64,000 nt of DNA from an uncultured Candidatus Saccharibacteria bacterium. Lineage in GTDB: Bacteria; Patescibacteriota; Minisyncoccia; UBA6257; 2-01-FULL-56-20. Made by a program: the position numbers and the translations under genes. Shown one piece after another: positions 1 to 64,000 of this stretch. The DNA lies in assembly GCA_964361095.1 (NCBI GenBank), contig CAYHZA010000007.1, forward strand, positions 3,010 through 67,009, written 5' to 3'. The notes below the pieces were generated by a model. That model searched no databases. It worked only from the letters and a program-made list of their open reading frames with translations, and was not told the origin of the DNA. Numbering within the stretch: the stretch's first letter is position 1; each line of letters begins with the position of its first letter.

Positions 1-132
1 ATGTAGACGCCAATTGAACCGGGCGTTTTTTTGTTTTATACTGGTGCCAATGGAAAAATAAGATTGGGCGCTTAGCTCTCCGCCAATTGGCGGAGGTAGA
101 ACGTTCCGTTCATTCACCCCGTTAGATTTTAT

Positions 133-207
133 GGGCGGCTAGCTCAGTGGTAGAGCGCTCCGTTCACATCGGAGAGGTCACAGGTTCGATCCCTGTGTCG
201 CCCACCA
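133..207 (+). tRNA. tRNA-Val (anticodon CAC)
   Basis: Cloverleaf GGGCGGC acceptor, GCTCAGTGGTAGAGC D-arm, anticodon loop TTCACAT, GGTTCGATCC T-arm, CCA encoded. Confidence 0.8.
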
Positions 208-725
208 TGGATTTTCATAATACGGTAGATGAATATCTTGATCTTGTTGACGAAAACGATAACATCGTTGGAAAGAAGCGTCGTTCCGAAATTTATGCGG
301 AACATTTGACCAATTTTCGAGTAGTAAATGTTTTTATAATGAATTCTAAAGGCGAAATTTGGATACCTCGTCGGACTGCCAATAAAAGAATTTTTCCTTT
401 ATGCTTAGATATGAGTATGGGCGGTCATGTTGAGAGCGGTGAAACTTATGAAGATGCCTTGGGACGCGAGGCGCAAGAGGAGCTCAATATAGATATCAGC
501 CGCGTATCTCCCCGTTTTTTAGGGCACTTAACGCCACATAAAGATGGAGTTTCGGCGTATATGAAAGTATATGAGATAAAAATGGATGCGGCGCCTGATT
601 ATAATAAAAATGATTTTGCGGAATATTTTTGGTTTACTCCGAGGACTGTGCTTGAGCACATAGAACAAGGCGATCAGGCGAAAGAAGATTTACCGAAGTT
701 AATAAAAATTTTCTATGGCAATTAA
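207..725 (+). CDS. NUDIX family hydrolase
   Basis: ATG immediately after the tRNA; NUDIX box GGHVESGETYEDALGREAQEELNI (GX5EX7REUXEEXGU). Confidence 0.75.
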   Translation: MDFHNTVDEYLDLVDENDNIVGKKRRSEIYAEHLTNFRVVNVFIMNSKGEIWIPRRTANKRIFPLCLDMSMGGHVESGETYEDALGREAQEELNIDISRVSPRFLGHLTPHKDGVSAYMKVYEIKMDAAPDYNKNDFAEYFWFTPRTVLEHIEQGDQAKEDLPKLIKIFYGN

Positions 726-1077
726 CTTACTCAGCAAGAAATGCGTCCCCTGCGAAGGGGGAGTTCCTGCGCTAACCGAAGCGGAGGCGGTGAATTTCCT
801 CGAAGAGCTTTCGGATACATGGAAACTTGAAGGCAACAAGATCGCAGCGGATTTTAAATTCAAGGATTTCAAAGAAGCGATGCGATTCATAAACAACGTC
901 GCCGTCCTTGCCGAAAAAGAGGGGCATCATCCGGATATCACCGTGAATTACAGTAAGGTTCACCTTGTGTTGTGGACACACGCGATAGGCGGACTTTCGG
1001 ACAATGATTTTATTTTGGCGGCAAAAATTGATGAGGTATTTAAGAGTGGGGAATTCGAGCTTTACCCCCACACCTAA
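715..1077 (+). CDS. pterin-4a-carbinolamine dehydratase (PCD/DCoH)
   Basis: EGHHPD motif; about 120 aa, typical PCD length and pattern. Confidence 0.8.
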   Translation: MAINLLSKKCVPCEGGVPALTEAEAVNFLEELSDTWKLEGNKIAADFKFKDFKEAMRFINNVAVLAEKEGHHPDITVNYSKVHLVLWTHAIGGLSDNDFILAAKIDEVFKSGEFELYPHT

Positions 1078-1389
1078 TCGAGATTGCGGAGCGAGCATTT
1101 TGCGCTGTTTTTCTTTCGGGCGTCTATTTGCGTACTTATTTTTTGATGTGTGGGAATGGCTCCGAGAGAAATATTTATCTCGTTTAGGTGTGGGGGTGAA
1201 TAACTTGTTGATATCTCCGTACCTTATTCGTAAAAAATATAAGTAAATAAAGGATTTTTCTCTCGCCCCGCTATCGCGGGGTTTGTTTTTGACGAAACAT
1301 CAAAGTGGCTTAGTATTAATGAGAAGTGGGGAATTGTGGATAACTTTGGGGACAAAGTGCCACTTCTGTGCAGAACTTTTTTATTTACC

Positions 1390-1821
1390 ATGCTATTAGG
1401 CGAATATTCACACAATTTAGATATAAAAGGTCGAGTAGCGATTCCGGCGAAGTTCCGCGATAAAATCGGTGTCGGCGCTATTATCACACGCGGATTGGAT
1501 AACTGTTTATTTGTGTTTGCGAATAAAGAGTGGGAAGTGTTGGCGCAAAAACTCGTCGGGCTTCCGCTTGCGCAAGCGGATTCACGGGCATTTGCTCGGC
1601 TGATGCTCTCGGGCGCTATGGATGTTGATCTTGACGCGCAGGGAAGGATCTTGGTTCCCGACTATCTTAGAAAGTACGCTGATTTGAAAAAACAGGTAAT
1701 TGTTGCCGGCGTTTATAACAGAATCGAGATATGGGACGCGGAACGATGGGAACGATACAAGCAGAAGACGGAGAGCGCCGCGGATGAGATCGCGGAAAAA
1801 TTGGGGGAGCTCGGCATATAG
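1390..1821 (+). CDS. mraZ: transcriptional regulator MraZ
   Basis: MLLGEYSHNLDIKGRVAIPAKFRD N-terminus, duplicated MraZ domain, directly precedes rsmH. Confidence 0.85.
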   Translation: MLLGEYSHNLDIKGRVAIPAKFRDKIGVGAIITRGLDNCLFVFANKEWEVLAQKLVGLPLAQADSRAFARLMLSGAMDVDLDAQGRILVPDYLRKYADLKKQVIVAGVYNRIEIWDAERWERYKQKTESAADEIAEKLGELGI

Positions 1822-1890
1822 CGAATGGCATATCGCTTAAAGCTAATGATTATAAATTTCGCATACTACTTGCTATAAGCTATACGCCCT

Positions 1891-2790
1891 ATGTCGCATA
1901 CACCCGTTCTTTTACATGAGGTTATCGAATATCTGGATCCGAAGCCGGGGAAGTTCATAATCGACGGAACGATGGACGGCGGCGGCCATGCGCGGGCGAT
2001 CGTGGAGAAACTTGGGAGTAAAGGAACATTTCTCGGGATCGACTGGGATTTGCGGATGGTCGAAAACGCGGAGAAAAAAATCGGTAAAAAGAAGAATGTT
2101 TTTTTCGCGCAGGCGAATTATGCGGATATTCCGGAAGTCCTCAAGAAAAAAAATCTTCCCAAGGCAGACGGATTATTTCTCGATCTTGGATTTTCTTCGG
2201 AACAATTGGAAAATTCGGGGCGAGGATTCAGTTTCGAAAAAGATGAGCCGCTCGTGATGACCTACGACGACCGGCGCACTCCTTTGTTCGAACTTCTGCG
2301 CGGAATGAAGGAACAGGAACTTACGAAGATCCTTTACGACTTTGGTGGCGAACGATTCGCGAGGCGGATAGCAAGAGCTATCGTGGTGCGTGAGAGATCG
2401 AAACGGATCGAGACGACGCAAGAACTGGTAGAAGTGATCCGCGGAACGGTGCCGGGAAATTACGCGATGCGGAGATTGAATCCCGCGACGCGAACATTTC
2501 AAGCGTTGCGCATCTATGCGAACGACGAATTGGGTAATCTGGAAAAAGCCCTTCAGACGTTACCGGAGATGCTCAAAAAAGACGGGAGAGCCGTGATCAT
2601 CAGCTTCCATTCGCTCGAAGACCGTTTAGTAAAAAATTACTTCAGAACATTTTCAAAAGAAGGTACGGTAAAGCTTCTTACCAAGAAACCCGTTGTCGCT
2701 TCTCGGAACGAACAAGAAACAAATCCGCGAAGCCGCTCGGCAAAGCTAAGGGCTTGCTCTATGATTTCAAGTTTTGCGCAGAAATTATAG
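1891..2790 (+). CDS. rsmH: 16S rRNA (cytosine1402-N4)-methyltransferase RsmH/MraW
   Basis: HTPVLLHEVIEYLDPKPGKFIIDGTMDGGGHA; conserved mraZ-rsmH-ftsL-ftsI order. Confidence 0.9.
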   Translation: MSHTPVLLHEVIEYLDPKPGKFIIDGTMDGGGHARAIVEKLGSKGTFLGIDWDLRMVENAEKKIGKKKNVFFAQANYADIPEVLKKKNLPKADGLFLDLGFSSEQLENSGRGFSFEKDEPLVMTYDDRRTPLFELLRGMKEQELTKILYDFGGERFARRIARAIVVRERSKRIETTQELVEVIRGTVPGNYAMRRLNPATRTFQALRIYANDELGNLEKALQTLPEMLKKDGRAVIISFHSLEDRLVKNYFRTFSKEGTVKLLTKKPVVASRNEQETNPRSRSAKLRACSMISSFAQKL

Positions 2791-2961
2791 TGAGCAAACC
2801 TTACCGAGCACATAATCTTATAAATTACCAAGCCATGTTTAATAATAAAAATAGAATTCAACTTGATACTTTTTCGTGCGGAGTATTATGTGCTCGGTGC
2901 TCATTATTGTGGCTAAATTTTCTTCGCCACAAGTGGGCTCGAAAATTGAGACAATAATGGC

Positions 2962-3276
2962 ATGACGATGCTACAACCCAACAAAGAAAAACGTTTTATC
3001 GGAATATATATCGCGCTATTTCTCACGCCGCTTTTGAGCGGCGCGTTGTGGCTCGTGTTTCTTTATAATCAAACGGTGAATCTCCAGCACGCGCTCGAGA
3101 AGACACAGGCCGATTTCCTTGCTCTTCAGACGGGAAACGCGGAGCTCCGAGACGAGTTTTTCACACTTTTTGACGGGAAAAACCTAGAGATTTTTGCGAA
3201 AGAGCGGGAATTACGGGAAGAAAAGAACCCTCGTTATTTGGAAATTAAAGGACCATGGGCACTCGTTTCACGGTAA
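2962..3276 (+). CDS. ftsL: FtsL-like cell division protein (single TM, coiled coil)
   Basis: Small bitopic protein between rsmH and ftsI; N-terminal TM helix then heptad-like region. Confidence 0.5.
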   Translation: MTMLQPNKEKRFIGIYIALFLTPLLSGALWLVFLYNQTVNLQHALEKTQADFLALQTGNAELRDEFFTLFDGKNLEIFAKERELREEKNPRYLEIKGPWALVSR

Positions 3277-4916
3277 TTCTCGGGTTTATTCTTGTTGCGT
3301 ATTCTTTTTTGCTTTTTCATCTTTACGAAGTTCAGTTTTCCCAAGGAGAATATTATCAAGCAAAAGCGGCTTCCCAGGAGTTTGCTTCAAGTTTATTAAG
3401 GGTGAAGCGCGGCGTTATTTATTTTACAAATAAGAACAACGAGCGTATCCCGGTCGGTATTTCAAAGGATTTTCCGGTCATTTATGCCGTGCCGAAGGAT
3501 GTGAAAGATGTAAAGGCGGTCGCGCTTCTTCTCGCTTCTAAGTTGGATATTCCCGTCGAAGAAATAGAGAAAAAACTCTCTAAAGAAAAAGATCCCTATG
3601 AACTGATCGGAGACAGGATTTCTTCCGAGGTTGCACGATCCATTGATAATCTCAAAATGAAGGGAATTTATGTGACGACGGAACCGAGGCGTTTTTATCC
3701 CTTTGGGACTCGGGCGGCGCATCTTTTGGGGTACGTGGGACCGGCGCCCCAAGGGACGGGTACGGAAGGTCACTATGGTATCGAAGGATTATATAACGAC
3801 TATCTCGCAGGAATTTCCGGAGCTTTGGAAAATAAGAAAATCACCCAACCCGTTCCGGGGAAAGATCTGACGCTTACGCTCGATTCCAATATCCAAAATG
3901 AAGCGGAGAGAATTTTGGAAAACCTGGTGGCTAAACACAAAGCAGAGGGCGGAGATATTATCGTCGAAGATCCCCAGACCGGAAAGATTCTCGCGATGGC
4001 GAGCCGTCCGGGTTTTGATCCGAACAACTACCGTGAAGCAAAGATCGGAAACTTTTTAAATCCCACCATTCAGGAGATATACGAACCCGGTTCTATTTTT
4101 AAAGTGATCACGATGGCCGCCGGAATCGATTCGGGGAAGATCGCGCCGGATACGACGTACGTTGATACCGGAACGCTTACGTTAAACGGGCGTACAATAG
4201 AAAATTACGATTTAAAAACAAAGGGGCCCTACGGCAAGGTAACGATGGCGAATGTTATTGAGCATTCCATAAACACGGGCGCCGTGTTTGCGCAGAGGAC
4301 GATCGGGCGTGATATTTTTAAACAATATGTCGAGCGCTTCGGATTCGGCGAAAAAACGGGCATTGATCTTTTAGGAGAGTTAAAGGGTAATATCCGCCGT
4401 TTGAGTTCGAAGGAAAAAGATATCGCTTTCGCGACGGCGTCATACGGCCAAGGCGTGGCGACGACTCCACTTGAAGTTATCAACGCCATCGCGGCTCTCG
4501 CGAACGGAGGAAAACTGATGCGCCCGTATGTGAACGCGGAACTCGCGCCGCAAGTTATAAGAACCGTGGTTACAAAAACAACCGCAGGCAAAGTTACTGA
4601 TATGATGATCTCCGCGGTTGATAAGGCGGAAATTGCAAAAATTAAAAGCTATACGATCGCGGGAAAAACCGGAACGGCCTATATCCCTGATTTCAAAAAA
4701 GGAGGATACACCGATGACGTTATCAATACCTACGTCGGATTCGGTCCTACAAAGAATTCACGGTTTGTCATTTTGGTAAAACTCGATAAACCCGAGGGTG
4801 CCCCCGTCGCCTCCTTAACCGTGGTGCCGGCGTTTCGGGACCTCGCGCAATTCATTTTAAACTACTATAATATTCCTCCCGATCGCCTTGACGCGGAACA
4901 GGGCGAGCCGCTATAG
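3255..4916 (+). CDS. ftsI: penicillin-binding protein 2/3 transpeptidase (FtsI family)
   Basis: N-terminal TM; SIFK (SXXK), HSINTG (SXN), KTGT (KTG) motifs; dcw cluster position. Confidence 0.85.
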   Translation: MGTRFTVILGFILVAYSFLLFHLYEVQFSQGEYYQAKAASQEFASSLLRVKRGVIYFTNKNNERIPVGISKDFPVIYAVPKDVKDVKAVALLLASKLDIPVEEIEKKLSKEKDPYELIGDRISSEVARSIDNLKMKGIYVTTEPRRFYPFGTRAAHLLGYVGPAPQGTGTEGHYGIEGLYNDYLAGISGALENKKITQPVPGKDLTLTLDSNIQNEAERILENLVAKHKAEGGDIIVEDPQTGKILAMASRPGFDPNNYREAKIGNFLNPTIQEIYEPGSIFKVITMAAGIDSGKIAPDTTYVDTGTLTLNGRTIENYDLKTKGPYGKVTMANVIEHSINTGAVFAQRTIGRDIFKQYVERFGFGEKTGIDLLGELKGNIRRLSSKEKDIAFATASYGQGVATTPLEVINAIAALANGGKLMRPYVNAELAPQVIRTVVTKTTAGKVTDMMISAVDKAEIAKIKSYTIAGKTGTAYIPDFKKGGYTDDVINTYVGFGPTKNSRFVILVKLDKPEGAPVASLTVVPAFRDLAQFILNYYNIPPDRLDAEQGEPL

Positions 4917-4917
4917 A

Positions 4918-6150
4918 ATGAAAGATTTTTTTATCACCATCCTCGCGTGGAAGATTAAAAAGCTCGCCCAGCTTACGATTTGGCGTTATCGGCCGGGCAT
5001 CGTCGGCGTGACGGGGAGTGTCGGCAAAACTTCGACGAAGATGGCGATTGCCGCCGTGCTCGGAGCCGAGCGGAGAGTGCGCTTTTCGAAGGGAAATTTT
5101 AACAACGAGCTCGGGCTTCCGCTTACGATTCTCGGGGATTGGGACGATATTAAGGGAGTCTTTTTTTGGCCGAAGGTTATCTGCGTCGCTATCACGAACC
5201 TTATCGTAAAAAGGGAGTATCCGGAGATTCTTATTTTGGAATACGCCATACAGCGTCCGGGGGATATGAAGTATCTTTTGGGTATCGCCCGACCGAACAT
5301 TAGCGTGATTACCGCGATCGGGGAGATTCCCGCTCATGTTGAATTTTTCGGAAGTCCGGAGGAGGTGGCGCGGGAGAAGGGGAGATTAATCGAGTATTTG
5401 CCGAGCACGGGATTTGCGGTCTTGAACCGAGATGACGCAACCGTAACGGCGATCCAGAGCAAAACACGCGCGCATCTTATGACGTTTGGATTTTCACGCG
5501 AGGCGGAGGTTCGCATCACGAATTTCGAAAATCGTTCCCATGACGACTGTCCGCTTGGCATTGGATTTAAACTCCAATACGCCGGCAGTTTTGTGCCGGT
5601 AACATTGAACGGTGTTTTCGGAAAAGCGCAGGCGTATTCCGCGGCCGCCGCGGCCGCGGTTGGATTAATTTTCGGATTGAATCTCGTGAAGATCTCCGAA
5701 GCCCTGAAGAGTTATCGCGTGACGGGTGGAAGGATGGAGCTGGTCCCGGGCGTTAAATACACCTACATTATAAACGACAGTTACAACGCCAGCCCGCTTT
5801 CTATGCACGCGGCGTTGGATACGTTAAAGAGTCTGCCGGCAAAGCGTCGCATCGCGGTTTTGGGCGATATGTTGGAGATAGGTGCTTATAGTTTGGAGGC
5901 GCATCAGTTCATCGGCGAGGTTGCCGCGGATATCGTTGATATATTGGTAACGGTTGGTTCTCGGGCGAAATTTATCGCCGAGGGCGCGAAGGAAAAAGGC
6001 ATGGCGAAGAAAAATATCCTTACGTTTGATCTTGCCGAGGAGGCGCAGAGGCCGCTTCAGGCGCTTATCAAGAAAGGGGATATTATTTTGATCAAAGGCT
6101 CCCGCGCGATGGAACTCGAGAAGGTGGTGGAGGAGATACGGGCGTTTTAG
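4918..6150 (+). CDS. murF: UDP-N-acetylmuramoyl-tripeptide--D-alanyl-D-alanine ligase MurF
   Basis: Mur ligase P-loop GVTGSVGKTSTK; follows ftsI; start taken at MKDFF (ATG 4918). Confidence 0.8.
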   Translation: MKDFFITILAWKIKKLAQLTIWRYRPGIVGVTGSVGKTSTKMAIAAVLGAERRVRFSKGNFNNELGLPLTILGDWDDIKGVFFWPKVICVAITNLIVKREYPEILILEYAIQRPGDMKYLLGIARPNISVITAIGEIPAHVEFFGSPEEVAREKGRLIEYLPSTGFAVLNRDDATVTAIQSKTRAHLMTFGFSREAEVRITNFENRSHDDCPLGIGFKLQYAGSFVPVTLNGVFGKAQAYSAAAAAAVGLIFGLNLVKISEALKSYRVTGGRMELVPGVKYTYIINDSYNASPLSMHAALDTLKSLPAKRRIAVLGDMLEIGAYSLEAHQFIGEVAADIVDILVTVGSRAKFIAEGAKEKGMAKKNILTFDLAEEAQRPLQALIKKGDIILIKGSRAMELEKVVEEIRAF

Positions 6151-6373
6151 GATAGGGGATAGTAATTAGGTAGTAATAGATTTCGGGTTCGGGGTGCTCG
6201 AGTAAGGAGTTTTCTTTGCAAAGAAGACTCTCTTGTTATATAAAGAAAGTAGCAACATATCTCTCGCGTGAGAGATATTGAAATCATAGCTGATGCCGAA
6301 TGGCTAAGCGATTGAGCGAAATGCTATTTTTTCCATTGCCGATGCGCGGAGCGCTAGGCGATTGGAGGATGTG

Positions 6374-6988
6374 ATGGCAAGTAAGGAAAAGCTCACTGTC
6401 GAGAAGTTCGAGGAGATCACGCGGCGGCAGATTTTGGTGCGTGCCGCATTCTGGGAGCGTCTTCCTGGGGAATCGGGGAAAGTGAGTCGGATTTCCTTTC
6501 CCAATGGTCAGCTTCACGCCCAGATGCGAATGTTCTCCTTTCATCGTGACGAAGACGGCAACGAATCTTTGCTCGATGTGGCGTATTTCTACGAAGAGCC
6601 AAACAGGAGTTACGACGTTGCGGACGGAGTTTCGGTGACCGATATGTGGGAATGCAACGAGGTCATCGGCCGCGAGCGCATCCGGTTGCTTCTTCAAACA
6701 TGGGAAGGCATCGAACCGTGGCGAGTTTCTCCGAAGCCGGTGGTTGCCATCCGTGGGTGGGGAGGGAAATCGTACGAAGAAATCTCTCCCAGCGAGCCGC
6801 ACTTGCTTCAACAGTACGCGCGGCTCCACACTCGCATTGCCGCGATCCTCGCGCGGACGATAAAGGAGCCACACAACCACCAGTACTTCCTCTGCAACGT
6901 GTACTATCGGCTCGGCGCCTTTATCGAAGAGCAGAATCGGTTCCTCGAGCAAGCGCTTGGCCTTGCGGTGCGTACACCTCGCGCCTAA
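6374..6988 (+). CDS. hypothetical protein on a GC-rich, SD-led island
   Basis: GGAGG 7 nt upstream of ATG; GC and GC3 clearly above neighbours; followed by an intrinsic terminator; no recognisable domain. Confidence 0.5.
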   Translation: MASKEKLTVEKFEEITRRQILVRAAFWERLPGESGKVSRISFPNGQLHAQMRMFSFHRDEDGNESLLDVAYFYEEPNRSYDVADGVSVTDMWECNEVIGRERIRLLLQTWEGIEPWRVSPKPVVAIRGWGGKSYEEISPSEPHLLQQYARLHTRIAAILARTIKEPHNHQYFLCNVYYRLGAFIEEQNRFLEQALGLAVRTPRA

Positions 6989-6997
6989 AAACATCTG

Positions 6998-7035
6998 CGG
7001 CTCGTCCCTCGTTTGGGGCGAGCCATTTTTTTGTC
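6998..7035 (+). terminator. intrinsic terminator
   Basis: GC hairpin ggctcgtccc...gggcgagcc followed by a T-run. Confidence 0.6.
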
Positions 7036-7233
7036 TATTCACAATATTCCCAAAAGAAGGTACTCTTTTTCTTGCAGGCCCCATCGTCCCCGCCTGACGG
7101 CCGGCAGGTAGTGGCCTAGCCCCGACTTTCTATTAGGTATATAGAAATGTTGAAAGTCGGGATCGTGCCAACTGTAACCGCTCGCCTTTGGCTCGCGGAC
7201 AGTTGCGGGGAGACACCGCCTTTTTCGTTTAAT

Positions 7234-7306
7234 GCCGCCATCGTCTAGTGGTTAGGACACTAGGTTCTCAGCCTGGTAACCGGGGTTCGACTCCCCGTGG
7301 CGGTAC
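7234..7306 (+). tRNA. tRNA-Glu (anticodon CTC)
   Basis: GCCGCCA acceptor, TCGTCTAGTGGTTAGGACA D-arm typical of tRNA-Glu, anticodon loop TTCTCAG, GGGGTTCGACTCCCC T-arm. Confidence 0.75.
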
Positions 7307-7330
7307 AAGAAAGACTCACATCATACATCA

Positions 7331-7924
7331 ATGCCTCTGGATAATTTAAGTTGGTGGTTGAATATAATACTTAATTTGTTGGGATATTTTGTTTTTCGGT
7401 TTGGGATGATAAGTAGAGGGCGTGCAAGAATTTTAGTAGAATTTGTTGGCGGAGTTGTGCTTGCCACTTCCTTTATATTGATGTTTGCTTTCTTTGGAGT
7501 TGTGAATGTATTGATACTGATACCTATATTTTGGTTCGTAGCAACTCCTATAGTAGAAGTTATAATAGGGAAAATCTATAAAGCCCTTTATAGGAAATCG
7601 GATGAACGAATGTCACGTAAGTTCAATGTCTCGGCTGATAAAATTAGAAAGGAGGTTTACGAATATATGGATATGAATGAGGATGTGTTTATTAAAAAAA
7701 TTGTCGATGATATGAAGATCGGCCAGGGAATCAATAAAGAAAAATTAAGAGGATTCATGAGAAAAACTAAAGAGGATGAGGAGGTTAAGGGGATGGATAA
7801 TACTACAAAAGAACATTTACAACAGCTTTTTGTAACTGCCCTCCATGAAGCAGCTGATGAGCTTCGTGAGGAAGATCTTGAAAAACTTTGGGAACGCTCG
7901 AAAAAAAACATTGAGGAAAAATAG
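7331..7924 (+). CDS. hypothetical membrane protein (2-3 TM, charged C-terminal tail)
   Basis: Long ORF in the AT-rich stretch between two tRNAs; hydrophobic N-terminus, K/E-rich tail. Confidence 0.45.
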   Translation: MPLDNLSWWLNIILNLLGYFVFRFGMISRGRARILVEFVGGVVLATSFILMFAFFGVVNVLILIPIFWFVATPIVEVIIGKIYKALYRKSDERMSRKFNVSADKIRKEVYEYMDMNEDVFIKKIVDDMKIGQGINKEKLRGFMRKTKEDEEVKGMDNTTKEHLQQLFVTALHEAADELREEDLEKLWERSKKNIEEK

Positions 7925-7972
7925 CAAGTAGTAGGGTTGGATAAAAAATAATACAGTTATCTTGTCTAATCT

Positions 7973-8254
7973 ATGAAAAGAATTAACCCGAAACGTATTA
8001 TCATTGGAACTCTCGTTGGGGGCGGCTTATTCTTCGTTTCTGTATTCGGATTATGGAACTGGCTAATAAACCCCGATTTTCCATATTTATGGACTTCGGA
8101 CGAGATACGATGCACCCAAGAGACATCCAAACAGTCATTCGCAAACCATGAGCAACTCCAGCTTTTCTTTGAGAACTGCTTATTGCAAAAGAACGGAGAA
8201 GCGGGTGAAGAAATTTATATACCCCCTGACGTAGTGGTAGAAGAAACAGGATAG
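7973..8254 (+). CDS. hypothetical small protein with N-terminal TM
   Basis: ORF with a hydrophobic N-terminus. Confidence 0.35.
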   Translation: MKRINPKRIIIGTLVGGGLFFVSVFGLWNWLINPDFPYLWTSDEIRCTQETSKQSFANHEQLQLFFENCLLQKNGEAGEEIYIPPDVVVEETG

Positions 8255-8356
8255 GATTGATTTTTATATCTTTTTCTGATATTTTTCATATATGCTTTTT
8301 ATTGCCCCTAGGACGAGACAAAGAAGATAACCCGCATCGAGCGGGTATTTTCCCTT

Positions 8357-8430
8357 GCCCTCGTAGCTCAACTGGATGGAGCAAGACGCTTCTATCGTCA
8401 AGGTTGGAGGTTCAAATCCTCCCGAGGGCG
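8357..8430 (+). tRNA. tRNA-Arg (anticodon TCT)
   Basis: GCCCTCG acceptor pairing with CGAGGGC, GCTCAACTGGATGGAGC D-arm, anticodon loop CTTCTAT, GGAGGTTCAAATCCTCC T-arm. Confidence 0.75.
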
Positions 8431-8494
8431 CAATCCCGCATAATCGCAAGGCGATATGTGCTGGGCAATTCCCCTTGGGGCTACGGTTTACACA

Positions 8495-8520
8495 AAAATC
8501 GCCAATTGGCGATTTTTGTT
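8495..8520 (+). terminator. intrinsic terminator built on the palindrome AAAATCGCCAATTGGCGATTTT
   Basis: Perfect 22-bp palindrome followed by TTTTGTTTT, downstream of tRNA-Arg. Confidence 0.6.
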
Positions 8521-8564
8521 TTGTAATACCGCAGTCCCGATGGAGCTTGCGACGAGGGGCTACG

Positions 8565-8607
8565 AAATAAAACAATACCTTTATTTGAGGGTATTGTTTT
8601 ATTTCTG
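8565..8607. repeat. perfect 17-bp inverted repeat (gaaataaaacaataccc / gggtattgttttatttc), 9-nt spacer
   Basis: Exact reverse-complement arms visible in sequence. Confidence 0.7.
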
Positions 8608-8804
8608 TAATTCTAAAGCGGGGAATTGAACAAGCGGAGGGGGTCGGGGAACCACGATTGGTTTCCCGTGTAGGAGATTATTCAGAACCGAGGGTTCTGA
8701 AAGAGTCCTGAGCGAAGTCAAAGGACGACGTGAGCTTCCCCGTCTAAGTACTTGAAAAATATAGCTTAATTCGTATAGTAACATATGTTACTATACAACC
8801 AAAG

Positions 8805-9047
8805 GTGATGGAGGGATTTTTTTGGATTATTTCAGGTTCAATTCTCAGTGCAATTTTTATGCCTCAAGGCGGCTATTTCCCTTGGCGTACCAAACACCGC
8901 TTTATAGTAGTAATAGTTTTTGTTCTATTTATTATAGGATACTATAAACTTGCCCAGATTGGTTTTTGGGTGTTTATTGTGGGGATTATTTTATTTATTC
9001 CTATACTAGTATTGACCGCTCTTGTTGTCGGATTTTTGCGAGAGTGA
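8805..9047 (+). CDS. small integral membrane protein (2 TM)
   Basis: 80-aa ORF, almost entirely hydrophobic helices. Confidence 0.4.
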   Translation: MMEGFFWIISGSILSAIFMPQGGYFPWRTKHRFIVVIVFVLFIIGYYKLAQIGFWVFIVGIILFIPILVLTALVVGFLRE

Positions 9048-9050
9048 TAA

Positions 9051-9383
9051 TTGGTTTCCAAAGACATGGATAGAATCAAAAGAATTGCTAAGCTTTTTGG
9101 GATAACCGAGGAGGCCGTAAGGCGCGGTATGGGATTGTTGGGAGAAATACGGTACGATCCTATACGACCTCAAAAAAGCGAGACGGAAAAATCTGCAATG
9201 TGTAGAATTTCGAGGCCGTTTGGTCTTTACGATGGTCTTACTAAGGAGGACAAAGAAAAAGTTCTTGACTACATGATTACCGAAACGCTTTCGGATGGCA
9301 CAAGGATTCAATCCTACAGAAGCGCAGTGAAGCGTCTCAAATTTGCCAAGTGGTTTGATAATCAAATGAAAAGCCACGATTAG
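9051..9383 (+). CDS. hypothetical protein
   Basis: 110-aa ORF adjacent to the preceding ORF; no motif recognised. Confidence 0.4.
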   Translation: MVSKDMDRIKRIAKLFGITEEAVRRGMGLLGEIRYDPIRPQKSETEKSAMCRISRPFGLYDGLTKEDKEKVLDYMITETLSDGTRIQSYRSAVKRLKFAKWFDNQMKSHD

Positions 9384-9423
9384 TTGCTTAGCTTGTAGAG
9401 ATGGGAAACATTGTTGGGTATCG

Positions 9424-9447
9424 AATACTAGTATTAATACTAGTATT
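9424..9447. promoter_or_regulatory. two tandem copies of the self-complementary 12-mer AATACTAGTATT, then a T-run, upstream of the tpiA promoter
   Basis: AATACTAGTATTAATACTAGTATT followed by TTTTTT; extended -10 TGcTACAAT at 9469-9477. Confidence 0.5.
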
Positions 9448-9484
9448 TTTTTTGTCTCGCATTCGTCGTGCTACAATAGATGAT

Positions 9485-10213
9485 ATGAACAAACTTCTTG
9501 TCGCAAATTGGAAGATGAACCCGACAACCGCTCGCGAGGCCATCAAACTTGCCAAAGCAAGTAATCATAAAAACGTGGTTATCTGTCCGCCATTTCCGTT
9601 TTTGAATGCAGTCAAAAAAAACATAACTGCCGCTTCGCTTGGAGCGCAAGATGTATTTTGGGAGAGTCCGCCAGCTGGCGGAGGCGCCTATACCGGAGAG
9701 GTATCGCCCGCGATGTTGAAGAACGCCGGCGCGCGATATGTGATTATCGGGCATTCCGAACGGCGTCGTTACGTGGGCGAGACGGATGGAATGATAAACA
9801 AAAAAGTTCTCGCCACGCTTTTTGCGGGCCTTAAGGTAATCCTTTGCGTCGGCGAGCCGAAAGCGGTTCGCAAAAATGGACTTGCCGCCGCGAAGGCTTT
9901 TGTGAAAAAACAACTTTTGGCAGATACTCGCGGCGCGCATGGAAAACTTATCGTGGCGTACGAACCCGTGTGGGCTATCGGAAGCGGTACTCCCGACGAT
10001 CCGAAAGATACGGCGGAGATGGCGCGTTTTATCCGCAATCTTCTCAAGTCTTCAAAAATAGACGTCGTGGTGATCTACGGGGGTTCGGTAACATCTAAGA
10101 ACATCGGACGTATTATGAGCTATGGGGAGATAGGCGGTGCCTTGGTCGGTGGCGCCAGTTTGCATTCCCATGAGTTCAAAACAATGATACAAATCGTGTC
10201 GCATAAAAAATAA
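9485..10213 (+). CDS. tpiA: triosephosphate isomerase
   Basis: LVANWKMN start, AYEPVWAIGSG active-site loop, VIYGGSV; ATG lies 7 nt after TACAAT, so the mRNA is probably leaderless. Confidence 0.9.
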   Translation: MNKLLVANWKMNPTTAREAIKLAKASNHKNVVICPPFPFLNAVKKNITAASLGAQDVFWESPPAGGGAYTGEVSPAMLKNAGARYVIIGHSERRRYVGETDGMINKKVLATLFAGLKVILCVGEPKAVRKNGLAAAKAFVKKQLLADTRGAHGKLIVAYEPVWAIGSGTPDDPKDTAEMARFIRNLLKSSKIDVVVIYGGSVTSKNIGRIMSYGEIGGALVGGASLHSHEFKTMIQIVSHKK

Positions 10214-10232
10214 AATTCATCTCTTCATCCCT

Positions 10233-10997
10233 ATGGATACCAATAAATTAAAAACCTATTTTTGGGGTGTGCTGGACTTGGTCCTCGCGGCTTTTTTTAT
10301 CAATCTCGTTTTCTTCGTGATGCCGACGGTGCAAAAACTTGGCGATTCATTCCAACCCGTGCGCACCATAAGCGTTTCGGCGGAGGGGAAGGCTTTTGTC
10401 ATACCGGATATCGCGGAGACTTCCTTTTCGGTTGTTTCGCGCGGACAGGACCCTGCCCAGTTGGCGGATATGAACAACAAAAAGATTACGTCGGCCATTA
10501 ATTTCGTGAAATCCCAAGGGATTGACGCGAAAGACATAAAAACTGCCGGTTATTATCTCTCGCCCGACTACCAATATACGCCGGAGACCCAGCGGAGCAT
10601 TATTACGGGCTATACCCTGACGCAGACCGTCTCGGTCCGCATACATGATTTCTCTAAAATAGCAGCTATCCTCGGCGGTCTTCCTCCGCTTGGGATTAAC
10701 CAGATTGGAGGCCTCAACTTTACCGTTGATGAACCCGAAAAGTTTTTGGCAGAAGCCCGGGCTGATGCTTTTAAAAAAGCCCGTGCCAAAGCGATATCTC
10801 TGGTCGCGCAGAACGGAGTTCGGCTTGGAAAAGTAATCAATATCGGCGAATCGCAAGGCGGGGGACCGATGCCTTATTACGCGAAGAGTCTTGACGGACG
10901 CGGCGGTGCCGCTGCTCCGGAAATCGCTCTTCCGACCATCGAACCCGGCCAGCAGGAGCTGAATCTCCAGGTTTCGGTAACGTACGCGATAGAATAG
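10233..10997 (+). CDS. SIMPL domain protein (DUF541, BP26/OMP28-like)
   Basis: N-terminal TM/signal; length and pattern (LNFTVDEPEK..., AKA..., final LQVSVTYAIE) typical of the SIMPL family. Confidence 0.6.
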   Translation: MDTNKLKTYFWGVLDLVLAAFFINLVFFVMPTVQKLGDSFQPVRTISVSAEGKAFVIPDIAETSFSVVSRGQDPAQLADMNNKKITSAINFVKSQGIDAKDIKTAGYYLSPDYQYTPETQRSIITGYTLTQTVSVRIHDFSKIAAILGGLPPLGINQIGGLNFTVDEPEKFLAEARADAFKKARAKAISLVAQNGVRLGKVINIGESQGGGPMPYYAKSLDGRGGAAAPEIALPTIEPGQQELNLQVSVTYAIE

Positions 10998-11044
10998 GTG
11001 TCGATTCCGGCCGCGTTAGAAGCTAATTTTTTTGGGGGGGCTTG

Positions 11045-11193
11045 CCCCGTAACATTACTGGGGTTCGCCTCATTCAACCTGTCGATGCAAGCCAATGTAA
11101 ACCACGCTATTTTTCCTTATGCGTCTAGTGGCAATAAAACAAAGGAACATATTGAACGAGGCGGCAGGTTGACGCCCCAGTAATGTTACGGGG
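11045..11193. repeat. 19-bp inverted repeats CCCCGTAACATTACTGGGG / CCCCAGTAATGTTACGGGG flanking about 110 bp
   Basis: Exact reverse complements at 11045-11063 and 11175-11193; the right arm abuts TTGACT. Confidence 0.7.
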
Positions 11194-11223
11194 TTGACTT
11201 TTTCCTCTTACTTCTGCTATACT
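11194..11223 (+). promoter_or_regulatory. sigma-70-like promoter TTGACT-N18-TGcTATACT
   Basis: -35 TTGACT 11194-11199; extended -10 TGcTATACT 11215-11223. Confidence 0.5.
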
Positions 11224-11229
11224 ACTCCC

Positions 11230-11326
11230 GAATGAGTGTGAATAGTCTTTAGAGATTGCATCAATAAAGACTGTCCCATACTTCCTGTTTGTCCCAACCC
11301 CCGCTTCGGCGGGGTTTTGGGTTTTT
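11230..11326 (+). ncRNA. candidate small RNA of about 95 nt with an internal hairpin and an intrinsic terminator
   Basis: Predicted TSS about 11230 from the promoter above; hairpin agtcttta...taaagact; terminator ccccgcttcggcgggg + TTTTGGGTTTTT; no ORF. Confidence 0.35.
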
Positions 11327-11348
11327 AGGGGAGTCGCCTCTATCTTTT

Positions 11349-11377
11349 TTGGCAAAAACCCCGTATCCATTTATAAT
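11349..11377 (+). promoter_or_regulatory. near-consensus sigma-70 promoter TTGGCA-N17-TATAAT
   Basis: -35 at 11349-11354, perfect -10 TATAAT at 11372-11377; transcription runs into the repeat region towards murB. Confidence 0.55.
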
Positions 11378-11396
11378 GTTGATACGTTCGGCACAT

Positions 11397-11866
11397 GTCC
11401 ATTTTGGTGGCCGTGAGGAGAGCACTTGTTGGTACATTCATAAAAGTCCATATTAGTGGTCACAGGGAGAGCACTCATTAACAAGGGTTCATCGTGGTGG
11501 TTGTGAGGAGAGCACTCATTCAAAACAAACAGAATTGGAGGTCACCACTCGTAACCACCACGATGGATCGATGGAAAACAGAATTGTTCCCGATTTGTCC
11601 CCGATCCGTCAGTTGACGGAGAGGGGATACAAATTGTCATGCCTACGGCAGATCTTCCGAAGGGATGACAATCCCGCATACACTGAGCTTGTCGAAGTGC
11701 TCTGCGGGAGAGGTCACCACCTGTGACCACTAATATGGATTAATGAAGAACAGAACTGTTCCTCAACCGTCCCGCTACGGCGGGACGAACGGGATCGCAC
11801 AAATCTAACCTCAAGCTTCGCTTCTCGGAGATTTGAGTGAGACGTCACTCCTCACGGCCACCAAAG
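11397..11866 (+). repeat. three tandem roughly 34-nt units (core GTGAGGAGAGCACT) followed by their inverted partners in nested order
   Basis: Units at 11397-11430, 11446-11479, 11487-11520; reverse-complement partners at 11553-11565, 11720-11739, 11848-11864; extra local hairpins. Confidence 0.6.
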
Positions 11867-11896
11867 CGGATCGTAGTACGCAATCTATTTTTCAGA

Positions 11897-12817
11897 ATGC
11901 CCACACTTGAAGAAAATGTTTCTCTTGCAAAATTAAGCAGTTATAACATCGGCGGACCCGCACGCTATTTTTTTGAAGCATCTACAAAAAAAGATCTTCT
12001 CGAAATATTTAAGGAATGGAACGGAAAATTTTTTGTGCTTGGCGGCGGAACGAATCTTTTAATTAGTGATGCCGGTTTTGACGGATTGGTACTTAAACCG
12101 AAGTTTAATTTTTTAGAACGTGACGGAACGGATGTTTATGTCGGCGCGGCGGTTCTGATGTCCGACCTTTTGAACTTTACGATTAAAGAAAATTTGAGCG
12201 GATTGGAGTGGGCGGGCGGATTGCCCGGGACTTTGGGCGGAGCGATTCGCGGGAACGCGGGATGTTTCGGCGGCGAGATGAAAGATTCCATCCGTCGAGT
12301 TTTTGGTTTTGATAAGACGACTCTCAAAGACACCGAACGCGAAAACGTGGAGTGCCGTTTCGCGTATCGCTCGAGTATTTTTAAAGAACGGCAGGGAGAC
12401 GAGATTGTCGTCGCGGCAACACTCGCGCTTCAAAAGGGAGAGTCGGAAAAAATCAACGCGTCGATTAACGAGAAAATTAACTATCGCAAAGAACGCCATC
12501 CGATGGAGTATCCGAATATCGGAAGCATTTTTAAAAATGTTCCCGTTGCGTCTTTCCCCGCGTCCGAGCTTCATCGTGTCGCTCAGGTGATAAAAAATGA
12601 TCCGTTTCCGGTAATTCCCGCCGCGTATCTGATATCGGAGGCGGGAATTAAGGGAACACGTCACGGCGGCGCGATGATCTCGCCGAAACATCCGAACTTT
12701 ATTGTGAATGTCGGAGACGCGCGCGCTTCCGATGTGCACGCGTTGATCGATCTCGTGAAGCATGCGATCAAAAAAGAATTCAATGTTGAACTTCAAGAAG
12801 AAATTCAAGCCGTATAA
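11897..12817 (+). CDS. murB: UDP-N-acetylenolpyruvoylglucosamine reductase MurB
   Basis: FAD-binding N-terminus ...LSSYNIGGPARYFF..., GGGTNLL; start placed at MPTLEEN (ATG 11897) rather than the upstream alternative start. Confidence 0.85.
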   Translation: MPTLEENVSLAKLSSYNIGGPARYFFEASTKKDLLEIFKEWNGKFFVLGGGTNLLISDAGFDGLVLKPKFNFLERDGTDVYVGAAVLMSDLLNFTIKENLSGLEWAGGLPGTLGGAIRGNAGCFGGEMKDSIRRVFGFDKTTLKDTERENVECRFAYRSSIFKERQGDEIVVAATLALQKGESEKINASINEKINYRKERHPMEYPNIGSIFKNVPVASFPASELHRVAQVIKNDPFPVIPAAYLISEAGIKGTRHGGAMISPKHPNFIVNVGDARASDVHALIDLVKHAIKKEFNVELQEEIQAV

Positions 12818-13049
12818 GTATCTTTTTCTGTTTTTATTTTCGAAAATTTTGCGAAACGATACTAAAAATCAATATAAGTTTGAGGTGTGAGTCGGACTTT
12901 GACGTTCGTCTTCGCCGAAATCGGAGTTATGCACAGTTTTACTCAAAACATAAAAATAAAATATGTTATTATAATGAAGTAGTCGAATAGGTTGATAAAA
13001 TACTCCATTGGGTTGTGGTCGGGAACCCAATAAAAATAATCCCACTCAA

Positions 13050-13100
13050 ATGAAAAAGAAAAAGGGTACTAAGAAGAAAGCAAAGAAGAGCCGAAAGTAA
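13050..13100 (+). CDS. tiny lysine-rich ORF (MKKKKGTKKKAKKSRK), may be non-functional
   Basis: 16 codons followed 12 nt later by an intrinsic terminator; no SD. Confidence 0.15.
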   Translation: MKKKKGTKKKAKKSRK

Positions 13101-13112
13101 TTTCGATTCTTG

Positions 13113-13146
13113 AGCCGCTCCCCTAAAGGGGGCGGTTTTTTGTTTT
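13113..13146 (+). terminator. intrinsic terminator
   Basis: gccgctcccctaaagggggcgg hairpin + TTTTTTGTTTTTTG. Confidence 0.6.
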
Positions 13147-13223
13147 TTGTCCTCTTTTTTAGATATTTTTCGTAAAAAATTTATCCCTATTATTGAACGT
13201 ATGACGCTATCATGGCGGGGTTT

Positions 13224-13254
13224 ACCCTGTTAGAGACAATACCTCTAACAGGGT
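13224..13254. promoter_or_regulatory. palindromic element ACCCTGTTAGAG-N7-CTCTAACAGGGT abutting TTTACA, upstream of hpf
   Basis: Perfect 12-bp arms; TTTACA at 13255-13260. Confidence 0.6.
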
Positions 13255-13298
13255 TTACAGGAGTGTGTATTTTCGGTTATGCTCTAAGAGATAGAGAA

Positions 13299-13637
13299 AT
13301 GCAGACCAACGTTAAAACAACAAATCTTGACCTTACGCCGAGTCTCTCGGTCTATATCGAGAAGAAATTAGGGACTCTCGCCCGATATATAAAGAAGTTT
13401 GACGAAGAGGGTGTGGCGGAGCTTTGGGTTGAAGTAGGAAGAACTTCTCGGCACCACCACAAAGGAGAGGTGTTTCGCGCCGAAGCTAATCTGCGTTTGC
13501 CGAAGAAGATACTGCGCGCCGTGGAGGAAAACACAGATGTGCATGCCGCTATTGATCTCGTCCGAGACAAACTTCATATGGAAATAGAAAAGTACAAAGC
13601 GCGTTTAAGTCCTCGGTCAAAGCGCGTGAAGGAATAA
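13299..13637 (+). CDS. hpf: ribosome hibernation promoting factor / RaiA
   Basis: MQTNVKTTNLDLTPSL...; about 110 aa sigma-54-modulation/RaiA fold pattern. Confidence 0.85.
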   Translation: MQTNVKTTNLDLTPSLSVYIEKKLGTLARYIKKFDEEGVAELWVEVGRTSRHHHKGEVFRAEANLRLPKKILRAVEENTDVHAAIDLVRDKLHMEIEKYKARLSPRSKRVKE

Positions 13638-13706
13638 GGGATTATATGCTTTTTTTATTTCCGTCGAAGGATTGATATCGGCGGAGTTGCTTACTCTAAA
13701 AAACCA

Positions 13707-16700
13707 ATGTTTGATTTTTTGAAGAAAATTTCCGGCGGCCGATCGGTCGCGCGCTATAACGAACGCGCGCGCGAGATTAACGCGCTTGAACCCGAAGTCA
13801 AAAAATTTACCGATGAGGAGTTGCGCGCGGCGAGTCTCGCCTTTAAAGAACATATTCAAAGTAAAGAAAAAACAATCGATGATATTCTTCCGAACGCGTT
13901 CGCGTTCGCGCGTGAGGCGGCGAGGAGAACACTAGGACAGCGCCCTTTCGATGTTCAGCTTGTGGGTGGTATGGTGCTCCATGACGGCGCCGTTTCAGAG
14001 ATGATGACCGGAGAAGGAAAGACATTGACCGCGGTACTCCCCGCGTATTTGAACGCGCTCACGGGAGAGGGAGTGCATGTGGTAACCGTGAATGAATATT
14101 TGGCGCGACGCGATGTCGCGTGGATGGGACAAATTTATCGCGCGCTCGGACTTTCGGTCGCGTGTTTGGTTCCGAACGCCGCGTATCTTTATGACCCCAC
14201 TTACGTGCGCGGACCTCGCGGACAGGACGCAGACCTCGCCGAAGAGAAACTACTTCACGAAGATCTAACTTATAGGATTAGAGGCATACTTTTCTCCATC
14301 AAAAACGTTCTTGGTTTGGGGCACAAAGAGAACATTTATCAAAAAGCCATTGAAAGCGAATTATTGAAGGCAGAAATTGTATTTGAACGAGAAAAAGCGA
14401 TAGATGTGCTATATGATGGTAAAAAAATAGGAACTTACCAACCGGATTTTGTGATAGATGGAAAGGTTATTTTGGAGATAAAAGCCGTGCCATTTATAGG
14501 TAAGATAGAAGAAAAGCAGGTTTGGTCGTATTTAAAAGGATCGCCTTATAGGCTTGCGCTCTTGGCAAATTTTGGGGGTAAGGATATTGAGATTAAAAGG
14601 ATTGTTTATGATACGGCGCGTGATAATGGTCCGCGTGAGTCTGCGTCCAGTCAGCGCGAGTCAGCGTTGCTGGATAAGGAACGGGATAGCACCGGAAATT
14701 TTTTGGTTCAACAGGAATTTCTTCGTCCTGTTTCTCGGCGCGAAGCGTATCTCGCCGATATTACGTATGGCACGAATCATGAGTTCGGTTTTGATTATTT
14801 AAGGGATAATTTGGCATATGGCCTGACCGATCAGGTTCAACGCGGCCATCACTACGGCATTATCGATGAAGTTGACAGTATTTTAATCGACGAAGCGCGA
14901 ACGCCTTTGATTATCGCTGCTCCCGACGCGCAATCGAGCGAATACTACAAAACCTTTGCCCGCGTCGTTACGCATCTTAAAAAAGACGAGGATTACACGG
15001 TTGATGAGAAATTGCGGTCGTCGGCGATTACGGAGGCCGGTATTGAAAAGGTGGAAAAAGTCGTGGGAATCCATAATCTATACGCGCCCGAAAATATGCG
15101 CCTCGTGCATTACCTCGAAGAAAGTCTGCGGGCAATGGCGCTTTTCCATCGCGATAAAGATTATGTCGTAAAAGACGGGGAAGTCATTATTGTCGATGAA
15201 TTTACGGGGCGCATGCTCCATGGACGGCGGTATAACGCCGGTTTGCATCAGGCGATCGAGGCGAAAGAAGGAGTGCTCGTAAAAGAGGAGTCCCGTACGT
15301 ACGCGAAGATTTCCATTCAGAATTACTTCCGGATGTATAAGAAAATTGCGGGAATGACGGGAACAGCCCAAACGTCCGCCGAAGAGTTTCACAAGGTATA
15401 TAGCTTGGAAGTGGTGAGCGTTCCAACGAATCAGCCGATGGCGCGGAAAAATCTTCCCGATTTTATCTTCCGGAATAAAGAGGCGAAATTAAGATCGGTA
15501 GTCGCGGAGGTGAAACAGCGTTTCGAGAAAGGTCAGCCGATCCTCTTGGGAACTCCATCCATAGAAAAAAACGATTTTCTCTCGGCGCATCTTACGCGCG
15601 CCGGAATTCCGCACGAGGTTTTGAACGCGAAGAATAACGAACGCGAGGGAGCGATCGTCGCGCAGGCGGGAAGACTTAAGGCGGTTACGGTGGCGACGAA
15701 CGTCGCCGGCCGTGGCGTGGATATTATTTTGGGCGGCAACCCCTTAAATCCCGAGGAGGCAAAAAAAGTGCGGGATCTCGGCGGGTTGCACGTAATTGGC
15801 ACGGAGCGAAACGAAGCGCGGCGGATAGACAACCAGTTCCGCGGCCGCGCGGGGCGTCAGGGCGATCCCGGTTCTTCGCAGTTTCTTCTCTCGCTCGATG
15901 ACGATCTCCTTCGGATTTTTGGCGGCGATCGCATTAAAAGTTTAATGGAACGGTTTGATCTTCCCGAGGATCAGCCGATAGAGATGGGAATTGTTTCCAA
16001 GGCGGTGGAGCAAGCGCAAGCGAAAGTGGAAGGCGCGAACTTTGATATGCGGAAACACCTTCTTGAATATGATGACGTGTTAAACAAACAGCGCGCGTCC
16101 ATTTACCGCAAGCGACAAGAAATTCTTCAAAGCATGAACCGCGATACGTTGGCGCTTATTATTTTCGAGGCGGCGAGCGGTTATTTCGACGGCGTGGCGC
16201 AGAAGCTTTTCGGCGACGAGGAAACGTTTACGGGAGAAAATACGGACGAGCTTAAAAAGCTGTTTGAAGAATCCGTAATCGCGACTAAGGAACAGCCGTT
16301 GCCCAAAGAGCCGACCCGCGAAAGTATCCGTGAACTTCTTACGAAGCGAAGCGTTGAAGTGACGGTTGATCCGCAGACGTTGAACAGGGTATTGAGCATT
16401 CTTGATTTGCTTTGGATGACGCATCTTGAAGACTTGGAGGCGCTTTCCGAATCAATCGGTCTTCGCGCGTATGGCCAACGGGATCCGCTTGTCGAGTACC
16501 GGCGCGAGGCGCACAACTTGTTCAAAAATTTTTGGGGCAATTTTAACACGTGGATATTCACGAATTTATTTAAACTGGCGAGTTTGCAGGCGGCCTCCGG
16601 TGTGGCAACGGCGAATCCTTCACCGCGTCCGGCGATGGTAGTGGCGGGAAATCAACCAAGTTCCGGAAAAACAGTAGGCAGAAATGATCCGTGCCCGTGC

Positions 16701-16739
16701 GGTTCAGGAAAAAAGTATAAAAAATGTCATGGTAGTTAA
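13707..16739 (+). CDS. secA: preprotein translocase ATPase SecA carrying a large NBD1 insertion
   Basis: Walker A MTGEGKTLTA, ADITYGTNHEFGFDYLRDN, DEVDSILIDEARTPLII, C-terminal zinc finger CPCGSGKKYKKCHG; 1010 aa. Confidence 0.9.
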   Translation: MFDFLKKISGGRSVARYNERAREINALEPEVKKFTDEELRAASLAFKEHIQSKEKTIDDILPNAFAFAREAARRTLGQRPFDVQLVGGMVLHDGAVSEMMTGEGKTLTAVLPAYLNALTGEGVHVVTVNEYLARRDVAWMGQIYRALGLSVACLVPNAAYLYDPTYVRGPRGQDADLAEEKLLHEDLTYRIRGILFSIKNVLGLGHKENIYQKAIESELLKAEIVFEREKAIDVLYDGKKIGTYQPDFVIDGKVILEIKAVPFIGKIEEKQVWSYLKGSPYRLALLANFGGKDIEIKRIVYDTARDNGPRESASSQRESALLDKERDSTGNFLVQQEFLRPVSRREAYLADITYGTNHEFGFDYLRDNLAYGLTDQVQRGHHYGIIDEVDSILIDEARTPLIIAAPDAQSSEYYKTFARVVTHLKKDEDYTVDEKLRSSAITEAGIEKVEKVVGIHNLYAPENMRLVHYLEESLRAMALFHRDKDYVVKDGEVIIVDEFTGRMLHGRRYNAGLHQAIEAKEGVLVKEESRTYAKISIQNYFRMYKKIAGMTGTAQTSAEEFHKVYSLEVVSVPTNQPMARKNLPDFIFRNKEAKLRSVVAEVKQRFEKGQPILLGTPSIEKNDFLSAHLTRAGIPHEVLNAKNNEREGAIVAQAGRLKAVTVATNVAGRGVDIILGGNPLNPEEAKKVRDLGGLHVIGTERNEARRIDNQFRGRAGRQGDPGSSQFLLSLDDDLLRIFGGDRIKSLMERFDLPEDQPIEMGIVSKAVEQAQAKVEGANFDMRKHLLEYDDVLNKQRASIYRKRQEILQSMNRDTLALIIFEAASGYFDGVAQKLFGDEETFTGENTDELKKLFEESVIATKEQPLPKEPTRESIRELLTKRSVEVTVDPQTLNRVLSILDLLWMTHLEDLEALSESIGLRAYGQRDPLVEYRREAHNLFKNFWGNFNTWIFTNLFKLASLQAASGVATANPSPRPAMVVAGNQPSSGKTVGRNDPCPCGSGKKYKKCHGS
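14262..14610 (+). other. in-frame AT-rich insertion in secA encoding a GxxExxY-family (PD-(D/E)xK-like) domain
   Basis: Sharp GC drop against flanking secA sequence; encoded LGHKENIYQKAIESEL...DFVIDGKVILEIKAV...LLANFGG matches the GxxExxY small-protein family end to end. Confidence 0.6.
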
Positions 16740-16744
16740 AATAA

Positions 16745-16766
16745 AAGGCTCCCTATGGAGGGGGAG
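16745..16766. terminator. bidirectional hairpin ggctccc-tatggag-ggggagcc between secA and a convergent small gene
   Basis: Palindrome directly after the secA stop. Confidence 0.45.
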
Positions 16767-16911
16767 CCTTGCGATCGATGAATCGGTAGCCGATCGCGAG
16801 AATCGCGAGACCAACGATGAGAGTCGGCCAACGCGGAGTGATCTGGTGAGTCCCGAGATAGATGGTCAACGCGCCCACCGTAGGTCCAAAAGCGAACTTA
16901 AAGAGTTTCAT
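16753..16911 (-). CDS. small two-TM membrane protein
   Basis: AGGAGG 5 nt upstream of ATG on the minus strand; MKLFKFAFGPTVGALTIYLG...LIVGLAILAIGY. Confidence 0.4.
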   Translation of the reverse strand: MKLFKFAFGPTVGALTIYLGTHQITPRWPTLIVGLAILAIGYRFIDRKAPPP

Positions 16912-17012
16912 GACAATCCTCCTATGTTGCATATAGTATAGCATGTCTCCAGAATATGTCAAGTATCCCTGCGGGCATGCTAACAAATGGAAAAAATGCC
17001 ACGGCAAGTAAC

Positions 17013-17315
17013 ATGAAATACAACAAATTAATAAGGGATAAAATTCCGGAGTACATCAAAAAGAAAGGTGGAGTACCGGTTACGCACATCGCGAATGAAG
17101 CGGAGTACTGGGAGAAATTAAAGGAAAAACTGGGTGAGGAAATTGAAGAATTCAAAAAAGACGAAAATGCCGAAGAGCTCGCCGATATTCTTGAAGTGGT
17201 TGACGCGATTGTAGATTACAAAGGATTCGACAGAACCGAGATCGAGAAGATCAAAGAAAAGAAAGTGGAAGAACGGGGTAAATTCAAAGAGCGAATTATT
17301 TTGGATGAATCCTAA
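17013..17315 (+). CDS. MazG-like nucleoside triphosphate pyrophosphohydrolase (small NTP-PPase)
   Basis: YNKLIRDKIPE...EELADILEVVDAI pattern of the MazG/HisE-like all-alpha NTP-PPase fold. Confidence 0.6.
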   Translation: MKYNKLIRDKIPEYIKKKGGVPVTHIANEAEYWEKLKEKLGEEIEEFKKDENAEELADILEVVDAIVDYKGFDRTEIEKIKEKKVEERGKFKERIILDES

Positions 17316-17342
17316 TTGGTGCGCGGTTGCGGCAATAAGTAG

Positions 17343-17780
17343 GTGTGGTATACTGCAATCAATATGAAGATCGGCTTCGGCATATTCTCAATTGCCATGC
17401 TTGTCCTTCTTAGCTTTATCGCTATCGGGGTTTTCGGTTTTATGCCGGTTAACCACGAGAATCAGCATACCGGCTGTATCGCCGCGCTTTCCGGTCAGGC
17501 GGCTTGCCCCAAAGATGATCCTTTCGGATTTATCAATTTCCACGCCAATGCCTTGAGGGGATTTTCGAACGGGTTGGTGAGCGGTTTCGCGGCTCTGGCT
17601 TTTCTTTCGTTGTTGTTTATTAGTTTAGCCGTTCTTACGGTTTCTTTGTCTTACGCGTTCTCGTTTTTCGCGTTTCGCGAATACAAAGAGCGTTTGGCAG
17701 AGAGGATCTTTCTTGGCACGCAATCCTATATTCGCTGGCTTACTCTCCGTGAACGTGGAGATGCCGCCCTTTTAGCATAG
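17343..17780 (+). CDS. hypothetical membrane protein
   Basis: Several predicted TM helices. Confidence 0.4.
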   Translation: MWYTAINMKIGFGIFSIAMLVLLSFIAIGVFGFMPVNHENQHTGCIAALSGQAACPKDDPFGFINFHANALRGFSNGLVSGFAALAFLSLLFISLAVLTVSLSYAFSFFAFREYKERLAERIFLGTQSYIRWLTLRERGDAALLA

Positions 17781-17884
17781 GTTTCCCGCAGTAGACCTTT
17801 TTTCTGGTCTCATGGATTTTTGGTTGCGGGAAACTTTTGTTCAAAGGGCGGTTTTTATTTGTGTTCTTAAATTAAATTATCTCA

Positions 17885-18388
17885 ATGAAAAATTACACAC
17901 ACATTATTGTTTGGGCAGGAATCATTATCGTTGTTATCGCGGGGCTTTCTTTCGCGTCAAAACGTTCCGAACCGGCCAATATCTCCGATTCATTTGGGAG
18001 CGTTTCAAGCTCGCTTTCCGCTCCGGAGACAGTGTTCGACTTTGGAACGATTTCCATGGCGCGCGGAGTGGTTAGTCACGCTTACTCGATAAAAAATAAC
18101 GGCACCGAGCTGGTGGCGTTGAGTAAATTGTACACATCGTGCATGTGTACCAAGGCAAGTTTATCTTTTGGCGGAAAGAAAATCGGTCCGTTCGGAATGC
18201 CGGGGCACGGATTTGTGCCGGGTTTCAGCGAAGTGTTGAATCCTGGCGAAGAAGCGGTCATTGATGTTGCTTTCGATCCGGCGGCCCATGGGCCCGCGGG
18301 CATAGGAAAAATTGAGCGATCGGTAATCCTCGAGAATAACGGCGCAACGCCGCTTGAGGTAAAATTCACCGCAACCGTCACTCCATAA
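17885..18388 (+). CDS. DUF1573 domain protein (membrane-anchored)
   Basis: FDFGTISMARGVVSHAYSIKNNGTELVALSKLYTSCMCT matches the DUF1573 pattern (F.FG.i..G...f.i.N.G...L.i..v.tSCgCT). Confidence 0.6.
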   Translation: MKNYTHIIVWAGIIIVVIAGLSFASKRSEPANISDSFGSVSSSLSAPETVFDFGTISMARGVVSHAYSIKNNGTELVALSKLYTSCMCTKASLSFGGKKIGPFGMPGHGFVPGFSEVLNPGEEAVIDVAFDPAAHGPAGIGKIERSVILENNGATPLEVKFTATVTP

Positions 18389-18391
18389 ATA

Positions 18392-19174
18392 ATGAGTAAA
18401 AAATTATTAACGCTCATTGGTTTTGCCACGGTTATTCTCGGCGTTATCGCGTACTTTCGTTTTAGTAGCGGCGGGACACAGCTTTTGTGGGATATGAGTA
18501 GCGGTGGAACGTGGCTTCTACCGCTCGCGGTCGTCGCGGCGCTCATAGACAGCATTAATCCGTGCGCTTTCTCAATCCTTATTCTCACGATTGCTTTTCT
18601 CTTTAGTTTAGGGAGAGTGCGTTCGGATATCGTAAAGATAGGCGGCGCATACATTCTTGGGATTTTTGTTGTCTATGTCGCGATAGGACTGGGAATTCTT
18701 CAGGCGCTCCATCTTTTCAACACGCCACACTTTATGGCGAAAGTGGGCGCGGGGCTTTTGATTTTGTGGGGCCTGATAAATCTCATCAATGAGTTTTTTC
18801 CCTCGTTTCCGGTAAAGCTCCGTATTCCGCAAGCGGCGCATCGGATGATGGCGGAATTTATGAACAAGGGTTCACTTCCAACGGCGTTCATTTTGGGCGT
18901 GCTTGTCGGTTTGTGTGAATTTCCCTGTACAGGAGGCCCTTATCTTATGATATTGGGACTACTTCACGACCAGGGGACGTACATGAGCGGATTGGGGTAC
19001 CTTATCCTCTATAACGTTATCTTCATCTTGCCGCTCGTCATCATCCTTTTTATGGCAAGCGATCGCGCGGTTTTGGAACGGGTACAGGGGTGGAAAAAAG
19101 CAAACACGCGGAAGATGAGATTATTCGGGGGTCTCGCAATGGTCGTACTGGGACTCCTTATTTATCTTCTGTAA
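18392..19174 (+). CDS. DsbD/CcdA-family membrane protein for thiol-disulfide electron transfer
   Basis: Polytopic protein; Cys in TM1 (SINPCAF) and CEFPCTGGPY; sits beside thioredoxin-like and DUF1573 genes. Confidence 0.5.
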   Translation: MSKKLLTLIGFATVILGVIAYFRFSSGGTQLLWDMSSGGTWLLPLAVVAALIDSINPCAFSILILTIAFLFSLGRVRSDIVKIGGAYILGIFVVYVAIGLGILQALHLFNTPHFMAKVGAGLLILWGLINLINEFFPSFPVKLRIPQAAHRMMAEFMNKGSLPTAFILGVLVGLCEFPCTGGPYLMILGLLHDQGTYMSGLGYLILYNVIFILPLVIILFMASDRAVLERVQGWKKANTRKMRLFGGLAMVVLGLLIYLL

Positions 19175-19181
19175 AAAAACA

Positions 19182-19718
19182 ATGGCTACCGAAGAAGAAA
19201 AATTTTTTGATCTTGTCGCAAAGATCCAGGAGCTCAAAAAATCAAAAGACTTTGATCTGTCGATGGAGGAGGATCTAAGCATCGCCGTGATGAACCTCGT
19301 AAGCCTTGAAGAGCATTTCTTCTTTACGGCTTCAAAGACGGGGAAAGACGAGTACTTTGATCTTATGGGCGAAGCGCGGAATATACGCAAGGCGATGCTC
19401 GCGAAGATGATCGACGCGCACGAAGGGGAGACGTGGTGTATCTCGAAACATCTTCTTGCCGCGACGATGCGACTTATCGAGGTCGGTACAAAATTGCAGT
19501 CCGACGGTAAACGCGAAGAGGCAAAGGATGTATTCGCGAATGCCTATCGAGTTTATTCGCTCTTTTGGGCGCTGCGGTTGAAGCTCGTTGATACGAAGGG
19601 AATTAAAAAGATTTCCGATGGAAAACTGAATATTCACGAGGAGGCGAAATCGGAAAAACCATGGTCGGTCGAAGATATCGTCAACAAACTCGTGGATTGT
19701 TGTGATGAATCCCGTTAG
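19182..19718 (+). CDS. hypothetical protein
   Basis: 178-aa ORF, no motif recognised. Confidence 0.4.
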   Translation: MATEEEKFFDLVAKIQELKKSKDFDLSMEEDLSIAVMNLVSLEEHFFFTASKTGKDEYFDLMGEARNIRKAMLAKMIDAHEGETWCISKHLLAATMRLIEVGTKLQSDGKREEAKDVFANAYRVYSLFWALRLKLVDTKGIKKISDGKLNIHEEAKSEKPWSVEDIVNKLVDCCDESR

Positions 19719-19829
19719 AGAAAACCAATCCCATAAGTCGCACTACGAACCATAAAAACAGGCATATGTATTCCATAAAGATCTTGCCGGGAAACAATGG
19801 AAGCATAAGTGCCTCCTGCCTCTAACGGG

Positions 19830-20192
19830 ATGAATAAAATAATTTTCGTATCCTTGCTTGCGCTTATCGCTCTTTTGAGTATTTGGCTTTTTTGGCCGGT
19901 GCCGCCGCATCCGGAACTCAATCAATTCGCGCAGTGCTTGAGCGAAAAGGGTGTCACTATGTATGGAGCCGACTGGTGCCCCCATTGTCAAAACGAGAAA
20001 AGAGCTTTTGGAGATTCCTTCCGTTTTGTGCCATACGTTGAGTGCCCCAAGGAACCAAATCGGTGTATTGCGGCAGGCATCAACGGTTATCCAACGTGGG
20101 TGTTCGCGGATGGAACACGGTTTGAGGGAGAGCAAGGAATCCAAAAATTGTCGCAAAAAAGCGGTTGTCCGCTTGGAGAATCAAAAAATTAA
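19830..20192 (+). CDS. thioredoxin-fold protein (CPHC active site), membrane-anchored
   Basis: YGADWCPHCQNEK thioredoxin/DsbA-like motif; N-terminal TM. Confidence 0.65.
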   Translation: MNKIIFVSLLALIALLSIWLFWPVPPHPELNQFAQCLSEKGVTMYGADWCPHCQNEKRAFGDSFRFVPYVECPKEPNRCIAAGINGYPTWVFADGTRFEGEQGIQKLSQKSGCPLGESKN

Positions 20193-20204
20193 CCTTATGA
20201 ATCT

Positions 20205-21134
20205 ATGGAAAACGAACCGCAAAACAACATAACGGAAGATTTTCCGAGTGTTTTACCTAAGAAAGAAGGCGTGCTTTCGGCGAGCATTCTGATTTCCGTG
20301 CTGATTCTCGCCGGCGCGTGGATATATACAACCGGATTGAAGGCCGCGAATAATCCACAAAAAGGAAACGGCGCGCCTCTCTTGGAAGAAAAAGCATTAC
20401 CATCCGACGGGGTTGTTTTGCCGGTTGCATGGGGTGATCTTGGGGCGAGGCTTGTCGCCGCGGGAGCGATTGATGAGAGCAAGTTCAAGGCCATGTACGA
20501 TCGAAGAGGGGCTTTTCCTAATGAATACGAAAACCTGCTTCTCGAAAAAAATAACGGCAACATTAAAATCACCGGAGAGAACGCGGGTTATTTGTTGAAT
20601 TTATTCTGGGCGCTCGGTTTGAGCAATAAAAATAAAATTTTAGATGAAGGACCGATGATGGATCCGCGGTACGGAAACGCGGGAGGGTTTGCATCGACCG
20701 GCGGTTGGACGCTCGCGAAAGGCGATCCGATGGATCATTATTCAATGCACGTGCTCATTCCACTTACCGAAGACGAGCAAACGCTCGTCGAACGGGTGAG
20801 TAAGAACGTTTATCGCCCCTGTTGCGACAACGCGACTTACTTCCCGGACTGCAATCACGGGATGGCGATGCTCGGTCTTCTTGAGCTTCTAGCGTCACAG
20901 GGCGTAACCGAGGCGCAGATGTACCGCGTGGCGCTTCAGGTAAATTCGTATTGGTTTCCAGAGCAGTACGCTACGATTGCGCGGTACTTTGAGTCGGAAG
21001 GCATCTCGCCACAGAGCGTTGATCCGAAAGAGGCAGTCAGCGCGGCATACTCAAGCGGTTCCGGTTTTCGCCGGATCGCGAGTTTGGTGCCGCCGGAAAC
21101 CGAGAAACGCCCTAGCGGCGGATGTGGGGTATAG
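20205..21134 (+). CDS. hypothetical membrane-anchored protein
   Basis: 309-aa ORF, N-terminal TM, conserved-looking PCCDNATYFPDCNHG segment; no family assigned. Confidence 0.45.
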   Translation: MENEPQNNITEDFPSVLPKKEGVLSASILISVLILAGAWIYTTGLKAANNPQKGNGAPLLEEKALPSDGVVLPVAWGDLGARLVAAGAIDESKFKAMYDRRGAFPNEYENLLLEKNNGNIKITGENAGYLLNLFWALGLSNKNKILDEGPMMDPRYGNAGGFASTGGWTLAKGDPMDHYSMHVLIPLTEDEQTLVERVSKNVYRPCCDNATYFPDCNHGMAMLGLLELLASQGVTEAQMYRVALQVNSYWFPEQYATIARYFESEGISPQSVDPKEAVSAAYSSGSGFRRIASLVPPETEKRPSGGCGV

Positions 21135-21156
21135 ATAAGTATTGACGGAAAGTTAT

Positions 21157-21175
21157 CCACACCATGTGGTTGACT
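21157..21175. promoter_or_regulatory. CCACA-cca-TGTGG inverted repeat abutting TTGACT upstream of csoR (candidate operator)
   Basis: Palindrome and -35-like hexamer 65 bp upstream of the csoR start. Confidence 0.35.
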
Positions 21176-21239
21176 AATAGCATATAGGGGTATAGGGTAT
21201 AAGTAGGTCGATGCTAAATTATTAAAAACGCTTACACCC

Positions 21240-21512
21240 ATGGTAGATCAAAAACTTAAAAAAAGAGCCATTCACCGGGCAAAGATCATTCGCGGTCAGA
21301 TGGACGGACTCATCAAGGCGATTGAGAAAGAGACGTACTGTCCCGATCTACTCGAACAGTCCCGATCAATTCAAAGGTCGCTCAAGAGCCTTGATGCTTT
21401 CTTGCTCGAAAACCACTTGCGGACGCACGTGAAGCATCAAATGAATCAGAAAAGCGGAGACGACAAGGCCGTTAAAGAATTAATCAGGATATACACCTTG
21501 TCCAATAAATAG
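21240..21512 (+). CDS. csoR: CsoR/RcnR-family metal-sensing transcriptional repressor
   Basis: IRGQMDGLIKAIEKETYCPDLLEQ... fits the CsoR W-X-Y-Z signature region (C..H..C); about 90 aa. Confidence 0.75.
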   Translation: MVDQKLKKRAIHRAKIIRGQMDGLIKAIEKETYCPDLLEQSRSIQRSLKSLDAFLLENHLRTHVKHQMNQKSGDDKAVKELIRIYTLSNK

Positions 21513-21548
21513 TTGGCGGCTTCGTGGCCAAGGTAAACCCAATAACAC

Positions 21549-21713
21549 ATGACTCAATTATCAAGAGGTATGACATTTGATGTGGTTTGTGGCATGGAGC
21601 TTAACCTTGAACATATTAAACACGCCATAGAGCACAAAGGAGAAAGTTACTATTTTTGCGGAGAATCCTGCAGGGATCACTTTGTCAATGATCCCGAAAA
21701 ATATGTTGGCTAA
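21549..21713 (+). CDS. YHS/TRASH-domain small metal-binding protein (54 aa; absent from the ORF track because it is under 60 aa)
   Basis: VVCGMEL...YYFCGESCRDHFVNDPEKY has the YHS pattern CGM...YYFC..C..F...P..Y. Confidence 0.55.
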   Translation: MTQLSRGMTFDVVCGMELNLEHIKHAIEHKGESYYFCGESCRDHFVNDPEKYVG

Positions 21714-21734
21714 TTAATCAATTAATTCAAAAAT

Positions 21735-21956
21735 ATGAAACTATCAAAATTAATGCATGTTATGAGCGTTATCGTGGGGTTCGCCGGAGTGATTACATTT
21801 GCGGCCGCCATTCTTGGCGGTGCCGATAACCTTGTATTCGGGGTTACAAAAGTAGATGCCTTGCTCTGCTCCGGGATTCTTGTTCTTATCGCAATCTGGG
21901 TTCAAATTGGAACGATTCATCACATGATGCTTGAGAAGCGCGGGGAAATCATCTAA
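21735..21956 (+). CDS. small two-TM membrane protein
   Basis: 73-aa hydrophobic ORF within the copper module. Confidence 0.4.
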   Translation: MKLSKLMHVMSVIVGFAGVITFAAAILGGADNLVFGVTKVDALLCSGILVLIAIWVQIGTIHHMMLEKRGEII

Positions 21957-21978
21957 TCAATTAATTAAAACTTAATCT

Positions 21979-22188
21979 ATGGAAAACAAGATTAGATCAT
22001 TAATCAAAAAATTAAGCAGGTTTGGTTTTAGCGTTAGGTCAAAAAATAAAGACCACATAGATCCAGTATGCGGGATGGAGGCATCGGGTGGTCTATTCAA
22101 AGCCGATTATAAAGACAAAAATTATTATTTCTGTTCGGATCATTGCCGGGAGAAATTCGCGGCCAATCCCGATAATTACGTGAATTAA
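21979..22188 (+). CDS. YHS-domain small metal-binding protein
   Basis: DPVCGMEAS...YYFCSDHCREKFAANPDNYV. Confidence 0.6.
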   Translation: MENKIRSLIKKLSRFGFSVRSKNKDHIDPVCGMEASGGLFKADYKDKNYYFCSDHCREKFAANPDNYVN

Positions 22189-22192
22189 AAAT

Positions 22193-22642
22193 ATGGATAC
22201 AAAGCAGAAAACAAAGATTTTTTTCAGTGCCGTTGTCGCAATGTTATCGCTCCTGCTTTTGTATTTTCTTATCGTTACTCTCGTGTCAGGCTTCAAGTTT
22301 GCCCTAACTCAATTTTCAAGTTATTGGTATTTTTTAATCAGCTTGGCATTAGGATTTGGAATTCAGATCGGTCTATACTCTTATCTAAAACAGCTTGTGA
22401 AGAATAGCGGCGCGATTATGGGAGGCAAGACTGTGGCGGTAACGGGGACAACTTCTACGCTGGCAATGATTTCATGTTGCGCGCATTATTTGGCAAATAT
22501 TGTGCCAATACTCGGTATTGCGGGTGCTCTTTCTATAATTGCTCAATATCAAATCGAGATATTCTGGGTCGGTCTTTTCTTTAATGTGTTCGGGATAGCA
22601 TTTATCAGCAACAAAATCATCAAATTCAAAAAACACTTATGA
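22193..22642 (+). CDS. hypothetical polytopic membrane protein
   Basis: Four predicted TM helices; inside the copper module. Confidence 0.4.
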   Translation: MDTKQKTKIFFSAVVAMLSLLLLYFLIVTLVSGFKFALTQFSSYWYFLISLALGFGIQIGLYSYLKQLVKNSGAIMGGKTVAVTGTTSTLAMISCCAHYLANIVPILGIAGALSIIAQYQIEIFWVGLFFNVFGIAFISNKIIKFKKHL

Positions 22643-23097
22643 AAAAAGCGATAACTATATCCATAGGAGTCTTCGCGCTTATAGGGGGCTTTCTTGTTTT
22701 CTATAACTCAGAGCCCGTTTCTAATCCGGTTCAAAATAATACGCCTGCGTCTGACATGCGACAAAAATGGGATTCAAAAACAAATGAACAGGCGAGTGTC
22801 ACCGTGACCGTTACGCCGTTTGACCTCTTTGCGCAATCGAAAGAATGGAAGTTTGATGTTGTTTTAGACACTCATTCGGTTGAGCTTGATCAGGATATGA
22901 CTAAAGTGGCCGTGCTTGTGGATGAGGGTGGCAAAGAATACAAACCATTACGCTTCGAAGGCGATCCCGCCGCCGGCCACCACAGAGAAGGCACCCTTAT
23001 ATTTGGGCAAATAACACCGGTGCCGAAAGCCATCGAGTTAAAAATCAAGAATATTGGCGGAGTTCCCGAACGTTTGTTTAAGTGGAATATGGAATAA
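22639..23097 (+). CDS. hypothetical secreted or membrane-anchored protein
   Basis: N-terminal TM/signal; translationally coupled to neighbours. Confidence 0.4.
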   Translation: MKKAITISIGVFALIGGFLVFYNSEPVSNPVQNNTPASDMRQKWDSKTNEQASVTVTVTPFDLFAQSKEWKFDVVLDTHSVELDQDMTKVAVLVDEGGKEYKPLRFEGDPAAGHHREGTLIFGQITPVPKAIELKIKNIGGVPERLFKWNME

Positions 23098-23101
23098 ATT
23101 T

Positions 23102-25237
23102 ATGAATAATCACAATCACGAACTGCAGGAAAATTTGGCGACAGTTTACACTTGCCCCATGCACCCTGAAATCAGGCAGGACAGACCGGGTATGTGTCCC
23201 GAATGCGGCATGAGTCTTGTGCCCGCTAAAAAGTCCGCCAAAGGCGGACTTACCTCGGGCGGAAAAAAAATGACGGGTAAACATGCCGGGCACAGCACGG
23301 CAATGTTTCTTCGAAAATTCTGGGTAAGCTTGATTCTCACAATTCCGGTTGTACTCTATGCCGATGTGTTTAACACGATCTTTAAATGGTATTTGCCAGA
23401 GTTTCCTGGCATGGAATATATGCCGCTTTTGCTTGGCTCAATTGTTTTTTTCTATGGCGGATGGATTTTTCTCGCCGGTGCGTGGATAGAGATTCGCGGA
23501 CGCTTGCCCGGCATGATGACCTTGATCGGTATCGCGATTTCGGCGGCTTACTTTTGGAGCATCTACGCGGTTTTTGCAGGCGCGGAAGCTTTGTTCTGGG
23601 AACTGACGACTCTTATTACCATCATGCTGCTTGGCCACTGGATCGAAATGCGGGCGGTTTCCGGCGCGCAAGGCGCATTAAAAGAACTTTCAAAACTGCT
23701 TCCTGATACTGCTGAAGTTATTCGTAACGGTAAAATAGAAACAATCGAACTTTCTGAGCTTAAGGAAAATGACGTGGTCTTGGTGCGGCCGGGAAGCAAA
23801 ATTCCGGCAGACGGAAAAGTCATAAACGGTGAATCTGATGTGAACGAATCGATGGTGACTGGAGAATCAAAGCCAGTGGCTAAGAAAGATGGTGATGCTG
23901 TTATCGCCGGCACGATCAATGGCGACGGAGCGCTGAAGATCAGTGTCTCAAACATCGGGGAGAAAACATTTCTTGCAGGTGTAATGCGTTTGGTTGCCGA
24001 GGCGCAGGCTTCTAAGTCGAGATTGCAGATTCTCTCGGATCGTGCGGCCTTCTATTTAACGATAGTTGCCGTTGGCGGAGGTTTGATTACGCTAATTGCC
24101 TGGCTACTTTCTGGCGCAGAAGTTGGCTTTGCGGTAGCACGACTTGTGGCAGTGCTCGTCATTGCCTGTCCACACGCGCTCGGTCTTGCAGTGCCGCTTG
24201 TTGCTTCAATTTCTACAACAAAAGCGGCGCAAAACGGCCTTTTGGTAAAGCAACGGCTTGCTCTTGAAGCGGCAAGAACAGTCAACATTGTGCTTTTCGA
24301 CAAAACAGGAACGCTTACCAAGGGTGAATTCGGAGTCGTTGGAATATGGAATATAAATGGCCACAGTAAAGATGAGGTCTTAGAATTAGCAGCTTCTCTT
24401 GATGCCTTATCAGAACATCCGATCGCAAAAGCTGTGGTTATGGAGGCAAAGAAACGAGAGCTCTCGTTTAAAGAGCTAAAAAAATTTGAAGCATTAAAAG
24501 GTAAAGGAGTAAGGGCATTTATTGAAGAAAAAGAGGTTATGGTTGGCGGACCAGCGCTTCTTGAAAGCATGGGCGTTAATGTTCCGAATGAACTTACAAA
24601 GCAGGTTCAGGATGCCGGAAAAAAAGGACAGACGGTTATCTTTGTGCTTCGCGACAGAGCCCTTTTGGGCGCGCTTGCCCTTGCCGACATCATCCGTGAA
24701 GAATCACAGGAAGCGATCAGAGCGCTCAAAGCAATGGGTGTCCGTTCCGCGATGGTTACCGGCGATTCGGAGGATGTTGCAAAATGGGTAAGCCAAGCAC
24801 TTAGCATCGACGAATACTTTGCTCGTGTGTTGCCCTCGGAGAAGTCAGAAAAAGTGAGAGAACTTCAAAGGCGCAACATGAGAGTCGCTATGGTGGGCGA
24901 CGGCGTGAATGACGCGCCGGCCTTGACTCAAGCCGATCTCGGTATCGCGATCGGCGCGGGGACGAATGTTGCCATTGAGTCGGCAGGAATTATTCTGGTC
25001 CGCAATGATCCGCGGGATATTGTAAAAATAATCAGATTGTCTCAGATGACGTATTCAAAGATGATCCAAAATCTTTGGTGGGCGGCTGGCTATAATATCA
25101 TCGCATTGCCACTGGCGGCCGGCGCCCTCGCCTTTAAGGGTATATTACTGGATCCGGCGATTGCGGCAGTGTTTATGTCGGCAAGTACGGTGATTGTCGC
25201 CGTGAACGCCGTTCTTTTAAGACGGCAGAAGTTGTAG
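23102..25237 (+). CDS. copper-translocating P1B-type ATPase (CopB-like, CPH motif) with N-terminal CxxC-CxxC metal-binding domain
   Basis: N-terminal YTCPMHPEIRQDRPGMCPECGM; TM CPH motif (IACPHALGLAVP); DKTGTLT; GDGVNDAPAL. Confidence 0.85.
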   Translation: MNNHNHELQENLATVYTCPMHPEIRQDRPGMCPECGMSLVPAKKSAKGGLTSGGKKMTGKHAGHSTAMFLRKFWVSLILTIPVVLYADVFNTIFKWYLPEFPGMEYMPLLLGSIVFFYGGWIFLAGAWIEIRGRLPGMMTLIGIAISAAYFWSIYAVFAGAEALFWELTTLITIMLLGHWIEMRAVSGAQGALKELSKLLPDTAEVIRNGKIETIELSELKENDVVLVRPGSKIPADGKVINGESDVNESMVTGESKPVAKKDGDAVIAGTINGDGALKISVSNIGEKTFLAGVMRLVAEAQASKSRLQILSDRAAFYLTIVAVGGGLITLIAWLLSGAEVGFAVARLVAVLVIACPHALGLAVPLVASISTTKAAQNGLLVKQRLALEAARTVNIVLFDKTGTLTKGEFGVVGIWNINGHSKDEVLELAASLDALSEHPIAKAVVMEAKKRELSFKELKKFEALKGKGVRAFIEEKEVMVGGPALLESMGVNVPNELTKQVQDAGKKGQTVIFVLRDRALLGALALADIIREESQEAIRALKAMGVRSAMVTGDSEDVAKWVSQALSIDEYFARVLPSEKSEKVRELQRRNMRVAMVGDGVNDAPALTQADLGIAIGAGTNVAIESAGIILVRNDPRDIVKIIRLSQMTYSKMIQNLWWAAGYNIIALPLAAGALAFKGILLDPAIAAVFMSASTVIVAVNAVLLRRQKL

Positions 25238-25280
25238 AATGAGATGTGATGCGTTCAGGAATTTTTTGTGATATCCATTT

Positions 25281-26576
25281 ATGAGCAATCTTAAAAAGAT
25301 AAAAAATTTTGAGGATCTTGCGCGGACTCCGCTTCGCAAGCTTGCGTTTCAAATGATAGAAGCGGGAATTGCCGCGATTGACACAAAAACGTCGGTGCGC
25401 TCGGCCGTACGTTTTGAAGGAGATGTTCTTATGGTTAACGATAAGAAGATTCGGATCCATGAAGGTGGGCGCTTGTTCGTCGTAGGAGTCGGGAAGTGCT
25501 CGCTTGAAGCCGCCGCGGCGCTTGAAGAAATTTTAGGAGATCGCATCACGGCGGGTATTGTTGTGGATGTGCACGATGGGGAGCTTAAAAAAATAAAAGC
25601 GTATGCAGGTGATCATCCTTTTCCGTCACAAAGGAACGTTGACGTTACGAAAGCTATGATCGATCTTCTCCGCGATGCTCGCGAAGATGACGTGGTTATC
25701 GCGATTGTTTCGGGAGGCGGATCAACACTTCTCTGTCAGCCCCAGAATATGACCTGCCAGGACGAAGCGTTTATTGTCGAGCACCTTTTCAGAGAAGGGG
25801 CTACCATACAAAAGATTAATACCTTGCGGAAGCACCTCTCTCTTGCCCGGGGAGGTTATTTGGCGAAATATGCTTATCCCGCAACCGTTGTCTCCCTTAT
25901 CTTTTCGGATGTGCCCGGTAATGATATTCGAGCCGTTGCTTCGGGTCCGACAGTGCGTGATCTTACGACGATTGCCGATGCGAAAAAAATCGCTGAAGAA
26001 TTCGGCGTTCGACAAGTAAGCCATTTGAGCGGATTTGATCTCATAGAGACACCGAAAGAAGAAAAATATTTTTCGAAGGTACACAATTTTCTTATTGTTT
26101 CGAATATCGTGGCGCTTCAGGCTATGGCGGCTATTGCGGAGCAGAACGGATTTAATCCCGTTATCTGCGGTAGCTGTATCTTTGGAGAAGCACGTGTTAT
26201 CGGCGAAGGCATCGTAAAGCAACTTGGCACGTTTAGCGGCAAAACAGCTCTTCTTTATGGCGGAGAAACTACGGTTACGATGAAGGGAAACGGTAAAGGA
26301 GGACGGAATCAGGAGTTGGCGCTTTCCGCTCTGCGATTTATAAAGAATAATCAACTTGTCGTCTCTTTCGCTTCGGATGGTAAAGACAATTCCGAATTCG
26401 CGGGCGCTTTGTGTGATATAATAACTAAAGAGAATGCCGCCTTACGCGGGTTCGATCCCGAAGAATATCTCGCAAGAAACGACGCGTATCCTTTCTTTCG
26501 CGAAGTAGGTGATTACTTTTTAACGGGAGATACCGGATCGAATGTTTCCGATCTTATTATTGCGCTTAAGGAATAA
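25281..26576 (+). CDS. glycerate kinase (MOFRL family)
   Basis: About 430 aa; VVGVGKCSLEAAAALE and IVSGGGSTLL patterns of MOFRL/DUF4147 glycerate 2-kinases. Confidence 0.6.
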   Translation: MSNLKKIKNFEDLARTPLRKLAFQMIEAGIAAIDTKTSVRSAVRFEGDVLMVNDKKIRIHEGGRLFVVGVGKCSLEAAAALEEILGDRITAGIVVDVHDGELKKIKAYAGDHPFPSQRNVDVTKAMIDLLRDAREDDVVIAIVSGGGSTLLCQPQNMTCQDEAFIVEHLFREGATIQKINTLRKHLSLARGGYLAKYAYPATVVSLIFSDVPGNDIRAVASGPTVRDLTTIADAKKIAEEFGVRQVSHLSGFDLIETPKEEKYFSKVHNFLIVSNIVALQAMAAIAEQNGFNPVICGSCIFGEARVIGEGIVKQLGTFSGKTALLYGGETTVTMKGNGKGGRNQELALSALRFIKNNQLVVSFASDGKDNSEFAGALCDIITKENAALRGFDPEEYLARNDAYPFFREVGDYFLTGDTGSNVSDLIIALKE

Positions 26577-26587
26577 AAATTACAACT

Positions 26588-28981
26588 ATGAAATTTACTA
26601 AACTGTTTGAAGAAGTCGGTATTAAAGATGTCGGTCTTGTCGGAGGAAAAAATGCCTCGCTCGGAGAGATGATACGCACCTTGAAATCCAAAGGTGTGCC
26701 GGTGCCTTCTGGTTTTATCGTGACCGCGGAGGCTTATTTTTATTTTCTTAAAGCAACCGGACTCGATAAATTTATCCGAACAACACTCAAAGATTTAGAT
26801 ACAAAAAATTTAAAAGAATTGCATCGTTGCGGTTCGGCGATCCGAAACGCGATCATACGCACGGAATTTCCGAAAGATTTACAACAAGAAATTATAATGG
26901 GTTACCGCGGGCTCGAAAAACGCTACGGGAAAAACGCGGATACGGCGGTGCGTTCATCGGCGACTGCCGAAGATTTGCCGGGTGCCTCTTTCGCCGGTGA
27001 GCAGGAAAGTTATCTTGGTATTCGCGGCGAGCGTGAAATTCTCCGCGCCGTCCGCGCCACCATGGCTTCGCTTTTTACCGACCGCGCCATTTCCTATCGC
27101 GAGGATCGCGGTTTTGATCATTTTAGAGTAGGACTTTCGGCGGGTGTTCAAAAAATGGTGCGTTCGGACAAGGCGTGTTCGGGGGTGATGTTCAGCTTGG
27201 ACACCGAATCCGGCTTCCCGAACGTTGTTCTTATCAACGGTTCGTGGGGTTTAGGTGAAATGATCGTGAAGGGCGAGGTGACGCCTGATGAGTTTTTTGT
27301 CTGGAAAGAAGGATTGAAGCGGAACGTTTCGCATCCCATTATCGAAAAGAAATTGGGCGTGAAGTTTCACAAGATGATTTACCATCACGGCAAGGCGATT
27401 CAGCAGACAAAAATCATATCTACTACGGTTACCGAGCGTGACTCATTCGTGCTGACCGACAAAGAGATTGCAAAGCTCGCTCGTTGGGGGGTCATTATTG
27501 AAAAGCACTATACCAACCACTACAAGAAGTGGATGCCGATGGATATGGAGTGGGCGAAAGACGGCGTAACGGGTGAGCTTTTTATCGTGCAGGCGCGTCC
27601 AGAGACGATTCACGCCGGGCGTGATTTTTCGAAATTGAAAGAATATATTTCTCTTGAGAAGCGGATTCCAATAGTGGCGGGGGCATCCGTGGGATCAAAA
27701 ATCGCAACAGGCAAGGCGCGGGTGATTTTAGACGCGAAACACATCGGTGAATTTAAGAAAGGCGAAGTTTTGGTCACTGATATGACCGATCCGGATTGGG
27801 AACCGATCATGAAAATCGCATCCGCAATCGTAACCGATAAGGGTGGCCGCACTTCGCATGCCGCAATCGTTTCTCGCGAGCTTGGAATTCCCGCGGTAGT
27901 GGGCACGGAAAAAGCAACGAAGCTCATAAAAACCGGTGACTTGATTACTGTGGATACGACCGGTAGCGCCGGAAGTATCTATAAAGGATTCCTTAAATTT
28001 AAAGTTGTTGAACATGACCTAAAAAAAATCCCGCACCCCAAGACGAAAGTGATGGTAAATGTGGCGATTCCCGATAGCGCGTTCGAACATTCGTTTTTGC
28101 CGAATCAAGGCGTGGGTCTTGCCCGCGAAGAATTTATCATTGCGTCGAAAATGGGAGTGCATCCGATGGCGCTTTTAAACATGAAAAATGTCAATCCTGC
28201 CGTGCGGCGCGCGATAGAGATGAAAATGCGCGGCTGGAAAGATCCCAAGCAGTACTACATAGACAATCTTGCGTTCGGGGTCGCGAAGATCGGCGCGGCG
28301 TTTTATCCGAAGCCCGTGATCGTGCGCTTCTCGGACTTCAAAACAAACGAGTACCGCACGCTTTTGGGCGGTGAGCAATATGAACCGCAGGAAGAAAATC
28401 CGATGCTTGGCTGGCGTGGCGCTTCGCGGTATTACGATCCGAAGTTCATCGAAGCGTTCGCGCTTGAATGCAAAGCCGTCAAAAAAGTTCGCGAGGATAT
28501 GGGACTCGTGAACGTAATTCCGATGATTCCGTTCTGCCGCACCGTGGAAGAGGCAAAGAAAGTAATTGCGGTTATGGAGAAAAACGGTTTGAGTCGAAAG
28601 AAAGACAGAACGCTCAAGGTTTACGTGATGTGTGAGATCCCTTCAAATGTTATTCTGGCGGACGAATTCCTAAATATTTTCGATGGAATGTCCATTGGAT
28701 CCAATGATTTAACACAACTTACGCTGGGGCTTGATCGGGATTCGGGAATTGTAACCCGCATCGCGAACGAGAATAACCCGGCGGTTAAAAAACTCATCTC
28801 CGATGTGATCAAAAAATGCCGCGCGAAGAAAAAATACATCGGTATCTGCGGCCAGGGGCCCTCGGATTATCCCGAATTCGCCGAGTTTTTAGTGAAAGAG
28901 GGGATAGAGAGCATTTCGCTGAATCCCGATACGGTGGTGAAGACGACTATGGCGATTGCGCGAGTGGAGAAGGGGAAATAG
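26588..28981 (+). CDS. ppsA: phosphoenolpyruvate synthase (pyruvate, water dikinase)
   Basis: N-terminal ATP-grasp DVGLVGGKNASLGEM; phosphohistidine motif GGRTSHAAIVSRELGIPAVVG; C-terminal PEP-utilizing TIM barrel; 797 aa. Confidence 0.9.
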   Translation: MKFTKLFEEVGIKDVGLVGGKNASLGEMIRTLKSKGVPVPSGFIVTAEAYFYFLKATGLDKFIRTTLKDLDTKNLKELHRCGSAIRNAIIRTEFPKDLQQEIIMGYRGLEKRYGKNADTAVRSSATAEDLPGASFAGEQESYLGIRGEREILRAVRATMASLFTDRAISYREDRGFDHFRVGLSAGVQKMVRSDKACSGVMFSLDTESGFPNVVLINGSWGLGEMIVKGEVTPDEFFVWKEGLKRNVSHPIIEKKLGVKFHKMIYHHGKAIQQTKIISTTVTERDSFVLTDKEIAKLARWGVIIEKHYTNHYKKWMPMDMEWAKDGVTGELFIVQARPETIHAGRDFSKLKEYISLEKRIPIVAGASVGSKIATGKARVILDAKHIGEFKKGEVLVTDMTDPDWEPIMKIASAIVTDKGGRTSHAAIVSRELGIPAVVGTEKATKLIKTGDLITVDTTGSAGSIYKGFLKFKVVEHDLKKIPHPKTKVMVNVAIPDSAFEHSFLPNQGVGLAREEFIIASKMGVHPMALLNMKNVNPAVRRAIEMKMRGWKDPKQYYIDNLAFGVAKIGAAFYPKPVIVRFSDFKTNEYRTLLGGEQYEPQEENPMLGWRGASRYYDPKFIEAFALECKAVKKVREDMGLVNVIPMIPFCRTVEEAKKVIAVMEKNGLSRKKDRTLKVYVMCEIPSNVILADEFLNIFDGMSIGSNDLTQLTLGLDRDSGIVTRIANENNPAVKKLISDVIKKCRAKKKYIGICGQGPSDYPEFAEFLVKEGIESISLNPDTVVKTTMAIARVEKGK
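28911..28960 (+). repeat. ppsA 3'-terminal segment, first copy of an imperfect direct repeat
   Basis: catttcgctgaatcccgatacggtggtgaagacgactatggcgattgcg; second copy at 29701-29750 is about 85% identical. Confidence 0.7.
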
Positions 28982-29030
28982 CCAGTAGAGGAACGCATGA
29001 TGGATCTGCGGTCTTTCAATTCTCGCGGAG

Positions 29031-29342
29031 TTGTGCCATACTGTAAGCATGACTGACGTTGCAGAAATTCAAAAAGTTATCAGGCCGCTTCTTGAGCGCA
29101 ATGATGTTGTTTTTGCGGGGGTTTTCGGTTCGTTTGCGCGCGGAGAAGCGAATGAGGCGAGTGACATCGACCTCTTGGTTCGGTTCCGAAGTCCCAAAAG
29201 CCTTCTTGAGATTGTGCGATTAGAACGCGAACTCACTGCGCTTACCGGACGGAAGGTGGAAGTGGTAACTGAAAAATTTCTCCATCCCTACATTGCGGGA
29301 TCGGTGCGTCGCGATCTCCATCCTCTCTATGGAAAAGGATAA
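29031..29342 (+). CDS. MNT-type nucleotidyltransferase (antitoxin of a HepT/MNT module)
   Basis: GSFARGEANEASDIDLLV minimal nucleotidyltransferase motif. Confidence 0.8.
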   Translation: MCHTVSMTDVAEIQKVIRPLLERNDVVFAGVFGSFARGEANEASDIDLLVRFRSPKSLLEIVRLERELTALTGRKVEVVTEKFLHPYIAGSVRRDLHPLYGKG

Positions 29343-29661
29343 GGTATACGTTCGGCACATACTTGATTCCATCTCTATAATAGAGGGCTTTATCGCGGGA
29401 ATAACGTACGAAAAGTTTGCGGAAAATAAGTTGCTTCAAAATGGCGTTATTCGAGAACTCGAGGTAATCGGTGAGGCATCAAAGAAGCTTTCCGACGAAT
29501 TTAAGGAGTCACTTCCGGGAATCGAATGGAAAAGCATCGCGGGAATGCGCGATAAGCTCATTCATGACTACTTTAGCGTTGATTTAGAAGCGGTGTGGAA
29601 AACCGCCACAAGCGACCTCCCGCCCCTCAAGGAGATTTTGTCTCAAAGATCTGATGGTTAG
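29329..29661 (+). CDS. HepT-like toxin (DUF86, HEPN)
   Basis: RDKLIHDY, an Rx4-6H HEPN motif; 14-nt overlap with the MNT gene. Confidence 0.8.
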   Translation: MEKDKVYVRHILDSISIIEGFIAGITYEKFAENKLLQNGVIRELEVIGEASKKLSDEFKESLPGIEWKSIAGMRDKLIHDYFSVDLEAVWKTATSDLPPLKEILSQRSDG

Positions 29662-29700
29662 TTTTTCACTTCTCTTTTGGATTGTTGCGGGGGGACAATG

Positions 29701-29750
29701 ATATTTCTTTGAATCCCGATACAGTGGTGAAGACGATCATGATGCTTTCG
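29701..29750 (+). repeat. second, diverged copy of the ppsA 3'-terminal segment (right boundary of the TA insertion)
   Basis: tatttctttgaatcccgatacagtggtgaagacgatcatgatgctttcg; would encode ISLNPDTVVKTIMMLSRK*. Confidence 0.7.
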
Positions 29751-29784
29751 AGAAAATGAAAATGTGGACATAATATAAGTTAAC

Positions 29785-30117
29785 ATGTCTAAATCACTAG
29801 AGGATCTTAAGGGAAAAGAGCTTTTGAGATTTGAAAGCGCGAAAGAGAAGGAATCTACAAAATTTGACAATATAGTTTTTGTAGCTGCGACAGGAACTTT
29901 TGTTCTCTCAATTAACTATATAGTTGGCATCAAGACCAACTATCTGCATTACCATTCGTTTCTGGTTCTTGCGTGGATTTTTCTTCTGACGGCGATTATA
30001 GTGCACGCAGATGGGTATCGTGAATCTGTAATTTACCACCAGGACTTTATTGACAAGTTAAATAAATGGAATGCCAATCATTATCAAGCATTATCAAGAT
30101 CCTTTCCCGGCTACTGA
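29785..30117 (+). CDS. hypothetical membrane protein
   Basis: 110-aa ORF with two TM helices. Confidence 0.4.
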   Translation: MSKSLEDLKGKELLRFESAKEKESTKFDNIVFVAATGTFVLSINYIVGIKTNYLHYHSFLVLAWIFLLTAIIVHADGYRESVIYHQDFIDKLNKWNANHYQALSRSFPGY

Positions 30118-30127
30118 CACACATAAA

Positions 30128-30250
30128 ATGAAGAAAATAAAAAGGATGAGTGACTGGTCTTTTTACTTACTTATACTGGGGCTACTTTTTTTAACCGCAT
30201 TTGCGGCGATTAATTTTCTCATTCAAAATAATACCAATTTTTATCAGTGA
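30128..30250 (+). CDS. possible 40-aa single-TM peptide
   Basis: MKKIKRMSDWSFYLLILGLLFLTAFAAINFLIQNNTNFYQ; its stop overlaps the next start (ATGA). Confidence 0.2.
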   Translation: MKKIKRMSDWSFYLLILGLLFLTAFAAINFLIQNNTNFYQ

Positions 30251-31254
30251 TGAAACTCGCATTTTTTGAAATCGAGGGATGGGAGGAAAAAATTATCCAC
30301 GAAGCGTTTTCTGATGCGGATGTTTTCGTGACAAAAGATAAGGTAACAGCGCTCTGCTTGCCCGACACGCGAGATTTTGAGATTCTTTCGGTATTCGTGG
30401 ACTCGAGAGTTGATAAGGCGGTTTTGGATTGCTTCCCGAACCTGAAGTTCATCGCCGCGCGCTCCACCGGCTATGATCATATAGATGTCGCCGAGTGCAA
30501 GGCGCGTGGAATCTCCATTGCCTATGTGCCCGGCTATGGGGATAATACGGTTGCGGAGTTTGCCTTCGGCCTCATTCTCGCGCTTACGAGGAAAATTTAT
30601 CAGGGCATTGATCAGATAAAAGAAATAGGTTCGTTTTCACTTGCGGGGCTCCGTGGCACGGATCTTAAGGGAAAAACCATCGGCATTGTCGGTACGGGAA
30701 GGATCGGAAGGGAGATGGCGAAGATCGCGCGCGGTTTTTCGATGAAGATCGTCGGGTATGACCCGTTTCCTGATGAGAATTTTGCCCGTGAATCAGGTCT
30801 TGAATATCTAAGCTTGGAGGGTCTTCTGGGTATCGCCGATATTATTACGCTACACTGTCCCTATAATCAAAATACGCACCATTTAATACATAACGGCAAT
30901 ATTCATCTTGTAAAAAAGGGCGCGTATTTGGTGAACACCGCACGCGGCGCGATCGTGGAAACTGAAGCGATTGTCGGGGCGCTCAAAGAGGGCATTCTTG
31001 CGGGCTACGGCGCCGACGTACTCGAAGAGGAGGGGGAAACCAAAGACGAGCTTACCATTTTGGCGCTTGGCCACCCGCATGAAGAGGAGCTCAAGACCAT
31101 GCTCCGGAACCATATTTTGATGAAAATGCCCAATGTCTTGATCACGCCGCACAATGCTTTTAACTCGCAGGAAGCGCTTGAACGGATTTTGCATACGACG
31201 ATTGAGAATATCCGTGGCTTTATGGAAGGAAAACCTGTGAATCTTGTTCAATGA
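30250..31254 (+). CDS. D-isomer-specific 2-hydroxyacid dehydrogenase (D-lactate/phosphoglycerate dehydrogenase family)
   Basis: NAD Rossmann motif GIVGTGRIGREMAK; catalytic-domain pattern. Confidence 0.8.
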   Translation: MKLAFFEIEGWEEKIIHEAFSDADVFVTKDKVTALCLPDTRDFEILSVFVDSRVDKAVLDCFPNLKFIAARSTGYDHIDVAECKARGISIAYVPGYGDNTVAEFAFGLILALTRKIYQGIDQIKEIGSFSLAGLRGTDLKGKTIGIVGTGRIGREMAKIARGFSMKIVGYDPFPDENFARESGLEYLSLEGLLGIADIITLHCPYNQNTHHLIHNGNIHLVKKGAYLVNTARGAIVETEAIVGALKEGILAGYGADVLEEEGETKDELTILALGHPHEEELKTMLRNHILMKMPNVLITPHNAFNSQEALERILHTTIENIRGFMEGKPVNLVQ

Positions 31255-32462
31255 GAGTTAAGGATATTACTGTTCGAGAAATTTTCGATTCACGAAGTGG
31301 GCCGACGATTGAGGTGCGCGGCAGGAATCCATTGATTTCGGCGTCGGTGCCTTCGGGGAAAAGCAGAGGAAACCGCGAGGCAAAGGTTTTTTCGTTTCGA
31401 GAAGCTTTTCTGGGCATAAAAACGATCGTAAAAAATCTCGGTGGGAGGAATTTCCAATCGGTACGCGACTTGGACGAGGCACTTCTTCGTTTGGATGGTA
31501 CGGCGAACAAATCGAAACTTGGCGGCAACGTAACTCTTGCGGTTTCGATGTTCGGCGCGCGGATGCTTGCCGCGGAGCGTGGCAAGGAAGTGTGGCAAGT
31601 ATTGCGCGAGGAATTCTTTAAAGGCGCGAAAGACGTTCCGCCGCTTATTTTCTCGAATCTTATAAACGGAGGGGCGCACGCGGCAAATAATCTTGATATT
31701 CAGGAGTATATGGTTGTTGTTCACCCCGTTAGAACGAGCTCTAATGGGGTAAAATCCGGGAAATCGGTTGCGGAAGATATACAGGCGCTCATCCGTTTTT
31801 ATCGGGAGCTCGGAGATCTTTTTAAAAAAACGCGGAAGATACAAAATATTCCAATCGGCGATGAGGGCGGGTATTCCCTGAATTTCAAAAGCAACTTCGA
31901 ACCAATCACGGTCTTGGAAAAGCTCGTTAAAAAATTTCATCTCGAAAGCCGTTTTGGTTTGGCGCTCGACGTTGCGGCGAGCGGATTTTTAAAAAATGGA
32001 GAATATTATTTTAGCGGTAAACGGTTTTCTTCCGAACAGCTCGCCGCGGAATATCTGTGTTATTTCAAGAAGTCAAAATTTCTTTTCTCCGTTGAGGATC
32101 CCTTTGCGGAACGTGACGCGCAGGGATTCGCTCTTTTGCGGGAGAAATTGCCGGATGCGTGGGTGGTGGGAGATGATTTGACGACTACGAATCCAACAAC
32201 GATTCAAAAATACGCGCACGAGGGAGTAATAAATGCCGTGATCATTAAGCCGAATCAGATCGGAACGATAAGCGAGGCTTGTAAGGCTATTGCGGTTGCG
32301 AAAAAACATGGATTAAAGACCATTGTTTCGCACCGGTCGGGCGAAACGGAAGATTCTTTTATTACCCATCTTGCAAAAGCCGGAGGCGCGGATGGAGTAA
32401 AAATTGGCGCGCCGATCCGGGAACGGATCTCGAAATTTAACGAACTTGCGCGAATTTACTAA
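31251..32462 (+). CDS. eno: enolase
   Basis: ITVREIFDSRSGPTIEV N-terminus; SHRSGETEDSFITHLAKA; C-terminal IGAPIRERISKFNELARI. Confidence 0.85.
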   Translation: MRVKDITVREIFDSRSGPTIEVRGRNPLISASVPSGKSRGNREAKVFSFREAFLGIKTIVKNLGGRNFQSVRDLDEALLRLDGTANKSKLGGNVTLAVSMFGARMLAAERGKEVWQVLREEFFKGAKDVPPLIFSNLINGGAHAANNLDIQEYMVVVHPVRTSSNGVKSGKSVAEDIQALIRFYRELGDLFKKTRKIQNIPIGDEGGYSLNFKSNFEPITVLEKLVKKFHLESRFGLALDVAASGFLKNGEYYFSGKRFSSEQLAAEYLCYFKKSKFLFSVEDPFAERDAQGFALLREKLPDAWVVGDDLTTTNPTTIQKYAHEGVINAVIIKPNQIGTISEACKAIAVAKKHGLKTIVSHRSGETEDSFITHLAKAGGADGVKIGAPIRERISKFNELARIY

Positions 32463-32474
32463 ATAATTATTCCT

Positions 32475-33653
32475 ATGAAAAAAATTATACTTGGTGTAAT
32501 TATTTCGATTGTTTTTATAGTTATAGGAGGTATTTTATTACTACAGAGAAGCGTATCGCCATCACCCAAAGAAAAAATTTATGTGGCGGTCGAAGGCGAC
32601 GGGAAGATTGCGGTCATTGACGCCGCAACGCGGAAGATCATAAAAAATATTGATCTTTCTTTAGAACACGAAGGAGGAAGACTAATCTATGCGCCGCACA
32701 ATGTCCAGGTCGCGCCGGACGGGAAAAGCGTGTGGGTGACGGCAAATGTTGGGAAACATGAGGGACATTCCGCATACGTGCCCTTCCGCGCGTATGCGCA
32801 CGGCAATGAGGATACGGGGGAGATGAGAGCGGAACTTGATCAGGTAATCGTAATTGACCCAGTCAAAGATGAAATCGTAGAGCGGGTTCCTGTTACCGTA
32901 GGCAACCTTGCTCATGTCGCTCTGGATCCGAAAAGTGAGAACGCGTACGTGACCGCAGGGAAAGGCGGTTATTTCTTTAGGATCAATACAAAAACTTATA
33001 AAGCAGAGGCGGTATTTCGATTTGATGCCGAAAGCGAGCCGCACGGCTTACGTATCAATCCGGCTGGTCGCGTTGCATACATCGCGCTTCTCAAGGGAAA
33101 GGCGCTCGCAAGCCTTGATCTTTCCACGAATCAACTTCATAAATTACGGCTTAGCGGGCAGGCTGTACAGGTTGGCGTCACGCCGGATGGAAAGTTTTCT
33201 TTTGCTTCTCTCTATGATGAGAAAAAACTTGCGATATTTCCAGAGGATTTTGTATCCAGGATTAAGATTAAAACGAGTGAGCCCTTGGAAAATTTTTTAC
33301 GTTACGTTGTATTGCCAAAGAGCGCGCGGGGTCCGATTCAAATGTATCCTACGCCTGATTCAAAATTCGTTTATCTTGCCGATCAGGGATATTACTTTAA
33401 CCAGCCGGAGGGTGAGTGGGTGTATAAAATAGATCTTGAAGCGGGCAAGGTAGTTAAAGAAATTAAAGCAGGCAGAGCGCCTCACGGCGTGGTGGTATCA
33501 AAAGACGGAAGCTATGTTTACGTGACCAATCTCTTAAGCGGTGACGTATCCGTAATCGATACGGTAACCGATAGTGAAGTTGTACGTATTCCAGTCGGCA
33601 AGGAGCCAAATGGCATAAGCATCTGGAATAAAAATCTCGGCGGAACGCCGTGA
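32475..33653 (+). CDS. YVTN-family beta-propeller repeat protein, membrane-anchored
   Basis: Repeated ...DGK.VYVTN.....V.VID... units (e.g. VVSKDGSYVYVTNLLSGDVSVID). Confidence 0.7.
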   Translation: MKKIILGVIISIVFIVIGGILLLQRSVSPSPKEKIYVAVEGDGKIAVIDAATRKIIKNIDLSLEHEGGRLIYAPHNVQVAPDGKSVWVTANVGKHEGHSAYVPFRAYAHGNEDTGEMRAELDQVIVIDPVKDEIVERVPVTVGNLAHVALDPKSENAYVTAGKGGYFFRINTKTYKAEAVFRFDAESEPHGLRINPAGRVAYIALLKGKALASLDLSTNQLHKLRLSGQAVQVGVTPDGKFSFASLYDEKKLAIFPEDFVSRIKIKTSEPLENFLRYVVLPKSARGPIQMYPTPDSKFVYLADQGYYFNQPEGEWVYKIDLEAGKVVKEIKAGRAPHGVVVSKDGSYVYVTNLLSGDVSVIDTVTDSEVVRIPVGKEPNGISIWNKNLGGTP

Positions 33654-33675
33654 AAGGTCGAAATTACAACGCTTA

Positions 33676-34170
33676 ATGAATATGGTTACCAATAACATGG
33701 CACAGTTCGAAAAAAACACGCTTGGACTTCTCCGTATCACACTCGGTTGGCTTTTCTTTTACGCCGGTATTACGAAAGTAATCGATCCCGCGTGGTCGGC
33801 GGCGGGGTACCTTCGGGGCGCAAAAACATTTGTACCGTTCTATCAATGGCTCGCGAGCCCGAGTGTTATCCCTGTCGTGAATTTTATGAACGAATGGGGA
33901 CTTACGCTTTTGGGAATTTCCCTTATTTTGGGAATCGGTGTGCGGTTTTCGTCGGTTTTAGGCGCAATGCTTATGGTGCTCTATTACCTCGCGCTTCCGT
34001 TTCCGATGCCGAATGCTCACGCGTATATCGTAGATGAGCATATCGTTTATATTTTTGTCCTGCTGTACTTCGCGGCTCATCGCGCGGGGCGCGTGTGGGG
34101 ACTTGAAGAATGGTGCGCCAACCTTCCTTTGTACAGGAAATATCCCAATCTTCGATCGTGGTGGGGATAG
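33676..34170 (+). CDS. DoxX-family membrane protein
   Basis: LLRITLGWLFFYAGITKV start and four TM helices typical of DoxX. Confidence 0.6.
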   Translation: MNMVTNNMAQFEKNTLGLLRITLGWLFFYAGITKVIDPAWSAAGYLRGAKTFVPFYQWLASPSVIPVVNFMNEWGLTLLGISLILGIGVRFSSVLGAMLMVLYYLALPFPMPNAHAYIVDEHIVYIFVLLYFAAHRAGRVWGLEEWCANLPLYRKYPNLRSWWG

Positions 34171-34206
34171 GATTTTCTCTAGGAAATAAGGGGGCTTTAT
34201 GTTTCC

Positions 34207-34235
34207 TTGCAATTTTATCTTGACTGGTGTATAAT
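34207..34235 (+). promoter_or_regulatory. strong promoter TTGCAA-N17-TATAAT with extended TG
   Basis: TTGCAAttttatcttgactggTGTATAAT; gives a roughly 130-nt 5' UTR for the RRM gene. Confidence 0.5.
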
Positions 34236-34368
34236 GGATTCATTGTAAGTTTCTCGAGCGTTTTCCCTTGCTGATTGAATTGAGGTGTAGGGAGACCCAA
34301 ACAACGTTAGTTTAATGGGGTACAAGCGAGGAGAAGAGGTCGCCTTACAAGAATACAATTAGTAGTAA

Positions 34369-34710
34369 ATGGCTAAAAAGTTATATGTAGGCGGTTTGTC
34401 TTACAGCACGAGCCAAGAAACATTGAAAGACGCTTTCGCCAAAGCCGGAGCCGTTGAGTCCGCGACAATTATCATTGATAAAATGTCCGGTCGCTCAAAG
34501 GGTTTTGGATTTGTTGAAATGACTTCAGATGATGAAGCTTTGAAAGCGATCGATATGTGGAATGGCAAAGAGCTGGACGGCCGCACGTTAACCGTTAATG
34601 AAGCTCGCCCGATGGAGCCTCGCGCTCCTCGGAGTGGTGGTTTCAATAACCGAGGCGGTGGTGGAGGAGGTGGAGGTGGCTTCGGTGGCGGTCGACGTGA
34701 CAACTGGTAA
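34369..34710 (+). CDS. RRM-type RNA-binding protein with glycine-rich C-terminal tail
   Basis: RNP2 LYVGGL and RNP1 KGFGFVEM; C-terminal RGGGGGGGGGFGGGRR. Confidence 0.85.
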   Translation: MAKKLYVGGLSYSTSQETLKDAFAKAGAVESATIIIDKMSGRSKGFGFVEMTSDDEALKAIDMWNGKELDGRTLTVNEARPMEPRAPRSGGFNNRGGGGGGGGGFGGGRRDNW

Positions 34711-34720
34711 TCCCAGTCTG

Positions 34721-34757
34721 AAAAACACCCCCCGCGCAACGGGGGGTGTTTTGTTTT
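34721..34757 (+). terminator. intrinsic terminator
   Basis: aaaaacaccccccgcgcaacggggggtgttttgtttt. Confidence 0.8.
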
Positions 34758-35002
34758 AGATCTGACTTGGGTACCTCGCGAATTCTTTAGGCGTGGATCT
34801 CGAAGAACATTTTCGGCACACTATGGACAAATATTATGGAAGATATAAGAATCGTTTTGAGAAAAAGTAATTTCTCGATAGGTTGACAAAGCGTGAATTC
34901 TTTGTAATAATTTAAAAAATAGACGGAACGATTCGTAGGGAGAAAAGTATGAAACCTTGAGTTTCGCAATCCCCATTCGGTGTGGGGATTTATTACATTT
35001 TT

Positions 35003-36817
35003 ATGGCATCGATTCGAAATATCGCGATTATAGCTCACGTTGACCACGGGAAAACCACTCTTGTGGATGCTTTACTTCGCCAATCAAAAACGAAATTGGG
35101 GAAAAATTTTTCCGGAAGAGATCTTATTATGGACAGCAACGAGTTGGAGCGCGAGCGTGGCATTACGATTTTTTCAAAAAATGCTTCGATTAAGTGGAAT
35201 GACGTGAAAATAAATATTATCGATACTCCCGGACATGCCGATTTCGGCGGAGAGGTGGAGCGTGTGCTTACGATGGCGGACGGTTGCCTCCTTCTCGTTG
35301 ACGCGAAAGAAGGTCCGATGCCGCAGACGCGCTTTGTATTGAAGCGGGCTCTTGAGCGGCATCATAAGATTATCGTAGTGGTGAACAAGATCGATAAACC
35401 CGATGCCCGGCCCAAGTATGTACTCGATAAGACTTTTGATCTTTTCTTGGAGCTTGGGGCTCCGGATCATCTTGCCGATTTTCCCGTAGTTTATGCTTCG
35501 GCAAAAAACGGTAAAGCAGGTCTTACGGCTGATCTTCACTCAATGACCGACATAACACCCATATTTGACGCGATCGTGGAACATGTTCCCGCGCCGACCG
35601 GTGACCCCGAAAAATCGTTACAGATGCTTGTTACAACCATTAGCGGAGATGATTTCAAGGGACGGATCGCGACGGGAAGAGTTTATAACGGAATCTTGCG
35701 GGCGGGTTCGGAAGTGGCGCACATATCAAGGACCGGCGCGATAAAAAAATATCGACTGGTATCGGTTATGACATTCGAGGGATTAGAACGTATAGATACG
35801 AAAGAGGTTTACGCGGGGGATATCGCCGCGTTTTCTGGGATTCCGGATATCACGATCGGAGAAACAATCGCCGATCCCGCCGCTCCCTTGGCGTTGCCGC
35901 TTCTTGCTATAGAAGAACCGACCGTTAAAATGAATTTTGCCGTTAATAATTCTCCTTTCGCGGGTAAAGACGGTGTTTACACGACGTCTCGGCAAATTCG
36001 CGAACGATTACACAAAGAGCTGGAATCGGACGCGGCATTACAAATAGAAGATGCCCAGAGCGGCGAGTGGATTGTATCGGGTCGTGGTGAATTACATCTC
36101 GCGATTTTTATAGAGCGATTACGGCGTGAAGGATATGAATTTCAGGTTTCTCGTCCGCAGGTTATTTTAAAGGAAGTGAACGGGAAGCGTCACGCTCCGT
36201 TTGATCAGGTTTTTATTGAAGTTCCCGAGGCATATGCCGGAGCGGTAATTCAGAAATTAGGTGGTAGACAAGGTGAATTGCGTGAGATGCAAACCGAGGG
36301 AGGCATTACGTATATGGAATTCGTGATACCGACGAGAGGACTTTTCGGATATCGCAACGAATTTCTTACCGATACGAAGGGATTGGGTATTTTACACAGT
36401 GCTTTTTTTGAATATAAAGCGGATTCGCGAGAGTGGCGTGAACGCGAACAAGGCTCGCTTATTGCCCACGAAACTGGCATCACGCGGTTGTATGGACTTT
36501 TGAATGTTCAAGATAGGGGAGTTCTTTTTGTGGGACCGGGAGTTTCCGTGTACAAGGGGCAAGTTGTCGGTCAGCATGCCCGCAATAATGATCTTACAGT
36601 CAATGTATGCAGAGAAAAAGAACTTTCAAATATGCGTTCGAAAAACGACGGTTCAGCCGATCATTTTGATACGCCAAAAACAATGGGGCTCGAAGAGGCG
36701 CTTGAGTATATTTCCGACGATGAATTAGTAGAAGTAACTCCCAAGAATGTCCGTATTCGTAAGATGGTGCTCGATAAAACCGAAAACCGAAGGAATGCGC
36801 TTGGGATTAAAAGTTAG
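35003..36817 (+). CDS. typA: translational GTPase TypA/BipA
   Basis: IRNIAIIAHVDHGKTTLVD G1 motif, DTPGHADF, NKIDK; about 605 aa. Confidence 0.9.
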   Translation: MASIRNIAIIAHVDHGKTTLVDALLRQSKTKLGKNFSGRDLIMDSNELERERGITIFSKNASIKWNDVKINIIDTPGHADFGGEVERVLTMADGCLLLVDAKEGPMPQTRFVLKRALERHHKIIVVVNKIDKPDARPKYVLDKTFDLFLELGAPDHLADFPVVYASAKNGKAGLTADLHSMTDITPIFDAIVEHVPAPTGDPEKSLQMLVTTISGDDFKGRIATGRVYNGILRAGSEVAHISRTGAIKKYRLVSVMTFEGLERIDTKEVYAGDIAAFSGIPDITIGETIADPAAPLALPLLAIEEPTVKMNFAVNNSPFAGKDGVYTTSRQIRERLHKELESDAALQIEDAQSGEWIVSGRGELHLAIFIERLRREGYEFQVSRPQVILKEVNGKRHAPFDQVFIEVPEAYAGAVIQKLGGRQGELREMQTEGGITYMEFVIPTRGLFGYRNEFLTDTKGLGILHSAFFEYKADSREWREREQGSLIAHETGITRLYGLLNVQDRGVLFVGPGVSVYKGQVVGQHARNNDLTVNVCREKELSNMRSKNDGSADHFDTPKTMGLEEALEYISDDELVEVTPKNVRIRKMVLDKTENRRNALGIKS

Positions 36818-36906
36818 CCACTTCGTTTTGTTGCAAAATTTAGGGTCTTTGCTACTCTAAAAGTAGCAGTTTCGGTATTAACGTTTTTGGGGAACCGTGG
36901 AGGCGT

Positions 36907-37175
36907 GTATGATTCGTTGTGCTTGCGCGCGGTCAAACAATCTGGGAGATTGTATCGAAAACGTTCGGCGAAAGTTTCCCGACGGTCAGATGTTCGTGTT
37001 CAGTCCTCGGCGTTCCGAAGAGCGGGGGCCATGTTCGGAGTGTCTCTGTAATCCCGGCAGGCGACATCACTTGGGTTGCCCAAGGGAGCGTTGTCCGCGT
37101 TGCGGAAATTTCGAATCAGGATGTCATTGTCGCAGTATGCGAGTTGATGCCCGTGAAGAGCGAGTTACCGCCTAA
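36907..37175 (+). CDS. hypothetical Cys-rich small protein on a GC-rich, SD-led island
   Basis: GGAGG 5 nt before ATG; 14 Cys in 89 aa (CxC, CSECLC, CPRERCPRCG, CHC); perfect terminator follows; an alternative +1-frame ORF (36919-37302) cannot be excluded. Confidence 0.3.
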
Positions 37176-37199
37176 CTCTTTTCGCTTTTTTAATCAAAA

Positions 37200-37224
37200 C
37201 AAAAGGAGCTTCGGCTCCTTTTTT
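37200..37224 (+). terminator. intrinsic terminator
   Basis: aaaaggagcttcggctcctttttt. Confidence 0.8.
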
Positions 37225-37298
37225 GCCGGTTCTTCCGCATATTTTCGAACGGAAACCTTCTTATTATCTTTTTGGGTGCTGGGGTTTATACTTAAAGA

Positions 37299-37991
37299 AT
37301 GAAAAAAAGAAAAGTCGCCATATTCGATATTGACGGCACCATCTTCAGGTCAAGCCTTCTTATCGAGCTTGTGGATGCCTTAATCATGGAAGGAGTATTT
37401 CCGAGTAAGACCAGAAAATTTTATGTTCGGGCGCATAAGGATTGGCTTGATCGAAAAGATTCGTACGAAAAATATATCGGAGCCGTAATACGGGCTTCCG
37501 ACAGAAATATCAAAGGCGTTTCCCGTAAAGATTTCTTGCGCGTTGCGCGAAAAGTGGTCGCATTCCACAAGAACAGGGTTTACCGGTACACGAGGGATTT
37601 GATCAGGGATTTGCGGAAAAAAAAGTATTATCTTCTCGCTATCTCGCATTCGCCGAAATATATCGTTGAGGAATTTGCCAAACATCTCGGTTTTGATAAA
37701 GTATACGGGCGCCTGATGGAAATCGACGATTCGGGGCGTTTTACGGGGAAGTTTTTGCATTTGGATCTGATTAAGGACAAAGCAAAGGTGGTGCGCCGCG
37801 CCGTTCTTAAGGAAAATCTGACTCTTAAAGATTCCGTGGGCGTTGGGGATACCGAATCCGATGTTTCCTTCCTTAATCTCGTGGACCGGCCGATTTGTTT
37901 TAATCCCAATTCAATATTGTATGCGCGCGCGAAGCGCAAGGGATGGGAAGTTGTCGTTGAACGGAAAGATGTTATATATAAACTGGAGTAA
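37299..37991 (+). CDS. HAD-superfamily hydrolase (subfamily IB-like)
   Basis: N-terminal DxDGT motif (VAIFDIDGTIF), later GVGDTESD motif. Confidence 0.7.
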   Translation: MKKRKVAIFDIDGTIFRSSLLIELVDALIMEGVFPSKTRKFYVRAHKDWLDRKDSYEKYIGAVIRASDRNIKGVSRKDFLRVARKVVAFHKNRVYRYTRDLIRDLRKKKYYLLAISHSPKYIVEEFAKHLGFDKVYGRLMEIDDSGRFTGKFLHLDLIKDKAKVVRRAVLKENLTLKDSVGVGDTESDVSFLNLVDRPICFNPNSILYARAKRKGWEVVVERKDVIYKLE

Positions 37992-38060
37992 TCGCGAATA
38001 TACAAATTATAATGTAATATACGAATAAAATTCGACGTGGCAATAAAGATTTGTATATTC

Positions 38061-38429
38061 ATGAATACTCCTATGATCACATTTGACGATTTTCAAAAAA
38101 TAGAACTTCGCGTGGCGAAAGTGCTTTCCGCGGAGCGCGTAGAAGGATCGGAAAAGCTTATAAAGCTTCGGGTTGATCTGGGAGAGGCAAACCTGCCTAT
38201 CGGACAGGCGGGCCTGCCTGTCGGCAGGCAGGTTGTTGCCGGTATTGGGAAGGCATACGAGCCCGAGGCGCTTGTGGGGAGACTTATTGTTGTCGTCGCG
38301 AATCTTGAGCCGCGGATGCTCTTGGGCGAGGAGAGCGAGGGGATGCTTCTTGCGGCGACGAACGAAAACGGTGAACCCGTTATTCTAACGGTAGAAAAAG
38401 ATGTTCCGCCGGGGAGTGGCATACGATAA
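38061..38429 (+). CDS. tRNA-binding domain protein (CsaA/Trbp111/MetRS C-terminal-like)
   Basis: FDDFQKIELRVAKVLSAERVEGSEKLIKLRVDLGE...LIVVVANLEPRMLLGEESEGMLL; internal 18-nt tandem duplication (LPIGQAGLPVGRQ); start could be 38037, 38061 or 38073. Confidence 0.7.
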   Translation: MNTPMITFDDFQKIELRVAKVLSAERVEGSEKLIKLRVDLGEANLPIGQAGLPVGRQVVAGIGKAYEPEALVGRLIVVVANLEPRMLLGEESEGMLLAATNENGEPVILTVEKDVPPGSGIR

Positions 38430-38544
38430 GGGCTCCAGCTTTTAGTTTTTGAGAACCGCGGTTCGCTCGCTCCTGCGGCGAGCGCCCGCTTCCTCTTCGG
38501 CACTAAAATCCGCCCATGGCGGAGCCAAGCTTTTAGTGCCTCCG

Positions 38545-38610
38545 AGAGTCCCGACGTACTTTTTATAAAAAACGAAGTCGGGATCCCGACTTTACGTCGG
38601 GACTTCTTTC
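38545..38610. repeat. multi-arm palindromic cluster built from GTCGGGA/TCCCGAC
   Basis: Outer IR gtcccgacgta...tacgtcgggac enclosing the perfect palindrome aagtcgggatcccgactt. Confidence 0.6.
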
Positions 38611-38751
38611 AAGAAGAAAACTTACGCTTTGTTGCTTAAGGTAGCTTGTCCAAAGGCAAGCTTTTTGATATTTCTTTAGATTTGACTTTCTGTAAAAACT
38701 ATGTTATAGTTTCTCTGTTCTTTGACAATGAATTTTTGAGGTTTTTACTCA

Positions 38752-38812
38752 TATGAGACGAGCGTTTAGAATGCTATATTGAGCATAGCTTTTTAAACAC
38801 TCGTCTCATACC
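38752..38812. repeat. 15-bp inverted repeat atgagacgagcgttt / aaacactcgtctcat with a nested atgct...agcat hairpin
   Basis: Reverse-complement arms with one mismatch, 31-nt spacer. Confidence 0.55.
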
Positions 38813-38873
38813 GAGACGGGACTGCGTCGCGCCAGTTGCGCGATAAATTCCTATATACCACAGGAGGTATGCG

Positions 38874-39650
38874 ATGGGATCTTCAATCGTGAGCCGTACC
38901 CTGTCGGTGCACAAGGAGCACGAAGTGCTCCTGAAGCTCGAAGCCGCAGGCTTCACCGACGAACTCGCCCAGAGAGTCATCGACTCGAAGGGTAACGACC
39001 TTGCCGCGAAAGTGGTGAGGCTCATCACGAACGGTGGCTTCGAACCGACGACGAGCCAGAAGCGCGCCCGTGAGATCATGGGACGCAACATGTTCGGCGT
39101 CGAGGAAGCGATCACGCACTTCGGGGTTACCCCCTCGAGGCAGCAGATCGCCGGCCTTTCGGAGATCCCGTGGAGCGTTGCGACGCTCGAAAGGGCCAAG
39201 GAAACGCACGTCCTCGTCGCGGTGTTCCCTCTCTCGATCCTCGAGATCCGCGGGAAGGTCGCGACACAGGCCAGCCGCTTGTTCTACGATCAGGACTGGT
39301 ACAACAAGCAGGCCTTCGCCAAGGAGAAGGACGAGACGGAGTGGAAACTCGTTCGCAAGACGCCGGTCGCAAACTCGACCAGCAAGACGTGGCCGGAACA
39401 GCAGGCTCTGCTCGCGACGAACGAGGAGACGCCGACTGCCCGAGTGATGGTCTACACGATCATCGGCCATTTCCTCGCGACGGGCGAACGGCTGTTCAAG
39501 AAGATCTACGTCCGCTGTTCGGATGTGGGTTCGGACGGCTACCGTGTCCGCGTCGGCCACTTCGATTCCGACGGTCTCCACGTCGCCTACCTCTGGGTCG
39601 GCTTCCGCAATGACGACATCGGTGTGTCTGCCGCTCGGAAGTCCGAGTAG
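38874..39650 (+). CDS. hypothetical protein on a strongly GC-rich, SD-led island
   Basis: GGAGG 8 nt before ATG; GC about 60% with GC3 skew against a roughly 47% host; 258 aa, no domain recognised; the minus-strand R-rich ORFs are GC shadows. Confidence 0.55.
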   Translation: MGSSIVSRTLSVHKEHEVLLKLEAAGFTDELAQRVIDSKGNDLAAKVVRLITNGGFEPTTSQKRAREIMGRNMFGVEEAITHFGVTPSRQQIAGLSEIPWSVATLERAKETHVLVAVFPLSILEIRGKVATQASRLFYDQDWYNKQAFAKEKDETEWKLVRKTPVANSTSKTWPEQQALLATNEETPTARVMVYTIIGHFLATGERLFKKIYVRCSDVGSDGYRVRVGHFDSDGLHVAYLWVGFRNDDIGVSAARKSE

Positions 39651-39820
39651 AACCTTGATCCGCCAACTGGCGGACTTGAGGGCTTGACCCTCTTGATCAC
39701 CTTGAGCCTTCGGCGCGAATTTTTTTCGCAGCGCCGGAGGCTCATTTTCTTTTTATAAAATAATTTATTTGTGAATCAATATTGGTTTTGGTTAAACTAA
39801 TGTATAATAGTGCGCATATG

Positions 39821-39836
39821 TTTACCCCGTTAGATC
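39821..39836. promoter_or_regulatory. half-site TTTACCCCGTTAGATC downstream of the extended -10 TGTATAAT (39801-39808)
   Basis: Matches the left arm of the recurrent palindromic element; upstream of tgt. Confidence 0.4.
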
Positions 39837-39906
39837 TTGAAAGTTTTAGCCTTCAGACCAGAGGCGAAAAGAGTTATTCAAGAGAGAAAAATAAAAACCA
39901 CAGAGC

Positions 39907-41109
39907 ATGGATCTAATGGGGTTCGAAATTATTACAAAAGACGGCGAAGCCCGGCTTGGCCGATTGTCTACGCCGCATGGCGTAGTGGAAACTCCCAGTT
40001 ATGTTGTCGTGGGAACTGACGCGCATGTACGCTGTTTAGAACCCGCTGATATTCCCGAGACAAAAACGCAGATGATAATTTCGAACACCTATCATTTGTG
40101 GCGAGATTTAGGAGAAGAAGGTCTCGCAACCTATCCCGGTCTTCACGCGGAAATGGGGTGGGAGGGACCCATAATGACCGATAGCGGGGGATTTCAAGTT
40201 TTTAGCATGGGATATGGGCGAGAGTTTGGGGTTGGAAAGGTAATTCCCAGGGAAGCTCCGAAGTCGATGTTATCAGTCGGCTCTCCGATCGAAGCGTCGG
40301 AGCGCTCTAGGGAAAATCTCGTGCGTGTTACGGATTCGGGTGTTTATTTTATGGAAGGCGGTGAAGAGTTTTATCTTGACCCCGAGCTCTCCATGAGGAT
40401 TCAGGAACAGCTTGGCGCCGATATTATATTCGCCTTCGATGAACCGTCATCGCCCCTTCACGATTATGCGTATACCAAAAAAGCAATGGAGCGAACCCAC
40501 GCGTGGGCTTTGCGCTCGCTCGAAGCGAAAACATCTTCGCAGTTGATATACGGCATTGTCCAAGGCGGGCTCTTCGAAGATTTGCGGCTCGAGAGCGCTC
40601 GTTTTATAAACGCGCTACCATTTGACGGTTTTGCTATCGGAGGGGCCTTCGGGAGTTCGTTCGGTTCGGGGAAAGGAGACACGTTTGAGGCGCTCCGGTG
40701 GGTAACCCCTCTTCTTCCCGAAGGAAAGCCCCGCCATCTCTTGGGCATTGGGAAAATCGAGGATCTTTTTGCTGCCGTTCAACTTGGAATTGACACCTTT
40801 GATTGTGTTATCCCGACGCGAGAGGCCCGACATGGTTCGTTATGGACGGCAAAGGGACGATTTGACGTTGTTCGCGGCCGCCACCAGAACGATAATTCTC
40901 CGCTTGCGGAAGAGTGTGGCTGTTCCGCGTGCGCCGAAGGCGTGCGGAAAGCCGACCTCTACGCGCTCTTTAAAGCAAAAGACCCGCAGGCGGGGCGTTT
41001 TGCTACGATCCACAATGTGTATTTTTTTAACGATTTAATGGAACAGATACGAAATGCGATTCGCGAAGGAAGATTCTTGAATTTCAAAAATTCTTATCTT
41101 TCAAAATAA
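39907..41109 (+). CDS. tgt: queuine tRNA-ribosyltransferase
   Basis: TDSGGFQVFS active-site region; C-terminal Zn site CGCSAC...H; 400 aa. Confidence 0.85.
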   Translation: MDLMGFEIITKDGEARLGRLSTPHGVVETPSYVVVGTDAHVRCLEPADIPETKTQMIISNTYHLWRDLGEEGLATYPGLHAEMGWEGPIMTDSGGFQVFSMGYGREFGVGKVIPREAPKSMLSVGSPIEASERSRENLVRVTDSGVYFMEGGEEFYLDPELSMRIQEQLGADIIFAFDEPSSPLHDYAYTKKAMERTHAWALRSLEAKTSSQLIYGIVQGGLFEDLRLESARFINALPFDGFAIGGAFGSSFGSGKGDTFEALRWVTPLLPEGKPRHLLGIGKIEDLFAAVQLGIDTFDCVIPTREARHGSLWTAKGRFDVVRGRHQNDNSPLAEECGCSACAEGVRKADLYALFKAKDPQAGRFATIHNVYFFNDLMEQIRNAIREGRFLNFKNSYLSK

Positions 41110-41129
41110 TTCGAAATGTTTTGCAGCTC

Positions 41130-41200
41130 TTTACCCCGTTAAAGATAAGATAATACAATTATCTGTCTTGGGGCATCGATGGTCTCTCAGGGGGTTTACA
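41130..41200. promoter_or_regulatory. split element TTTACCCCGTTAAAG ... CTCTCAGGGGGTTTACA, with candidate -10 boxes 14-16 nt downstream
   Basis: Left and right half-sites 40 nt apart; candidate -10 GATAAT (41215-41220) or TAATGT (41217-41222). Confidence 0.4.
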
Positions 41201-41280
41201 AATGTGGTTTTTGTGATAATGTGTATGAAGCAATTTGGGGATGTAGTAAGTAAGGAGCATCTTTTTTGAGGAGGAGTAGG

Positions 41281-41601
41281 ATGGAAAGTAGGGATTTTGA
41301 TCGATTGGCACGAGACGTGGAACGCGGTCATCGATTCGCTTTTCGCCTGAATCCCGATTTGGCTATGGACGACATCGGACTGCTGCTCACGATGCATCAC
41401 CGAGGAGAAATTCGCCTTCGGCGCGATAGCAAAGCGGACCTCGGTCTCGCCGATGTTCACGGCACGTGGACGGGCAAGCGTGAAGGGAAAGGCCACGTGG
41501 CTGTTTTTTTCAAGAAGGGCCGGCGATTTTCTATGGATGCCCTTCTCTCGGTGATCGAGAAGATTCCCGCGATTCAAAAAGTCGTCTCTATAGCCATCTG
41601 A
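41281..41601 (+). CDS. hypothetical protein, SD-led
   Basis: GAGGAGGAG then ATG 41281; 106 aa; followed by a bidirectional terminator. Confidence 0.45.
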   Translation: MESRDFDRLARDVERGHRFAFRLNPDLAMDDIGLLLTMHHRGEIRLRRDSKADLGLADVHGTWTGKREGKGHVAVFFKKGRRFSMDALLSVIEKIPAIQKVVSIAI

Positions 41602-41624
41602 CTCTTTTTCGGAAGGATGCAAAG

Positions 41625-41660
41625 AAAAAGACGCCCAACACTAAGGGCGTCTTCTTTTTA
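41625..41660. terminator. bidirectional intrinsic terminator
   Basis: aaaaagacgcccaacactaagggcgtcttcttttt between convergent genes. Confidence 0.75.
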
Positions 41661-42104
41661 ATTCAACACGACGATTTCCGTGTAGGTAATTCCGACGCGG
41701 AGCGCTCCTTCTTTTGTCGGCATCCAAACATCTACAAAATTGGTCTTTCGGGGGTGCATCCTATCTTCAACGACGAATATCTTATCTCCAAAGAGTTTCG
41801 GTATTTTTACCCGAGTTTTCATAGGGAGCATGTTCGTGGCGATAATACCGTCACGTACTTTGGTTCCCGAGGCGGTAATAAAAGGGGTATCGTCAGTTTC
41901 TTCGGGAGTGCTCGAATAGGCGGTAACCCAGACGGATTGGGTCTTTTGGGTTTCAAGGGCTATCGTTGTTTCGGGATCGGCAAACATATTGCTGTTTTTT
42001 ACCGCCATAAATTGCACAGGGGTGCTCGTCATCATCATTCCTCCCATGGTGGGCGAACTAAAGCCTGAAATGAAGCTTAAAAGAAGCATAAATTGTGTAA
42101 TCAT
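41658..42104 (-). CDS. 3D-domain protein (RlpA/YuiC/MltA-like), probably secreted
   Basis: C-terminal TAYSSTPEETDDTPFITASGTKVRDGIIATN...VKIPKLFGDKIFVVEDRMHPRK...VDVWMP fits the 3D (three-Asp) domain; N-terminal signal/TM. Confidence 0.65.
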   Translation of the reverse strand: MITQFMLLLSFISGFSSPTMGGMMMTSTPVQFMAVKNSNMFADPETTIALETQKTQSVWVTAYSSTPEETDDTPFITASGTKVRDGIIATNMLPMKTRVKIPKLFGDKIFVVEDRMHPRKTNFVDVWMPTKEGALRVGITYTEIVVLN

Positions 42105-42167
42105 TAGTTTTGTGTAGGAAATTACTCAATAAAAAACGCCCCTCTCGGGGTATTCTTTATAGGGGTC

Positions 42168-42196
42168 ATTATAGTCCAGGACAGGGAAATAGTCAA
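42168..42196 (-). promoter_or_regulatory. minus-strand promoter TTGACT-N17-TATAAT for the 3D-domain gene
   Basis: Reverse complement of 42168-42196 reads TTGACTatttccctgtcctggacTATAAT; the -35 abuts the palindromic element. Confidence 0.55.
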
Positions 42197-42226
42197 CCCC
42201 GTTAGAGGCAACGCCTTTAATGGGGT
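42196..42226. promoter_or_regulatory. palindromic element ACCCCGTTAGAG-N7-CTTTAATGGGGT between divergent genes
   Basis: Same family as 13224, 44813 and 62339. Confidence 0.55.
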
Positions 42227-42280
42227 CAAGAAGCCGAGGAAATATGGCAAAAAACCTTTAAAAGCGTACAATAGTAAGAT

Positions 42281-42361
42281 ATGAAAAAAGTTTTACTGCT
42301 CCTTGTGGTTCTGGGGATGATCGCATCCCTCATTTTGCCGCTCTTTGTGGGCGGGTTTTAA
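42281..42361 (+). CDS. possible 26-aa hydrophobic peptide upstream of dedA
   Basis: MKKVLLLLVVLGMIASLILPLFVGGF; 8 nt before the DedA gene. Confidence 0.25.
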   Translation: MKKVLLLLVVLGMIASLILPLFVGGF

Positions 42362-42369
42362 ATACAAAG

Positions 42370-43002
42370 ATGTTTGATTTAGTATCCTTGATCAAGGCCA
42401 TCGGCTATGCCGGTATTTTCGGTATTGTGTTCGCTGAGTCGGGCCTTTTCTTTGGTTTTTTCTTGCCGGGAGATAGTTTACTTTTTACGGCAGGTTTTTT
42501 GGCGTCGCAAGGATTTTTTGATATTACCATACTCGCGTTCACGGCTTTTTTCGCGGCGGTTTTAGGAGACAGTGTTGGGTATGCGTTCGGTTATCGGGTG
42601 GGGCCGAAAATCTTCACGAGGGAGGATTCCTTATTTTTTCACAAAGACCATCTCGAGAGGGCTCGAGTTTTTTACGAGCGTCATGGCGGGAAGACGATCG
42701 TGATCGCGAGGTTCATGCCGTTTGTGCGAACGTTCGCTCCAATTGTCGCGGGTGTCGGAAAAATGCGCTATGGGACATTTCTTTTTTATAATATTTTTGG
42801 AGGAATTATTTGGGGGATTGGTATTACGAGCCTTGGATATTATCTCGGGAATACCATTCCCAATGTCGATCGTTACATTATCCCGATCGTTCTTCTCATT
42901 ATTTTTTCATCGGTTCTTCCCCCGCTTTATCACCTCATGAAAGATAAGCAACAGAGAAAGAGGATCATGGATTATTTCCGTAAAAAAATTTCGAAGGTAT
43001 AA
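42370..43002 (+). CDS. DedA-family (SNARE-associated) membrane protein
   Basis: GYAGIFGIVFAESGLFFGFFLPGDSLLFTAGFLA DedA signature. Confidence 0.8.
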   Translation: MFDLVSLIKAIGYAGIFGIVFAESGLFFGFFLPGDSLLFTAGFLASQGFFDITILAFTAFFAAVLGDSVGYAFGYRVGPKIFTREDSLFFHKDHLERARVFYERHGGKTIVIARFMPFVRTFAPIVAGVGKMRYGTFLFYNIFGGIIWGIGITSLGYYLGNTIPNVDRYIIPIVLLIIFSSVLPPLYHLMKDKQQRKRIMDYFRKKISKV

Positions 43003-43030
43003 AAAAATCCCGCTTGAGCGGGATTTTTTT
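43002..43030. terminator. bidirectional intrinsic terminator
   Basis: aaaaaaatcccgcttgagcgggatttttttt. Confidence 0.8.
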
Positions 43031-43053
43031 TAGGCAATCTGGATTTACGAGCG

Positions 43054-44589
43054 TTAGGGAGTGGTCGTGAATGACTGTTGGCTCGAGAGCGCGGTATTGC
43101 CCGAAGCGTCTTGGGACTCGAGAACGAAGAAATACGTACTTAAAGCGGTAAGACCGCTTAATCCCAATGAGTGGCCCGTAACAAGCGTGGCGTTCAATGT
43201 CGTGCTTGCTGTTCCGAGATTCACCGGATTTACGAGTCCGTAATACATTTTGCTCGTCGCGAGTTCATCGGTTGTCCAATTGATCGTTGCCGAAGTGGAA
43301 CTGACGTTTGCGAGCGTGATCCCGCTCATGACCGGAGAAGTTGTATCCGGCAAAGCGGTAGTGGTGAGAGTTTGATCCGTCGATATTCCCATGTTTCCCG
43401 TGGCGTCTTTTGATTTAACGCGGAAGTGGTACGTGGTGCTCGGCATAAGGCCGGTCAGTGCTTGCGAATGGCTTGTCACGAGCGTGATATTCAGCGTTGT
43501 GGCAAGTCCATAGGCGGTTGACGTGCCGTACTCGATTTGCGTATCAGCCGTTTCGTCGGTTATCCAGCTTACGAGAGCCGATGTCGAGCTGGTATTCGTA
43601 ACCGTAATACTCGAGATAACAGGAGCGGTTGTGTCTGAAATATTGCCGGTTGTGAGGGCTTGATTCGTTGATACGGCAAGATTTCCCGCCGCATCCCGCG
43701 ATCTCACTTGGAAGTGATATGTTGTGTTGGACATAAGGCCGGTAAGTGTTTGGGTGTGGTTTGTTACGAGGGCCGAATTCAACACGGTGCTTAATCCGTA
43801 GGCGGTGCTTGTGCCGTAACTTATTGTGGTATCGGCCGCTTCATTCGTAACCCAGCTTACGATTGCTGAAGTTGTCGCAACTTGAGTTGTAATGCTCGAG
43901 ATAACAGGAGCGGTTGTGTCCGGCGTAGTCGTTGCATGATCGATTTTTTTATCGATGCCGGGCGGAAGAATTTGGCAGATCGGCACGATAGGACGCTCGC
44001 CGCCATGTTTACGGAGCCAACCTGGTGCGATGAGATGTCCGGGTGGTACGATGGCGCACGGCCTCCGGTCATTATCATCGTCGTCATCTTTTTCTTTAGA
44101 TTTGCGATTCTTCACACTGCCGTCTTCGTTAAGACGAATTGGTTTTTCAAAAGCGAGCGGATGTCTTTCGCCCTCTTTATTAAGGAGCACGAGTGTTTTG
44201 GGACCGACATTACCGACTGTTTCAAGGCCATTCCGCTTCTGAAAACGGATTACGGCTTTTGCCGTCGCTTTTCCGTAGAAACCGGTAATGAGGCCTTCCG
44301 GATAAAGTTCCGAATCGGCGGCAAGTATCGCCTGAAGGGTTTTCACGGCGTCGCCGCGATCTCCTTGTTTTAAAGTTTTAAGGAAACTTGAAACGGTACT
44401 TTGGCGTTCTACGACTACCTTATTTAATTGCGCTTGTAAGGCTTGAATCTGTTCCGTCAGTTTTTTTATGGTTTCAAGTTGAGTTTGAATGCTTGTGGTT
44501 CCGGCTGTTTGCGCGCCCGTGTTGAACGGCATCGTAAACACTCCGAGAACGAGCATTCCCATTATGAATGCCGGTAAAAATTTTTTCAT
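43054..44589 (-). CDS. secreted protein: signal peptide, coiled coil, peptidoglycan-binding domain, three tandem Fn3-like repeats
   Basis: GDRGDAVKTLQAILAA...YGKATAKAVIRFQKRNGL (PG_binding_1-like); three roughly 90-aa repeats ...SSIT..N.SSTSA...W.TDE.A.T...YG.STAYGL... Confidence 0.65.
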   Translation of the reverse strand: MKKFLPAFIMGMLVLGVFTMPFNTGAQTAGTTSIQTQLETIKKLTEQIQALQAQLNKVVVERQSTVSSFLKTLKQGDRGDAVKTLQAILAADSELYPEGLITGFYGKATAKAVIRFQKRNGLETVGNVGPKTLVLLNKEGERHPLAFEKPIRLNEDGSVKNRKSKEKDDDDDNDRRPCAIVPPGHLIAPGWLRKHGGERPIVPICQILPPGIDKKIDHATTTPDTTAPVISSITTQVATTSAIVSWVTNEAADTTISYGTSTAYGLSTVLNSALVTNHTQTLTGLMSNTTYHFQVRSRDAAGNLAVSTNQALTTGNISDTTAPVISSITVTNTSSTSALVSWITDETADTQIEYGTSTAYGLATTLNITLVTSHSQALTGLMPSTTYHFRVKSKDATGNMGISTDQTLTTTALPDTTSPVMSGITLANVSSTSATINWTTDELATSKMYYGLVNPVNLGTASTTLNATLVTGHSLGLSGLTALSTYFFVLESQDASGNTALSSQQSFTTTP

Positions 44590-44812
44590 ATGTAGTATTT
44601 ATTTTTTGACCTTTTTGTTTTTATCTGTTAATTGTTTGCAGGGTATTAAAGACCCAACCGACCTTTGTCTGTGATATATACGCTATTCACGGGGGTATTG
44701 TTACGTCACTTTTTCACCCCGCCTCCATAAGGGACCTTTCATAGTATAATGCAAGATATTGAATATAGAAAACTCGGCTTCTGTGGGACCGCTTTCCCCT
44801 CATAGGGTTGAC

Positions 44813-44847
44813 CCCGTTTAGAGACAACGCCTCTAACGGGGTTGACA
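44813..44847 (+). promoter_or_regulatory. palindromic element CCCCGTTTAGAG-N7-CTCTAACGGGG abutting TTGACA, upstream of the ECF sigma gene
   Basis: TTGAC flanks both arms; TTGACA at 44842-44847; no matching -10 found at N16-19. Confidence 0.5.
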
Positions 44848-44899
44848 ATTTCCCAAAAAAACAAGATTGTAACATAAGAAATAATTTCGCGTATACACT

Positions 44900-45472
44900 A
44901 TGAGTACGTACTTTTCGGAACATAATAGGTTAAATCGGCTCGCAAAGCGCATGCAAAAAGGCGATCGGCGGGCCGCGGAGGCTCTCTATGAGGAGCTTTT
45001 CGGGAAAGTATACGGTTTTTGCTTGAGCCGTGTTCGTCGGCGCCCCTTGGCCGAAGATCTGACGCAAGAGATTTTTTTAAAGCTCGTAAACCGCGTTGAA
45101 ACGTTTGACAGCGCAAAGGGGAGTTTCGCCGTTTGGTTTTGGCAATTGGCGCGTAATACGGTTTTTGACCACTATCGGAAGCAGAAAGAGGTATCTTTTT
45201 CGGACGTGGGCGACGGAGAGGAAAGCGATGTGGAGCATCTTTCGGTACACAATCCTTGGCCCGCGTTTGAAGCTCGTTTTGAAAACGATCGGCTGCGCGC
45301 GTTCCTTGGAGATTTACAAGGGGATGAACAAGAACTTTTCCGTCTCCGTTTCGTCGCTGATTTGTCCTACCGTGAAATTGCCGTTCTTCTTGAAAGATCC
45401 GAGCCGTCGTTGCGAGTCGCGGTAAGTCGTCTCAAGCGGAAGATAAAAGAAAATTTTCAACATGAGATTTAA
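44900..45472 (+). CDS. RNA polymerase sigma factor, ECF (sigma-70 group 4) family
   Basis: Region 2 (LTQEIFLKLVNRVETFD...FAVWFWQLARNTVFDHYRK) and region 4 (REIAVLLERSEPSLRVAVSRLKRKI). Confidence 0.8.
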   Translation: MSTYFSEHNRLNRLAKRMQKGDRRAAEALYEELFGKVYGFCLSRVRRRPLAEDLTQEIFLKLVNRVETFDSAKGSFAVWFWQLARNTVFDHYRKQKEVSFSDVGDGEESDVEHLSVHNPWPAFEARFENDRLRAFLGDLQGDEQELFRLRFVADLSYREIAVLLERSEPSLRVAVSRLKRKIKENFQHEI

Positions 45473-46394
45473 AAAACTTTTAAAACCCCACCCTGATTTT
45501 GCCGCTCGCATGAAAGCGGTTTATTTGGAAACGTTTAAGGAAAAATTTCCCGAAGCGCGCGTGGCTACGCGAGGGGCGTTCATCTATATTTTTCGCGGGG
45601 CGATGGGTGGCGTTGCGCTCATGGTTATCTTAATCGGTACATCGGTATACGCTGACCAGCAGAACGTTGGGCCCTCGAACCCCTTGTATGTTTTTAAGCG
45701 CTCGCAAGAAGCGGTCAATTTGTTTTTTGTGAGCGATGGGGAAAAACCATCCCTTCATCTGAAGCTTGCGGAGCGGCGACTCGAAGAACTTGATGAGGTT
45801 ACGCGCGAAAATCCCAAAAGTTCGAAAGTTTCGGATTTAACAAAAGATTTTCGCGAAGAGATTAAAAATTCCATTACCACATTTACGAAAGATGATCGTC
45901 CCGTCAGTGCTTTGGAACAAAAAGGAGAGCGTGACGCTCGCGATGCTTCCGAAAAGAAAGAAAATATAGAGAAGGAAAAGCAATCGGGAAAAACAGATAG
46001 TGTGAAAGAAAAGCCCCGTGTTGATCTCCTTAAGTCAAAAGATCGGACAATGCTTTCGCCGGCTATTCCGATTCAGGGCAATGTTTCTTCGAGCGGAATT
46101 ATGTTACCTCAACAAAACAATAAAGAGGTGGAGCATGATGGAGATACTAAAGAAGATAGGCGTGACGTGACTTCTACTCCTGTAAAAGGATTTTCGGCGC
46201 CATCTGTTCAATCTTTCAAAACAGAAGGAGAAGCGGAAGATATTACAAAGGAACACAACATTGCGCGTTTCTGTGAGTCATGGGTTCATTTGACCGGAAA
46301 CAATGCGGATGTGATGCGGGAAATTATCGATGAAAATCCTGAATTTTTAGTTACCTTGAAACAAAAGTGTCCGAATATCGGGAATGGTGATTGA
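45462..46394 (+). CDS. putative anti-sigma factor or membrane protein, co-transcribed with the ECF sigma
   Basis: Overlaps the sigma gene by 11 nt; single TM near residue 50; charged extracytoplasmic region. Confidence 0.35.
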   Translation: MRFKKLLKPHPDFAARMKAVYLETFKEKFPEARVATRGAFIYIFRGAMGGVALMVILIGTSVYADQQNVGPSNPLYVFKRSQEAVNLFFVSDGEKPSLHLKLAERRLEELDEVTRENPKSSKVSDLTKDFREEIKNSITTFTKDDRPVSALEQKGERDARDASEKKENIEKEKQSGKTDSVKEKPRVDLLKSKDRTMLSPAIPIQGNVSSSGIMLPQQNNKEVEHDGDTKEDRRDVTSTPVKGFSAPSVQSFKTEGEAEDITKEHNIARFCESWVHLTGNNADVMREIIDENPEFLVTLKQKCPNIGNGD

Positions 46395-46605
46395 AGTAAG
46401 AGTTTCTCCAGGCACGAAGCGTTCTTTGGTTACCAAGGAACTCGACGGCAGTTATCGGGTGCGAGTTGACGTGCGCGCGGAAGGCGGTAAGGCGAATGAT
46501 CGGCTGATTGAATTATTGGCGGAACATTTCGGTGTTTCGAAGAGTTGTGTTGCCATACTTCATGGCGTCAGATCAAAGAGCAAAAAAGTCGAGATTCTGA
46601 TATAA
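46384..46605 (+). CDS. DUF167 (YggU/UPF0235) family protein
   Basis: VIEVRVSPGTKRS...YRVRVDVRAEGGKANDRLIELLAEHFGV...VAILHGVRSKSKKVEI matches DUF167 throughout. Confidence 0.7.
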   Translation: MVIEVRVSPGTKRSLVTKELDGSYRVRVDVRAEGGKANDRLIELLAEHFGVSKSCVAILHGVRSKSKKVEILI

Positions 46606-46612
46606 TATCCCT

Positions 46613-46813
46613 ATGGCAATGGATATCGAAAAAGAACTCGCGGAACAGAAAGAGCTTCTTGGGAATATATATAGATCAGTCGAAAAAACGAGGAAGTATT
46701 TTATGTGGACGCTTATTGTTACGGTAGTCGTTTTCGTGCTTCCCTTGATTGGGCTTGTTTTTGTTATTCCTTTTTTTCTGAAATCTTTTTCTGCTTTGTA
46801 TAAAGGTTTTTAA
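46613..46813 (+). CDS. small membrane protein
   Basis: 66 aa, one or two TM helices. Confidence 0.35.
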   Translation: MAMDIEKELAEQKELLGNIYRSVEKTRKYFMWTLIVTVVVFVLPLIGLVFVIPFFLKSFSALYKGF

Positions 46814-46833
46814 CGTATAGCATCAATTGTCCT

Positions 46834-48012
46834 ATGTTTATTAAGCTTTCAATTGCGGGAGGTATTATTATTGTACTGGGAATGACCGCGCTCGCGTTTG
46901 GAGGAGCTCTGCCTTTTTCTCGCACGTTATTTCTTGAAGAACAGAAGGAAGCCCGATCGATTCAAGATATTGCGAATCGCGCGCTTGTCGTGCAACGGGA
47001 AGAGCTTTCAATAGAGGAGAGTTCAAAAAACACCACCGCGAAAATTCAGAGCGATGTATCATTAAAAAATAAGAAAGAAATTTGCACCGGCGCCGATCTG
47101 CAAAATTTTGACTGTTACGAAGCATACTATAAAAATCTTGTCCAAAAGAATGGAGTAAAAGAAGCATTTGTCGACTTGCGGAGTCGTTATGGAGAAAGCG
47201 CGTATGTGAAATCCCAGTGTCATCCGATCACGCACGTAATCGGCCGCGTGGCGGCGGAGGAATCGCCTGATGTCGCGTCGGCATACGCCAAGGGGGATAG
47301 TTTTTGTTGGTCGGGATATTATCATGGCGTCATGGAGGGAATTATCGGAAAGATCGGCAGAGAAACTTTAACGGCGCAGATGAACGGAATTTGTAAAGTA
47401 TTGCGTGACAAAGAACCATATATTTTTGATCACTACAACTGCGTGCATGGTTTAGGGCATGGGGTTATGGCAATTACGAATGATGAACTTTTTGACTCTT
47501 TAAAATACTGCGAGAACCTAACCGATTCATGGGAGCGCTCATCGTGCGCTGGAGGGGTCTTTATGGAAAACATTATTATTGACGGGAAGAATCATACGAC
47601 AAAATATCTGAAGCTTTCCGAACCTCTGTATCCTTGTACGGCGGTTTCGGAGGAACATAAAACTTCCTGTTATCTGATGCAGACTTCATATATCCTAAAA
47701 GCTGTTGGGTATAATTTTGGAAAAGTTTTCGAGTGGTGCGGCAAGGCAGATAGTAACTATATTGATATTTGTTATCAAAGCTTGGGTCGGGACGCGTCCG
47801 GGCAGAGTATCAGCAATGTTGAGAAAACCAAAACCACATGTATGTTGGGCAAAGACGAACGACAACAATCCAACTGTGTTATCGGCGCGGTGAAGGATTT
47901 TGTGTCATATTTCCATTCGGACAAACAGGCGAGAGAGTTGTGTGCCGCGCTTCCCGAGAATCTAGAGCCCGTGTGTATATCGACAACAGTGTCATACTAC
48001 GAAATTTTTTAA
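46834..48012 (+). CDS. hypothetical Cys-rich secreted or membrane-anchored protein
   Basis: N-terminal TM, then about 20 Cys spread over 390 aa. Confidence 0.45.
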   Translation: MFIKLSIAGGIIIVLGMTALAFGGALPFSRTLFLEEQKEARSIQDIANRALVVQREELSIEESSKNTTAKIQSDVSLKNKKEICTGADLQNFDCYEAYYKNLVQKNGVKEAFVDLRSRYGESAYVKSQCHPITHVIGRVAAEESPDVASAYAKGDSFCWSGYYHGVMEGIIGKIGRETLTAQMNGICKVLRDKEPYIFDHYNCVHGLGHGVMAITNDELFDSLKYCENLTDSWERSSCAGGVFMENIIIDGKNHTTKYLKLSEPLYPCTAVSEEHKTSCYLMQTSYILKAVGYNFGKVFEWCGKADSNYIDICYQSLGRDASGQSISNVEKTKTTCMLGKDERQQSNCVIGAVKDFVSYFHSDKQARELCAALPENLEPVCISTTVSYYEIF

Positions 48013-48084
48013 TTGATTTTTACGTTGCCTGATATTATACTTAGCTTCAGCAACGCCTCACCCGAGACTTCATAAGGAGGAGGT

Positions 48085-48402
48085 ATGTCTCAGAATCTAA
48101 CATTTGGCTCTTTGTCCGCACCTGTTCAACGCGCATTTTCCCTGCTCGCCCGAAAACCGATATTGTTTCCTTGCGTGGCGCTTGTTCCGACAACGCCAGA
48201 TGGATCCTCTCAAGTTGGAACTGGACTCAGGGAATACTACAAGTGGCGCAGTCTTTCTAGGTGGCAGCGTTTTTCCCACTGGAGATACGGGTGGGATGCC
48301 GAGACGTACGACGCGTTCACCAACTGGTGGTCCTCCGGCAGAGTTTGCCCGGATCCCGAACGACAGGCACTCCTCGCGAGCTATCTTTCTCGCGTGGTAT
48401 AG
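48085..48402 (+). CDS. hypothetical Trp-rich small protein on a GC-rich, SD-led island
   Basis: AGGAGGAGG then ATG; GC-rich; perfect terminator 48412-48448. Confidence 0.45.
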   Translation: MSQNLTFGSLSAPVQRAFSLLARKPILFPCVALVPTTPDGSSQVGTGLREYYKWRSLSRWQRFSHWRYGWDAETYDAFTNWWSSGRVCPDPERQALLASYLSRVV

Positions 48403-48411
48403 GTCCACCCC

Positions 48412-48448
48412 CTCATGGGCATTTCTACGGAGATGCCCATTTTTTGAC
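48412..48448 (+). terminator. intrinsic terminator
   Basis: atgggcatttctacggagatgcccat + TTTTTTG. Confidence 0.8.
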
Positions 48449-48521
48449 TTTTTTTCTTTCGGAACTTAGACTTGTCGTATAACCTCTTATGTCCTTGGGA
48501 CGAGGGGAGATTGTATTATTT

Positions 48522-48566
48522 ATGTTCAAACTCGTTTCAAAATTCAAGCCAGACGGCGACCCCGCA
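48522..48566 (+). pseudogene. diverged fragment of the uvrB 5' end (MFKLVSKFKPDGDP), 90 nt upstream of the intact uvrB
   Basis: 12 of 14 residues match uvrB residues 6-19 (FKLVSKFRPSGDQ) but with GC-rich synonymous codons; loses similarity after GDP. Confidence 0.4.
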
Positions 48567-48635
48567 ACAAACCGAGCGTTTTGTTTTGCACGCTTCCGTA
48601 TGGAACGGATACCTACCGCTCGGTTAGTGACGGGG
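48560..48635. repeat. split palindromic element CCCCGCAACAAACCGAG ... CTCGGTTAGTGACGGGG with an internal hairpin
   Basis: 14 of 17 reverse-complement match; 42-nt spacer containing ttccgt-atgg-aacgga. Confidence 0.45.
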
Positions 48636-48654
48636 CAAGCCAGCCTACATAACA

Positions 48655-50649
48655 ATGTATAGTGCTAATTTTAAGTTGGTTTCTAAATTTAGACCGTCTG
48701 GAGATCAACCGAAGGCAATCGAACAGCTGACCGAAGGTCTTAGAAAGGGTTACCGCCATCAGACGCTTTTGGGCGTAACGGGAAGCGGGAAGACATTTAC
48801 TGTCGCGAACGTGATTGAGAAAATTCAAAAGCCGACGCTCGTGATCGCCCACAATAAAACGCTTGCCGCCCAGCTTTGCAACGAGTTTCGGGAACTCTTT
48901 CCCGAAAATTCGGTGAATTATTTCGTTTCTTATTACGATTATTACCAGCCGGAGGCGTATATGCCGACGACCGATACGTATATTGGCAAGGAGGCGATGA
49001 TTAACGACGAGATCGATAAATTGCGCCACGCGGCAACGGCGGCGCTTTTAACTCGTAAAGACGTGATTGTTGTCGCGTCAGTTTCCTGTATTTACGGCCT
49101 TGGCGCACCCGAGGTATACGCGGAAAATATAATCCATTTCAAACGAGGCGGCACCTTGGATCGCAGAAAGTTGATGCGCAAACTTGTCGAACTTCAGTTC
49201 CATCGCACGAACGCGGATTTAAAACGTGGAACATTTCGGCTTCGAGGCGATAAATGGGAAATTATGCCGCCGGATCGAGAAATTATTTATGACATTGAAG
49301 TAAAAAACGGAATCATCGAGGAGATTTATGAAGTAGACCCCGTGATCGGTTTTCGGTCCGGGATGACGCCGCAAAAGGATGAATTTTATGTTGCGCCGGC
49401 AAAACATTTTATTACACCGCCCCTTGAGCGTGAGTGGGCGATCAAAGCGATTCAAGAGGAATTAAAAGAGCGGTTGAATTTCTTTGAGCGCACGGGCAAG
49501 CTTTTGGAAGCCGAACGATTGGAGCGGCGGACCAAGTATGATCTCGCGATGATACGGGAAGTAGGATATTGCCATGGTATCGAGAATTACTCCCGGCATC
49601 TTTCGGGTCGCGCCGTGGGCGAGCCGCCCGAGACGCTTCTCGATTATTTCAAGGAAGATTTTCTTACCGTAATCGACGAATCGCATGTTACCGTCTCCCA
49701 ACTTGGGGGAATGTATGAAGGAGACGCTTCTCGCAAAAGAACGCTTATCGAATACGGTTTCCGTTTACCGTCCGCGGCGGATAACCGCCCCCTCAGATCC
49801 TCCGAGTTCGAGAAGCGGATCGGGCAAACGATTTATACCTCCGCGACACCCAGCTCTTATGAGCGTGAAAAGAGTGAGCGGATTGTCGAGCAAATTGTCC
49901 GACCGACGGGATTGATTGATCCGAAGATTACCATCCGTCCCGCCCGCGGCCAGGTTGATGATCTTATTCCTCGGATCGAGGAGCGTGTGGCAAGGAAAGA
50001 ACGGGTGCTTGTTACGACGCTTACGAAAAAAATGGCGGAAGATTTAAGTGCTTATCTGGAAGAAAAAAAGATGAAGGTGAATTATCTGCACAGCGACGTA
50101 AAAACATTGGATAGGATTCGGATTTTGACGGACTTACGAAAAGGAAAATATGATATATTGGTCGGCGTGAATCTTTTGCGTGAAGGTTTAGATTTGCCCG
50201 AAGTTTCGCTCGTCGCGATCTTGGATGCGGATAAAGAAGGGTTTTTGCGGAGCGAGACGTCCCTTATCCAGACAATCGGCCGAGCGGCGCGAAATGTCGG
50301 AGGTGAAGTGTTGATGTATGCCGACAAAATTACCGGTTCGGTGGAACGTGCCGTGTATGAGACCGAACGTCGCCGCGAAGTTCAACTTGCGTATAACAAA
50401 AAACATGGCATAACTCCCACGACAATCGAGAAGGCGATCAAGGATATTTTACCCGATGTGGAAGCAGTCTTGAATTTAGAGATGAAACCTTTGCCGAAGT
50501 CGCGCAAGGCAATGGACGAATTGATCCGCCAAAAAGAAAAAGAAATGAGAGACGCCGCGAATAATTTGGATTTCGAACTCGCGGCAATATTACGGGATGA
50601 GATCAGGGCATTGGCAAAAAAAGCGAATGTAAAACATAAGAAAGGATAA
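48655..50649 (+). CDS. uvrB: excinuclease ABC subunit B
   Basis: GVTGSGKTFT Walker A, beta-hairpin region, C-terminal UVR domain (ANNLDFELAAILRDEI). Confidence 0.9.
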   Translation: MYSANFKLVSKFRPSGDQPKAIEQLTEGLRKGYRHQTLLGVTGSGKTFTVANVIEKIQKPTLVIAHNKTLAAQLCNEFRELFPENSVNYFVSYYDYYQPEAYMPTTDTYIGKEAMINDEIDKLRHAATAALLTRKDVIVVASVSCIYGLGAPEVYAENIIHFKRGGTLDRRKLMRKLVELQFHRTNADLKRGTFRLRGDKWEIMPPDREIIYDIEVKNGIIEEIYEVDPVIGFRSGMTPQKDEFYVAPAKHFITPPLEREWAIKAIQEELKERLNFFERTGKLLEAERLERRTKYDLAMIREVGYCHGIENYSRHLSGRAVGEPPETLLDYFKEDFLTVIDESHVTVSQLGGMYEGDASRKRTLIEYGFRLPSAADNRPLRSSEFEKRIGQTIYTSATPSSYEREKSERIVEQIVRPTGLIDPKITIRPARGQVDDLIPRIEERVARKERVLVTTLTKKMAEDLSAYLEEKKMKVNYLHSDVKTLDRIRILTDLRKGKYDILVGVNLLREGLDLPEVSLVAILDADKEGFLRSETSLIQTIGRAARNVGGEVLMYADKITGSVERAVYETERRREVQLAYNKKHGITPTTIEKAIKDILPDVEAVLNLEMKPLPKSRKAMDELIRQKEKEMRDAANNLDFELAAILRDEIRALAKKANVKHKKG

Positions 50650-50778
50650 AGCGCCTGAAGAAAATTCCAAAGAAGTACGCCTAATTAAAAGAAGCACCCA
50701 TCTTTTCTTTTTTAAAAAATCCCACTATACTTCTGTGGTTACCCCCATACGTCCTTGGAAAGGGGGCGATTTCTATAT

Positions 50779-53340
50779 ATGCACGACAAAATTATCATTA
50801 AGGGTGCTCGTGAACATAACCTAAAAAACATCAACTTAGAGATTCCCCGCGAAAAGATGGTTGTTTTTACGGGGCTTTCGGGTTCAGGGAAATCCAGCTT
50901 GGCGTTCGACACGATTTTTGCCGAAGGCCAGCGCCGCTATATTGAGTCACTTTCCGCTTACGCGCGGCAGTTTTTGGGTCGTTTAGACAAGCCGGATGTG
51001 GATGAAATAGAGGGTCTTTCGCCCGCTATCTCGATCGACCAGAAACACCACTCCGCGAATCCGCGCTCAACGGTCGCGACGATCACCGAAATTTACGACT
51101 ATATGCGCGTGCTCTACGCGCGCGCGGGAAAACCATATTGCCCAAAGTGCGGCAAGGGTATCCAGAAGCTTACGAATGAGGAGATTGTGGATGCGGTTAT
51201 GGACTTCGCAAAATCCATGCGAACCAAAAAAGAGAAAGAAATTACCATCCTCGCTCCCGTGGTGATGGGGCGCAAGGGGGAGTATTACCAGTTGCTGTAT
51301 GATTTTTTGAACGCGGGATTTTCGGAAGCGCGGATTGACGGGAAATTCCACTATCTTCGTGATCGTATTGAATTGAGTCGTTATCAGGCGCATACCATAG
51401 AAATTCTTATCGATCGTATGCCCACCGAATTGCCCGCCAAAGGCCGGTCCGCCTCAGGCGGAGACTTTAAGGAGTATCGTTTACGAATCGCCGAAGCCGT
51501 TGAAAATGCCCTAAAACACGGCCATGACGTCCTTACTGTTTCGGCGGCAAGCCATCACATATCGCTTTCTTCAAAATTCTCCTGTTCCAATGACGGTTTT
51601 TCGTTTCCCGAGATAGAGCCGAGATTATTTTCTTTTAACAGTCCGTACGGTGCCTGCCCCGAATGTCATGGATTGGGAACGGAAAGCGTATGGTCCGAAA
51701 AGCCGTGTCTCGTCTGTCACGGGAAGCGCCTTCGGGAAGAGGCGCTCGGAGTGTTGATTGCGGATAAAAATATAGTGACGGTTACGGCGATGTCGGTTTC
51801 GCATGCTTTTGATTTTTTCTCTAAATTGGAACTTAAAAATTCTTCAGCCAGCGGAAAACGTTTTCACGAAATTGCCGAGACGCCACTTCGGGAGATAAAA
51901 AATCGCTTGAAGTTTATGATGGATGTCGGTTTGGATTACCTGACGCTCGAGCGCAGGGCGGGAACCCTCTCGGGCGGAGAGTCGCAGAGAATACGATTGG
52001 CATCGCAAATCGGTTCTCGGCTTGTGGGGACGCTCTATATTTTAGACGAACCAACTATCGGCTTGCATCAGCGTGATAACGCCAAGCTTATTAAAACTCT
52101 TCACGAACTGCGCGATTTGGGGAATACGATTATCGTCGTTGAACACGACGAAGAAACGATCCGCGAGAGCGATTATTTCGTGGACATCGGTCCGGGCGCG
52201 GGTATTCACGGCGGGAGGATTGTCGCGCAAGGGCCGATCCCCGAAATTTTCAAAGATAAAAAACAAAGATCCGCGACGCTTGATTTTTTGCGGGGAGACA
52301 AGAAAATCGCCGTGCCCAAAGAACGGCGTTCGGTTAAGGATAGACATGATTGCATCAAAATCCGCGGTGCCTCCGAAAACAATTTAAAAAATATCGACGT
52401 GGATATTCCTTTGCGGCGTTTTACGGCGGTAACAGGCGTTTCGGGTTCGGGGAAAAGCTCTCTGGTTTACGATGTGATCTATAAAAATCTTTCAAAGCGT
52501 TTTTTTGGTGTGCCCCAGCAAACCGGCGCAGTGAAATCAATTGCCGGCCTCGAGTACATCAATCGAGTCATTAATATTGACCAGTCGCCGATCGGGCGCA
52601 CGCCACGTTCCAATCCCGCGACATATGTGGGCGCGTGGACATTTATCCGAGATCTTTTTACGGCGACCGAGGAGGCGCGCGTGCGGGGATATAAACCCGG
52701 ACGGTTCAGCTTTAATGTGCCGGGCGGCAGGTGTGAAAATTGCGAGGGGCATGGCGTGATTGAGATTGAAATGCATTTTTTGCCGGCGGTGTACGTGGAG
52801 TGCGATGTTTGCCGCGGCAAGCGTTTCGACCGTGAGACGTTGGAGGTGAAGTATAAAGAAAAGAATATTTACGACGTGCTCCATATGACGGTTGAAGAGG
52901 CTGTGCCGTTTTTTACCGATATTCCATGGCTTTATGATAGGTTGAAAATTTTAGAAGAGGTCGGTTTGGGTTATTTGGAATTGGGGCAGTCGGCGGTAAC
53001 ACTTTCGGGCGGCGAGGCGCAGAGGATTAAACTTTCCGCGGAGCTTGGTAAGCGTGATACGCGCAAAACGTTATATCTACTCGACGAACCGACCACGGGA
53101 CTTCACTTCGCCGACGTCGCACAACTTTTAGGTGTTTTGAATCGCTTGGTGGATCGGGGGAATACCGTAGTTGTCATTGAACATAATTTAGATGTCATCA
53201 AAACCGCCGACTGGGTAATTGACCTAGGACCCGAAGGAGGGGAGAAAGGCGGACAAGTAGTCGCCTCGGGCACGCCCGAAGAGGTATCGCGGAGAAAAGA
53301 AAGCCATACGGCGGAGTACTTGAGAAAGGTGCTGAAATAG
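50779..53340 (+). CDS. uvrA: excinuclease ABC subunit A
   Basis: Two ABC modules ([12 protein letters not shown]; [11 protein letters not shown]), Zn-finger Cys pairs, LSGGE signatures; 853 aa, shorter than E. coli UvrA. Confidence 0.9.
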
Positions 53341-53403
53341 CTGGTTTTTCGATAGTGCTTTATAGAAATGCTATAATAGTGTCATAATCTAATTTTCAAT
53401 TTT

Positions 53404-54060
53404 ATGTCATTCGAAAGAAGTTCTAATTTTGAGAATCAGGAGGGGCAACCGGAGAATTTTTCGGAGATGAAGCGCGTGTTCAAGGAGGAGGAAGGAATAT
53501 TGGCGCAATTTCGGGGCAAGGCAAAAGGAATCGCAAAGGTGTTGGCATTAGTTTCCACTATGTCTTTAGGTATGGCGGTTGCGCAAGAAACTTGGGCTGG
53601 ACAAGAGGGTCAGGGCGAACAGAAAAGTAATGTTGAGCAGATTGAAAAAGCTAAGGAAAAAATTGGAGAAGAACGAGCCGTCGAGCTTCTCTCTCTACTT
53701 TATAATCTTCCGGATACCCCCGGTGCTAATCAGGCAAAAAATCTTTGGGGAAAACAAGAGGCGGCACGCATTATGATTAAATTATTTTCACTTGACAATA
53801 AGCTTGGATTCCCCGAACTTAAAGCGGGAGAAAAATTGGAAGGTACTCCTTCTATCATAGATATCAAAAACGGACTTCACGTAATTGGGAACGCCACCGG
53901 TCTTTTTGCAGATAAAATGTTTGGTAATAAAGACGGCAATCCGGACATTGAAGAAATGCAAAAACTTCAAGTTGCGATGAAGGATAGCGTCGGCCTTCAG
54001 GAGTATATAGAGATGGAAGGGGAAGTTTCCGCATTAAGCAGAAATGTACAAGAACAATAA
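53404..54060 (+). CDS. hypothetical secreted protein
   Basis: 218 aa with an internal hydrophobic signal-anchor-like segment. Confidence 0.4.
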   Translation: MSFERSSNFENQEGQPENFSEMKRVFKEEEGILAQFRGKAKGIAKVLALVSTMSLGMAVAQETWAGQEGQGEQKSNVEQIEKAKEKIGEERAVELLSLLYNLPDTPGANQAKNLWGKQEAARIMIKLFSLDNKLGFPELKAGEKLEGTPSIIDIKNGLHVIGNATGLFADKMFGNKDGNPDIEEMQKLQVAMKDSVGLQEYIEMEGEVSALSRNVQEQ

Positions 54061-54328
54061 GGACATTGAATTCATTGCGCAGGCGCTCCGAGAGTCCTCG
54101 TTGAGCAAAGAAGACCAAGATGATTTTTTGCTCTTTTGTTTTATGACACCGAAATCCGAACGAGAGCCGTTGATCGCGTTAATTCAGGATGATCCATCAT
54201 GGATTCAAAAACTAAGCATAAATTATAAGGCGAAAAAACAGGCGATACGAGATCGAAACTCGGACTTGCTTGATGCTATTGTTCAAGAAGAACAAACGAT
54301 GCTCTCGGAAATAGAACAGCGGGGATGA
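54044..54328 (+). CDS. hypothetical protein
   Basis: 94-aa ORF overlapping the previous gene's end. Confidence 0.3.
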   Translation: MYKNNKDIEFIAQALRESSLSKEDQDDFLLFCFMTPKSEREPLIALIQDDPSWIQKLSINYKAKKQAIRDRNSDLLDAIVQEEQTMLSEIEQRG

Positions 54329-54429
54329 TAGTTTCTTGTGCATTAGGAATTTGCCAAGCGTTTTGCTGTTGTGTGTGGTTCGGGGCTTTTTACTTGTCTT
54401 GAGTTTTATCGAAGAGTTACAATAAATCT

Positions 54430-54708
54430 ATGATCACAATCATCGGCAACGACGTGAGGCGCGGTGGAGCAAAGATAGGCTGGGTTCGAGCGAACGATGT
54501 CTATAACGAAGACGGCAAGAAGGTTGGATATTTTTCAAGTAATGATATTTATGACACAAATAATCATAAGCTTGGCTATATCGAGGGGAATTATCTTTAT
54601 GCATCTGACGGACACAAAATCGAACTTGATGATATTCGGAAGGAAATAACCGGCGGTAGTTTGTCCGACTTGGAGCGCGCGGCGGTGCGTCTGCTTTTGG
54701 GAGATTAA
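54430..54708 (+). CDS. hypothetical small protein with an internal repeat (..GKK.GY..ND.YD..)
   Basis: About three roughly 20-aa repeats in a 92-aa ORF. Confidence 0.35.
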   Translation: MITIIGNDVRRGGAKIGWVRANDVYNEDGKKVGYFSSNDIYDTNNHKLGYIEGNYLYASDGHKIELDDIRKEITGGSLSDLERAAVRLLLGD

Positions 54709-54749
54709 TAAGAGCTCAAATTTTTTGTTCGCCGATTTTGCTGAATTGA

Positions 54750-54800
54750 ACCCCATTACAACCCAGAAATTCCGGCCGTGAGGCCGGATTGTAACGGGGT
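54750..54800. promoter_or_regulatory. palindromic element ACCCCATTACAA ... TTGTAACGGGGT with an internal ccggcc-gtga-ggccgg hairpin
   Basis: 11 of 12 reverse-complement arms, 27-nt spacer; upstream of the gene at 54861. Confidence 0.45.
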
Positions 54801-54860
54801 GAATGTATGATATATACTGATGAGTAGTATTATTTTTGAATTCTTCCGAGGAGGAACGCC

Positions 54861-55361
54861 GTGCGATTCTTGATGGGCGCGTTTTTGTTTTTTGTTGGCG
54901 TGGTATCTCTCGCGGTTGCCGAAGATATGCCGTCCGATCCGAACAGAATATCCCTTCTTTTCGCGGCTTCGGAGTTCTCGCTTGACCCCGCAATTCACTC
55001 CAAATTTTTCTTTGAAGATTACCGTCCCGATAAGATACGCTTCATCGATATACGAGACTTTTGTAGCCGGAAATGCGTGATGTCGGTGGCCATGATCTCT
55101 TGGGTAGGCGCCGCCATAGAATCCTATCGTGGCGACGGTAAGTTCAGACTTAGATCACGCGTTAAGCAAGAGCCGACAGTAAGCGCCAGTTTTGAAGTTA
55201 GTGACGGACAACGAGCAATATTCATTCCTCGCCGTTCAATGCCACGTATTGTCTTTCCGCTTGAAAATGGGAATTCACTACTTGCAGTTCATATCACTGG
55301 CAACGGCATTGCTTTGACGTATGCGCGCACGTTTGGTCCACCGAGGCCGAAGCGTCACTAA
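54861..55361 (+). CDS. hypothetical secreted protein
   Basis: N-terminal signal peptide MRFLMGAFLFFVGVVSLAVA. Confidence 0.4.
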   Translation: MRFLMGAFLFFVGVVSLAVAEDMPSDPNRISLLFAASEFSLDPAIHSKFFFEDYRPDKIRFIDIRDFCSRKCVMSVAMISWVGAAIESYRGDGKFRLRSRVKQEPTVSASFEVSDGQRAIFIPRRSMPRIVFPLENGNSLLAVHITGNGIALTYARTFGPPRPKRH

Positions 55362-55443
55362 AGGGCTCTGTGTGAAAATACAGAGTCCTTATTTTTTACG
55401 TAGGAAGCTTTTTTATTTTGCTCTAATCTCGAGAGCAGTTACA

Positions 55444-56655
55444 ATGCTTATGATGCCTTTGTTTTATTCAAAATTTCCCGATTCGCCCGGTGTTTACTTA
55501 ATGAAAGACGTTACCGGACGGATTCTCTATATCGGCAAAGCCGCGAATTTGAAGCGGCGTGTTTCGAGCTATTTTTTGAGACCTCACGGTTCTCGGATCC
55601 AAAAACTGGTGAGTGAGATCAAAAAAATAGATTATCGGTCAACCGATACCGCGATCGAGGCGCTGATCTTGGAAGCGCAACTTATTAAAAAATATCTGCC
55701 TCCATATAATATCCGAGAGAAGGACGATAAAAGTTTTCTCTATGTTGAAATCACCAAGGAGAAATTTCCGCGGGTTTTGCTTGTAAGGGGCAAAGAAAGA
55801 CTTGCCCAGCCGCACTTTTCTTTGAAAAGTGCGGCTGGGTTCGGACCATTTACTTCCGCTTCGAGTATCCGCGAGGCATTGCGTATTATTCGGAGGATCT
55901 TTCCCTTCAGTGTTCACTCGCCGGATGCGAAATTTACGAGGCCATGTTTTGAGCGTGAGATAGGGCTTTGTCCCGGAACCTGTGTTGGGGCGATAAACCG
56001 TGTTGATTATCTTAAGAATATTCGTAACCTTAAGCTGTTTTTCCAAGGCAAAAAAGATAGGATAGTAACCTCTCTCACCAAAGAGATGCGGATTGCGAGT
56101 AAGAAACTTGAATTTGAAAAAGCAGAAAAATGGAAGCGGCAAATATTCGCGCTTCGGCATATTCAAGATGTGGCATTGATCACAGAAGAACGGATTGCAA
56201 GCAGCGCGTTACAGGCAATAAGAATTGAGGGTTACGATATTTCGAATATTTCCGGTACTTCCGCGGTGGGGTCAATGGTAGTATTTGCCGGCAATGAACC
56301 GGAGAGAAACCAGTATCGGAAGTTCAAGATCAAATTATTTACCGAACCGAATGACGTGGGAATGTTATCGGAGGTTTTGCGGAGGCGTTTTCATAATGCG
56401 TGGCCGTTGCCTGTTCTGATTCTTGTGGATGGCGGTAAGGGCCAGGTGCATGCCGCAAAAGACGTGATAAGAGAGTTCGGTTTAAGGATTCCCGTCGTGG
56501 GTATCGCGAAGGGGCCGGAACGTAAACGCAATGACGTGGTAGGCATTATTCCCAAGGGCATCGCGAAATCAACGCTTATTAATGTGCGCGATGAGGCGCA
56601 CCGCTTCGCGATTGCGTATCACAAAACTTTGCGAAGCCAAGCTTTTCTCCGGTAA
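55444..56655 (+). CDS. uvrC: excinuclease ABC subunit C, truncated form lacking the C-terminal (HhH)2 domain
   Basis: GIY-YIG PGVYLMKDVTGRILYIGKAANLKRRVSSYF, UvrBC-interaction and RNase H-like regions; about 400 aa ending before where the HhH would be. Confidence 0.75.
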   Translation: MLMMPLFYSKFPDSPGVYLMKDVTGRILYIGKAANLKRRVSSYFLRPHGSRIQKLVSEIKKIDYRSTDTAIEALILEAQLIKKYLPPYNIREKDDKSFLYVEITKEKFPRVLLVRGKERLAQPHFSLKSAAGFGPFTSASSIREALRIIRRIFPFSVHSPDAKFTRPCFEREIGLCPGTCVGAINRVDYLKNIRNLKLFFQGKKDRIVTSLTKEMRIASKKLEFEKAEKWKRQIFALRHIQDVALITEERIASSALQAIRIEGYDISNISGTSAVGSMVVFAGNEPERNQYRKFKIKLFTEPNDVGMLSEVLRRRFHNAWPLPVLILVDGGKGQVHAAKDVIREFGLRIPVVGIAKGPERKRNDVVGIIPKGIAKSTLINVRDEAHRFAIAYHKTLRSQAFLR

Positions 56656-56748
56656 GCAACGCAAGATTGACAAACATTCGGAAGCGCAGTTAGATAGAAA
56701 GAGAACATTGTGTTATTTACGCTGGTGAACCTTTGGCGAGGAGGGTGC

Positions 56749-57072
56749 ATGGCGTATGGGAAAGAGTGGATTCAGGAAAAAATGCGCTCGGATTCTCTGC
56801 GGCGCGCGGGGTGGAAAGTTTTCATCCTTTTCGGGTACTTCGTTCTAGGACCCTGCCTTGGAATGGTGTTCGCTTTTTTCATCTATAAAGCGTGGCTTTA
56901 CTCGCCGACGCTTTACGTGCTCACGCTCATGAGCGGTTTGCTCGCGTGGAGTTACCGAAAACGCTTGAGCGTGCGATTCTCGAGCATTTGCGGATTCACA
57001 TCAACCTTTTTCACGCGGGGGATGCTATGGGTAACCACGAGATTTTCCTCGGTTCTGCGGTCGTGGATGTAG
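56749..57072 (+). CDS. hypothetical two-TM membrane protein, SD-led and GC-rich
   Basis: GGAGGG 4 nt before ATG; two TM helices. Confidence 0.3.
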   Translation: MAYGKEWIQEKMRSDSLRRAGWKVFILFGYFVLGPCLGMVFAFFIYKAWLYSPTLYVLTLMSGLLAWSYRKRLSVRFSSICGFTSTFFTRGMLWVTTRFSSVLRSWM

Positions 57073-57224
57073 GGTGGCGGGGAGGGAGTGCCGCTATCGT
57101 CATTTCCCTTGTTTTTGGGCTTTGGGTTCTGTTATTCGCCATCTGGTGTTTCGCGCATTACATTTACGGTCTTGACGCGGATGATGTCTCGACCGACGTC
57201 GACGACCCACAGCGCAATCAGTAG
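57027..57224 (+). CDS. hypothetical small membrane protein, or the frameshifted continuation of the previous ORF
   Basis: Overlapping alternative-frame ORF with a TM helix, ending before the terminator at 57268. Confidence 0.2.
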   Translation: MGNHEIFLGSAVVDVGWRGGSAAIVISLVFGLWVLLFAIWCFAHYIYGLDADDVSTDVDDPQRNQ

Positions 57225-57267
57225 TCAGTATCGAAATCAAAGCGACTTGCAAGAAGTAAGTCTTATG

Positions 57268-57305
57268 GTTTCACGATAAGCCCGGTATGTAACAAAACCC
57301 CGGGC
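57268..57305 (+). terminator. intrinsic terminator
   Basis: aagcccgg...ccgggctt stem + TTTTTTT. Confidence 0.65.
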
Positions 57306-57324
57306 TTTTTTTACCCAAAAAATT

Positions 57325-58113
57325 ATGTTGCCCCAAGACAGGCATCACACTACAATAAGAGCTATGCGAGCGCTTCGGACAAGGTTTGGCAAGGATATCG
57401 TAGCGGAATTTTTACCGCCCCGCCGGAGATCCCAAAACGTTATTATTCTTTGCGGCGGGATGCCGGGTTATCCGTCGGCCAAATTTCCGCTCCTGGATTT
57501 TTTTTCAAAAAAAGGATATTGGGTTTTTTCCCCGCGCTATCGGGGAAGCTGGGAGAGCGGCGGAAGATTTTTAAGAATTTCTCCGGATCGGGATGTGATT
57601 GCTGTTATAGACCAGCTTCCCTTGGGATTTAAAGACTTATGGAATAACAAAACGTATCGTGTAAAACCCGATAAGATTTATTTGATCGGCGGAAGTTTCG
57701 GGGGACCGGCGGTAATCTTATCGTCGCGCGACGCGCGGATTACCAAGGCAATCGCCATTTCTCCCGTGGTTGATTTTCGGGTGCGAAGCAAGGTGGATCC
57801 GATCGATTGGCTGGGAAAATTTGTTAAAGAAGCATTCGGAGAAGGATACCGTTATTCAATGAAGGATTGGAATAAATTAAAGAATGGCCGCTTTTATAAT
57901 CCCGTCGCGTACAGTGACGATTTGGACGGGAAAAAGCTTTTTATTATTCACGCGAAAGATGATGATGTGGTGGCGTGGAAGCCGGTTCAAAAATTTGCCC
58001 GCCGCGTCGGGTCTCAACTAATGCTTTTGCGGAGCGGAGGGCATCTTTCGATGCCGCTTATCGTCAAACCGCGTTTTTATAAGCGGATACATAAATTTTT
58101 AAAATCAAAATAA
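57325..58113 (+). CDS. alpha/beta hydrolase (S9 prolyl oligopeptidase / dienelactone hydrolase-like)
   Basis: Nucleophile elbow GGSFGG, downstream Asp/His context. Confidence 0.65.
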   Translation: MLPQDRHHTTIRAMRALRTRFGKDIVAEFLPPRRRSQNVIILCGGMPGYPSAKFPLLDFFSKKGYWVFSPRYRGSWESGGRFLRISPDRDVIAVIDQLPLGFKDLWNNKTYRVKPDKIYLIGGSFGGPAVILSSRDARITKAIAISPVVDFRVRSKVDPIDWLGKFVKEAFGEGYRYSMKDWNKLKNGRFYNPVAYSDDLDGKKLFIIHAKDDDVVAWKPVQKFARRVGSQLMLLRSGGHLSMPLIVKPRFYKRIHKFLKSK

Positions 58114-58116
58114 GAT

Positions 58117-58965
58117 ATGTTTTATATCGGCGGACATGTTTCGGCCTCTGGAGGACTTTCGAAGACGATCGAAAACGCGGAGAAAATCGGCGCGAATGCC
58201 ATTCAATTTTTCGGTTCTTCTCCGCGCCAGTGGCGCGTGACCAAACATTTCGGAGACGATATTGCGGCGTTTCGATTAGCACTTAAAAAAAGCCCCATCA
58301 AACAAGTATTTCTTCATGCACCCTATCTTATTAACCTTGCGAGTCCCGCCGAGGATTCACGCGCGCGGTCTCGAAATCTTTTGACGGATCATTTTAAGAT
58401 TGCCGAGGCGATTGGCGCTCAAGGGCTCATTTTTCATATCGGTTCTCGCAAGGGCTTATCAAAAGAACAAGCGGAAAAAATTATTGTTCGTGAGTTACGG
58501 GAGACGCTTCGTGGTGTTTCCGGAAAAAGTTTTCTTGTTATAGAAAACAGCGCCGGAGGAGGGGAAAGTGTGGGGAGTACCTTAGAGGAAATTGCATCTA
58601 TTATGAAAGCGGTTGATTCAGGGCGTCTTATGATGTGCCTTGATACGGCGCATGCTTTTGAGTCGGGAATGATACCCGGTTATACGGAAGAGACCGTTAA
58701 AGAGCTTGCGGGGAAGATAAAAAAAACCGTGGGATTTCACCGTCTCGTGGCGCTCCATGTAAATGACAGCAAAACCGTTTTTAACTCCCATCATGATCGC
58801 CACGAAAATATAGGGAAGGGATATATCGGGTTGGAGGGTTTTCAAGCGCTCGCTCGCCATAAAATATTCAAGAAGAAGCCGTGGATTTTAGAAGTTCCCG
58901 GATTTGACGGAAATGGCCCCGACAAAAAAAATGTCGACATTCTCAAGTCTTGTTTTACTTCATAG
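58117..58965 (+). CDS. nfo: endonuclease IV (AP endonuclease, TIM barrel)
   Basis: IGGHVSASGGL...IQFFGSSPRQW N-terminus; HAPYLINLAS, HIGS, HVNDSK metal-ligand motifs. Confidence 0.85.
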   Translation: MFYIGGHVSASGGLSKTIENAEKIGANAIQFFGSSPRQWRVTKHFGDDIAAFRLALKKSPIKQVFLHAPYLINLASPAEDSRARSRNLLTDHFKIAEAIGAQGLIFHIGSRKGLSKEQAEKIIVRELRETLRGVSGKSFLVIENSAGGGESVGSTLEEIASIMKAVDSGRLMMCLDTAHAFESGMIPGYTEETVKELAGKIKKTVGFHRLVALHVNDSKTVFNSHHDRHENIGKGYIGLEGFQALARHKIFKKKPWILEVPGFDGNGPDKKNVDILKSCFTS

Positions 58966-58990
58966 CGCCATAATGTTGTAGAATATAACC

Positions 58991-59500
58991 ATGGCAGCTT
59001 CATCTGGAAGACGTGCGTCGGCTCTTTATCTTCGGAACTTTGTGTTCGGGGTCGAGGATAGTTTGGTTTCAACCGTAGGACTTGTTTCCGGTGTCGCGAT
59101 CTCCGGTCTTCCGCGGGCGGCCATATTTATGACGGGCATCATATTGATTTTTGTGGAGGCATTCTCGATGGCTATCGGATCCTTTCTTTCGGAAGGATCG
59201 GTAGAAGATTATCTTGGGCAGAAGAATGAAAGCAGAAAACTTTCGTACGTTGCCGGGATTATTATGTTTGTTTCATATTTTATCTCAGGTTTTGTTCCGT
59301 TGTTTCCGTATCTTTTTTTTGAAGTTAGCGGCGCACTTACGTTGTCGATTGTCGTTTCACTCATTGCTCTTTTTTTCATGGGTGTCGCAAAGGGGAAAAT
59401 GTCACATACTCCGTGGATAAGGAGTGGATTCAAAATGTTTCTCGTGGGAGGAATCGCTATTGCGGTGGGAGTGACTATAGGAAGTCTGGTGCGTCTTTAA
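58991..59500 (+). CDS. VIT1/CCC1-family membrane protein (DUF125)
   Basis: RNFVFGVEDSLVSTVGLVSGVA signature, then four TM helices. Confidence 0.65.
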   Translation: MAASSGRRASALYLRNFVFGVEDSLVSTVGLVSGVAISGLPRAAIFMTGIILIFVEAFSMAIGSFLSEGSVEDYLGQKNESRKLSYVAGIIMFVSYFISGFVPLFPYLFFEVSGALTLSIVVSLIALFFMGVAKGKMSHTPWIRSGFKMFLVGGIAIAVGVTIGSLVRL

Positions 59501-59529
59501 GAGCTTGGATTTTATGATACACTAAGACT

Positions 59530-59784
59530 ATGAGCAACATTAAGGAGGGTTTTTTTATTCCCATCGAAGAAGCTATATTGAATCCTTTGACGGGGGTCGT
59601 TCTTTGGATTGTTTTTTCTATTCTTTTTCTTCTATGGGCGGCAATGAGTGTGATTCTCCGCTATCATTGGAAAAGTTATAGCTTTGAACAGAAAAAAATT
59701 ACTCGATCGAAGCAAGTCTATTTTACGGGGTCGTTTCTGTTTATTGCCATTATGATTTTTTCTTTGATTTTTTATTCGCTATGA
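59530..59784 (+). CDS. small membrane protein
   Basis: 84 aa, two TM helices. Confidence 0.35.
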   Translation: MSNIKEGFFIPIEEAILNPLTGVVLWIVFSILFLLWAAMSVILRYHWKSYSFEQKKITRSKQVYFTGSFLFIAIMIFSLIFYSL

Positions 59785-60308
59785 TAGACATAAAACCGGG
59801 CGAGAGGGTAATTTTTGAAGTACGGCGCCATTGGTATGTGCTTCTTGTCGAAACATTGTCGCTCCTCCTCTTTTTCGCCGTTCCCTTTGTGGCCTTCATA
59901 GTGTTACTTGTGGGAGGTTTTCCTTTGAGCGCCAAAATAATTTTTCTTTTAGTTTTTCTTAAAGCGGCGTGGTTCCTCTTGGGATGGATAATTTTTTTCG
60001 TCATTTGGACGAACTATTATCTTGATGTATGGATTATTACCGACAAACGGATTATTGATATTGAACAGAAGCACCTTTTTAATCGAAATATTTCCGAATT
60101 TGGACTGGATAGAGTTCAGGATGTTACCATAGAAGTCTCGGGATTTCTTCCGACGTTGCTCCACTTTGGAAACATTCACGTTCAGACCGCGGGAGAAACA
60201 AGGTTGTTTATCCTTAAGCATGTTCCGCGCCCCGACAAAGTAAAAGATATTATTTTCAAACAGCAAGATGAGTTTATGAGCTCTCTCCGGAGTGGGAAGC
60301 AATTCTAA
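59781..60308 (+). CDS. bacterial PH-domain membrane protein (DUF304/YdbT-like)
   Basis: GERVIFEVRRHWYVLL, two TM helices, then a PH-like beta region. Confidence 0.55.
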   Translation: MIDIKPGERVIFEVRRHWYVLLVETLSLLLFFAVPFVAFIVLLVGGFPLSAKIIFLLVFLKAAWFLLGWIIFFVIWTNYYLDVWIITDKRIIDIEQKHLFNRNISEFGLDRVQDVTIEVSGFLPTLLHFGNIHVQTAGETRLFILKHVPRPDKVKDIIFKQQDEFMSSLRSGKQF

Positions 60309-60310
60309 CT

Positions 60311-60544
60311 ATGTCTCGATTCAAAAAATTACGCATTCTTGAATTTTTGGTGATTGGTGTCGTTATGGGAACGATCGAGGATTTGATCGCGGTGTCTCTG
60401 GTGACGGATGCGACGATCAACCTGAATGTTATTTGGATTGTGTTCTTGGTCGCCCTGCCCTTCGCTTTTTTAAGTGAAATAGTGGTTGACCATCCGCGAT
60501 TTTGGGAGAAAATTTTCCCGCCAAAAGAAAAAGAGAAGATGTAA
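60311..60544 (+). CDS. small membrane protein
   Basis: 77 aa, two TM helices. Confidence 0.35.
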   Translation: MSRFKKLRILEFLVIGVVMGTIEDLIAVSLVTDATINLNVIWIVFLVALPFAFLSEIVVDHPRFWEKIFPPKEKEKM

Positions 60545-60695
60545 TAAAAAACTACGCGAAGATCGGGGGCCGTCAGAGCCGATCTGTATACCGAACGCCC
60601 TCGGGTTTTCGTCATCACTCTATGGTTCAAAACACACTATATGAAAAAACTGAGAGGGATGATAAAATAATGTTTATTTGTTATACATTGATACT

Positions 60696-61544
60696 ATGAA
60701 AAATAAATACGCAACTCTTGTTTTCGCGGTGGTTTTGGGCGTGGCGCTTATCGGTGTTTTGATCTACGCGCAGGTGATGAGAAAAGTTTCTGTTTCTCAG
60801 AAATATGCGGATGAGATTGTAGTTCAAAATCCGGAAGAAGATCAAACAGTCAAAAGTCCGCTTGAAGTGCGCGGCAAAGCAAGAGGATCGTGGTTCTTCG
60901 AAGCAAATATTCGCGTGGATATTCTTGACGCGAATAATAAGGTGATAACCCAAACAAACGGAATGGCGGAAGGCGAATGGATGACGGCTGATTTCGTGCC
61001 TTTCAAATCTACCGTCGTTTTTAAAACACCCGATACAAAAACAGGTATTTTGAGAATTAAGAATGATAATCCAAGCGGTCTTCCGGAGAATGAAAAATCA
61101 TTTGATGTTCCAATCGTTTTCGGAGAAGAAGAGACGGCGTCAATGGACGATCCCCGCACGATGAAGCTTAATATCTTTTTTGGGAGTTCAAAGTTTGATC
61201 CGCAAGGGGAGCGATGCGATATGACTTATTCGATTTCACGCTCTATTCCGAAGACAACATCCGTGGCAAAAACTTCGTTTCGTGAGCTTCTTCTTGGTCC
61301 GACCGCCCTTGAAAAAAAGGAAGGTTATTTTACGAGTATTCCCGATGGCGTAAAGTTGCAGGGGATCTCGGTTGAAAACGGAATCGCAAAAATTGATTTT
61401 AGTAAGGAACTTGATCTGGTCGGAGGATCTTGCCGCGTGACGGCTATTCGATCTCAAATCACCGAAACATTAAAACAATTTCCGACGATTCAAAATGTGG
61501 TTATTTCCATAGGCGGAAGAACAGAAGACATTCTCCAGCCATAA
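60696..61544 (+). CDS. Gmad2 (Ig-like) + GerMN domain lipoprotein or secreted protein
   Basis: N-terminal signal-anchor; SPLEVRGKARGSWFFEANIRVDILD (Gmad2-like); C-terminal ...FRELLLGPTALEKKEGYFTSIP...GIAKIDFSKEL (GerMN-like). Confidence 0.55.
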   Translation: MKNKYATLVFAVVLGVALIGVLIYAQVMRKVSVSQKYADEIVVQNPEEDQTVKSPLEVRGKARGSWFFEANIRVDILDANNKVITQTNGMAEGEWMTADFVPFKSTVVFKTPDTKTGILRIKNDNPSGLPENEKSFDVPIVFGEEETASMDDPRTMKLNIFFGSSKFDPQGERCDMTYSISRSIPKTTSVAKTSFRELLLGPTALEKKEGYFTSIPDGVKLQGISVENGIAKIDFSKELDLVGGSCRVTAIRSQITETLKQFPTIQNVVISIGGRTEDILQP

Positions 61545-61611
61545 TCTTTGCACGTGGGGCGCCGGAACGGATAAATTTGACGTATAAATAGTTTTGATGT
61601 ATAATCTAAGG

Positions 61612-62319
61612 ATGAAAAAAGTTGTCCTGCTTTTTGCCGCGCTTGGCTTGCTTCTATTTTTTGGGGTTTCAACCGCAAACCAAGAAGTCGGTGTGAGTCG
61701 GGAAGAAACTACACATTTCACGCTTACTTCGTTTCTTTATGACGGTGGGCGCTCGGTTTCTTTTGAAGTTTTCGCGGATGGCATTATGCCACGAGGAGCG
61801 CGAAAGGCGTTTCTTTCGGGTTCACTCGATCTGCATTCTGGTTTCGGATTTACCAAAGATTCTATTTATTTTAGTCGGCTTGCATTGCCCGATGGCGCCC
61901 TCCAAATTCGGGCAGACGGAAAGAAAATTTTTTTAGACGTTGATCTTTCGGAAATTCAGGATTTTCGGGCGTTTCGGCGCGCAAACGGCGGAACACTCTC
62001 CGAAATTACGGACCCGTCTGTTTTCCCTTCCATGATTGTTAGCTTTGTATGGGAAGTAGGAAAGCCGATTCCAACCTATGGCGGGAAAATCCAGTCCTTC
62101 TATGCGCGTCCGGACGGAGAGTGGACGCGGAGCGTTATCACGAACCTCAAACGTAATGTTCAAGGAACGGGAGAAATTTTCGGATTCCGAAGTTCCGCGG
62201 CAAGAATACGAAATTTTGAGTATACCGAAGAAGGAAGTGAAGTTTCCGTTTCTTCAGACGGCATTTTTCCTCCGGTCATTTCTTTTCCTAAAGACCCCAC
62301 GCTTCCCGAGGAACCGTAA
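61612..62319 (+). CDS. hypothetical secreted protein
   Basis: Signal peptide MKKVVLLFAALGLLLFFGVSTA. Confidence 0.45.
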   Translation: MKKVVLLFAALGLLLFFGVSTANQEVGVSREETTHFTLTSFLYDGGRSVSFEVFADGIMPRGARKAFLSGSLDLHSGFGFTKDSIYFSRLALPDGALQIRADGKKIFLDVDLSEIQDFRAFRRANGGTLSEITDPSVFPSMIVSFVWEVGKPIPTYGGKIQSFYARPDGEWTRSVITNLKRNVQGTGEIFGFRSSAARIRNFEYTEEGSEVSVSSDGIFPPVISFPKDPTLPEEP

Positions 62320-62338
62320 TATCAGAGAGAGGAGTTTA

Positions 62339-62398
62339 CCCCGTGAGAAGCATAGCTTCTCACGGGGGCTTGACATGTTGCATTTTTAAAGGTACAAT
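62339..62398 (+). promoter_or_regulatory. palindromic element CCCCGTGAGAAGC-ata-GCTTCTCACGGGG abutting the consensus promoter TTGACA-N17-TACAAT
   Basis: Perfect 13-bp arms; -35 62370-62375, -10 62393-62398; drives the GC-rich gene at 62485. Confidence 0.6.
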
Positions 62399-62484
62399 CT
62401 CCCCGTTGTACCTTGATTTAATTTTGGTCAGTTTTCCCTCCTAACACCCTTCCCCCCTCTTAAAAGAGGAGAAAGGAATAGAAC

Positions 62485-63399
62485 GTGAAGAAGTTCGTGC
62501 AGTTCGCAGTTGGTCTCGTCGTTCTCGTTGTGTTTTCCATGTTCCAATTCACGGAGGCCGGTATCCGGCCACCGAAGCTCCAGAAGCCCGTGGTTCTCTC
62601 GTGGGAAACAGGTGAACAGTACATGTACACCTACTTCTGTGACACCGATGGGAACACCTGCTACTATGTTCAGGTTTTCGGGAGTTTCCAGAGGAACAGG
62701 ACGACTGGCGAGGGAAGCACGGAGTCCTTGTGGATCATCGGCCTCCGGACAACAGGTTCTTTCTCGAATCCGAACTTCTCCTACTCCTTTGTCGCGAAGA
62801 CTCCGGAGCTTGGGGAGGTTTCTTTCATGGAAAGCTTCGGGCATGGCAATAGGCTGAATCCCGACGCGGCAAGGATTTCGATTTTGGTGAACGCGATGCT
62901 CGACGAAGGCGTGGCCGGTGACTGTTCGGTTGCTGAAGACAAGGTCATCTACTGCACCAAGGTCGACCCACGTTCGGTATTCTCCGATCCGGCCGTTTCG
63001 ATTTCCGCTTCGACAAGCGCGCCTGCCGCGTTCGTCGAAATGACCCATGGTGGAACGGTTTTCCAGAAGAAGGGAGCTATGCAAAATCTGGAAAGCCACC
63101 GAGTGGCGGGTAACGCCGAGATTGACGATGACAGCATCGCTCTCGGATTTTCCGTAAGGAACACCTTTGTATATCTTTACGACCGGCACGCGAGGATCAA
63201 CACCGTGGGAGAAGTTTTTCCCACAACGATTGACTTTCCGTGCCTCGGCGAACAGTGCTACGGCGTGAAAGGAATCGTCTCGGACGAAACAGCGGCTTCT
63301 TTGGTTTTCGGGAAAAAGTTGGGCCTCCCGACCGCCGAAGACATGAAGCGTCTTCTCAATGAGGGGATGCAACAGATGGGCATCATGCCCACGCCATAG
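62485..63399 (+). CDS. hypothetical secreted protein on a GC-rich island (GTG start, AGAGGAGAAAGG RBS)
   Basis: Signal peptide MKKFVQFAVGLVVLVVFSMF; GC/GC3-rich; the overlapping 337-aa minus-strand ORF is a shadow. Confidence 0.5.
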   Translation: MKKFVQFAVGLVVLVVFSMFQFTEAGIRPPKLQKPVVLSWETGEQYMYTYFCDTDGNTCYYVQVFGSFQRNRTTGEGSTESLWIIGLRTTGSFSNPNFSYSFVAKTPELGEVSFMESFGHGNRLNPDAARISILVNAMLDEGVAGDCSVAEDKVIYCTKVDPRSVFSDPAVSISASTSAPAAFVEMTHGGTVFQKKGAMQNLESHRVAGNAEIDDDSIALGFSVRNTFVYLYDRHARINTVGEVFPTTIDFPCLGEQCYGVKGIVSDETAASLVFGKKLGLPTAEDMKRLLNEGMQQMGIMPTP

Positions 63400-63500
63400 G
63401 AGAACTGACCAACAGCACCAGAAGTACCCCGGGTCGCGCACATCATCGTCGCACGGCTCGGGCTTTTTTTATTTACACAAAGGTTTGATACAGTGAGGGC

Positions 63501-64000
63501 ATGAACGTTACACAAAAAATGAAAAGGAAAGATTTTGAACGACTCAAAAAAAGAGCCTTTAAGATAAATAGCGCCCTTAAAAAACTTTTTCCCAAGGCGC
63601 GAATTATTTTGAACTACCGAAATCATTGGGAACTTTTAGTCGCGGTGCAGCTTTCCGCGCAGTGCACGGATATCATGGTAAATAAGGTAACCGAAAAGCT
63701 TTTTAAAAAATATCGTACACTTGACGATTATATAAAAGCAAAACCAAAAGAATTTGAGGAAGATGTATACTCCACGGGTTTTTATCGCAACAAAACAAAG
63801 AATATCTTAGCGGCGGCAAAGATGATTAAGAAAAAATATAACGGCAACATTCCGAAGACCATGGAGGAGCTTCTCCGCGTTCCCGGTGTCGCGCGAAAAA
63901 CCGCTAATGTCGTTTTGGGGAACGCGCATGGAATTATAGAGGGGATCGCCGTGGATACGCACGTAAAACGTCTCGCGCGCGTCCTCGGGCTTTCGAAAGA
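63501..64000 (+). CDS. nth: endonuclease III (DNA glycosylase/AP lyase), 5' partial that runs off the window
   Basis: ELLVAVQLSAQCTD and RVPGVARKTANVVL (HhH-GPD) motifs; absent from the ORF track because no stop lies inside the window. Confidence 0.8.
   Translation, partial: MNVTQKMKRKDFERLKKRAFKINSALKKLFPKARIILNYRNHWELLVAVQLSAQCTDIMVNKVTEKLFKKYRTLDDYIKAKPKEFEEDVYSTGFYRNKTKNILAAAKMIKKKYNGNIPKTMEELLRVPGVARKTANVVLGNAHGIIEGIAVDTHVKRLARVLGLSK

Follow-up and report, generated by a model that had tools for sequence, protein, structure and literature searches.

The window, which is the whole 64-kb stretch of DNA analysed here, was found to contain a tRNA-Val gene, a Pterin_4a gene, a probable hpf, a thioredoxin-like ORF, an enolase gene, tgt, an ECF sigma gene and uvrB, and 13 copies of a short palindromic element were counted along it (Table 1); up to 6 copies in 8 kb were found elsewhere. 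With up to 2 mismatches allowed, ACCCCGTTAGAG gave 17 matches on both strands of the window against 3.53 ± 1.74 in shuffled sequences (maximum 9), and AACGGGGT gave 9 matches against 2.0 expected. The recurrent palindrome reported in the first-pass annotation is thus real, and each of the sites listed there was found again in its place. The list was incomplete by two copies, namely 31724-31749 and the variant-arm copy 1065-1196. The description of all sites as intergenic did not hold, since copy 31724-31749 lies in frame within the essential enolase gene, and the tgt start as well as the stop codons of ORF 715-1077 and ORF 19182-19718 lie inside elements. No earlier description of these elements was found in the literature.

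Table 1. Copies of the palindromic element in the 64-kb window, with their flanks and neighbouring features.
Position	Copy	Flanks	Context
117..126	Solo left arm CCCCGTTAGA; truncated copy, since no right arm was found	TTCA before	6 nt upstream of tRNA-Val (133-207)
1065..1196	132-bp foldback copy; variant 22-nt arms CCCCCACACCTAATCGAGATTG, 20/22 paired	TTTA / TGAA	Left arm contains stop codon of Pterin_4a gene (715-1077)
11045..11193	149-bp copy; 20-nt perfect arms CCCCGTAACATTACTGGGGT		Right tip followed by TTGACT-18-TATACT
13225..13253	29-bp copy CCCTGTTAGAG-ACAATAC-CTCTAACAGGG; same C-to-T variant in both arms	Exact TTTA duplication, 13221-13224 and 13254-13257	Upstream of probable hpf start
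19710..19830	121-bp copy; TCCC...GGGA tips	Exact TGAA duplication, 19706-19709 and 19831-19834	Inserted at former stop/start overlap; provides stop of ORF 19182-19718; last base is first base of ATG of thioredoxin-like ORF
31724..31749	26-bp copy		In enolase gene (31251-32462); element + 4 bp = 30 bp, in frame: HPVRTSSNGV
39825..39921	97-bp copy	TTTA / TTCG	Contains both candidate tgt start codons (39907, 39916)
41134..41194	61-bp copy; diverged right arm CTCTCAGGGGG	Exact TTTA duplication, 41130-41133 and 41195-41198	
42197..42225	29-bp copy	Exact TCAA duplication, 42193-42196 and 42226-42229	Between divergent genes; on minus strand duplication opens TTGACT-17-TATAAT
44812..44841	30-bp copy; 1-nt left-arm bulge	Exact TTGA duplication, 44808-44811 and 44842-44845	58 nt upstream of ECF sigma gene; TTGACA at 44842-44847
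48560..48635	76-bp diverged copy; arms CCCCGCAACAAACCGAGCG / CGCTCGGTTAGTGACGGGG, 84% paired; membership of the family less certain	No duplication left	Upstream of uvrB
54751..54799	49-bp copy CCCCATTACAA...TTGTAACGGGG	Exact TGAA duplication, 54747-54750 and 54800-54803	
62339..62367	29-bp copy CCCCGTGAGAAGC-ATA-GCTTCTCACGGGG; same T-to-G variant in both arms	TTTA / GCTT	TTGACA-17-TACAAT begins 2 nt past tip

The unit was found to contain the conserved 10-nt tip CCCCGTTAGA, followed by a variable inner stem and loop and by the inverted tip TCTAACGGGG at the other end. Its length was 26-149 bp in the window; over the family as a whole it was mostly 26-33 bp, with 29-33 bp being typical, and the elements were small, non-coding and present in many copies, as in MITEs. 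The arms consisted of the tip lengthened by 1-4 variable but mutually complementary bases; the stem extended right to the tip, and perfect complementarity counted from the tip was usually 10-14 bp. The centre joining the arms was usually 3-9 nt and sometimes up to ~130 bp of unrelated sequence (overall range 1 to ~130 bp). The two arms were found to vary together, with 17 compensated double changes beside 51 single changes, where ~0.3 doubles are expected. As single strands the hairpins were stable (z-scores -3.3 to -9.1), and their G.T wobbles were found without sense-strand bias (6 vs 5). No T tract was present and no element was flagged by the terminator scan, though ordinary terminators occur elsewhere in the window, and no Rfam family matched the elements. 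One copy was found inserted in the loop of another with a TAAA duplication (locus L049).

The elements lie between direct repeats of 4 bp, in most cases T-W-W-A, within the target consensus R-T-W-W-A-Y. The unit had been drawn as beginning with ACCCC; the conserved unit begins with CCCC, and the neighbouring A and T belong to the 4-bp direct repeat. In an unbiased sample of 94 copies from other genomes, identical 4-bp flanks were found in 40, where 9.0 were expected from 2000 permutations, the highest of which gave 18, whereas the other registers (2, 3, 5 and 6 bp) gave 0-3 matches. Exact duplications at 6 window copies compare with 0.03 expected in shuffled sequences, and the central dinucleotide was duplicated in 74/125 copies of a pattern-selected set against 22 expected. 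Duplications departing from the consensus were also exact (TATG, TGGG, TGAG, CTCA and CTTG), and among the 28 cases with an outer position departing from T/A, the two sides agreed in 12. Just ~40-60% of the copies have kept an exact duplication, and the self-complementary duplications TTAA and TATA were unexpectedly rare, for which a simple model gives no explanation.

Two cases of presence and absence were found. The enolase gene has a 74%-identical homologue without exactly the 30 bp made up of element and 4 bp, as after a clean in-frame insertion. The DNA of loci L125 and L126 was 89% identical as far as the insertion point, with the right end cut off by the contig end, and a TTGACA hexamer was found filled in L125 (GCATTTGA joined to CCCCGTTAGAAG) and empty in L126 (GCATTTGACAATGG), the latter containing the empty TTGA. 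No copy was found in 21 kb of a syntenic relative (L150), as for a lineage-specific set of insertions. Among the 241 copies in all sequences examined, 16 fall in long ORFs, and their length plus 4 was divisible by 3 in 14 of these 16 against 76/190 outside ORFs; copies persist within genes when element and duplication together make a multiple of three. The in-gene copies add 9-11 residues, for example NPVR..SNGV.

Phages and no fewer than 15 phyla of bacteria and archaea were found to carry the same ends, the sources including Patescibacteria, Omnitrophota, Nitrospirota, Planctomycetota, one Aenigmatarchaeota MAG and phage contigs. Identical 29-bp variants were common to Omnitrophota, Nitrospiraceae and phage contigs. 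Most of these genomes are MAGs, some taxonomic assignments of which may be binning errors, but binning error is made less likely as a general explanation by the long contigs and by one complete genome. Velamenicoccus archaeovorus LiM is an example of a complete genome with many copies.

Promoter-like sites touching the tip were found in the window at 42196(-) (TTGACT-17-TATAAT, 11/12), 11194 (TTGACT-18-TATACT, 10/12) and 13254 (TTTACA-18-TATGCT, 9/12), while the TTGACA at 44842 is missing a good -10. The earlier statement that the right arm ends exactly at a -35 hexamer in at least four copies was borne out at 11194 and 42196(-) and failed at 62370, where the hexamer lies 2 nt from the tip. 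Across all loci such sites were ~30-fold enriched at the tip (8/476 flanks vs 0.05% at control offsets). This enrichment, the palindromic sequence and the three or four window copies touching promoter-like sites, including the copy that precedes the ECF sigma gene, are what an operator of a dimeric transcription factor centred just upstream of the -35 boxes of a regulon would give. An operator is however scarcely credible and was rejected, since the arm spacing is not fixed (3 to ~130 bp), copies lie within coding sequence, a promoter-like site was found at just 8 of the 476 flanks, copies carry target duplications, phages and at least 15 phyla share the same sequence, and the copies are not conserved at orthologous sites (empty L126 against L125, the syntenic L150 and the homologous enolases). 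What was read as a "-35 box" is one copy of the duplicated target (TTGA or TTTA) together with the bases that follow it. The extended motif nAACGGGGTTGACA of the first-pass annotation was indeed seen, though it does not stand as one motif, being the element tip followed by the duplicated TTGA target and CA. The association with -35 boxes arises from target choice, because TTGA and TTTA are the first four bases of TTGACA and TTTACA. Elements insert into -35-like hexamers and regenerate them, and because the duplication rebuilds the hexamer beside the tip such insertions are tolerated. The effects on the host are by-products: DNA upstream of promoters is displaced, stop or start codons are newly supplied, and peptides of 9-11 residues are inserted.

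The alternative to an operator in that annotation was a REP-like family, of which the dispersed and apparently selfish palindrome was upheld and the REP kind was not, the copies having 4-bp duplications and not being strictly extragenic. In REP/REPIN systems single-stranded hairpins are spread without target duplication by a domesticated IS200/IS605-like tyrosine (Y1, RAYT) transposase, and relatives of IS200/IS605 are probably common in all of the phyla concerned. The size of ~30 bp, the hairpin form, the high copy number mostly between genes and the compensated arm variants expected of a hairpin substrate agree with such an origin, which is nevertheless unlikely in view of the exact 4-bp direct duplications of variable sequence. 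The same inner variant was also found with different flanks, which means that no internal guide sequence dictates the flank; a conserved unpaired 5′ tetranucleotide of the GTAG-like kind was lacking, the flanking 4-mers being variable and direct rather than inverted repeats, and no Y1 (RAYT) gene was found in the 69-kb source contig. Hairpins selected by the host for structure (terminators, mRNA stabilisers, gyrase or nucleoid-protein sites) would be alike across phyla by function and not by mobility, and the single-strand stability, the compensated arm changes and the conservation of copies among 85-92% identical phage contigs accord with this; it is very unlikely given the lack of T tracts, terminator calls and an Rfam match, the wobbles without strand bias, and the target duplications and empty sites. 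If an enzyme of the serine-recombinase kind integrated small circles, the junction TCTAACGGGGT-NN-ACCCCGTTAGA would be a palindromic attachment site, recombining with T-NN-A targets at a 2-bp crossover. The joined ends would then form a perfect inverted repeat around the central dinucleotide, and self-complementary central dinucleotides were strongly under-represented, as at sites needing polarity. Such integration is highly improbable, because both outer positions of the 4-mer are co-duplicated off T/A (exact TATG, TGGG and CTCA occur), the central dinucleotide varies within one variant, which a fixed crossover would forbid, and a 26-bp circle is physically implausible. An integron attC site was also considered and rejected: GTTAGA inside the CCCC tip is the reverse of the attC layout, in which R''(RYYYAAC)...R'(GTTRRRY) are outermost, and the copies are dispersed among housekeeping genes with duplications and are not arrayed at cassettes.

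The target duplication of the palindromes points to a foldback miniature transposon and away from the RAYT/REP kind; probably they are non-autonomous, MITE-like elements moved in trans by a transposase with a 4-bp staggered cut. This enzyme would be of the DDE type, its gene lying in another part of the genome or on a passing element. No transposase was found in the 69-kb contig; an autonomous element with the same ends was likewise found neither there nor among 120 genome loci and 17 viral loci, and no neighbouring gene recurred across the 120 loci. Within ~1.1 Mb of element-bearing loci, neither an IS1380-like ORF nor an unpaired end pair with matching duplication at IS distance was found. 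Since compensation of arm variants is far in excess of what independent decay would give, the substrate that the enzyme recognises is probably a hairpin or cruciform of the two arms, or else the arms may be homogenised. An unusual mechanism would be needed because 26-33 bp is too short to synapse two ends as ordinary duplex DNA. More speculatively, these might be the smallest prokaryotic transposable elements so far, hairpins of 26-33 bp handled folded (as hairpin or cruciform) by the putative transposase, and not as two separate duplex ends, and spread horizontally through many bacterial phyla, DPANN archaea and their phages in subsurface habitats, a reading that is less likely than not. The enzyme acting on such a folded substrate might belong to a new family or be related, as a prokaryotic member, to piggyBac/IS1380. 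If precise excision still goes on at TTAA and TATA sites, this could account for the rarity of such duplications, the visible copies being mainly stranded.

Among known systems, the bacterial MITEs Correia/NEMIS of Neisseria are likewise non-coding, contain terminal inverted repeats and target-site duplications, are mobilised in trans, and occur as many dispersed copies mostly beside genes, where they may lie at existing promoters, form new ones or change the ends of genes. They differ in having ~100-155 bp, the present elements at 26-33 bp being three to five times smaller with essentially no interior, in duplicating TA instead of the 4-bp T-W-W-A, and in being confined to one genus, whereas the present ends were found in many phyla, in an archaeal MAG and in phages; no insertion sequence matching the present elements was found. 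The Rickettsia palindromic elements (RPE) are also selfish palindromes in frame within protein genes, tolerated as extra peptide and with a putative mobilising enzyme, but they are ~100-150 bp long and found in Rickettsia only, whereas the present elements add 9-11 residues, show clear duplications of 4 bp and occur in a very wide range of hosts. REP/REPIN sequences are similarly dispersed hairpin-forming repeats of 20-40 bp whose compensated stems suggest recognition of structure, but they have a conserved 5′ tetranucleotide, no target duplication, a lineage-specific range and a REP-flanked RAYT gene, none of which was seen for the present elements. Eukaryotic Foldback (FB) transposons consist likewise of nearly nothing but two inverted arms with target duplications at the flanks, though they are hundreds to thousands of bp long, with internally repetitive arms. 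In their CC(C) tips and their AT-rich duplication of 4 bp the present elements recall IS1380/piggyBac, as a resemblance and not a demonstrated link: CCCC tips and a T-W-W-A duplication were found here where those families have such tips and a 4-5 bp AT-rich duplication. PiggyBac duplicates TTAA and its end reads TTAA followed by CCCTAGAAAG, whereas TTAA is rare among the duplications of the present elements. In three checked IS1380 members with readable flanks the duplication was 5 bp, and beyond the CC tip no end similarity was found to four plasmid-borne IS1380 members or ~50 ISKpn23-like metagenomic copies, a sample that is small and from other taxa. The CC(C) tips of IS1380 are alike, reading CCTAGA in ISEcp1, CCTGAAT in both IS1678 and an L. 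plantarum IS, and CCCGCATTCCCC in ISKpn23-like elements, as is the short AT-rich duplication, which was 4 bp (TAAG) in one ISKpn23-like copy, and ISEcp1-like transposases are on record from very distant hosts, like the wide range of the present elements.

The window runs from base 3010 to base 67009 of a 69,295-bp metagenomic contig, obtained from 0.1-um-filtered Hainich groundwater (ENA ERZ1292643). Its genes were found almost all on the + strand with positive GC skew throughout, and its enolase is labelled 'Patescibacteria group bacterium' at NCBI. The 12-mer ACCCCGTTAGAG was found 17 times in the window at up to 2 mismatches, against 3.5 +/- 1.7 times in shuffles. Every palindrome site listed in the first-pass annotation was confirmed, and two further copies brought the total to 13 per 64 kb window. 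Single-stranded DNA folding of the copies gave clean hairpins with z-scores of -3.3 to -9.1, and no Rfam family matched the window, 18 loci or the region around 11045-11193. The window was also found to contain two inverted repeats outside the palindrome family, an MNT (NTP_transf_2)/HepT toxin-antitoxin pair amid glycolysis genes, and a SecA gene with a PDDEXK_3 (PF13366) nuclease-like domain inserted inside its SecA_DEAD motor domain. Between the terminator that follows rplL and the region of tRNA-Val, a non-coding stretch of ~260 bp was found to be GC-rich and apparently structured.

Coordinates of palindrome copies and of neighbouring features
Feature	Sequence	Position	Remark
Copies with exact duplications	window	13225, 19710, 41134, 42197, 44812, 54751
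Copy beyond the first-pass list	window	31724-31749
Copy beyond the first-pass list	window	1065-1196	different inner arms
Copy at a former stop/start overlap	window	19710-19830	121 bp
Copy at tgt	window	39825-39921
ORF ended by the 121-bp copy	window	19182-19718
ORF ended by the copy at 1065-1196	window	715-1077
Tip-abutting promoter-like sites	window	42196(-), 11194, 13254
Possible small transcript	window	11194-11322	hairpin at 11299-11314
Inverted repeat outside the family	window	38752-38810	26-nt arms, 88%, 7-nt loop
Inverted repeat outside the family	window	17764-17851	27-nt arms, 85%, 34-nt spacer
SecA gene	window	13707-16739
MNT/HepT pair	window	29049-29661
GC-rich non-coding DNA	L145	2780-3040	just upstream of window base 1
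Enolase gene with insertions	L126	1485-2741
Copies between direct AATCTGCG words	L027	3239-3270, 4798-4829
Copy between direct AATCTGCG words	L076	3870-3899
Copies between direct AATCTGCG words	L102	1849-1881, 3546-3578
Copy between direct AATCTGCG words	L111	7109-7142
Copy between direct AATCTGCG words	L084	7639-7670
29-bp phage variant	L137	2682-2710	IMG/VR; flanks TTCA/TGAA
29-bp phage variant	L138	5498-5526	IMG/VR; flanks TTCA/TGAA
29-bp phage variant	L141	305-333	IMG/VR; flanks TTCA/TGAA

One genome per species (GTDB) was scanned for ACCCCGTTAGA-N5-13-TCTAACGGGGT, and the matches, from at least 120 loci, were aligned. The aligned elements contained invariant ends, CCCCGTTAGA and TCTAACGGGG, then 1-4 bases inward that were variable yet mutually complementary, and a centre of 3-9 nt. 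The sequence just outside the tips was found to form direct repeats and was not palindromic. In 74 of 125 pattern-selected copies (22 expected) the two bases beside the forced A/T were the same left and right, and among 94 other copies in the same loci, independent of the selecting pattern, identical 4-bp flanks were found in 40, against 9.0 by permutation (maximum 18; 2000 permutations). Alternative registers of 2, 3, 5 or 6 bp gave just 0-3 matches. Duplications other than T-W-W-A were also exact (TATG, TGGG, TGAG, CTCA and CTTG), and where the outer flank position was other than T/A the left and right flanks departed alike in 12 of 28 cases. The exact 4-bp flanks, the exact atypical 4-mers and the co-departing outer positions thus favour genuine target duplication by a 4-bp staggered cut rather than a crossover core of 2 bp. 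Six window copies contained exact duplications, four of which were recovered by a gapless scan of the window (0.03 in shuffles). The self-complementary 4-mers TTAA and TATA made up only 2 of 44 exact duplications over all loci, where ~16 were expected, despite being frequent among the T-N-N-A words of the same DNA. Direct 8-9 nt words, AATCTGCG(T) or its complement, bracketed the element in some loci of Omnitrophota, Nitrospirae and WOR-3, which hints at a composite target preference or at a repeat unit larger than the element itself.

The arm variants comprised 17 compensated doubles and 51 single changes, whereas independent decay predicts ~0.3 doubles; on this excess, either the folded form would be the substrate or the arms would have been homogenised. 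The G.T wobbles showed no sense-strand bias, so no RNA-level selection was seen.

Mobility was indicated by comparison of occupied sites with related DNA. The window enolase reads ...EYMVVV-HPVRTSSNGV-KSGKS..., whereas homologues at 57-75% identity were found without the HPVRTSSNGV residues, and at the DNA level it contained exactly 30 bp more than a 74%-identical homologue, that is, the 26-bp element plus 4. Two related contigs, L125 and L126 (89% DNA identity), align until base 2663 of L125, beyond which L125 continues as CCCCGTTAGAAG... and L126 as uninterrupted GCATTTGACAATGG; they are the filled and the empty state of one site at a TTGACA hexamer. In locus L049 a diverged copy was nested within the TAAA of another copy's loop, with TAAA on either side. 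Only 16 of 241 copies over all sequences lay within long ORFs, and length plus 4 was divisible by three in 14 of these 16 versus 76 of 190 elsewhere (binomial P ~1e-4 to 1e-5 by our own arithmetic); the peptides so added include NPVRKxxSNGV. The 21-kb contig L150, with partly conserved gene order and an enolase 61% identical, contained no copies. The enolases P0003-P0005 were found to contain a 4-residue insertion (TRAGS/ARVGS) at the loop that holds the palindrome in the window enolase and, elsewhere, a second, length-variable, low-complexity insertion (SLPAKAFAGKPAGSSAKDLSTAEALRGGGG); other insertional repeats may, to judge from these proteins, be active in this lineage.

Several window genes have been altered at their ends. 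The 121-bp copy lies in a former stop/start overlap (GATGAATAA), where the preceding ORF is now ended by a TAG in the left arm and the start ATG of an ORF with weak similarity to thioredoxin is rebuilt from the last base of the copy and the duplicated TGAA. Both candidate start codons of tgt fall in the right part of a copy, and the copy with different inner arms holds the stop of another ORF in its left arm.

The target consensus was found to be R-T-W-W-A-Y, which is why TTGA+C and TTTA+C are frequent right flanks, and a promoter-like -35/-10 pair began exactly at the tip in 8 of 476 flanks versus 0.05% at control offsets. The hexamer predates the insertion, since the empty site in L126 already has it. 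The elements therefore insert into -35-like hexamers, the hexamer then being restored by the 4-bp duplication. The first-pass annotation had proposed, as one of two readings, a dimeric-factor operator upstream of -35; the copies are no such operator, and both operator features tested were found to be absent from them. Its other reading, a REP-like intergenic family, was retained in part: the copies are a dispersed palindrome, but mobile and MITE-like, and two defining REP/RAYT features did not hold for them. An attC site, a DNA uptake sequence, a LexA box and a terminator were also considered and dropped, the layout, distribution or duplications of the copies being incompatible with them, and none of the copies scored as a terminator. 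Right after the 149-bp element a promoter-like TTGACT-18-TATACT was found, with a terminator-like hairpin and T run ~75 nt on; this may give a small transcript of ~90 nt, for which Rfam gave no match.

The copies are non-autonomous, because no recurring gene, contig transposase, full-length parent or common interior was found. Clustering of the ORFs within 2.5 kb at 120 loci gave no recurrent gene beyond response regulators, TPR and DHH/CCA enzymes, and no transposase was found among the Pfam annotations of the complete 69-kb contig or by a Pfam scan of its unannotated ORFs. Across ~1.1 Mb of loci there was neither a pair of unpaired ends 161-5000 bp apart that had matching duplications nor long DNA common to different loci, and the long forms contained no conserved interior save one Omnitrophota pair. 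No ISfinder family other than IS1380 is known to combine CC ends with a duplication of 4-5 bp; the insertion junction of eukaryotic piggyBac is TTAA|CCC.... The IS1380-type ends read (ISEcp1, IS1678, an L. plantarum IS and ISKpn23) contained CC/CCC tips as in the palindrome, whereas the remainder of the ends was unlike it, and members with readable flanks showed 5-bp duplications, in one case 4 bp, against 4 bp in the palindrome. All loci were searched by tblastn and with an HMM built from 4 sequences, and no IS1380 homologue was found near copies; the ISEcp1 protein search gave only matches at least 83% identical and nothing more distant, and a metagenome scan for IS1380 relatives gave ISKpn23-like copies alone, with ends CCCGCATTCCCC. 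The IS1380/piggyBac link is accordingly a lead only. A Labilibaculum MAG and an ANME-2 archaeon MAG are the recorded sources of the transposases P0177 and P0182, which share 86% identity with ISEcp1 of Enterobacteriaceae; this reflects either very wide transfer of this IS or contamination/mis-binning.

Among the matches listed, the palindrome was found in many Patescibacteria classes, Omnitrophota including the complete genome of Velamenicoccus archaeovorus, Nitrospirota, Planctomycetota, 'Deltaproteobacteria', Gamma- and Betaproteobacteria, Elusimicrobia, Cloacimonadota, WOR-3, Nitrospinota, Ignavibacteriales and Bacillota, and in an Aenigmatarchaeota MAG with 4 copies per 6.4 kb. The only cultured Rhizobium match was imperfect and without duplication, and is therefore probably chance. 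Seventeen IMG/VR contigs contained matches; in one group of three related phage contigs, 85-92% identical and with portal and capsid genes, the same variant occupied the same place. The identical 29-bp variant CCCCGTTAGATAGTAAACATCTAACGGGG was common to these contigs and to Omnitrophota and Nitrospiraceae MAGs. Besides portal and capsid proteins, the palindrome-bearing phage contigs contained one Mu-type transposase, whose end rules are unrelated to the palindrome. In another phage group (L128, L130, L132, L134 and L140) the flanks were inverted, AAGC...GCTT, not direct, and the hairpin was longer and without duplication; this palindrome may differ in origin or role. A published study infers that groundwater Omnitrophota and Patescibacteria exchange genes (PMC12455944). 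Variants identical between distant phyla and phages provide a marker for DNA movement among Patescibacteria, Omnitrophota, Nitrospirota, DPANN archaea and their viruses.

For annotation, a false regulon is removed, and an explanation is given for odd gene starts and ends, for some contig breaks and for the short NPVR..SNGV insertions that proteins of ultra-small bacteria from groundwater contain. Insertion into -35 hexamers with their regeneration is a simple route of persistence in streamlined genomes. A ~30-bp element with clean target duplication is close to the physical limit for transposition, and recognition of a folded substrate would therefore be implied. No earlier description of the palindrome was found in the full-text literature searched, the exact sequence included, which falls short of proving novelty. 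The elements behave as MITEs do and showed every MITE feature tested save a cognate autonomous element, but compared with described MITEs the palindrome is smaller (~30 bp), is without any interior and has a host range across phyla and domains.

Follow-up and report, generated by a model that had tools for sequence, protein, structure and literature searches.

[quoted passage not shown] The DNA analysed here (the window, 64,000 nt) comprises bases 3010-67009 of a contig in a Patescibacteria MAG from Hainich groundwater, and it is chromosomal DNA of a groundwater Parcubacteria (CPR/Patescibacteria) bacterium. The original prediction had interpreted seven SD-led ORFs (islands 1 to 7) as serial imports; its recognition of a distinct set stands, and this set does not consist of assembly chimeras, but the SD-using, higher-GC donor that it proposed is not supported.

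No SD precedes 72 of the 82 ORFs on the contig. SD-like pairing is absent upstream of the genes for L10, L12, MraZ, RsmH, PBP, MurE, TIM, MurB and HPF, and likewise of those for SecA, CopA, PpsA, Eno, TypA, TGT, UvrABC and Nfo; this gene-by-gene check, from L10 through Nfo, bears out the earlier claim that host genes are SD-less. A -10 box lies 4-10 nt before the start codon in approximately 20 of the 82 ORFs (expectation, 7%), with a peak at 6 nt. The gene tpiA, which had been considered leaderless, gives no sign of this, with an intergenic gap of 17 nt and no -10 box close to its start. The core genes of the host start translation without an SD; many of them are apparently leaderless, with a -10 box ending approximately 6 nt before the ATG, and others lie in tight operons with A/T-rich spacers in front. 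SD-poorness is general in related Parcubacteria, where GGAGG leads 2.7% of 1,749 ORFs, and roughly one-half of the 16S sequences published for Parcubacteria have lost the anti-SD motif or show no detectable one (PMC9297842). On the contig, rplJ stands without a preceding rplK-rplA, an arrangement consistent with the subgroup without uL1, whose members often lack the anti-SD motif.

The core and SD-led sets contrast plainly in SD use and composition. GGAGG or GAGGAG leads 10 of the 82 contig ORFs, two of them beyond the window, and a Pfam domain is found in one of these 10 as compared with 48 of the 72 others. GC is 0.539 in the SD-led ORFs versus 0.455 in the rest (p=8e-7) and GC3 is 0.604 versus 0.479 (p=1e-4), in a set that was partly picked by eye for such traits; across related genomes, the excess of SD-led ORFs is small (+0.02 GC, +0.03 GC3). 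The set-wide enrichment anticipated for the seven ORFs is present, but GC3 is not raised in island 2 (0.47) and is only 0.56 in islands 4 and 5. GGAGG as such is frequent on the + strand, with 104 copies, 87 of them inside host genes. Of the 16 copies outside host genes, 7 are SD-positioned before an ATG-started ORF that is 80 aa or longer, the baseline being 3.1% (p=2.5e-7); these seven include a copy at 62814, within island 7. GGAGG stands 4-6 nt ahead of the ATG at 6374, 36909, 38874, 41281, 48085 and 56749, so that the spacing of 4-8 nt proposed for all seven islands holds for six, but not for island 7, where GAGGAG lies 13 nt before the start. Promoters lie 24-160 nt upstream of the SD-led units, and intrinsic terminators were found after islands 1, 4 and 5 and an ORF at 54861. 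A unit of this kind typically comprises a sigma-70-type promoter of its own, a 40-160-nt leader, a strong GGAGG at a distance of 4-6 nt from the start codon, an ORF that is GC-richer and without a known domain, and an intrinsic terminator. Approximately nine such stand-alone transcription units are scattered over the window backbone (10 on the contig), and they are accessory genes of the lineage.

All islands lie on the + strand. Island 1 (GGAGG, 6364-6368; ORF, 6374-6988; terminator, 6999-7024) encodes 204 aa with a GC of 0.56 and a GC3 of 0.67, is called by ENA, Logan and PGAP, and has a tRNA-Glu gene on its 3' side, at 7234. A single distant homologue is known, P0128 (33% identity, E=4.6e-10); it resides in another SD-less genome, where it likewise combines a GC excess with a GGAGG leader, a promoter and a terminator. 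Island 2 (GGAGG, 36899-36903; hairpin terminator, 37201-37222) is an ORF of 88 aa with a GC of 0.54, and its product is rich in Cys and Arg; the ORF had been placed at 36907-37175, but its true extent, 2 nt shorter, is 36909-37175. Island 4 (GGAGG, 41270-41274; ORF, 41281-41601; terminator, 41628-41653) encodes 106 aa at a GC of 0.54, with GC1/2/3 of 0.64/0.40/0.56, and is called at full length by PGAP and Logan. Island 5, with a promoter (TTGATT-17-TATACT, 48013-48041), AAGGAGGAGG at 48074-48083, an ORF of 105 aa rich in Trp and Arg (48085-48402) and a terminator (48415-48440), forms a complete transcription unit; whether it is a coding gene is uncertain, as it is for island 2.

The earlier list of seven overlooked an SD-led, GTG-started ORF at 54861-55361 (GGAGG, 54850-54854; terminator, 55361-55390; 166 aa; GC 0.49), which Logan calls in its 166-aa form and whose product has an N-terminal signal-like helix. 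Island 6 has GGAGG at 56740-56744 and two overlapping frames, ORF a (56749-57072; 107 aa with two predicted TM helices) and ORF b (56946-57224, the PGAP call); periodicity of the coding type follows frame a to approximately 56945 and frame b thereafter. Island 7 (promoter TTGACA-17-TACAAT, 62370-62398; GAGGAG, 62466-62471; GTG-started ORF, 62485-63399; T-run terminator, approximately 63440-63475) encodes 304 aa with a signal peptide, has a GC of 0.54 and a GC3 of 0.68, and is an absolute ORFan, searches against 5.8 billion proteins and against 1.84 billion representative ones having recovered only the protein itself. Two products had been thought to be secreted; the signal peptide of island 7 is clear, but there is no other clear case, island 6 being membrane-protein-like.

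In relatives, tRNA_bind, FKBP and TGT follow in this order, and UvrA, UvrC and Nfo are adjacent. Several SD-led slots are empty or otherwise filled in these syntenic genomes: relative L096 lacks island 4, with TGT followed directly by the homologue of the - strand gene at 41658; the 54861 ORF lies between UvrA and UvrC, which adjoin each other in relatives; and island 6 lies between UvrC and Nfo, a pair that is adjacent in relative L124. These synteny gaps corroborate the view of the SD-led ORFs as a compositionally distinct, lineage-specific accessory set within a conserved backbone.

Island 3 is the most extreme case of the SD-led set. Its promoter (TTGACT-17-TGTTATAGT, 38682-38710) opens a promoter and leader region (38682-38873) with a long hairpin, P1 (38752-38810), a second hairpin, P2 (38827-38843), and GGAGG at 38863-38867 within the conserved GGAGGTATGCG; 17 of the 23 predicted pairs of P1 carry compensatory changes across 22 loci, and the leader matches no Rfam family. 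The ORF (38874-39650; 258 aa; GC 0.61, GC3 0.83) includes a C-terminal variable region (VR) at approximately 39523-39645 and is followed by a 3' element (39651-39755), which comprises five CTTGA repeats (39653-39708), a hairpin GAGGG-CTTGA-CCCTC, and a GC hairpin at 39704-39743 (GAGCCTTCGGCGC...GCGCCGGAGGCTC) with a T-run after it. This element occupies the position expected of an IMH/target-recognition hairpin plus terminator, shows 73-92% DNA identity at the same position in approximately 45 loci, and is repeated after each paralogue in those genomes of the family that carry tandem paralogues of the target. The homologues of island 3 number more than 1,267; among the best 120, identity is 67-86% and no Pfam domain occurs. 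In all, 76 loci of the family occur in GTDB species representatives, mostly Patescibacteria MAGs, in variable genomic contexts with none conserved.

Relatives of the island 3 locus carry a template repeat (TR), bAvd and a reverse transcriptase (RT; RVT_1), and their AAC-rich TR matches the VR. Cognate TR and VR in these relatives differ at 12-21 of approximately 32 adenines and at 1-2 of approximately 89 other bases, and the VR of the window differs from related TRs at 15 of the 26 columns with adenine and at 4 of the 62 without it (p=5e-7). Comparative sequence analysis thus establishes island 3 as the variable-protein (target) gene of a CPR-type DGR, a kind of gene reportedly described by Paul et al. 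in 2017, and the original statement that none of the seven ORFs has an assignable function stands for the others but not for this one. No TR, Avd or RT is present on the contig (69 kb), and island 3 is here a remote or orphaned target; its TR, Avd and RT must either reside at another genomic site or have disappeared, and its C-terminal variable region bears the signature of adenine-directed hypermutation. Among the SD-led genes, island 3 alone resembles DGR clade 2, which is restricted to Patescibacteria and has targets without recognisable domains (Roux et al. 2021, PMC8144416): the C-terminal VR of approximately 120 nt matches an AAC-rich TR, mismatches are confined to template adenines, a GC hairpin lies just 3' of the VR, no domain is recognisable, as reported for CPR targets, and relatives have bAvd and RT adjoining the target and, in some genomes, multiple targets in tandem. 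It differs in that the target stands alone, with TR, Avd and RT absent within 69 kb. Not found in the DGR literature compared are the covarying 5' leader hairpin, the invariant strong SD in SD-poor hosts, the five CTTGA repeats and the GC excess of the target only.

The DGR cassettes of relatives separate the properties of the gene from those of its surroundings. Across 36 cassettes, GC is 0.54 in the target, 0.38 in Avd, 0.38 in RT and 0.41 in the flanks, and an SD precedes one of the 34 RT genes and none of the 35 Avd genes. Because RT and Avd of the same cassette are SD-less and have a host-like or lower GC, the SD and GC-richness are the target gene's own and not the mark of a donor. The GGAGGTATGCS leader and the GC excess occur in nearly every host of the family, and the offset persists over approximately 70 hosts with a GC of 0.32 to 0.60. 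For the island 1 and island 3 families, sequence comparison demonstrates that further SD-poor hosts share the SD, the GC excess and the predicted promoter and terminator. In these two testable families, the odd composition and the SD belong to the gene; they are not shown to be donor leftovers.

Four other explanations were weighed. It is highly improbable that assembly created the islands as chimeras by fusing foreign reads into the contig. In each of three runs, the Logan assembly breaks at 38603 and at 39719, leaving 38604-39718 (island 3) as the sole island region without a matching independent assembly and its 5' junction in the ENA/NCBI assembly only; however, breaks are expected at a DGR target because of similar copies in co-occurring genomes and a varying VR, and tRNA_bind and TGT, between which the island lies, are also neighbouring genes in relatives. 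The 3' junction is supported by Logan contig L002, which starts at 39719 inside the conserved 3' hairpin and continues into TGT, and Logan contigs are 100% identical, flanks included, across islands 1, 2, 4, 5, 6 and 7 and the 54861 ORF. It is possible, though we think it rather doubtful, that 36909-37175, 48085-48402 and perhaps one of the overlapping ORFs in 56749-57224 are small RNA genes or chance ORFs in GC-rich transcribed spacers. Island 5 has no codon-position periodicity (GC1/2/3 of 0.53/0.55/0.56), its open frames on the two strands are of comparable length, and no gene caller, ENA and Logan included, calls it; the GC3 of island 2 is below its GC1 and GC2; both were missed by the ENA caller and are absent from the protein collection; and no homologue of these small islands was found in 175 loci. 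Yet each has GGAGG 4-5 nt before the ATG of an 88-107-codon ORF that ends just before a terminator, an arrangement arising by chance at approximately 3% of intergenic GGAGG, and island 2 is called on Logan contigs L173 and L174 and has Cys spacing of the CxxC type, while frame a of island 6 has coding-type periodicity up to 56945.

Very unlikely, in our judgement, is the idea that the SD-led ORFs are native genes selected for very high expression, with the SD and C/G-ending codons as translational optimisation and no transfer. The third-position excess of the DGR target family is mainly C (0.40 versus 0.23 in host genes) and its strong SD is conserved in the extended form GGAGGTG or GGAGGTA, but L10 and L12 on the contig are SD-less with a C3 of only 0.21-0.23, and the host thus shows no such optimisation signature; moreover, the ORFans lack orthologues even in relatives that share the backbone. 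The import originally proposed, in which the islands were acquired recently and independently of one another from SD-using donors of higher GC (phage, plasmid or a different phylum) and still deviate from host composition and translation signals, is unlikely, though less so. Consistent with it are the coupling of atypical GC and GC3 with an SD, the lineage-specific insertions relative to syntenic relatives, ORFan status, which is typical of mobile-element cargo, the proximity of island 1 to tRNA-Glu, and the lack of a conserved context for the DGR target family, whose GC equals that of the host only in GC-rich Parcubacteria, which fits spread from GC-rich CPR lineages. No donor was found, however: Pfam, PHROGs, NCBIfam and PADLOC searches gave no donor-indicating matches, scans of viral contigs revealed no relatives of islands 1, 3 and 7, and no integrase, transposase or shared flanking repeats occur at the islands. 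The proposed homology check for a donor lineage placed the homologues of islands 1 and 3 almost entirely in SD-poor CPR genomes, apart from a few records labelled, as deposited, Gammaproteobacteria, Methanotrichaceae, Candidatus Angelobacter or Actinobacteria. The restriction of GC-richness and the SD to the target within single DGR cassettes is hard to reconcile with composition as the mark of a donor, and the GC offset kept across so many hosts also speaks against import. The DGR target has likely moved horizontally among CPR genomes; for the ORFans such movement is unproven, and the five islands without homologues may derive from recent transfer from an unsampled donor.

Our preferred reading, accessory units that maintain their own SD and composition, has partial parallels. 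As in horizontally acquired genomic islets and ORFans, GC and GC3 are off the backbone, and the SD-led genes are lineage-specific, intercalated in conserved synteny and without assignable function; here, however, there are no mobility genes, direct repeats, shared att-like sequences or detectable donors, and the deviation is constant across hosts in two testable families and not common to functionally linked neighbours. Leaderless-dominated bacterial genomes reportedly form group C of GeneMarkS-2 (Actinobacteria, Deinococcus). They resemble the present genome in having a -10 box ending approximately 6-7 nt before the start codon at many first-in-operon genes and an SD mainly on leadered mRNAs, but here the -10 signature is predicted in only approximately one-quarter of genes, and operon-internal genes are also SD-less.

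How an SD-poor host translates SD-led genes would most likely have a simple answer, namely that a working anti-SD is retained. GGAGG is conserved at a fixed spacing in most of approximately 70 orthologues of island 3, which implies such an anti-SD, and the host ribosome has presumably kept it. The leadered, GC-richer and more structured accessory mRNAs would depend on it, whereas core mRNAs that are leaderless or rich in A/U would not; if so, the SD and GC-richness would be a maintained expression mode, not foreign relics. In Bacteroidia, ribosomes are blind to the SD because the anti-SD is sequestered, and a strong SD is kept on few genes, such as rpsU (PMC7797042, PMC9976891, PMC13000453). 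The likeness lies in nearly all genes being SD-less and a small set having a strong conserved SD; the SD-led genes here, however, are accessory ORFans and a DGR target instead of a ribosomal-protein autoregulatory gene, and many host genes look leaderless, in contrast to the upstream adenines of the Bacteroidia mode. The parallel suggests that in this lineage the SD is a special channel instead of the default signal.

The window corresponds to positions 3010-67009 of a 69,295-bp contig (ENA ERZ1292643, Hain_H51_01um_R3_134), from which it departs at a single base. The contig comes from Hainich groundwater (0.1 µm filter fraction), carries nearly all of its genes on the + strand and encodes the same proteins as an NCBI MAG labelled 'Patescibacteria group bacterium' (locus tags AAB652_*). 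For 77 called genes, we tabulated GC, GC3, the 25 nt upstream and the energy of the duplex between the Shine-Dalgarno sequence (SD) and the anti-SD. As the original prediction stated, the host core genes are without an SD; this applies to L10, L12, MraZ, RsmH, PBP, MurE, TIM, MurB, HPF, SecA, CopA, PpsA, enolase, TypA, TGT, UvrA, UvrB, UvrC and Nfo. In approximately 20 genes, a TATAAT-like hexamer ends 4-10 nt before the start codon, mostly at exactly 6 nt, against an expectation of 7% per gene; the starts at 17364, 34369, 37299, 46613, 54430, 57364, 58991, 59530, 60696, 61612 and 63501, for instance, have it 6-9 nt (mostly 6-7) upstream. Because these -10-like hexamers end just before the start codons, they suggest that many mRNAs of this CPR genome would be leaderless. 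Where an SD-led unit has a detectable promoter-like site, that site lies 24-160 nt upstream. The related genomes that we retrieved are SD-poor too: a 4-mer SD of any kind precedes approximately 10% of their long ORFs, and a GGAGG leader was seen for 2.7% of 1,749 ORFs. As a separate observation, SecA (1010 aa; 13707-16739) has a precomputed match to the nuclease-like Pfam family PDDEXK_3 between two SecA_DEAD matches, which may represent an inserted domain.

Seven ORFs (islands 1-7, with the start of island 2 corrected: 6374-6988, 36909-37175, 38874-39650, 41281-41601, 48085-48402, 56749-57072 and 62485-63399) had been singled out as GC-rich, GGAGG-led and foreign to an otherwise SD-less host. 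GGAGG is not rare as a motif, there being 104 copies on the + strand (87 of them inside host genes) and 25 on the - strand. Outside host genes, the + strand has 16 copies, of which 7 sit 4-8 nt before the ATG of an ORF of at least 80 aa, compared with a baseline of 3.1% at random intergenic positions (p=2.5e-7); one of the seven (62814) is internal to island 7. When the small ORFs of the original prediction are added and the starts corrected, GGAGG or GAGGAG leads 10 of 82 contig ORFs. The original list was incomplete, the SD-led ORF at 54861-55361 having been overlooked.

As a group, the 10 SD-led ORFs are indeed distinct in composition, with a mean GC of 0.539 versus 0.455 (p=8e-7) and a mean GC3 of 0.604 versus 0.479 (p=1e-4), and their supposed lack of assignable function is largely borne out by the presence of a Pfam domain in 1 of the 10, compared with 48 of the 72 others (p=9e-4). 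The contrast in GC and GC3 is weaker for islands 2, 4 and 5 individually: relative to the 72 non-SD genes, the z-scores of the islands range from +0.8 to +3.5 for GC and from -0.1 to +5.3 for GC3, the deviation is strong for islands 1, 3, 6 and 7 only, and GC3 is 0.47 in island 2 (corrected ORF 36909-37175) and 0.56 in each of islands 4 and 5. Island 5 shows no codon periodicity, and the coding status of islands 2 and 5 is doubtful. Island 7 does not have its SD at the predicted 4-8 nt; its start is a GTG, with GAGGAG 13 nt upstream. Island 6 has coding-type GC periodicity that follows the SD-led frame from 56749 to approximately 56945, beyond which it shifts to that of ORF 56946-57224, called by PGAP; the stretch 56749-57224, which has the same sequence in independent assemblies, could represent a pair of small membrane-protein genes that overlap, or a single gene with a frameshift. 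Opposite islands 1, 3 and 7 lie antisense ORFs of 232-337 aa (6284-7084, 38883-39581 and 62428-63441, all on the - strand); they are most simply a by-product of high sense-strand GC3, exceed the real gene in length in two cases and form a trap for annotation by ORF length. Several SD-led ORFs were missed, or given a wrong start, by gene callers whose training rests on the SD-less majority, and CPR pipelines may undercount such genes.

That the islands are assembly chimeras, an artefact that the original prediction had allowed for, is largely ruled out by independent Logan assemblies, which are 100% identical over all islands except for 38604-39718. Logan contigs of three runs match the window at 100% identity over 1-8429, 28385-35068, 35039-38603, 39719-48953 and 48925-64000; with no SNPs between them, the small ORFs offered nothing for a dN/dS-type test. 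In all three runs, the assemblies end at 38603 and resume at 39719, bracketing the promoter, leader, ORF and 3' element of island 3; these breaks probably mark the limits of sequence common to other copies in the community, or heterogeneity of the variable region (VR) of this gene.

Synteny with relatives supports reading the islands as lineage-specific accessory genes in a conserved backbone. With TGT as the anchor, we found relatives whose backbone proteins are 55-65% identical to those of the window; a metagenome scan with the same anchor yielded none exceeding 65% identity, which precludes comparing presence and absence on a recent timescale. In these relatives, the tRNA_bind gene, the FKBP-type gene and TGT follow in order, and the window has island 3 at that place. 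One relative (L096) has the homologue of the gene at 41658(-) directly after TGT, where the window has island 4 between; in another (L124), UvrA, UvrC and Nfo are adjacent, and the window adds four ORFs (including that at 54861) and then island 6 and a peptidase. Presence/absence polymorphism versus syntenic relatives was therefore seen for the ORF at 54861 and for islands 3, 4 and 6; across the 80 TGT loci, no island homologue was present. Because the slots differ in syntenic relatives, the islands are lineage-specific relative to the backbone.

The notion of a foreign, SD-using donor of higher GC is not supported. Homologues of islands 1 and 3 reside almost entirely in other SD-poor CPR genomes, a few records bearing other taxon labels; scans of viral contigs for islands 1, 3 and 7 returned zero relatives, and for island 7, neither a set of 5.8 billion clustered proteins nor one of 1.84 billion representatives contains a homologue. 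Searches of all island proteins against Pfam, PHROGs, NCBIfam and PADLOC gave nothing meaningful. No Pfam domain of an integrase or transposase was detected on the contig, the islands share neither sequence nor repeats and have no flanking repeats, and island 1 is the only one close to a tRNA gene (tRNA-Glu, 245 bp downstream of it). Integron gene cassettes, which are promoterless ORFs each followed by attC and arrayed beside an integrase, are unlike the islands, and we rejected them as an explanation: the islands are scattered over 56 kb, have no shared 3' element and no integrase on the contig, and at least islands 3, 5 and 7 have clear promoters of their own, with candidates before islands 4 and 6.

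Island 3 could be assigned to a known system. Comparison with its relatives identifies the 258-aa product as a predicted variable protein (target) of the CPR-restricted clade of diversity-generating retroelements (DGRs), a clade whose CPR targets are described as having no recognisable domains (Roux et al. 2021, PMC8144416). More than 1,267 homologues of the protein exist; among the best 120, full-length identity is 67-86% and Pfam domains are absent. The protein is more conserved than TypA, RsmH and MurE of the same relatives. A scan of GTDB species representatives found 76 loci, mostly in Parcubacteria/Paceibacterota with a few under other taxon labels, among which the gene neighbourhood is not conserved. 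Distant family members had no Pfam match either. For the C-type lectin or Ig-like fold expected to carry the VR of a DGR target, a profile search of the PDB gave 0 matches at E up to 10. The AlphaFold model, built on a low-diversity alignment of 63 sequences since no usable homologue falls below 67% identity, reached a pLDDT of 41, too poor for a fold search. A structured non-coding RNA is ruled out by strong codon periodicity (GC1/2/3 of 0.59/0.42/0.83) and by conservation at the protein level.

In relatives, the target is followed by a promoter, a conserved RNA of approximately 230 nt, an AAC-rich repeat matching the last ~120 nt of the gene, a bAvd gene and then an RVT_1 reverse transcriptase (RT), and such a repeat and RT, with RVT_1 and bAvd domains, lie beside the orthologue in 36 of the 76 loci. 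The RNA-like sequence (TTGCTAATGCAGGCGCGGTCACGGCTTCGCCTCGC...) has its own promoter directly upstream of the template repeat (TR), as at L033:10555-10790, in L013, L014, L015, L034 and approximately 30 other loci; it matched no Rfam family at gathering thresholds and may form a structured domain at the 5' end of the CPR DGR template RNA. At L033:11330-12885, the RT is split into two ORFs, the second combining the C-terminal RVT_1 part with a domain of the uracil-DNA glycosylase superfamily. Cognate TR/VR pairs of relatives mismatch at 12-21 of ~32 TR adenines and at 1-2 of ~89 other bases. Compared with four related TRs, the VR of the window differs at 15 of 26 all-adenine columns and at 4 of 62 invariant non-adenine columns (p=5e-7). 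The 69-kb contig contains no TR, Avd, RT or upstream RNA, and the copy in the window is a remote or orphaned target, of the kind that escapes RT-anchored surveys (Roux et al. 2021, PMC8144416). We also observed a toxin-antitoxin pair, MNT (NTP_transf_2) and HepT, after ppsA at 29049-29661 of the window; in a close relative (L071), a DGR target directly follows ppsA.

The family gene is flanked by conserved RNA elements. In nearly every host, it is led by aGGAGGTATGCS-ATG. The 5' leader of island 3 (38717-38873) comprises a hairpin of ~23 bp at 38752-38810 with the conserved base UGAGACGAG/CUCGUCUCA, in which compensatory changes across 22 loci occur at 17 of the 23 predicted pairs, and a short GC hairpin at 38827-38843, followed by the invariant GGAGGUAUGCS-AUG; the long hairpin is missing in about a third of family members. 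The 80 nt past the stop codon are 73-92% identical in approximately 45 loci and hold five CTTGA repeats and a GC hairpin at 39704-39743; from its position only, we take this 80-nt element as a putative IMH. Rfam at permissive thresholds gave no family for the leader or the 3' element. In several loci, the 3' element is repeated after a second, tandem paralogue of 37-70% identity. Such tandem target paralogues, with divergent N-terminal regions, occur at L014:11110-11922, L015:11061-11804, L029:7688-8461, L030:7684-8463 and L064:4719-5582, and they fit a modular design, the N-terminal domains being joined to a conserved variable C-terminal one. Most carry a separate SD-like leader and all carry a separate copy of the 3' element; the L064 paralogue has a signal-peptide-like N-terminus. 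The conserved 5' and 3' elements could serve to find remote targets that RT-anchored surveys have missed.

High GC and the SD would then be properties of the DGR target gene and not the mark of an imported block, as comparison across hosts indicates. In nearly every host, the island 3 family gene is richer in GC than its ±10 kb flanks (e.g. 0.52 versus 0.34), being equal only in GC-rich hosts. Across 36 DGR cassettes, mean GC is 0.54 in the target, 0.38 in both Avd and RT, and 0.41 in the flanks, and GGAG or GAGG was found before the start in 1 of 34 RT genes and 0 of 35 Avd genes. Because the target is GC-rich and SD-led and RT and Avd are neither, one functional unit holds both expression styles, and atypical GC combined with an atypical translation signal is no proof of foreign origin on its own. 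Island 1 and its one homologue (P0128, 33% identity) are a second example of SD and GC-richness going with the gene: the P0128 gene, flanked by PaaX_M and MiaA in another SD-less genome, is led by GGAGG, has a promoter and terminator of its own and reaches a GC of 0.51 against 0.45 around it.

The source of this GC-richness has several candidates. One is that GC-rich Parcubacteria have repeatedly passed on target genes; another is that selection acts on the structure or stability of the mRNA. A third is avoidance of adenine in connection with DGR mutagenesis; A3 is depleted in the target, but T3 is depleted as well, the excess at third positions is mainly C (0.40 versus 0.23), and adenine avoidance was rejected as the sole cause. 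Simple translational selection is not supported because the host genes for L10 and L12 are without this third-position bias.

The explanation that we propose is a CPR chromosome with two styles of translation initiation, in which core genes would use leaderless or A/U-rich, SD-free starts and a minority of stand-alone, leadered, GC-richer accessory genes would use a strong SD. Because GGAGG is strictly conserved at fixed spacing in most hosts of the target, their ribosomes can presumably still use an anti-SD, which implies that SD-poor Parcubacteria with a DGR target would keep a usable one. A retained SD predicts this even though a published survey missed the motif in about half of Parcubacteria: CCTCCT was found in only 48% of Parcubacteria 16S sequences, and its absence overlapped the group lacking uL1 (Tsurumaki et al. 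2022, PMC9297842). On our contig, rplJ-rplL is preceded, instead of by rplK-rplA, by 960 bp with no ORF or Rfam match (L003:740-1698), which is compatible with the uL1-lacking Parcubacteria subgroup, where the anti-SD motif is often undetected. This stretch lies ~1.3-2.3 kb upstream of the window start, and an SD-led NTP-transferase gene precedes it. To read the anti-SD, we sought the 3' end of the 16S rRNA, but neither the window, the rest of the contig nor any of the 175 retrieved loci contains an rRNA gene.

Taken together, the observation behind the original prediction is confirmed with corrections, its accessory-gene reading is supported and its foreign-donor reading is not. Island 3 is one more DGR target of CPR, its family of over 1,200 proteins with no annotated domain being hereby identified as such targets, and the other islands are ORFans, island 1 having its single distant homologue. 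A long shot, in our estimation, is that the anti-SD is kept in SD-poor Parcubacteria as a separate, possibly conditional translation channel for a few leadered accessory mRNAs or, if the anti-SD is truly absent, that the invariant GGAGGUAUGCG is a non-ribosomal RNA signal. The mRNAs of such a channel would include those of DGR variable proteins, with their covarying 5' hairpin and CTTGA-repeat 3' element. For a few strong SDs within an SD-blind lineage, the nearest parallel known is rpsU in Flavobacteria (PMC7797042, PMC9976891, PMC13000453); if true, the anti-SD channel would be the CPR counterpart of this rpsU/bS21 specialised-ribosome circuit.

Follow-up and report, generated by a model that had tools for sequence, protein, structure and literature searches.

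Genes and RNA features upstream of murB

The window (the whole 64-kb stretch of DNA analysed here) carries, around the region of interest, genes for TIM, SIMPL, MurB, S30AE and SecA proteins, and murB is the first gene of a murB-hpf(S30AE)-secA cluster which has the same gene order in relatives. Upstream of murB lie a small RNA (sRNA) gene and a structured RNA composed of three nested copies of one module, each closed by a helix (P1). The features are as follows, all on the forward strand.

11194..11223 (+): promoter of the sRNA, TTGACT-N18-TATACT, with TG preceding the -10 box (10/12 match)
11230..11326 (+): partner sRNA, ~95 nt (fold; covariance model R1 match over 11230-11319, 71.5 bits, E 2e-15), with seed 1 GAAUGAGUGU at 11230-11239, hairpin HP1 at 11242-11274, seed 2 CCUGUUUG at 11284-11291 and an intrinsic terminator at 11293-11326
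11349..11377 (+): promoter of the modular RNA, TTGGCA-N17-TATAAT (11/12 positions match)
11397..11870 (+): three-module structured RNA, 5' leader of murB (fold, repeats and family membership)
11397..11870 (+): module A, outermost and most degenerate; P1 arms 11398-11420 and 11848-11870 (helix A, 23 nt, 91% complementary); segments GAGCACUUGUU at 11420-11430 and AACAGAACUG at 11749-11758; 3' junction GAGACGUCAC at 11839-11848; accessory hairpins at 11768-11787 and 11795-11840
11446..11740 (+): module B (repeats and inverted partners); P1 arms 11447-11466 and 11720-11739 (helix B, 20 nt, 100% complementary); segments GAGCACUCAUU at 11469-11479 and AAACAGAAUUG at 11576-11586; 3' junction GAGGUCACCAC at 11710-11720; accessory hairpins at 11598-11627 and 11633-11672
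11486..11569 (+): module C, innermost and canonical (covariance model R2 match, 90.8 bits, E 4e-23); P1 arms 11490-11507 and 11548-11565 (helix C, 18 nt, 89% complementary); core 11510-11548; predicted sRNA site 1 CACUCAUUC at 11513-11521 and site 2 CAAACAGAAUUG at 11526-11537; 3' junction GGAGGUCACCAC at 11537-11548
11897..12817 (+): murB, 306 aa

The minimum free energy (MFE) fold of 11380-11900 contains exactly the three concentric helices A, B and C (-232 kcal/mol, z = -12.5, none of 100 shuffles as good), with module C within B within A, and both mismatches in helix C are G.U pairs on the forward strand. A first-pass annotation of this DNA had proposed three concentric long-range helices formed by nested inverted partners; the fold recovers them, and the partners are longer than it had claimed. 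The near-consensus promoter it described is present, the region is non-coding as it had stated (no open-reading frame >63 aa lies inside the structured part), and the structure, which it had ended about 30 nt before murB, stops at 11870, 27 nt ahead of the ATG at 11897. Its three tandem units exist as direct 30-nt units at 11397-11426, 11446-11475 and 11487-11516, sharing 77-83% mutual identity and a common end, GGAGAGCACT, of which the 64 kb contains just three copies, every one at this locus, but the full shared core it had assigned to all three, GTGAGGAGAGCACT, is found in units A and C only, the version in unit B being ACAGGGAGAGCACT. Two of its local hairpins, ccgtcagttgacgg and cccgctacggcggg, are in the MFE fold, whereas ggtcaccacctgtgacc competes with helix B and is missing from it. 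It had also dismissed a CRISPR array, rightly, as the units are spaced by 49 and 41 nt and are not identical, each unit has a nested partner and there are no cas domains in the neighbours. Three points were missing from that annotation: that the repeats are copies of one module, that genomes carry one to three modules, and that a partner sRNA gene lies just upstream of the coordinates it gave.

Modules B and A carry extra hairpins. In single-module relatives, read by eye, a -10 box lies 5-9 nt ahead of the first base of P1.

A conserved modular RNA family in Patescibacteria

An exact-pattern scan returned 55 loci, of which some 50 are from metagenome-assembled genomes (MAGs) of Patescibacteria, at approximately one locus per genome, the exception in the genome scan being MAG REEB161 with two. 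The core GAGCACUCAUUCAnnACAAACAGAAUUGGAGGUCACCAC is nearly invariant across the ~50 Patescibacteria genomes, and the module consensus is a nearly invariant loop of ~40 nt, GAG-CACUCAUUC-AnnA-CAAACAGAAUUG-GAGGUCACCAC, closed by a covarying P1, with one to three modules per genome that are either nested or arranged in series. It is the complementarity of the P1 arms that is conserved among genomes, not their sequence. In an alignment of 49 modules to covariance model R2, P1 was paired in 91.9% of cells (67.1% in shuffles), 17 of its 18 pairs varied on both sides, and the covariation score was 0.679 (reached by 0/500 shuffles) vs. 0.199 when shuffled, with slid registers giving ≤0.15. The repeat region ahead of murB is a genuine structured RNA, and it belongs to a conserved modular family in Patescibacteria. 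The large structured leader or ncRNA read from the forward strand, as suggested by the first-pass annotation, is supported by this P1 covariation and by the conservation in ~50 genomes.

Searches against Rfam 15, at the gathering threshold in the window and 18 relatives and at E ≤10 in positions 10900-12000 and the long-form RNA of L026, returned only tRNAs and sub-threshold chance matches such as mir-622 and the rnk leader; no Rfam family was matched, raiA included. A literature search for Patescibacteria ncRNAs or sRNAs at murB found nothing relevant. The RNA pair is conserved in Patescibacteria, has no Rfam 15 entry and has no earlier description in the literature searched.

The partner sRNA and its predicted pairing with the module

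The sRNA is an independent predicted transcription unit with its own promoter and intrinsic terminator, and at other loci equivalent promoters lie 5-9 nt upstream of GAAUGAGUG. Model R1 found it in 45 of 51 sources, its gene is physically linked to a module at essentially every locus, and a module follows downstream of 12/12 metagenome matches to the sRNA with sufficient flank. Two genomes (L044 and L032) encode the sRNA on the opposite strand, which argues that the sRNA acts in trans. A small open-reading frame in the sRNA (AUG AGU after the 5' end) was considered and rejected, as its stop positions are unconserved.

Every module has two segments complementary to the two single-stranded segments of the sRNA. 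In predicted helix H1 the sRNA 5' end, GAAUGAGUG, pairs with module CACUCAUUC, and in predicted helix H2 the linker before the terminator, (CAAUU)CUGUUUG, pairs with CAAACAG(AAUUG). In H1, 94% of positions pair and every one-sided change is compatible with G.U pairing; duplexes between seed 2 and the core average -14.9 kcal/mol for cognate pairs vs. -11.2 for non-cognate pairs (permutation 0/5000). Variant seed/core pairs include CUUUUUG/CAAAAAG, CUAUUUG/CAAAUAG, CCAAACUAUUUA/UAAAUAGUUUGG and GCUUUUGUG/CACAAAAGC; in every variant-seed lineage the cognate core comes first or close to first in the ranking, and in L035 both modules bear the variant that matches its own sRNA. Complementarity between seed and target is kept by compensatory change, a feature expected of a trans-encoded base-pairing sRNA. 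Each module is built to base-pair with the sRNA encoded upstream of it; what the analysis establishes is the structure, the family, the sRNA gene, the complementarity and its co-variation.

RNAcofold gave 0 intermolecular pairs for the sRNA with module C, and as it cannot represent docking into a closed loop, duplex energies were used instead. For module C the predicted duplexes are -15.4 kcal/mol (seed 1) and -12.6 kcal/mol (seed 2). Module B, between whose two sRNA sites module C is inserted, has a predicted seed 1 duplex of -11.9 kcal/mol, and the best seed 1 duplex with the 5' side of module A is -9.6 kcal/mol. Manual alignment shows that GAGCACUUGUU of module A could pair with seed 1 via two G.U pairs; RNAduplex set seed 1 elsewhere in this module, at a nearby CAUUCAU (~11434-11440).

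The core segment CAAACAGAAUUGGAGGUCACC resembles GCAAACAGGAUUAGAUACC of helix 24 in 16S rRNA, as judged against the E. coli sequence. Mimicry of this helix was rejected and the resemblance taken as incidental, because seed and module vary freely and in concert in several lineages (L044, L032, L037 and L057), which is incompatible with a universal rRNA target.

The pairing data bear on two further readings. The first, a metabolite- or protein-binding leader resembling a riboswitch, with the loop as its aptamer and the sRNA complementarity incidental or secondary, would account for a highly conserved loop closed by a covarying P1, for conserved GGA-containing junctions that could be a protein site, and for the hairpin that competes with P1 in some genomes (~10; absent in the window); known riboswitch families also vary in their number of aptamer-like units. 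We consider it unlikely, however, as the two most conserved segments of the loop are exactly those complementary to the sRNA and co-vary with it, and as the sRNA gene accompanies the module at essentially every locus. The second is an element acting at the DNA level, namely nested MITE insertions, a set of recombination sites, or an iteron or operator array. A hairpin element that inserted into itself could produce nested inverted repeats with tandem left arms, and module number differs between genomes, but there is a single syntenic locus per genome with no dispersed copies, the motifs are confined to this locus within the 64 kb, the G.U pairs of module C and H1 exist on the forward strand only, the element has flanking promoters and a trans RNA partner, and no transposase or recombinase gene is nearby, which makes this a very improbable origin. 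The iteron-like protein-binding array that the first-pass annotation had offered as an alternative is likewise not supported, given arms that differ completely between species yet remain complementary, G.U pairs on the forward strand and a loop that pairs with an RNA partner.

Relationship to murB and probable function

At nearly all loci the core is found 60-380 nt upstream of murB and in the same orientation; where there is no murB it precedes hpf or secA, and in L025 and L029 the RNA lies directly upstream of hpf. As automatic stem chaining for the outermost P1 was unreliable and noisy, individual folds were read by eye; in many genomes P1 ends within ~15 nt of the AUG, too close for a promoter to fit between them. 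In ~10 genomes a copy of the P1 5' strand recurs downstream and can likewise pair with the 3' strand of P1, forming a competing hairpin which is absent from the window and from many relatives and which, where present, is not followed by a canonical U-tract. A GGAGG motif was considered as a Shine-Dalgarno sequence and rejected, since Shine-Dalgarno motifs are absent from the genes of this genome.

As the RNA is the physical 5' leader of murB(-hpf-secA) in most genomes, docking of the sRNA most likely sets expression of the operon. We therefore favour, with modest confidence, a conserved modular RNA that docks a dedicated trans-acting sRNA and serves as an sRNA-sensing murB(-hpf-secA) leader, which is its most likely function. 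The sRNA would dock on each module via its two seeds, and the order of the segments suggests that P1, H1, the sRNA hairpin and H2 would form an intermolecular four-way junction, in which the conserved, purine-rich junction strands GAGAG and GAGGUCACCA would stay unpaired. Docking may stabilise P1 against the downstream hairpin that competes for its 3' strand, or by an alternative route may alter access to the start codon a few nt past P1, and several modules could allow multivalent or cooperative sensing. The window lacks the competing hairpin, so the effect there would be on start-codon access, processing or titration of the sRNA.

Simple sRNA sensing leaves unexplained both the elaborate accessory domains found in the long forms and the strict conservation of the unpaired GAGAG and GGAGGUCACCAC.

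A possible but clearly less probable reading is that the RNA acts in trans as a stand-alone bipartite ncRNA or ribonucleoprotein, or as a multivalent sponge for the sRNA, its position at murB reflecting synteny or promoter sharing; it would then be similar to the raiA motif RNA, whose first reading as a leader was later revised. Stand-alone copies do exist: in L058 a U-tract terminator follows the module, with a new promoter beyond it, and in L042 there is no co-directional gene downstream. The occurrence of such copies in at least two genomes implies that the RNA retains a function independent of murB. A U-tract follows P1 in L024, L032, L037, L044 and L058, relatives have a promoter positioned for transcription to start at the first base of P1, and the invariant unpaired junction nucleotides, the complex accessory domains of the long forms and a neighbourhood shared with the raiA motif RNA (upstream of hpf/raiA, near secA) would fit this reading also. 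Against it, the RNA abuts the murB start codon in most genomes with no space for a separate promoter, the ~10 genomes with the P1-competing hairpin have an arrangement typical of an expression platform, scans of the 64-kb window, which were uninformative, made no further sRNA target evident, and no protein partner is known. In a related proposal, which we hold more tentatively still, the sRNA and the modular RNA would be two subunits of a stand-alone four-way-junction holo-RNA whose invariant unpaired strands (GAGAG, GGAGGUCACCA and UCCCAC of the sRNA) might make up a pocket that binds a ligand or a protein or supports catalysis, with multi-module forms assembling several sRNAs on one scaffold; among Patescibacteria it would be the equivalent of raiA and other orphan ncRNAs located beside hpf and secA.

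The Patescibacteria (Candidate Phyla Radiation) have tiny genomes and, to our knowledge, their RNA-based regulation is almost wholly undescribed. Here a co-evolving RNA pair heads a cluster whose genes serve cell-wall synthesis (murB), ribosome hibernation (hpf) and secretion (secA), and one of the two RNAs is a structured, repeatable receptor for its partner. If it is an sRNA-sensing leader, it would be an RNA-sensing leader with a dedicated sRNA ligand, the first beyond the T-box family that we know of, and would illustrate the evolution of module copy number (1-3, nested or serial); if it stands alone, it would add a bipartite RNA to the few orphan ncRNAs that are widespread in bacteria. 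Under either reading the two seeds, two sites and natural compensatory variants are precise, testable sequences.

Comparison with known RNA systems

The raiA motif RNA (RF03072) has the same neighbourhood, upstream of a hibernation-factor gene and near secA, although this location is not specific, and shares a closing P1, a highly conserved core, variable peripheral stems and a first interpretation as a cis leader. It was initially taken as a raiA leader, and later work showed it to be an abundant ncRNA in its own right. Its defining features include P3a-P3b with an A-rich internal loop, P4, the pseudoknots PK1 and PK2 and a conserved linker, UUAGACGUAA (PMC12968392). None of these features (P3a/P3b kink, P4, PK1, PK2, UUAGACGUAA linker, nor the GU/GGU bulges of P1) is present in the module or sRNA consensus, and the RF03072 covariance model gave no gathering-score match in the window and 18 related loci and none at E ≤10 in 10900-12000 or the L026 long form. 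Homology to raiA was therefore rejected despite the shared context; raiA is also a single RNA of Bacillota and Actinomycetota, unlike the RNA pair described here.

Bacterial sRNA sponges and decoys include the chbBC spacer, which traps ChiX, SroC, which traps GcvB, and the 3'ETS of leuZ. The likeness is that of an RNA segment linked to an mRNA with sites that titrate a specific sRNA; however, known sponges are unstructured single sites, whereas here there is a conserved, structured module with a covarying closing helix in one to three copies, and the sRNA has no other known target.

The preferred sRNA-sensing leader is in functional analogy (and only that) like the T-box riboswitch, a structured 5' leader which senses another RNA by two separate contacts, occurs in tandem copies, has a helix competing with a downstream hairpin and regulates in cis. 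The Stem I, specifier and T-box sequence are absent on the forward strand and there is no match to Rfam RF00230. The ligand here is a dedicated sRNA rather than a tRNA, the predicted contacts are helices of 9-12 bp that would form a four-way junction, and the modules can nest.

Antisense RNAs of plasmids provide the other parallel: CopA-CopT of R1 forms an antisense four-way junction, and in pT181 and pIP501 attenuation is driven by a countertranscript. In these systems, as proposed here, a small RNA docks on the loop of a leader, a four-helix junction arises via strand exchange and alternative leader structures decide the outcome. The plasmid RNAs, however, are cis-encoded, fully complementary and serve plasmid replication, whereas the sRNA described here is trans-encoded on the same strand or divergently, uses two short seeds, is chromosomal and is conserved over a class-level clade.

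A three-module RNA and its partner sRNA upstream of murB

The window, from a Patescibacteria metagenome-assembled contig of Hainich groundwater (ena:ERZ1292643), carries an RNA of three modules, from a Patescibacteria family not described before, and its cognate sRNA. Both lie in a gene-free gap of 900 nt which separates SIMPL/DUF541 from murB.

Features of the locus
9401-10213, TIM
10233-10997, SIMPL/DUF541
11194-11223, sRNA promoter
11230-11326 (+), partner sRNA (terminator stem 11299-11314)
11349-11377, leader promoter
11397-11870 (+), modular RNA
11897-12817, murB (ATG at 11897)
13212-13637, hpf, S30AE hibernation factor
13707-16739, secA

The first-pass annotation had read this gap as a promoter followed by three tandem units and their nested inverted partners, forming three concentric helices, and every element was recovered: the promoter TTGGCA-N17-TATAAT matches at 11/12 positions, the units are direct 30-nt repeats starting at 11397, 11446 and 11487, the partners are nested (A 11398-11420/11848-11870; B 11447-11466/11720-11739; C 11490-11507/11548-11565), and the minimum-free-energy fold reproduces the three helices (z = -12.5). 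All three units end in GGAGAGCACT, a decamer found nowhere else in the 64 kb. The reverse strand of the region folds as well as the forward strand, so the strand cannot be chosen by folding alone. A second terminator-like hairpin (11326-11342; TAGGGGAGTCGCCTCTA, then a T-run) follows the sRNA terminator and precedes the leader promoter, whose -35 box TTGGCA is overlapped by the T-run.

The module is conserved and its closing helix covaries

The nearest relatives of the window MurB share only ~60% identity, yet gene order is preserved at their loci, and the non-coding region which precedes murB there contains the same core sequence inside a closing helix (P1) entirely different in sequence, with one module copy in L004 and two, nested, in L006. 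Scanning one genome per species for the exact pattern gave 55 loci, ca. 50 of them Patescibacteria MAGs (labelled Liptonbacteria, Harrisonbacteria, Paceibacterota, Minisyncoccia or Parcubacteria, some generically "Saccharibacteria") and five fortuitous hits in unrelated bacteria. Across loci the core, GAGCACUCAUUCAnnACAAACAGAAUUGGAGGUCACCAC, barely changes, whilst the flanking P1 varies freely. When 49 modules were aligned to a covariance model of the module, P1 was paired in 91.9% of cells vs. 67.1% in shuffles, two-sided changes occurred at 17/18 pairs, and the covariation score was 0.679 (shuffled 0.199), a value reached in 0/500 shuffles; every slid P1 register scored ≤0.15.

Genomes carry one, two or three modules, usually nested. 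In L035 and L050 the modules are serial, or mixed serial and nested, so modules were duplicated by more than one route. Nested forms have the inner module inserted between the outer module's CAUUCAnnA and its ACAGAAUUG, and extra hairpins between GAAUUG and GAGGUCACCAC; the window uses exactly the same insertion points for both. Two contigs of one MAG (REEB161; L015 and L025) have one module each, one upstream of hpf and the other 2.4 kb from murB, so either this genome has two loci or the bin is mixed.

A partner sRNA varies together with the module core

Upstream of the modular RNA, relatives share a second conserved element, in which a near-consensus promoter leads to GAAUGAGUG and a hairpin, followed by a C-rich linker with CUGUUUG(G) at its end and then a strong terminator. 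A covariance model built from 31 copies found this sRNA in 45/51 sources. Scanning metagenomes with the sRNA pattern gave 13 real copies, and a module lay 100-450 nt downstream in 12/12 of those with enough flank. In L044 (982-1249) and L032 (2262-3122) the sRNA gene is inverted and divergently transcribed relative to the modular RNA; the sRNA is therefore an independent unit which must act in trans, and in both loci multiple substitutions in seed 2 are matched in the core.

The sRNA 5' segment GAAUGAGUG (seed 1) is the reverse complement of core CACUCAUUC, and (CAAUU)CUGUUUG of the linker (seed 2) that of core CAAACAG(AAUUG). Wherever the linker differs, the core variant matches it.

Matching seed 2 variants (sRNA; core; loci)
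CUUUUUG; CAAAAAG; L010 group
AUGUUUG; CAAACAU; L027, L031
CUAUUUG; CAAAUAG; L025, L035 (both modules)
CCAAACUAUUUA; UAAAUAGUUUGG; L044
CCAAAUUAUUUA; UAAAUAAUUUGG; L032
GCUUUUGUG; CACAAAAGC; L037
CUAUAUGUU; AACAUAUAG; L039
UCUUCUGUG; CACAGAAGA; L018

Mean predicted duplex energy was -14.9 kcal/mol for cognate vs. -11.2 kcal/mol for non-cognate pairs (0/5000 permutations), and in every variant lineage the cognate core ranked first or nearly so. The seed 1 helix (H1) is 94% paired in a fixed-column alignment; its one-sided changes are all A-to-G in the sRNA facing U, yielding G.U pairs, and at position 1 G-C is replaced by A-U. Tolerance of G.U in that orientation identifies both partners as RNAs, each read from the strand listed here, and both mismatches of window helix C are G.U on the + strand only. 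The structured-RNA reading of the first-pass annotation is supported and extended to a module family with a covarying P1 and a cognate sRNA, and we are highly confident that the family is structured and pairs in trans.

Predicted duplex energies in the window weaken from inner to outer module, for seeds 1 and 2 respectively: -15.4 and -12.6 kcal/mol at C, -11.9 and -6.2 kcal/mol at B, and -9.6 and -6.5 kcal/mol at A. By manual alignment, seed 1 could pair with GAGCACUUGUU of module A via two G.U pairs; RNAduplex places its best seed 1 duplex at the nearby CAUUCAU instead.

On docking, the sRNA 5' segment would pair with the 5' segment of the module loop and the 3' segment with the 3' segment. 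As the sRNA hairpin (HP1) lies between the seeds and P1 closes the loop, we infer from strand connectivity a four-way junction, with putative arms P1 (module/module), H1 (module/sRNA), HP1 (sRNA/sRNA) and H2 (sRNA/module, seed 2). In folds of the free RNAs the sites are partly masked, by CUC-AUUC pairing with GAAU-GAG in the module and GUGYG with CACAC in the sRNA, so docking would start at single-stranded toeholds and proceed by strand exchange. At the junction two invariant strands, GAGAG and GAGGUCACCA, would stay unpaired, and the model leaves their conservation unexplained.

Leader or stand-alone function

The modular RNA immediately precedes a co-oriented murB in nearly all loci; where murB is absent it precedes hpf (L025, L029) or secA (L057). 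In many genomes individual folds put no more than ~15 nt between the end of P1 and the start codon, too little for another promoter, and the -10 box lies 5-9 nt ahead of the first base of P1, hence the modular RNA is physically the 5' leader of the operon. Downstream of P1, ca. 10 genomes have a second copy of its 5' strand, to which the 3' strand is also complementary, giving a longer competing hairpin; in L037 and L044, U5-6 follows P1 and AUG comes at once. The window has no competing hairpin and its genome lacks Shine-Dalgarno motifs (almost none at 32 listed gene starts, with a weak GGA-containing stretch at most at 1-2), so AUG-proximal structure may matter more here. The module conserves GGAGGU despite this near-absence, and in L058 a Shine-Dalgarno sequence (AAAGGAGAAAGACGATG) is indeed used.

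A serious rival to a purely cis role is a trans function, as an sRNA sponge or a bipartite ncRNA/RNP, possibly alongside the leader function. Two loci speak against cis action alone: the L058 module is self-contained, from its promoter to a P1-plus-U-tract terminator, the next gene having its own promoter, and no co-directional gene follows the module in L042; both loci retain a perfect core and the sRNA. We rate cis regulation of murB at about an even chance or somewhat less, and a stand-alone or sponge function as less likely. The leader features above fit our preferred mechanism, in which sRNA docking would set P1 stability and thereby control read-through or start-codon access.

Relation to known systems

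Rfam 15 contains no family matching the modular RNA, and no description of the pair was found in Rfam 15 or the searchable literature. Its closest functional analogues are T-box leaders, which likewise sense an RNA via two contacts, plasmid antisense systems, which form four-way junctions and drive attenuation, and sRNA sponges; the pair belongs to none of these families. The hpf-secA neighbourhood is common to the raiA motif RNA, which was also once read as a leader but has a different architecture, and whose model does not match the modular RNA. Core CAAACAGAAUUGGAGGUCACC (11526-11546) resembles GCAAACAGGAUUAGAUACC, the universal helix-24 segment of 16S rRNA as it reads in E. coli; this likeness is judged incidental because the sRNA seed and module vary together.

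Other features near the locus

The stretch from the SIMPL stop codon to the sRNA promoter contains a ~150-nt element (11045-11193; fold z = -4.4), single-copy in the window, not seen in L004 or L006, and with the arms of a perfect 19-nt inverted repeat (CCCCGTAACATTACTGGGG) as its two ends. Within it lies GCCUCAUUCAAC, similar to GCACUCAUUCAAC of the module; candidate identities are an additional, degenerate module, a MITE and an elaborate terminator. Relatives' SecA proteins, whose tblastn alignments are broken at query residues 166-320, are without a PD-(D/E)XK nuclease-family domain that the window SecA carries inside its DEAD motor domain (PF13366, residues 186-299, E 1e-28, window ~14262-14603).
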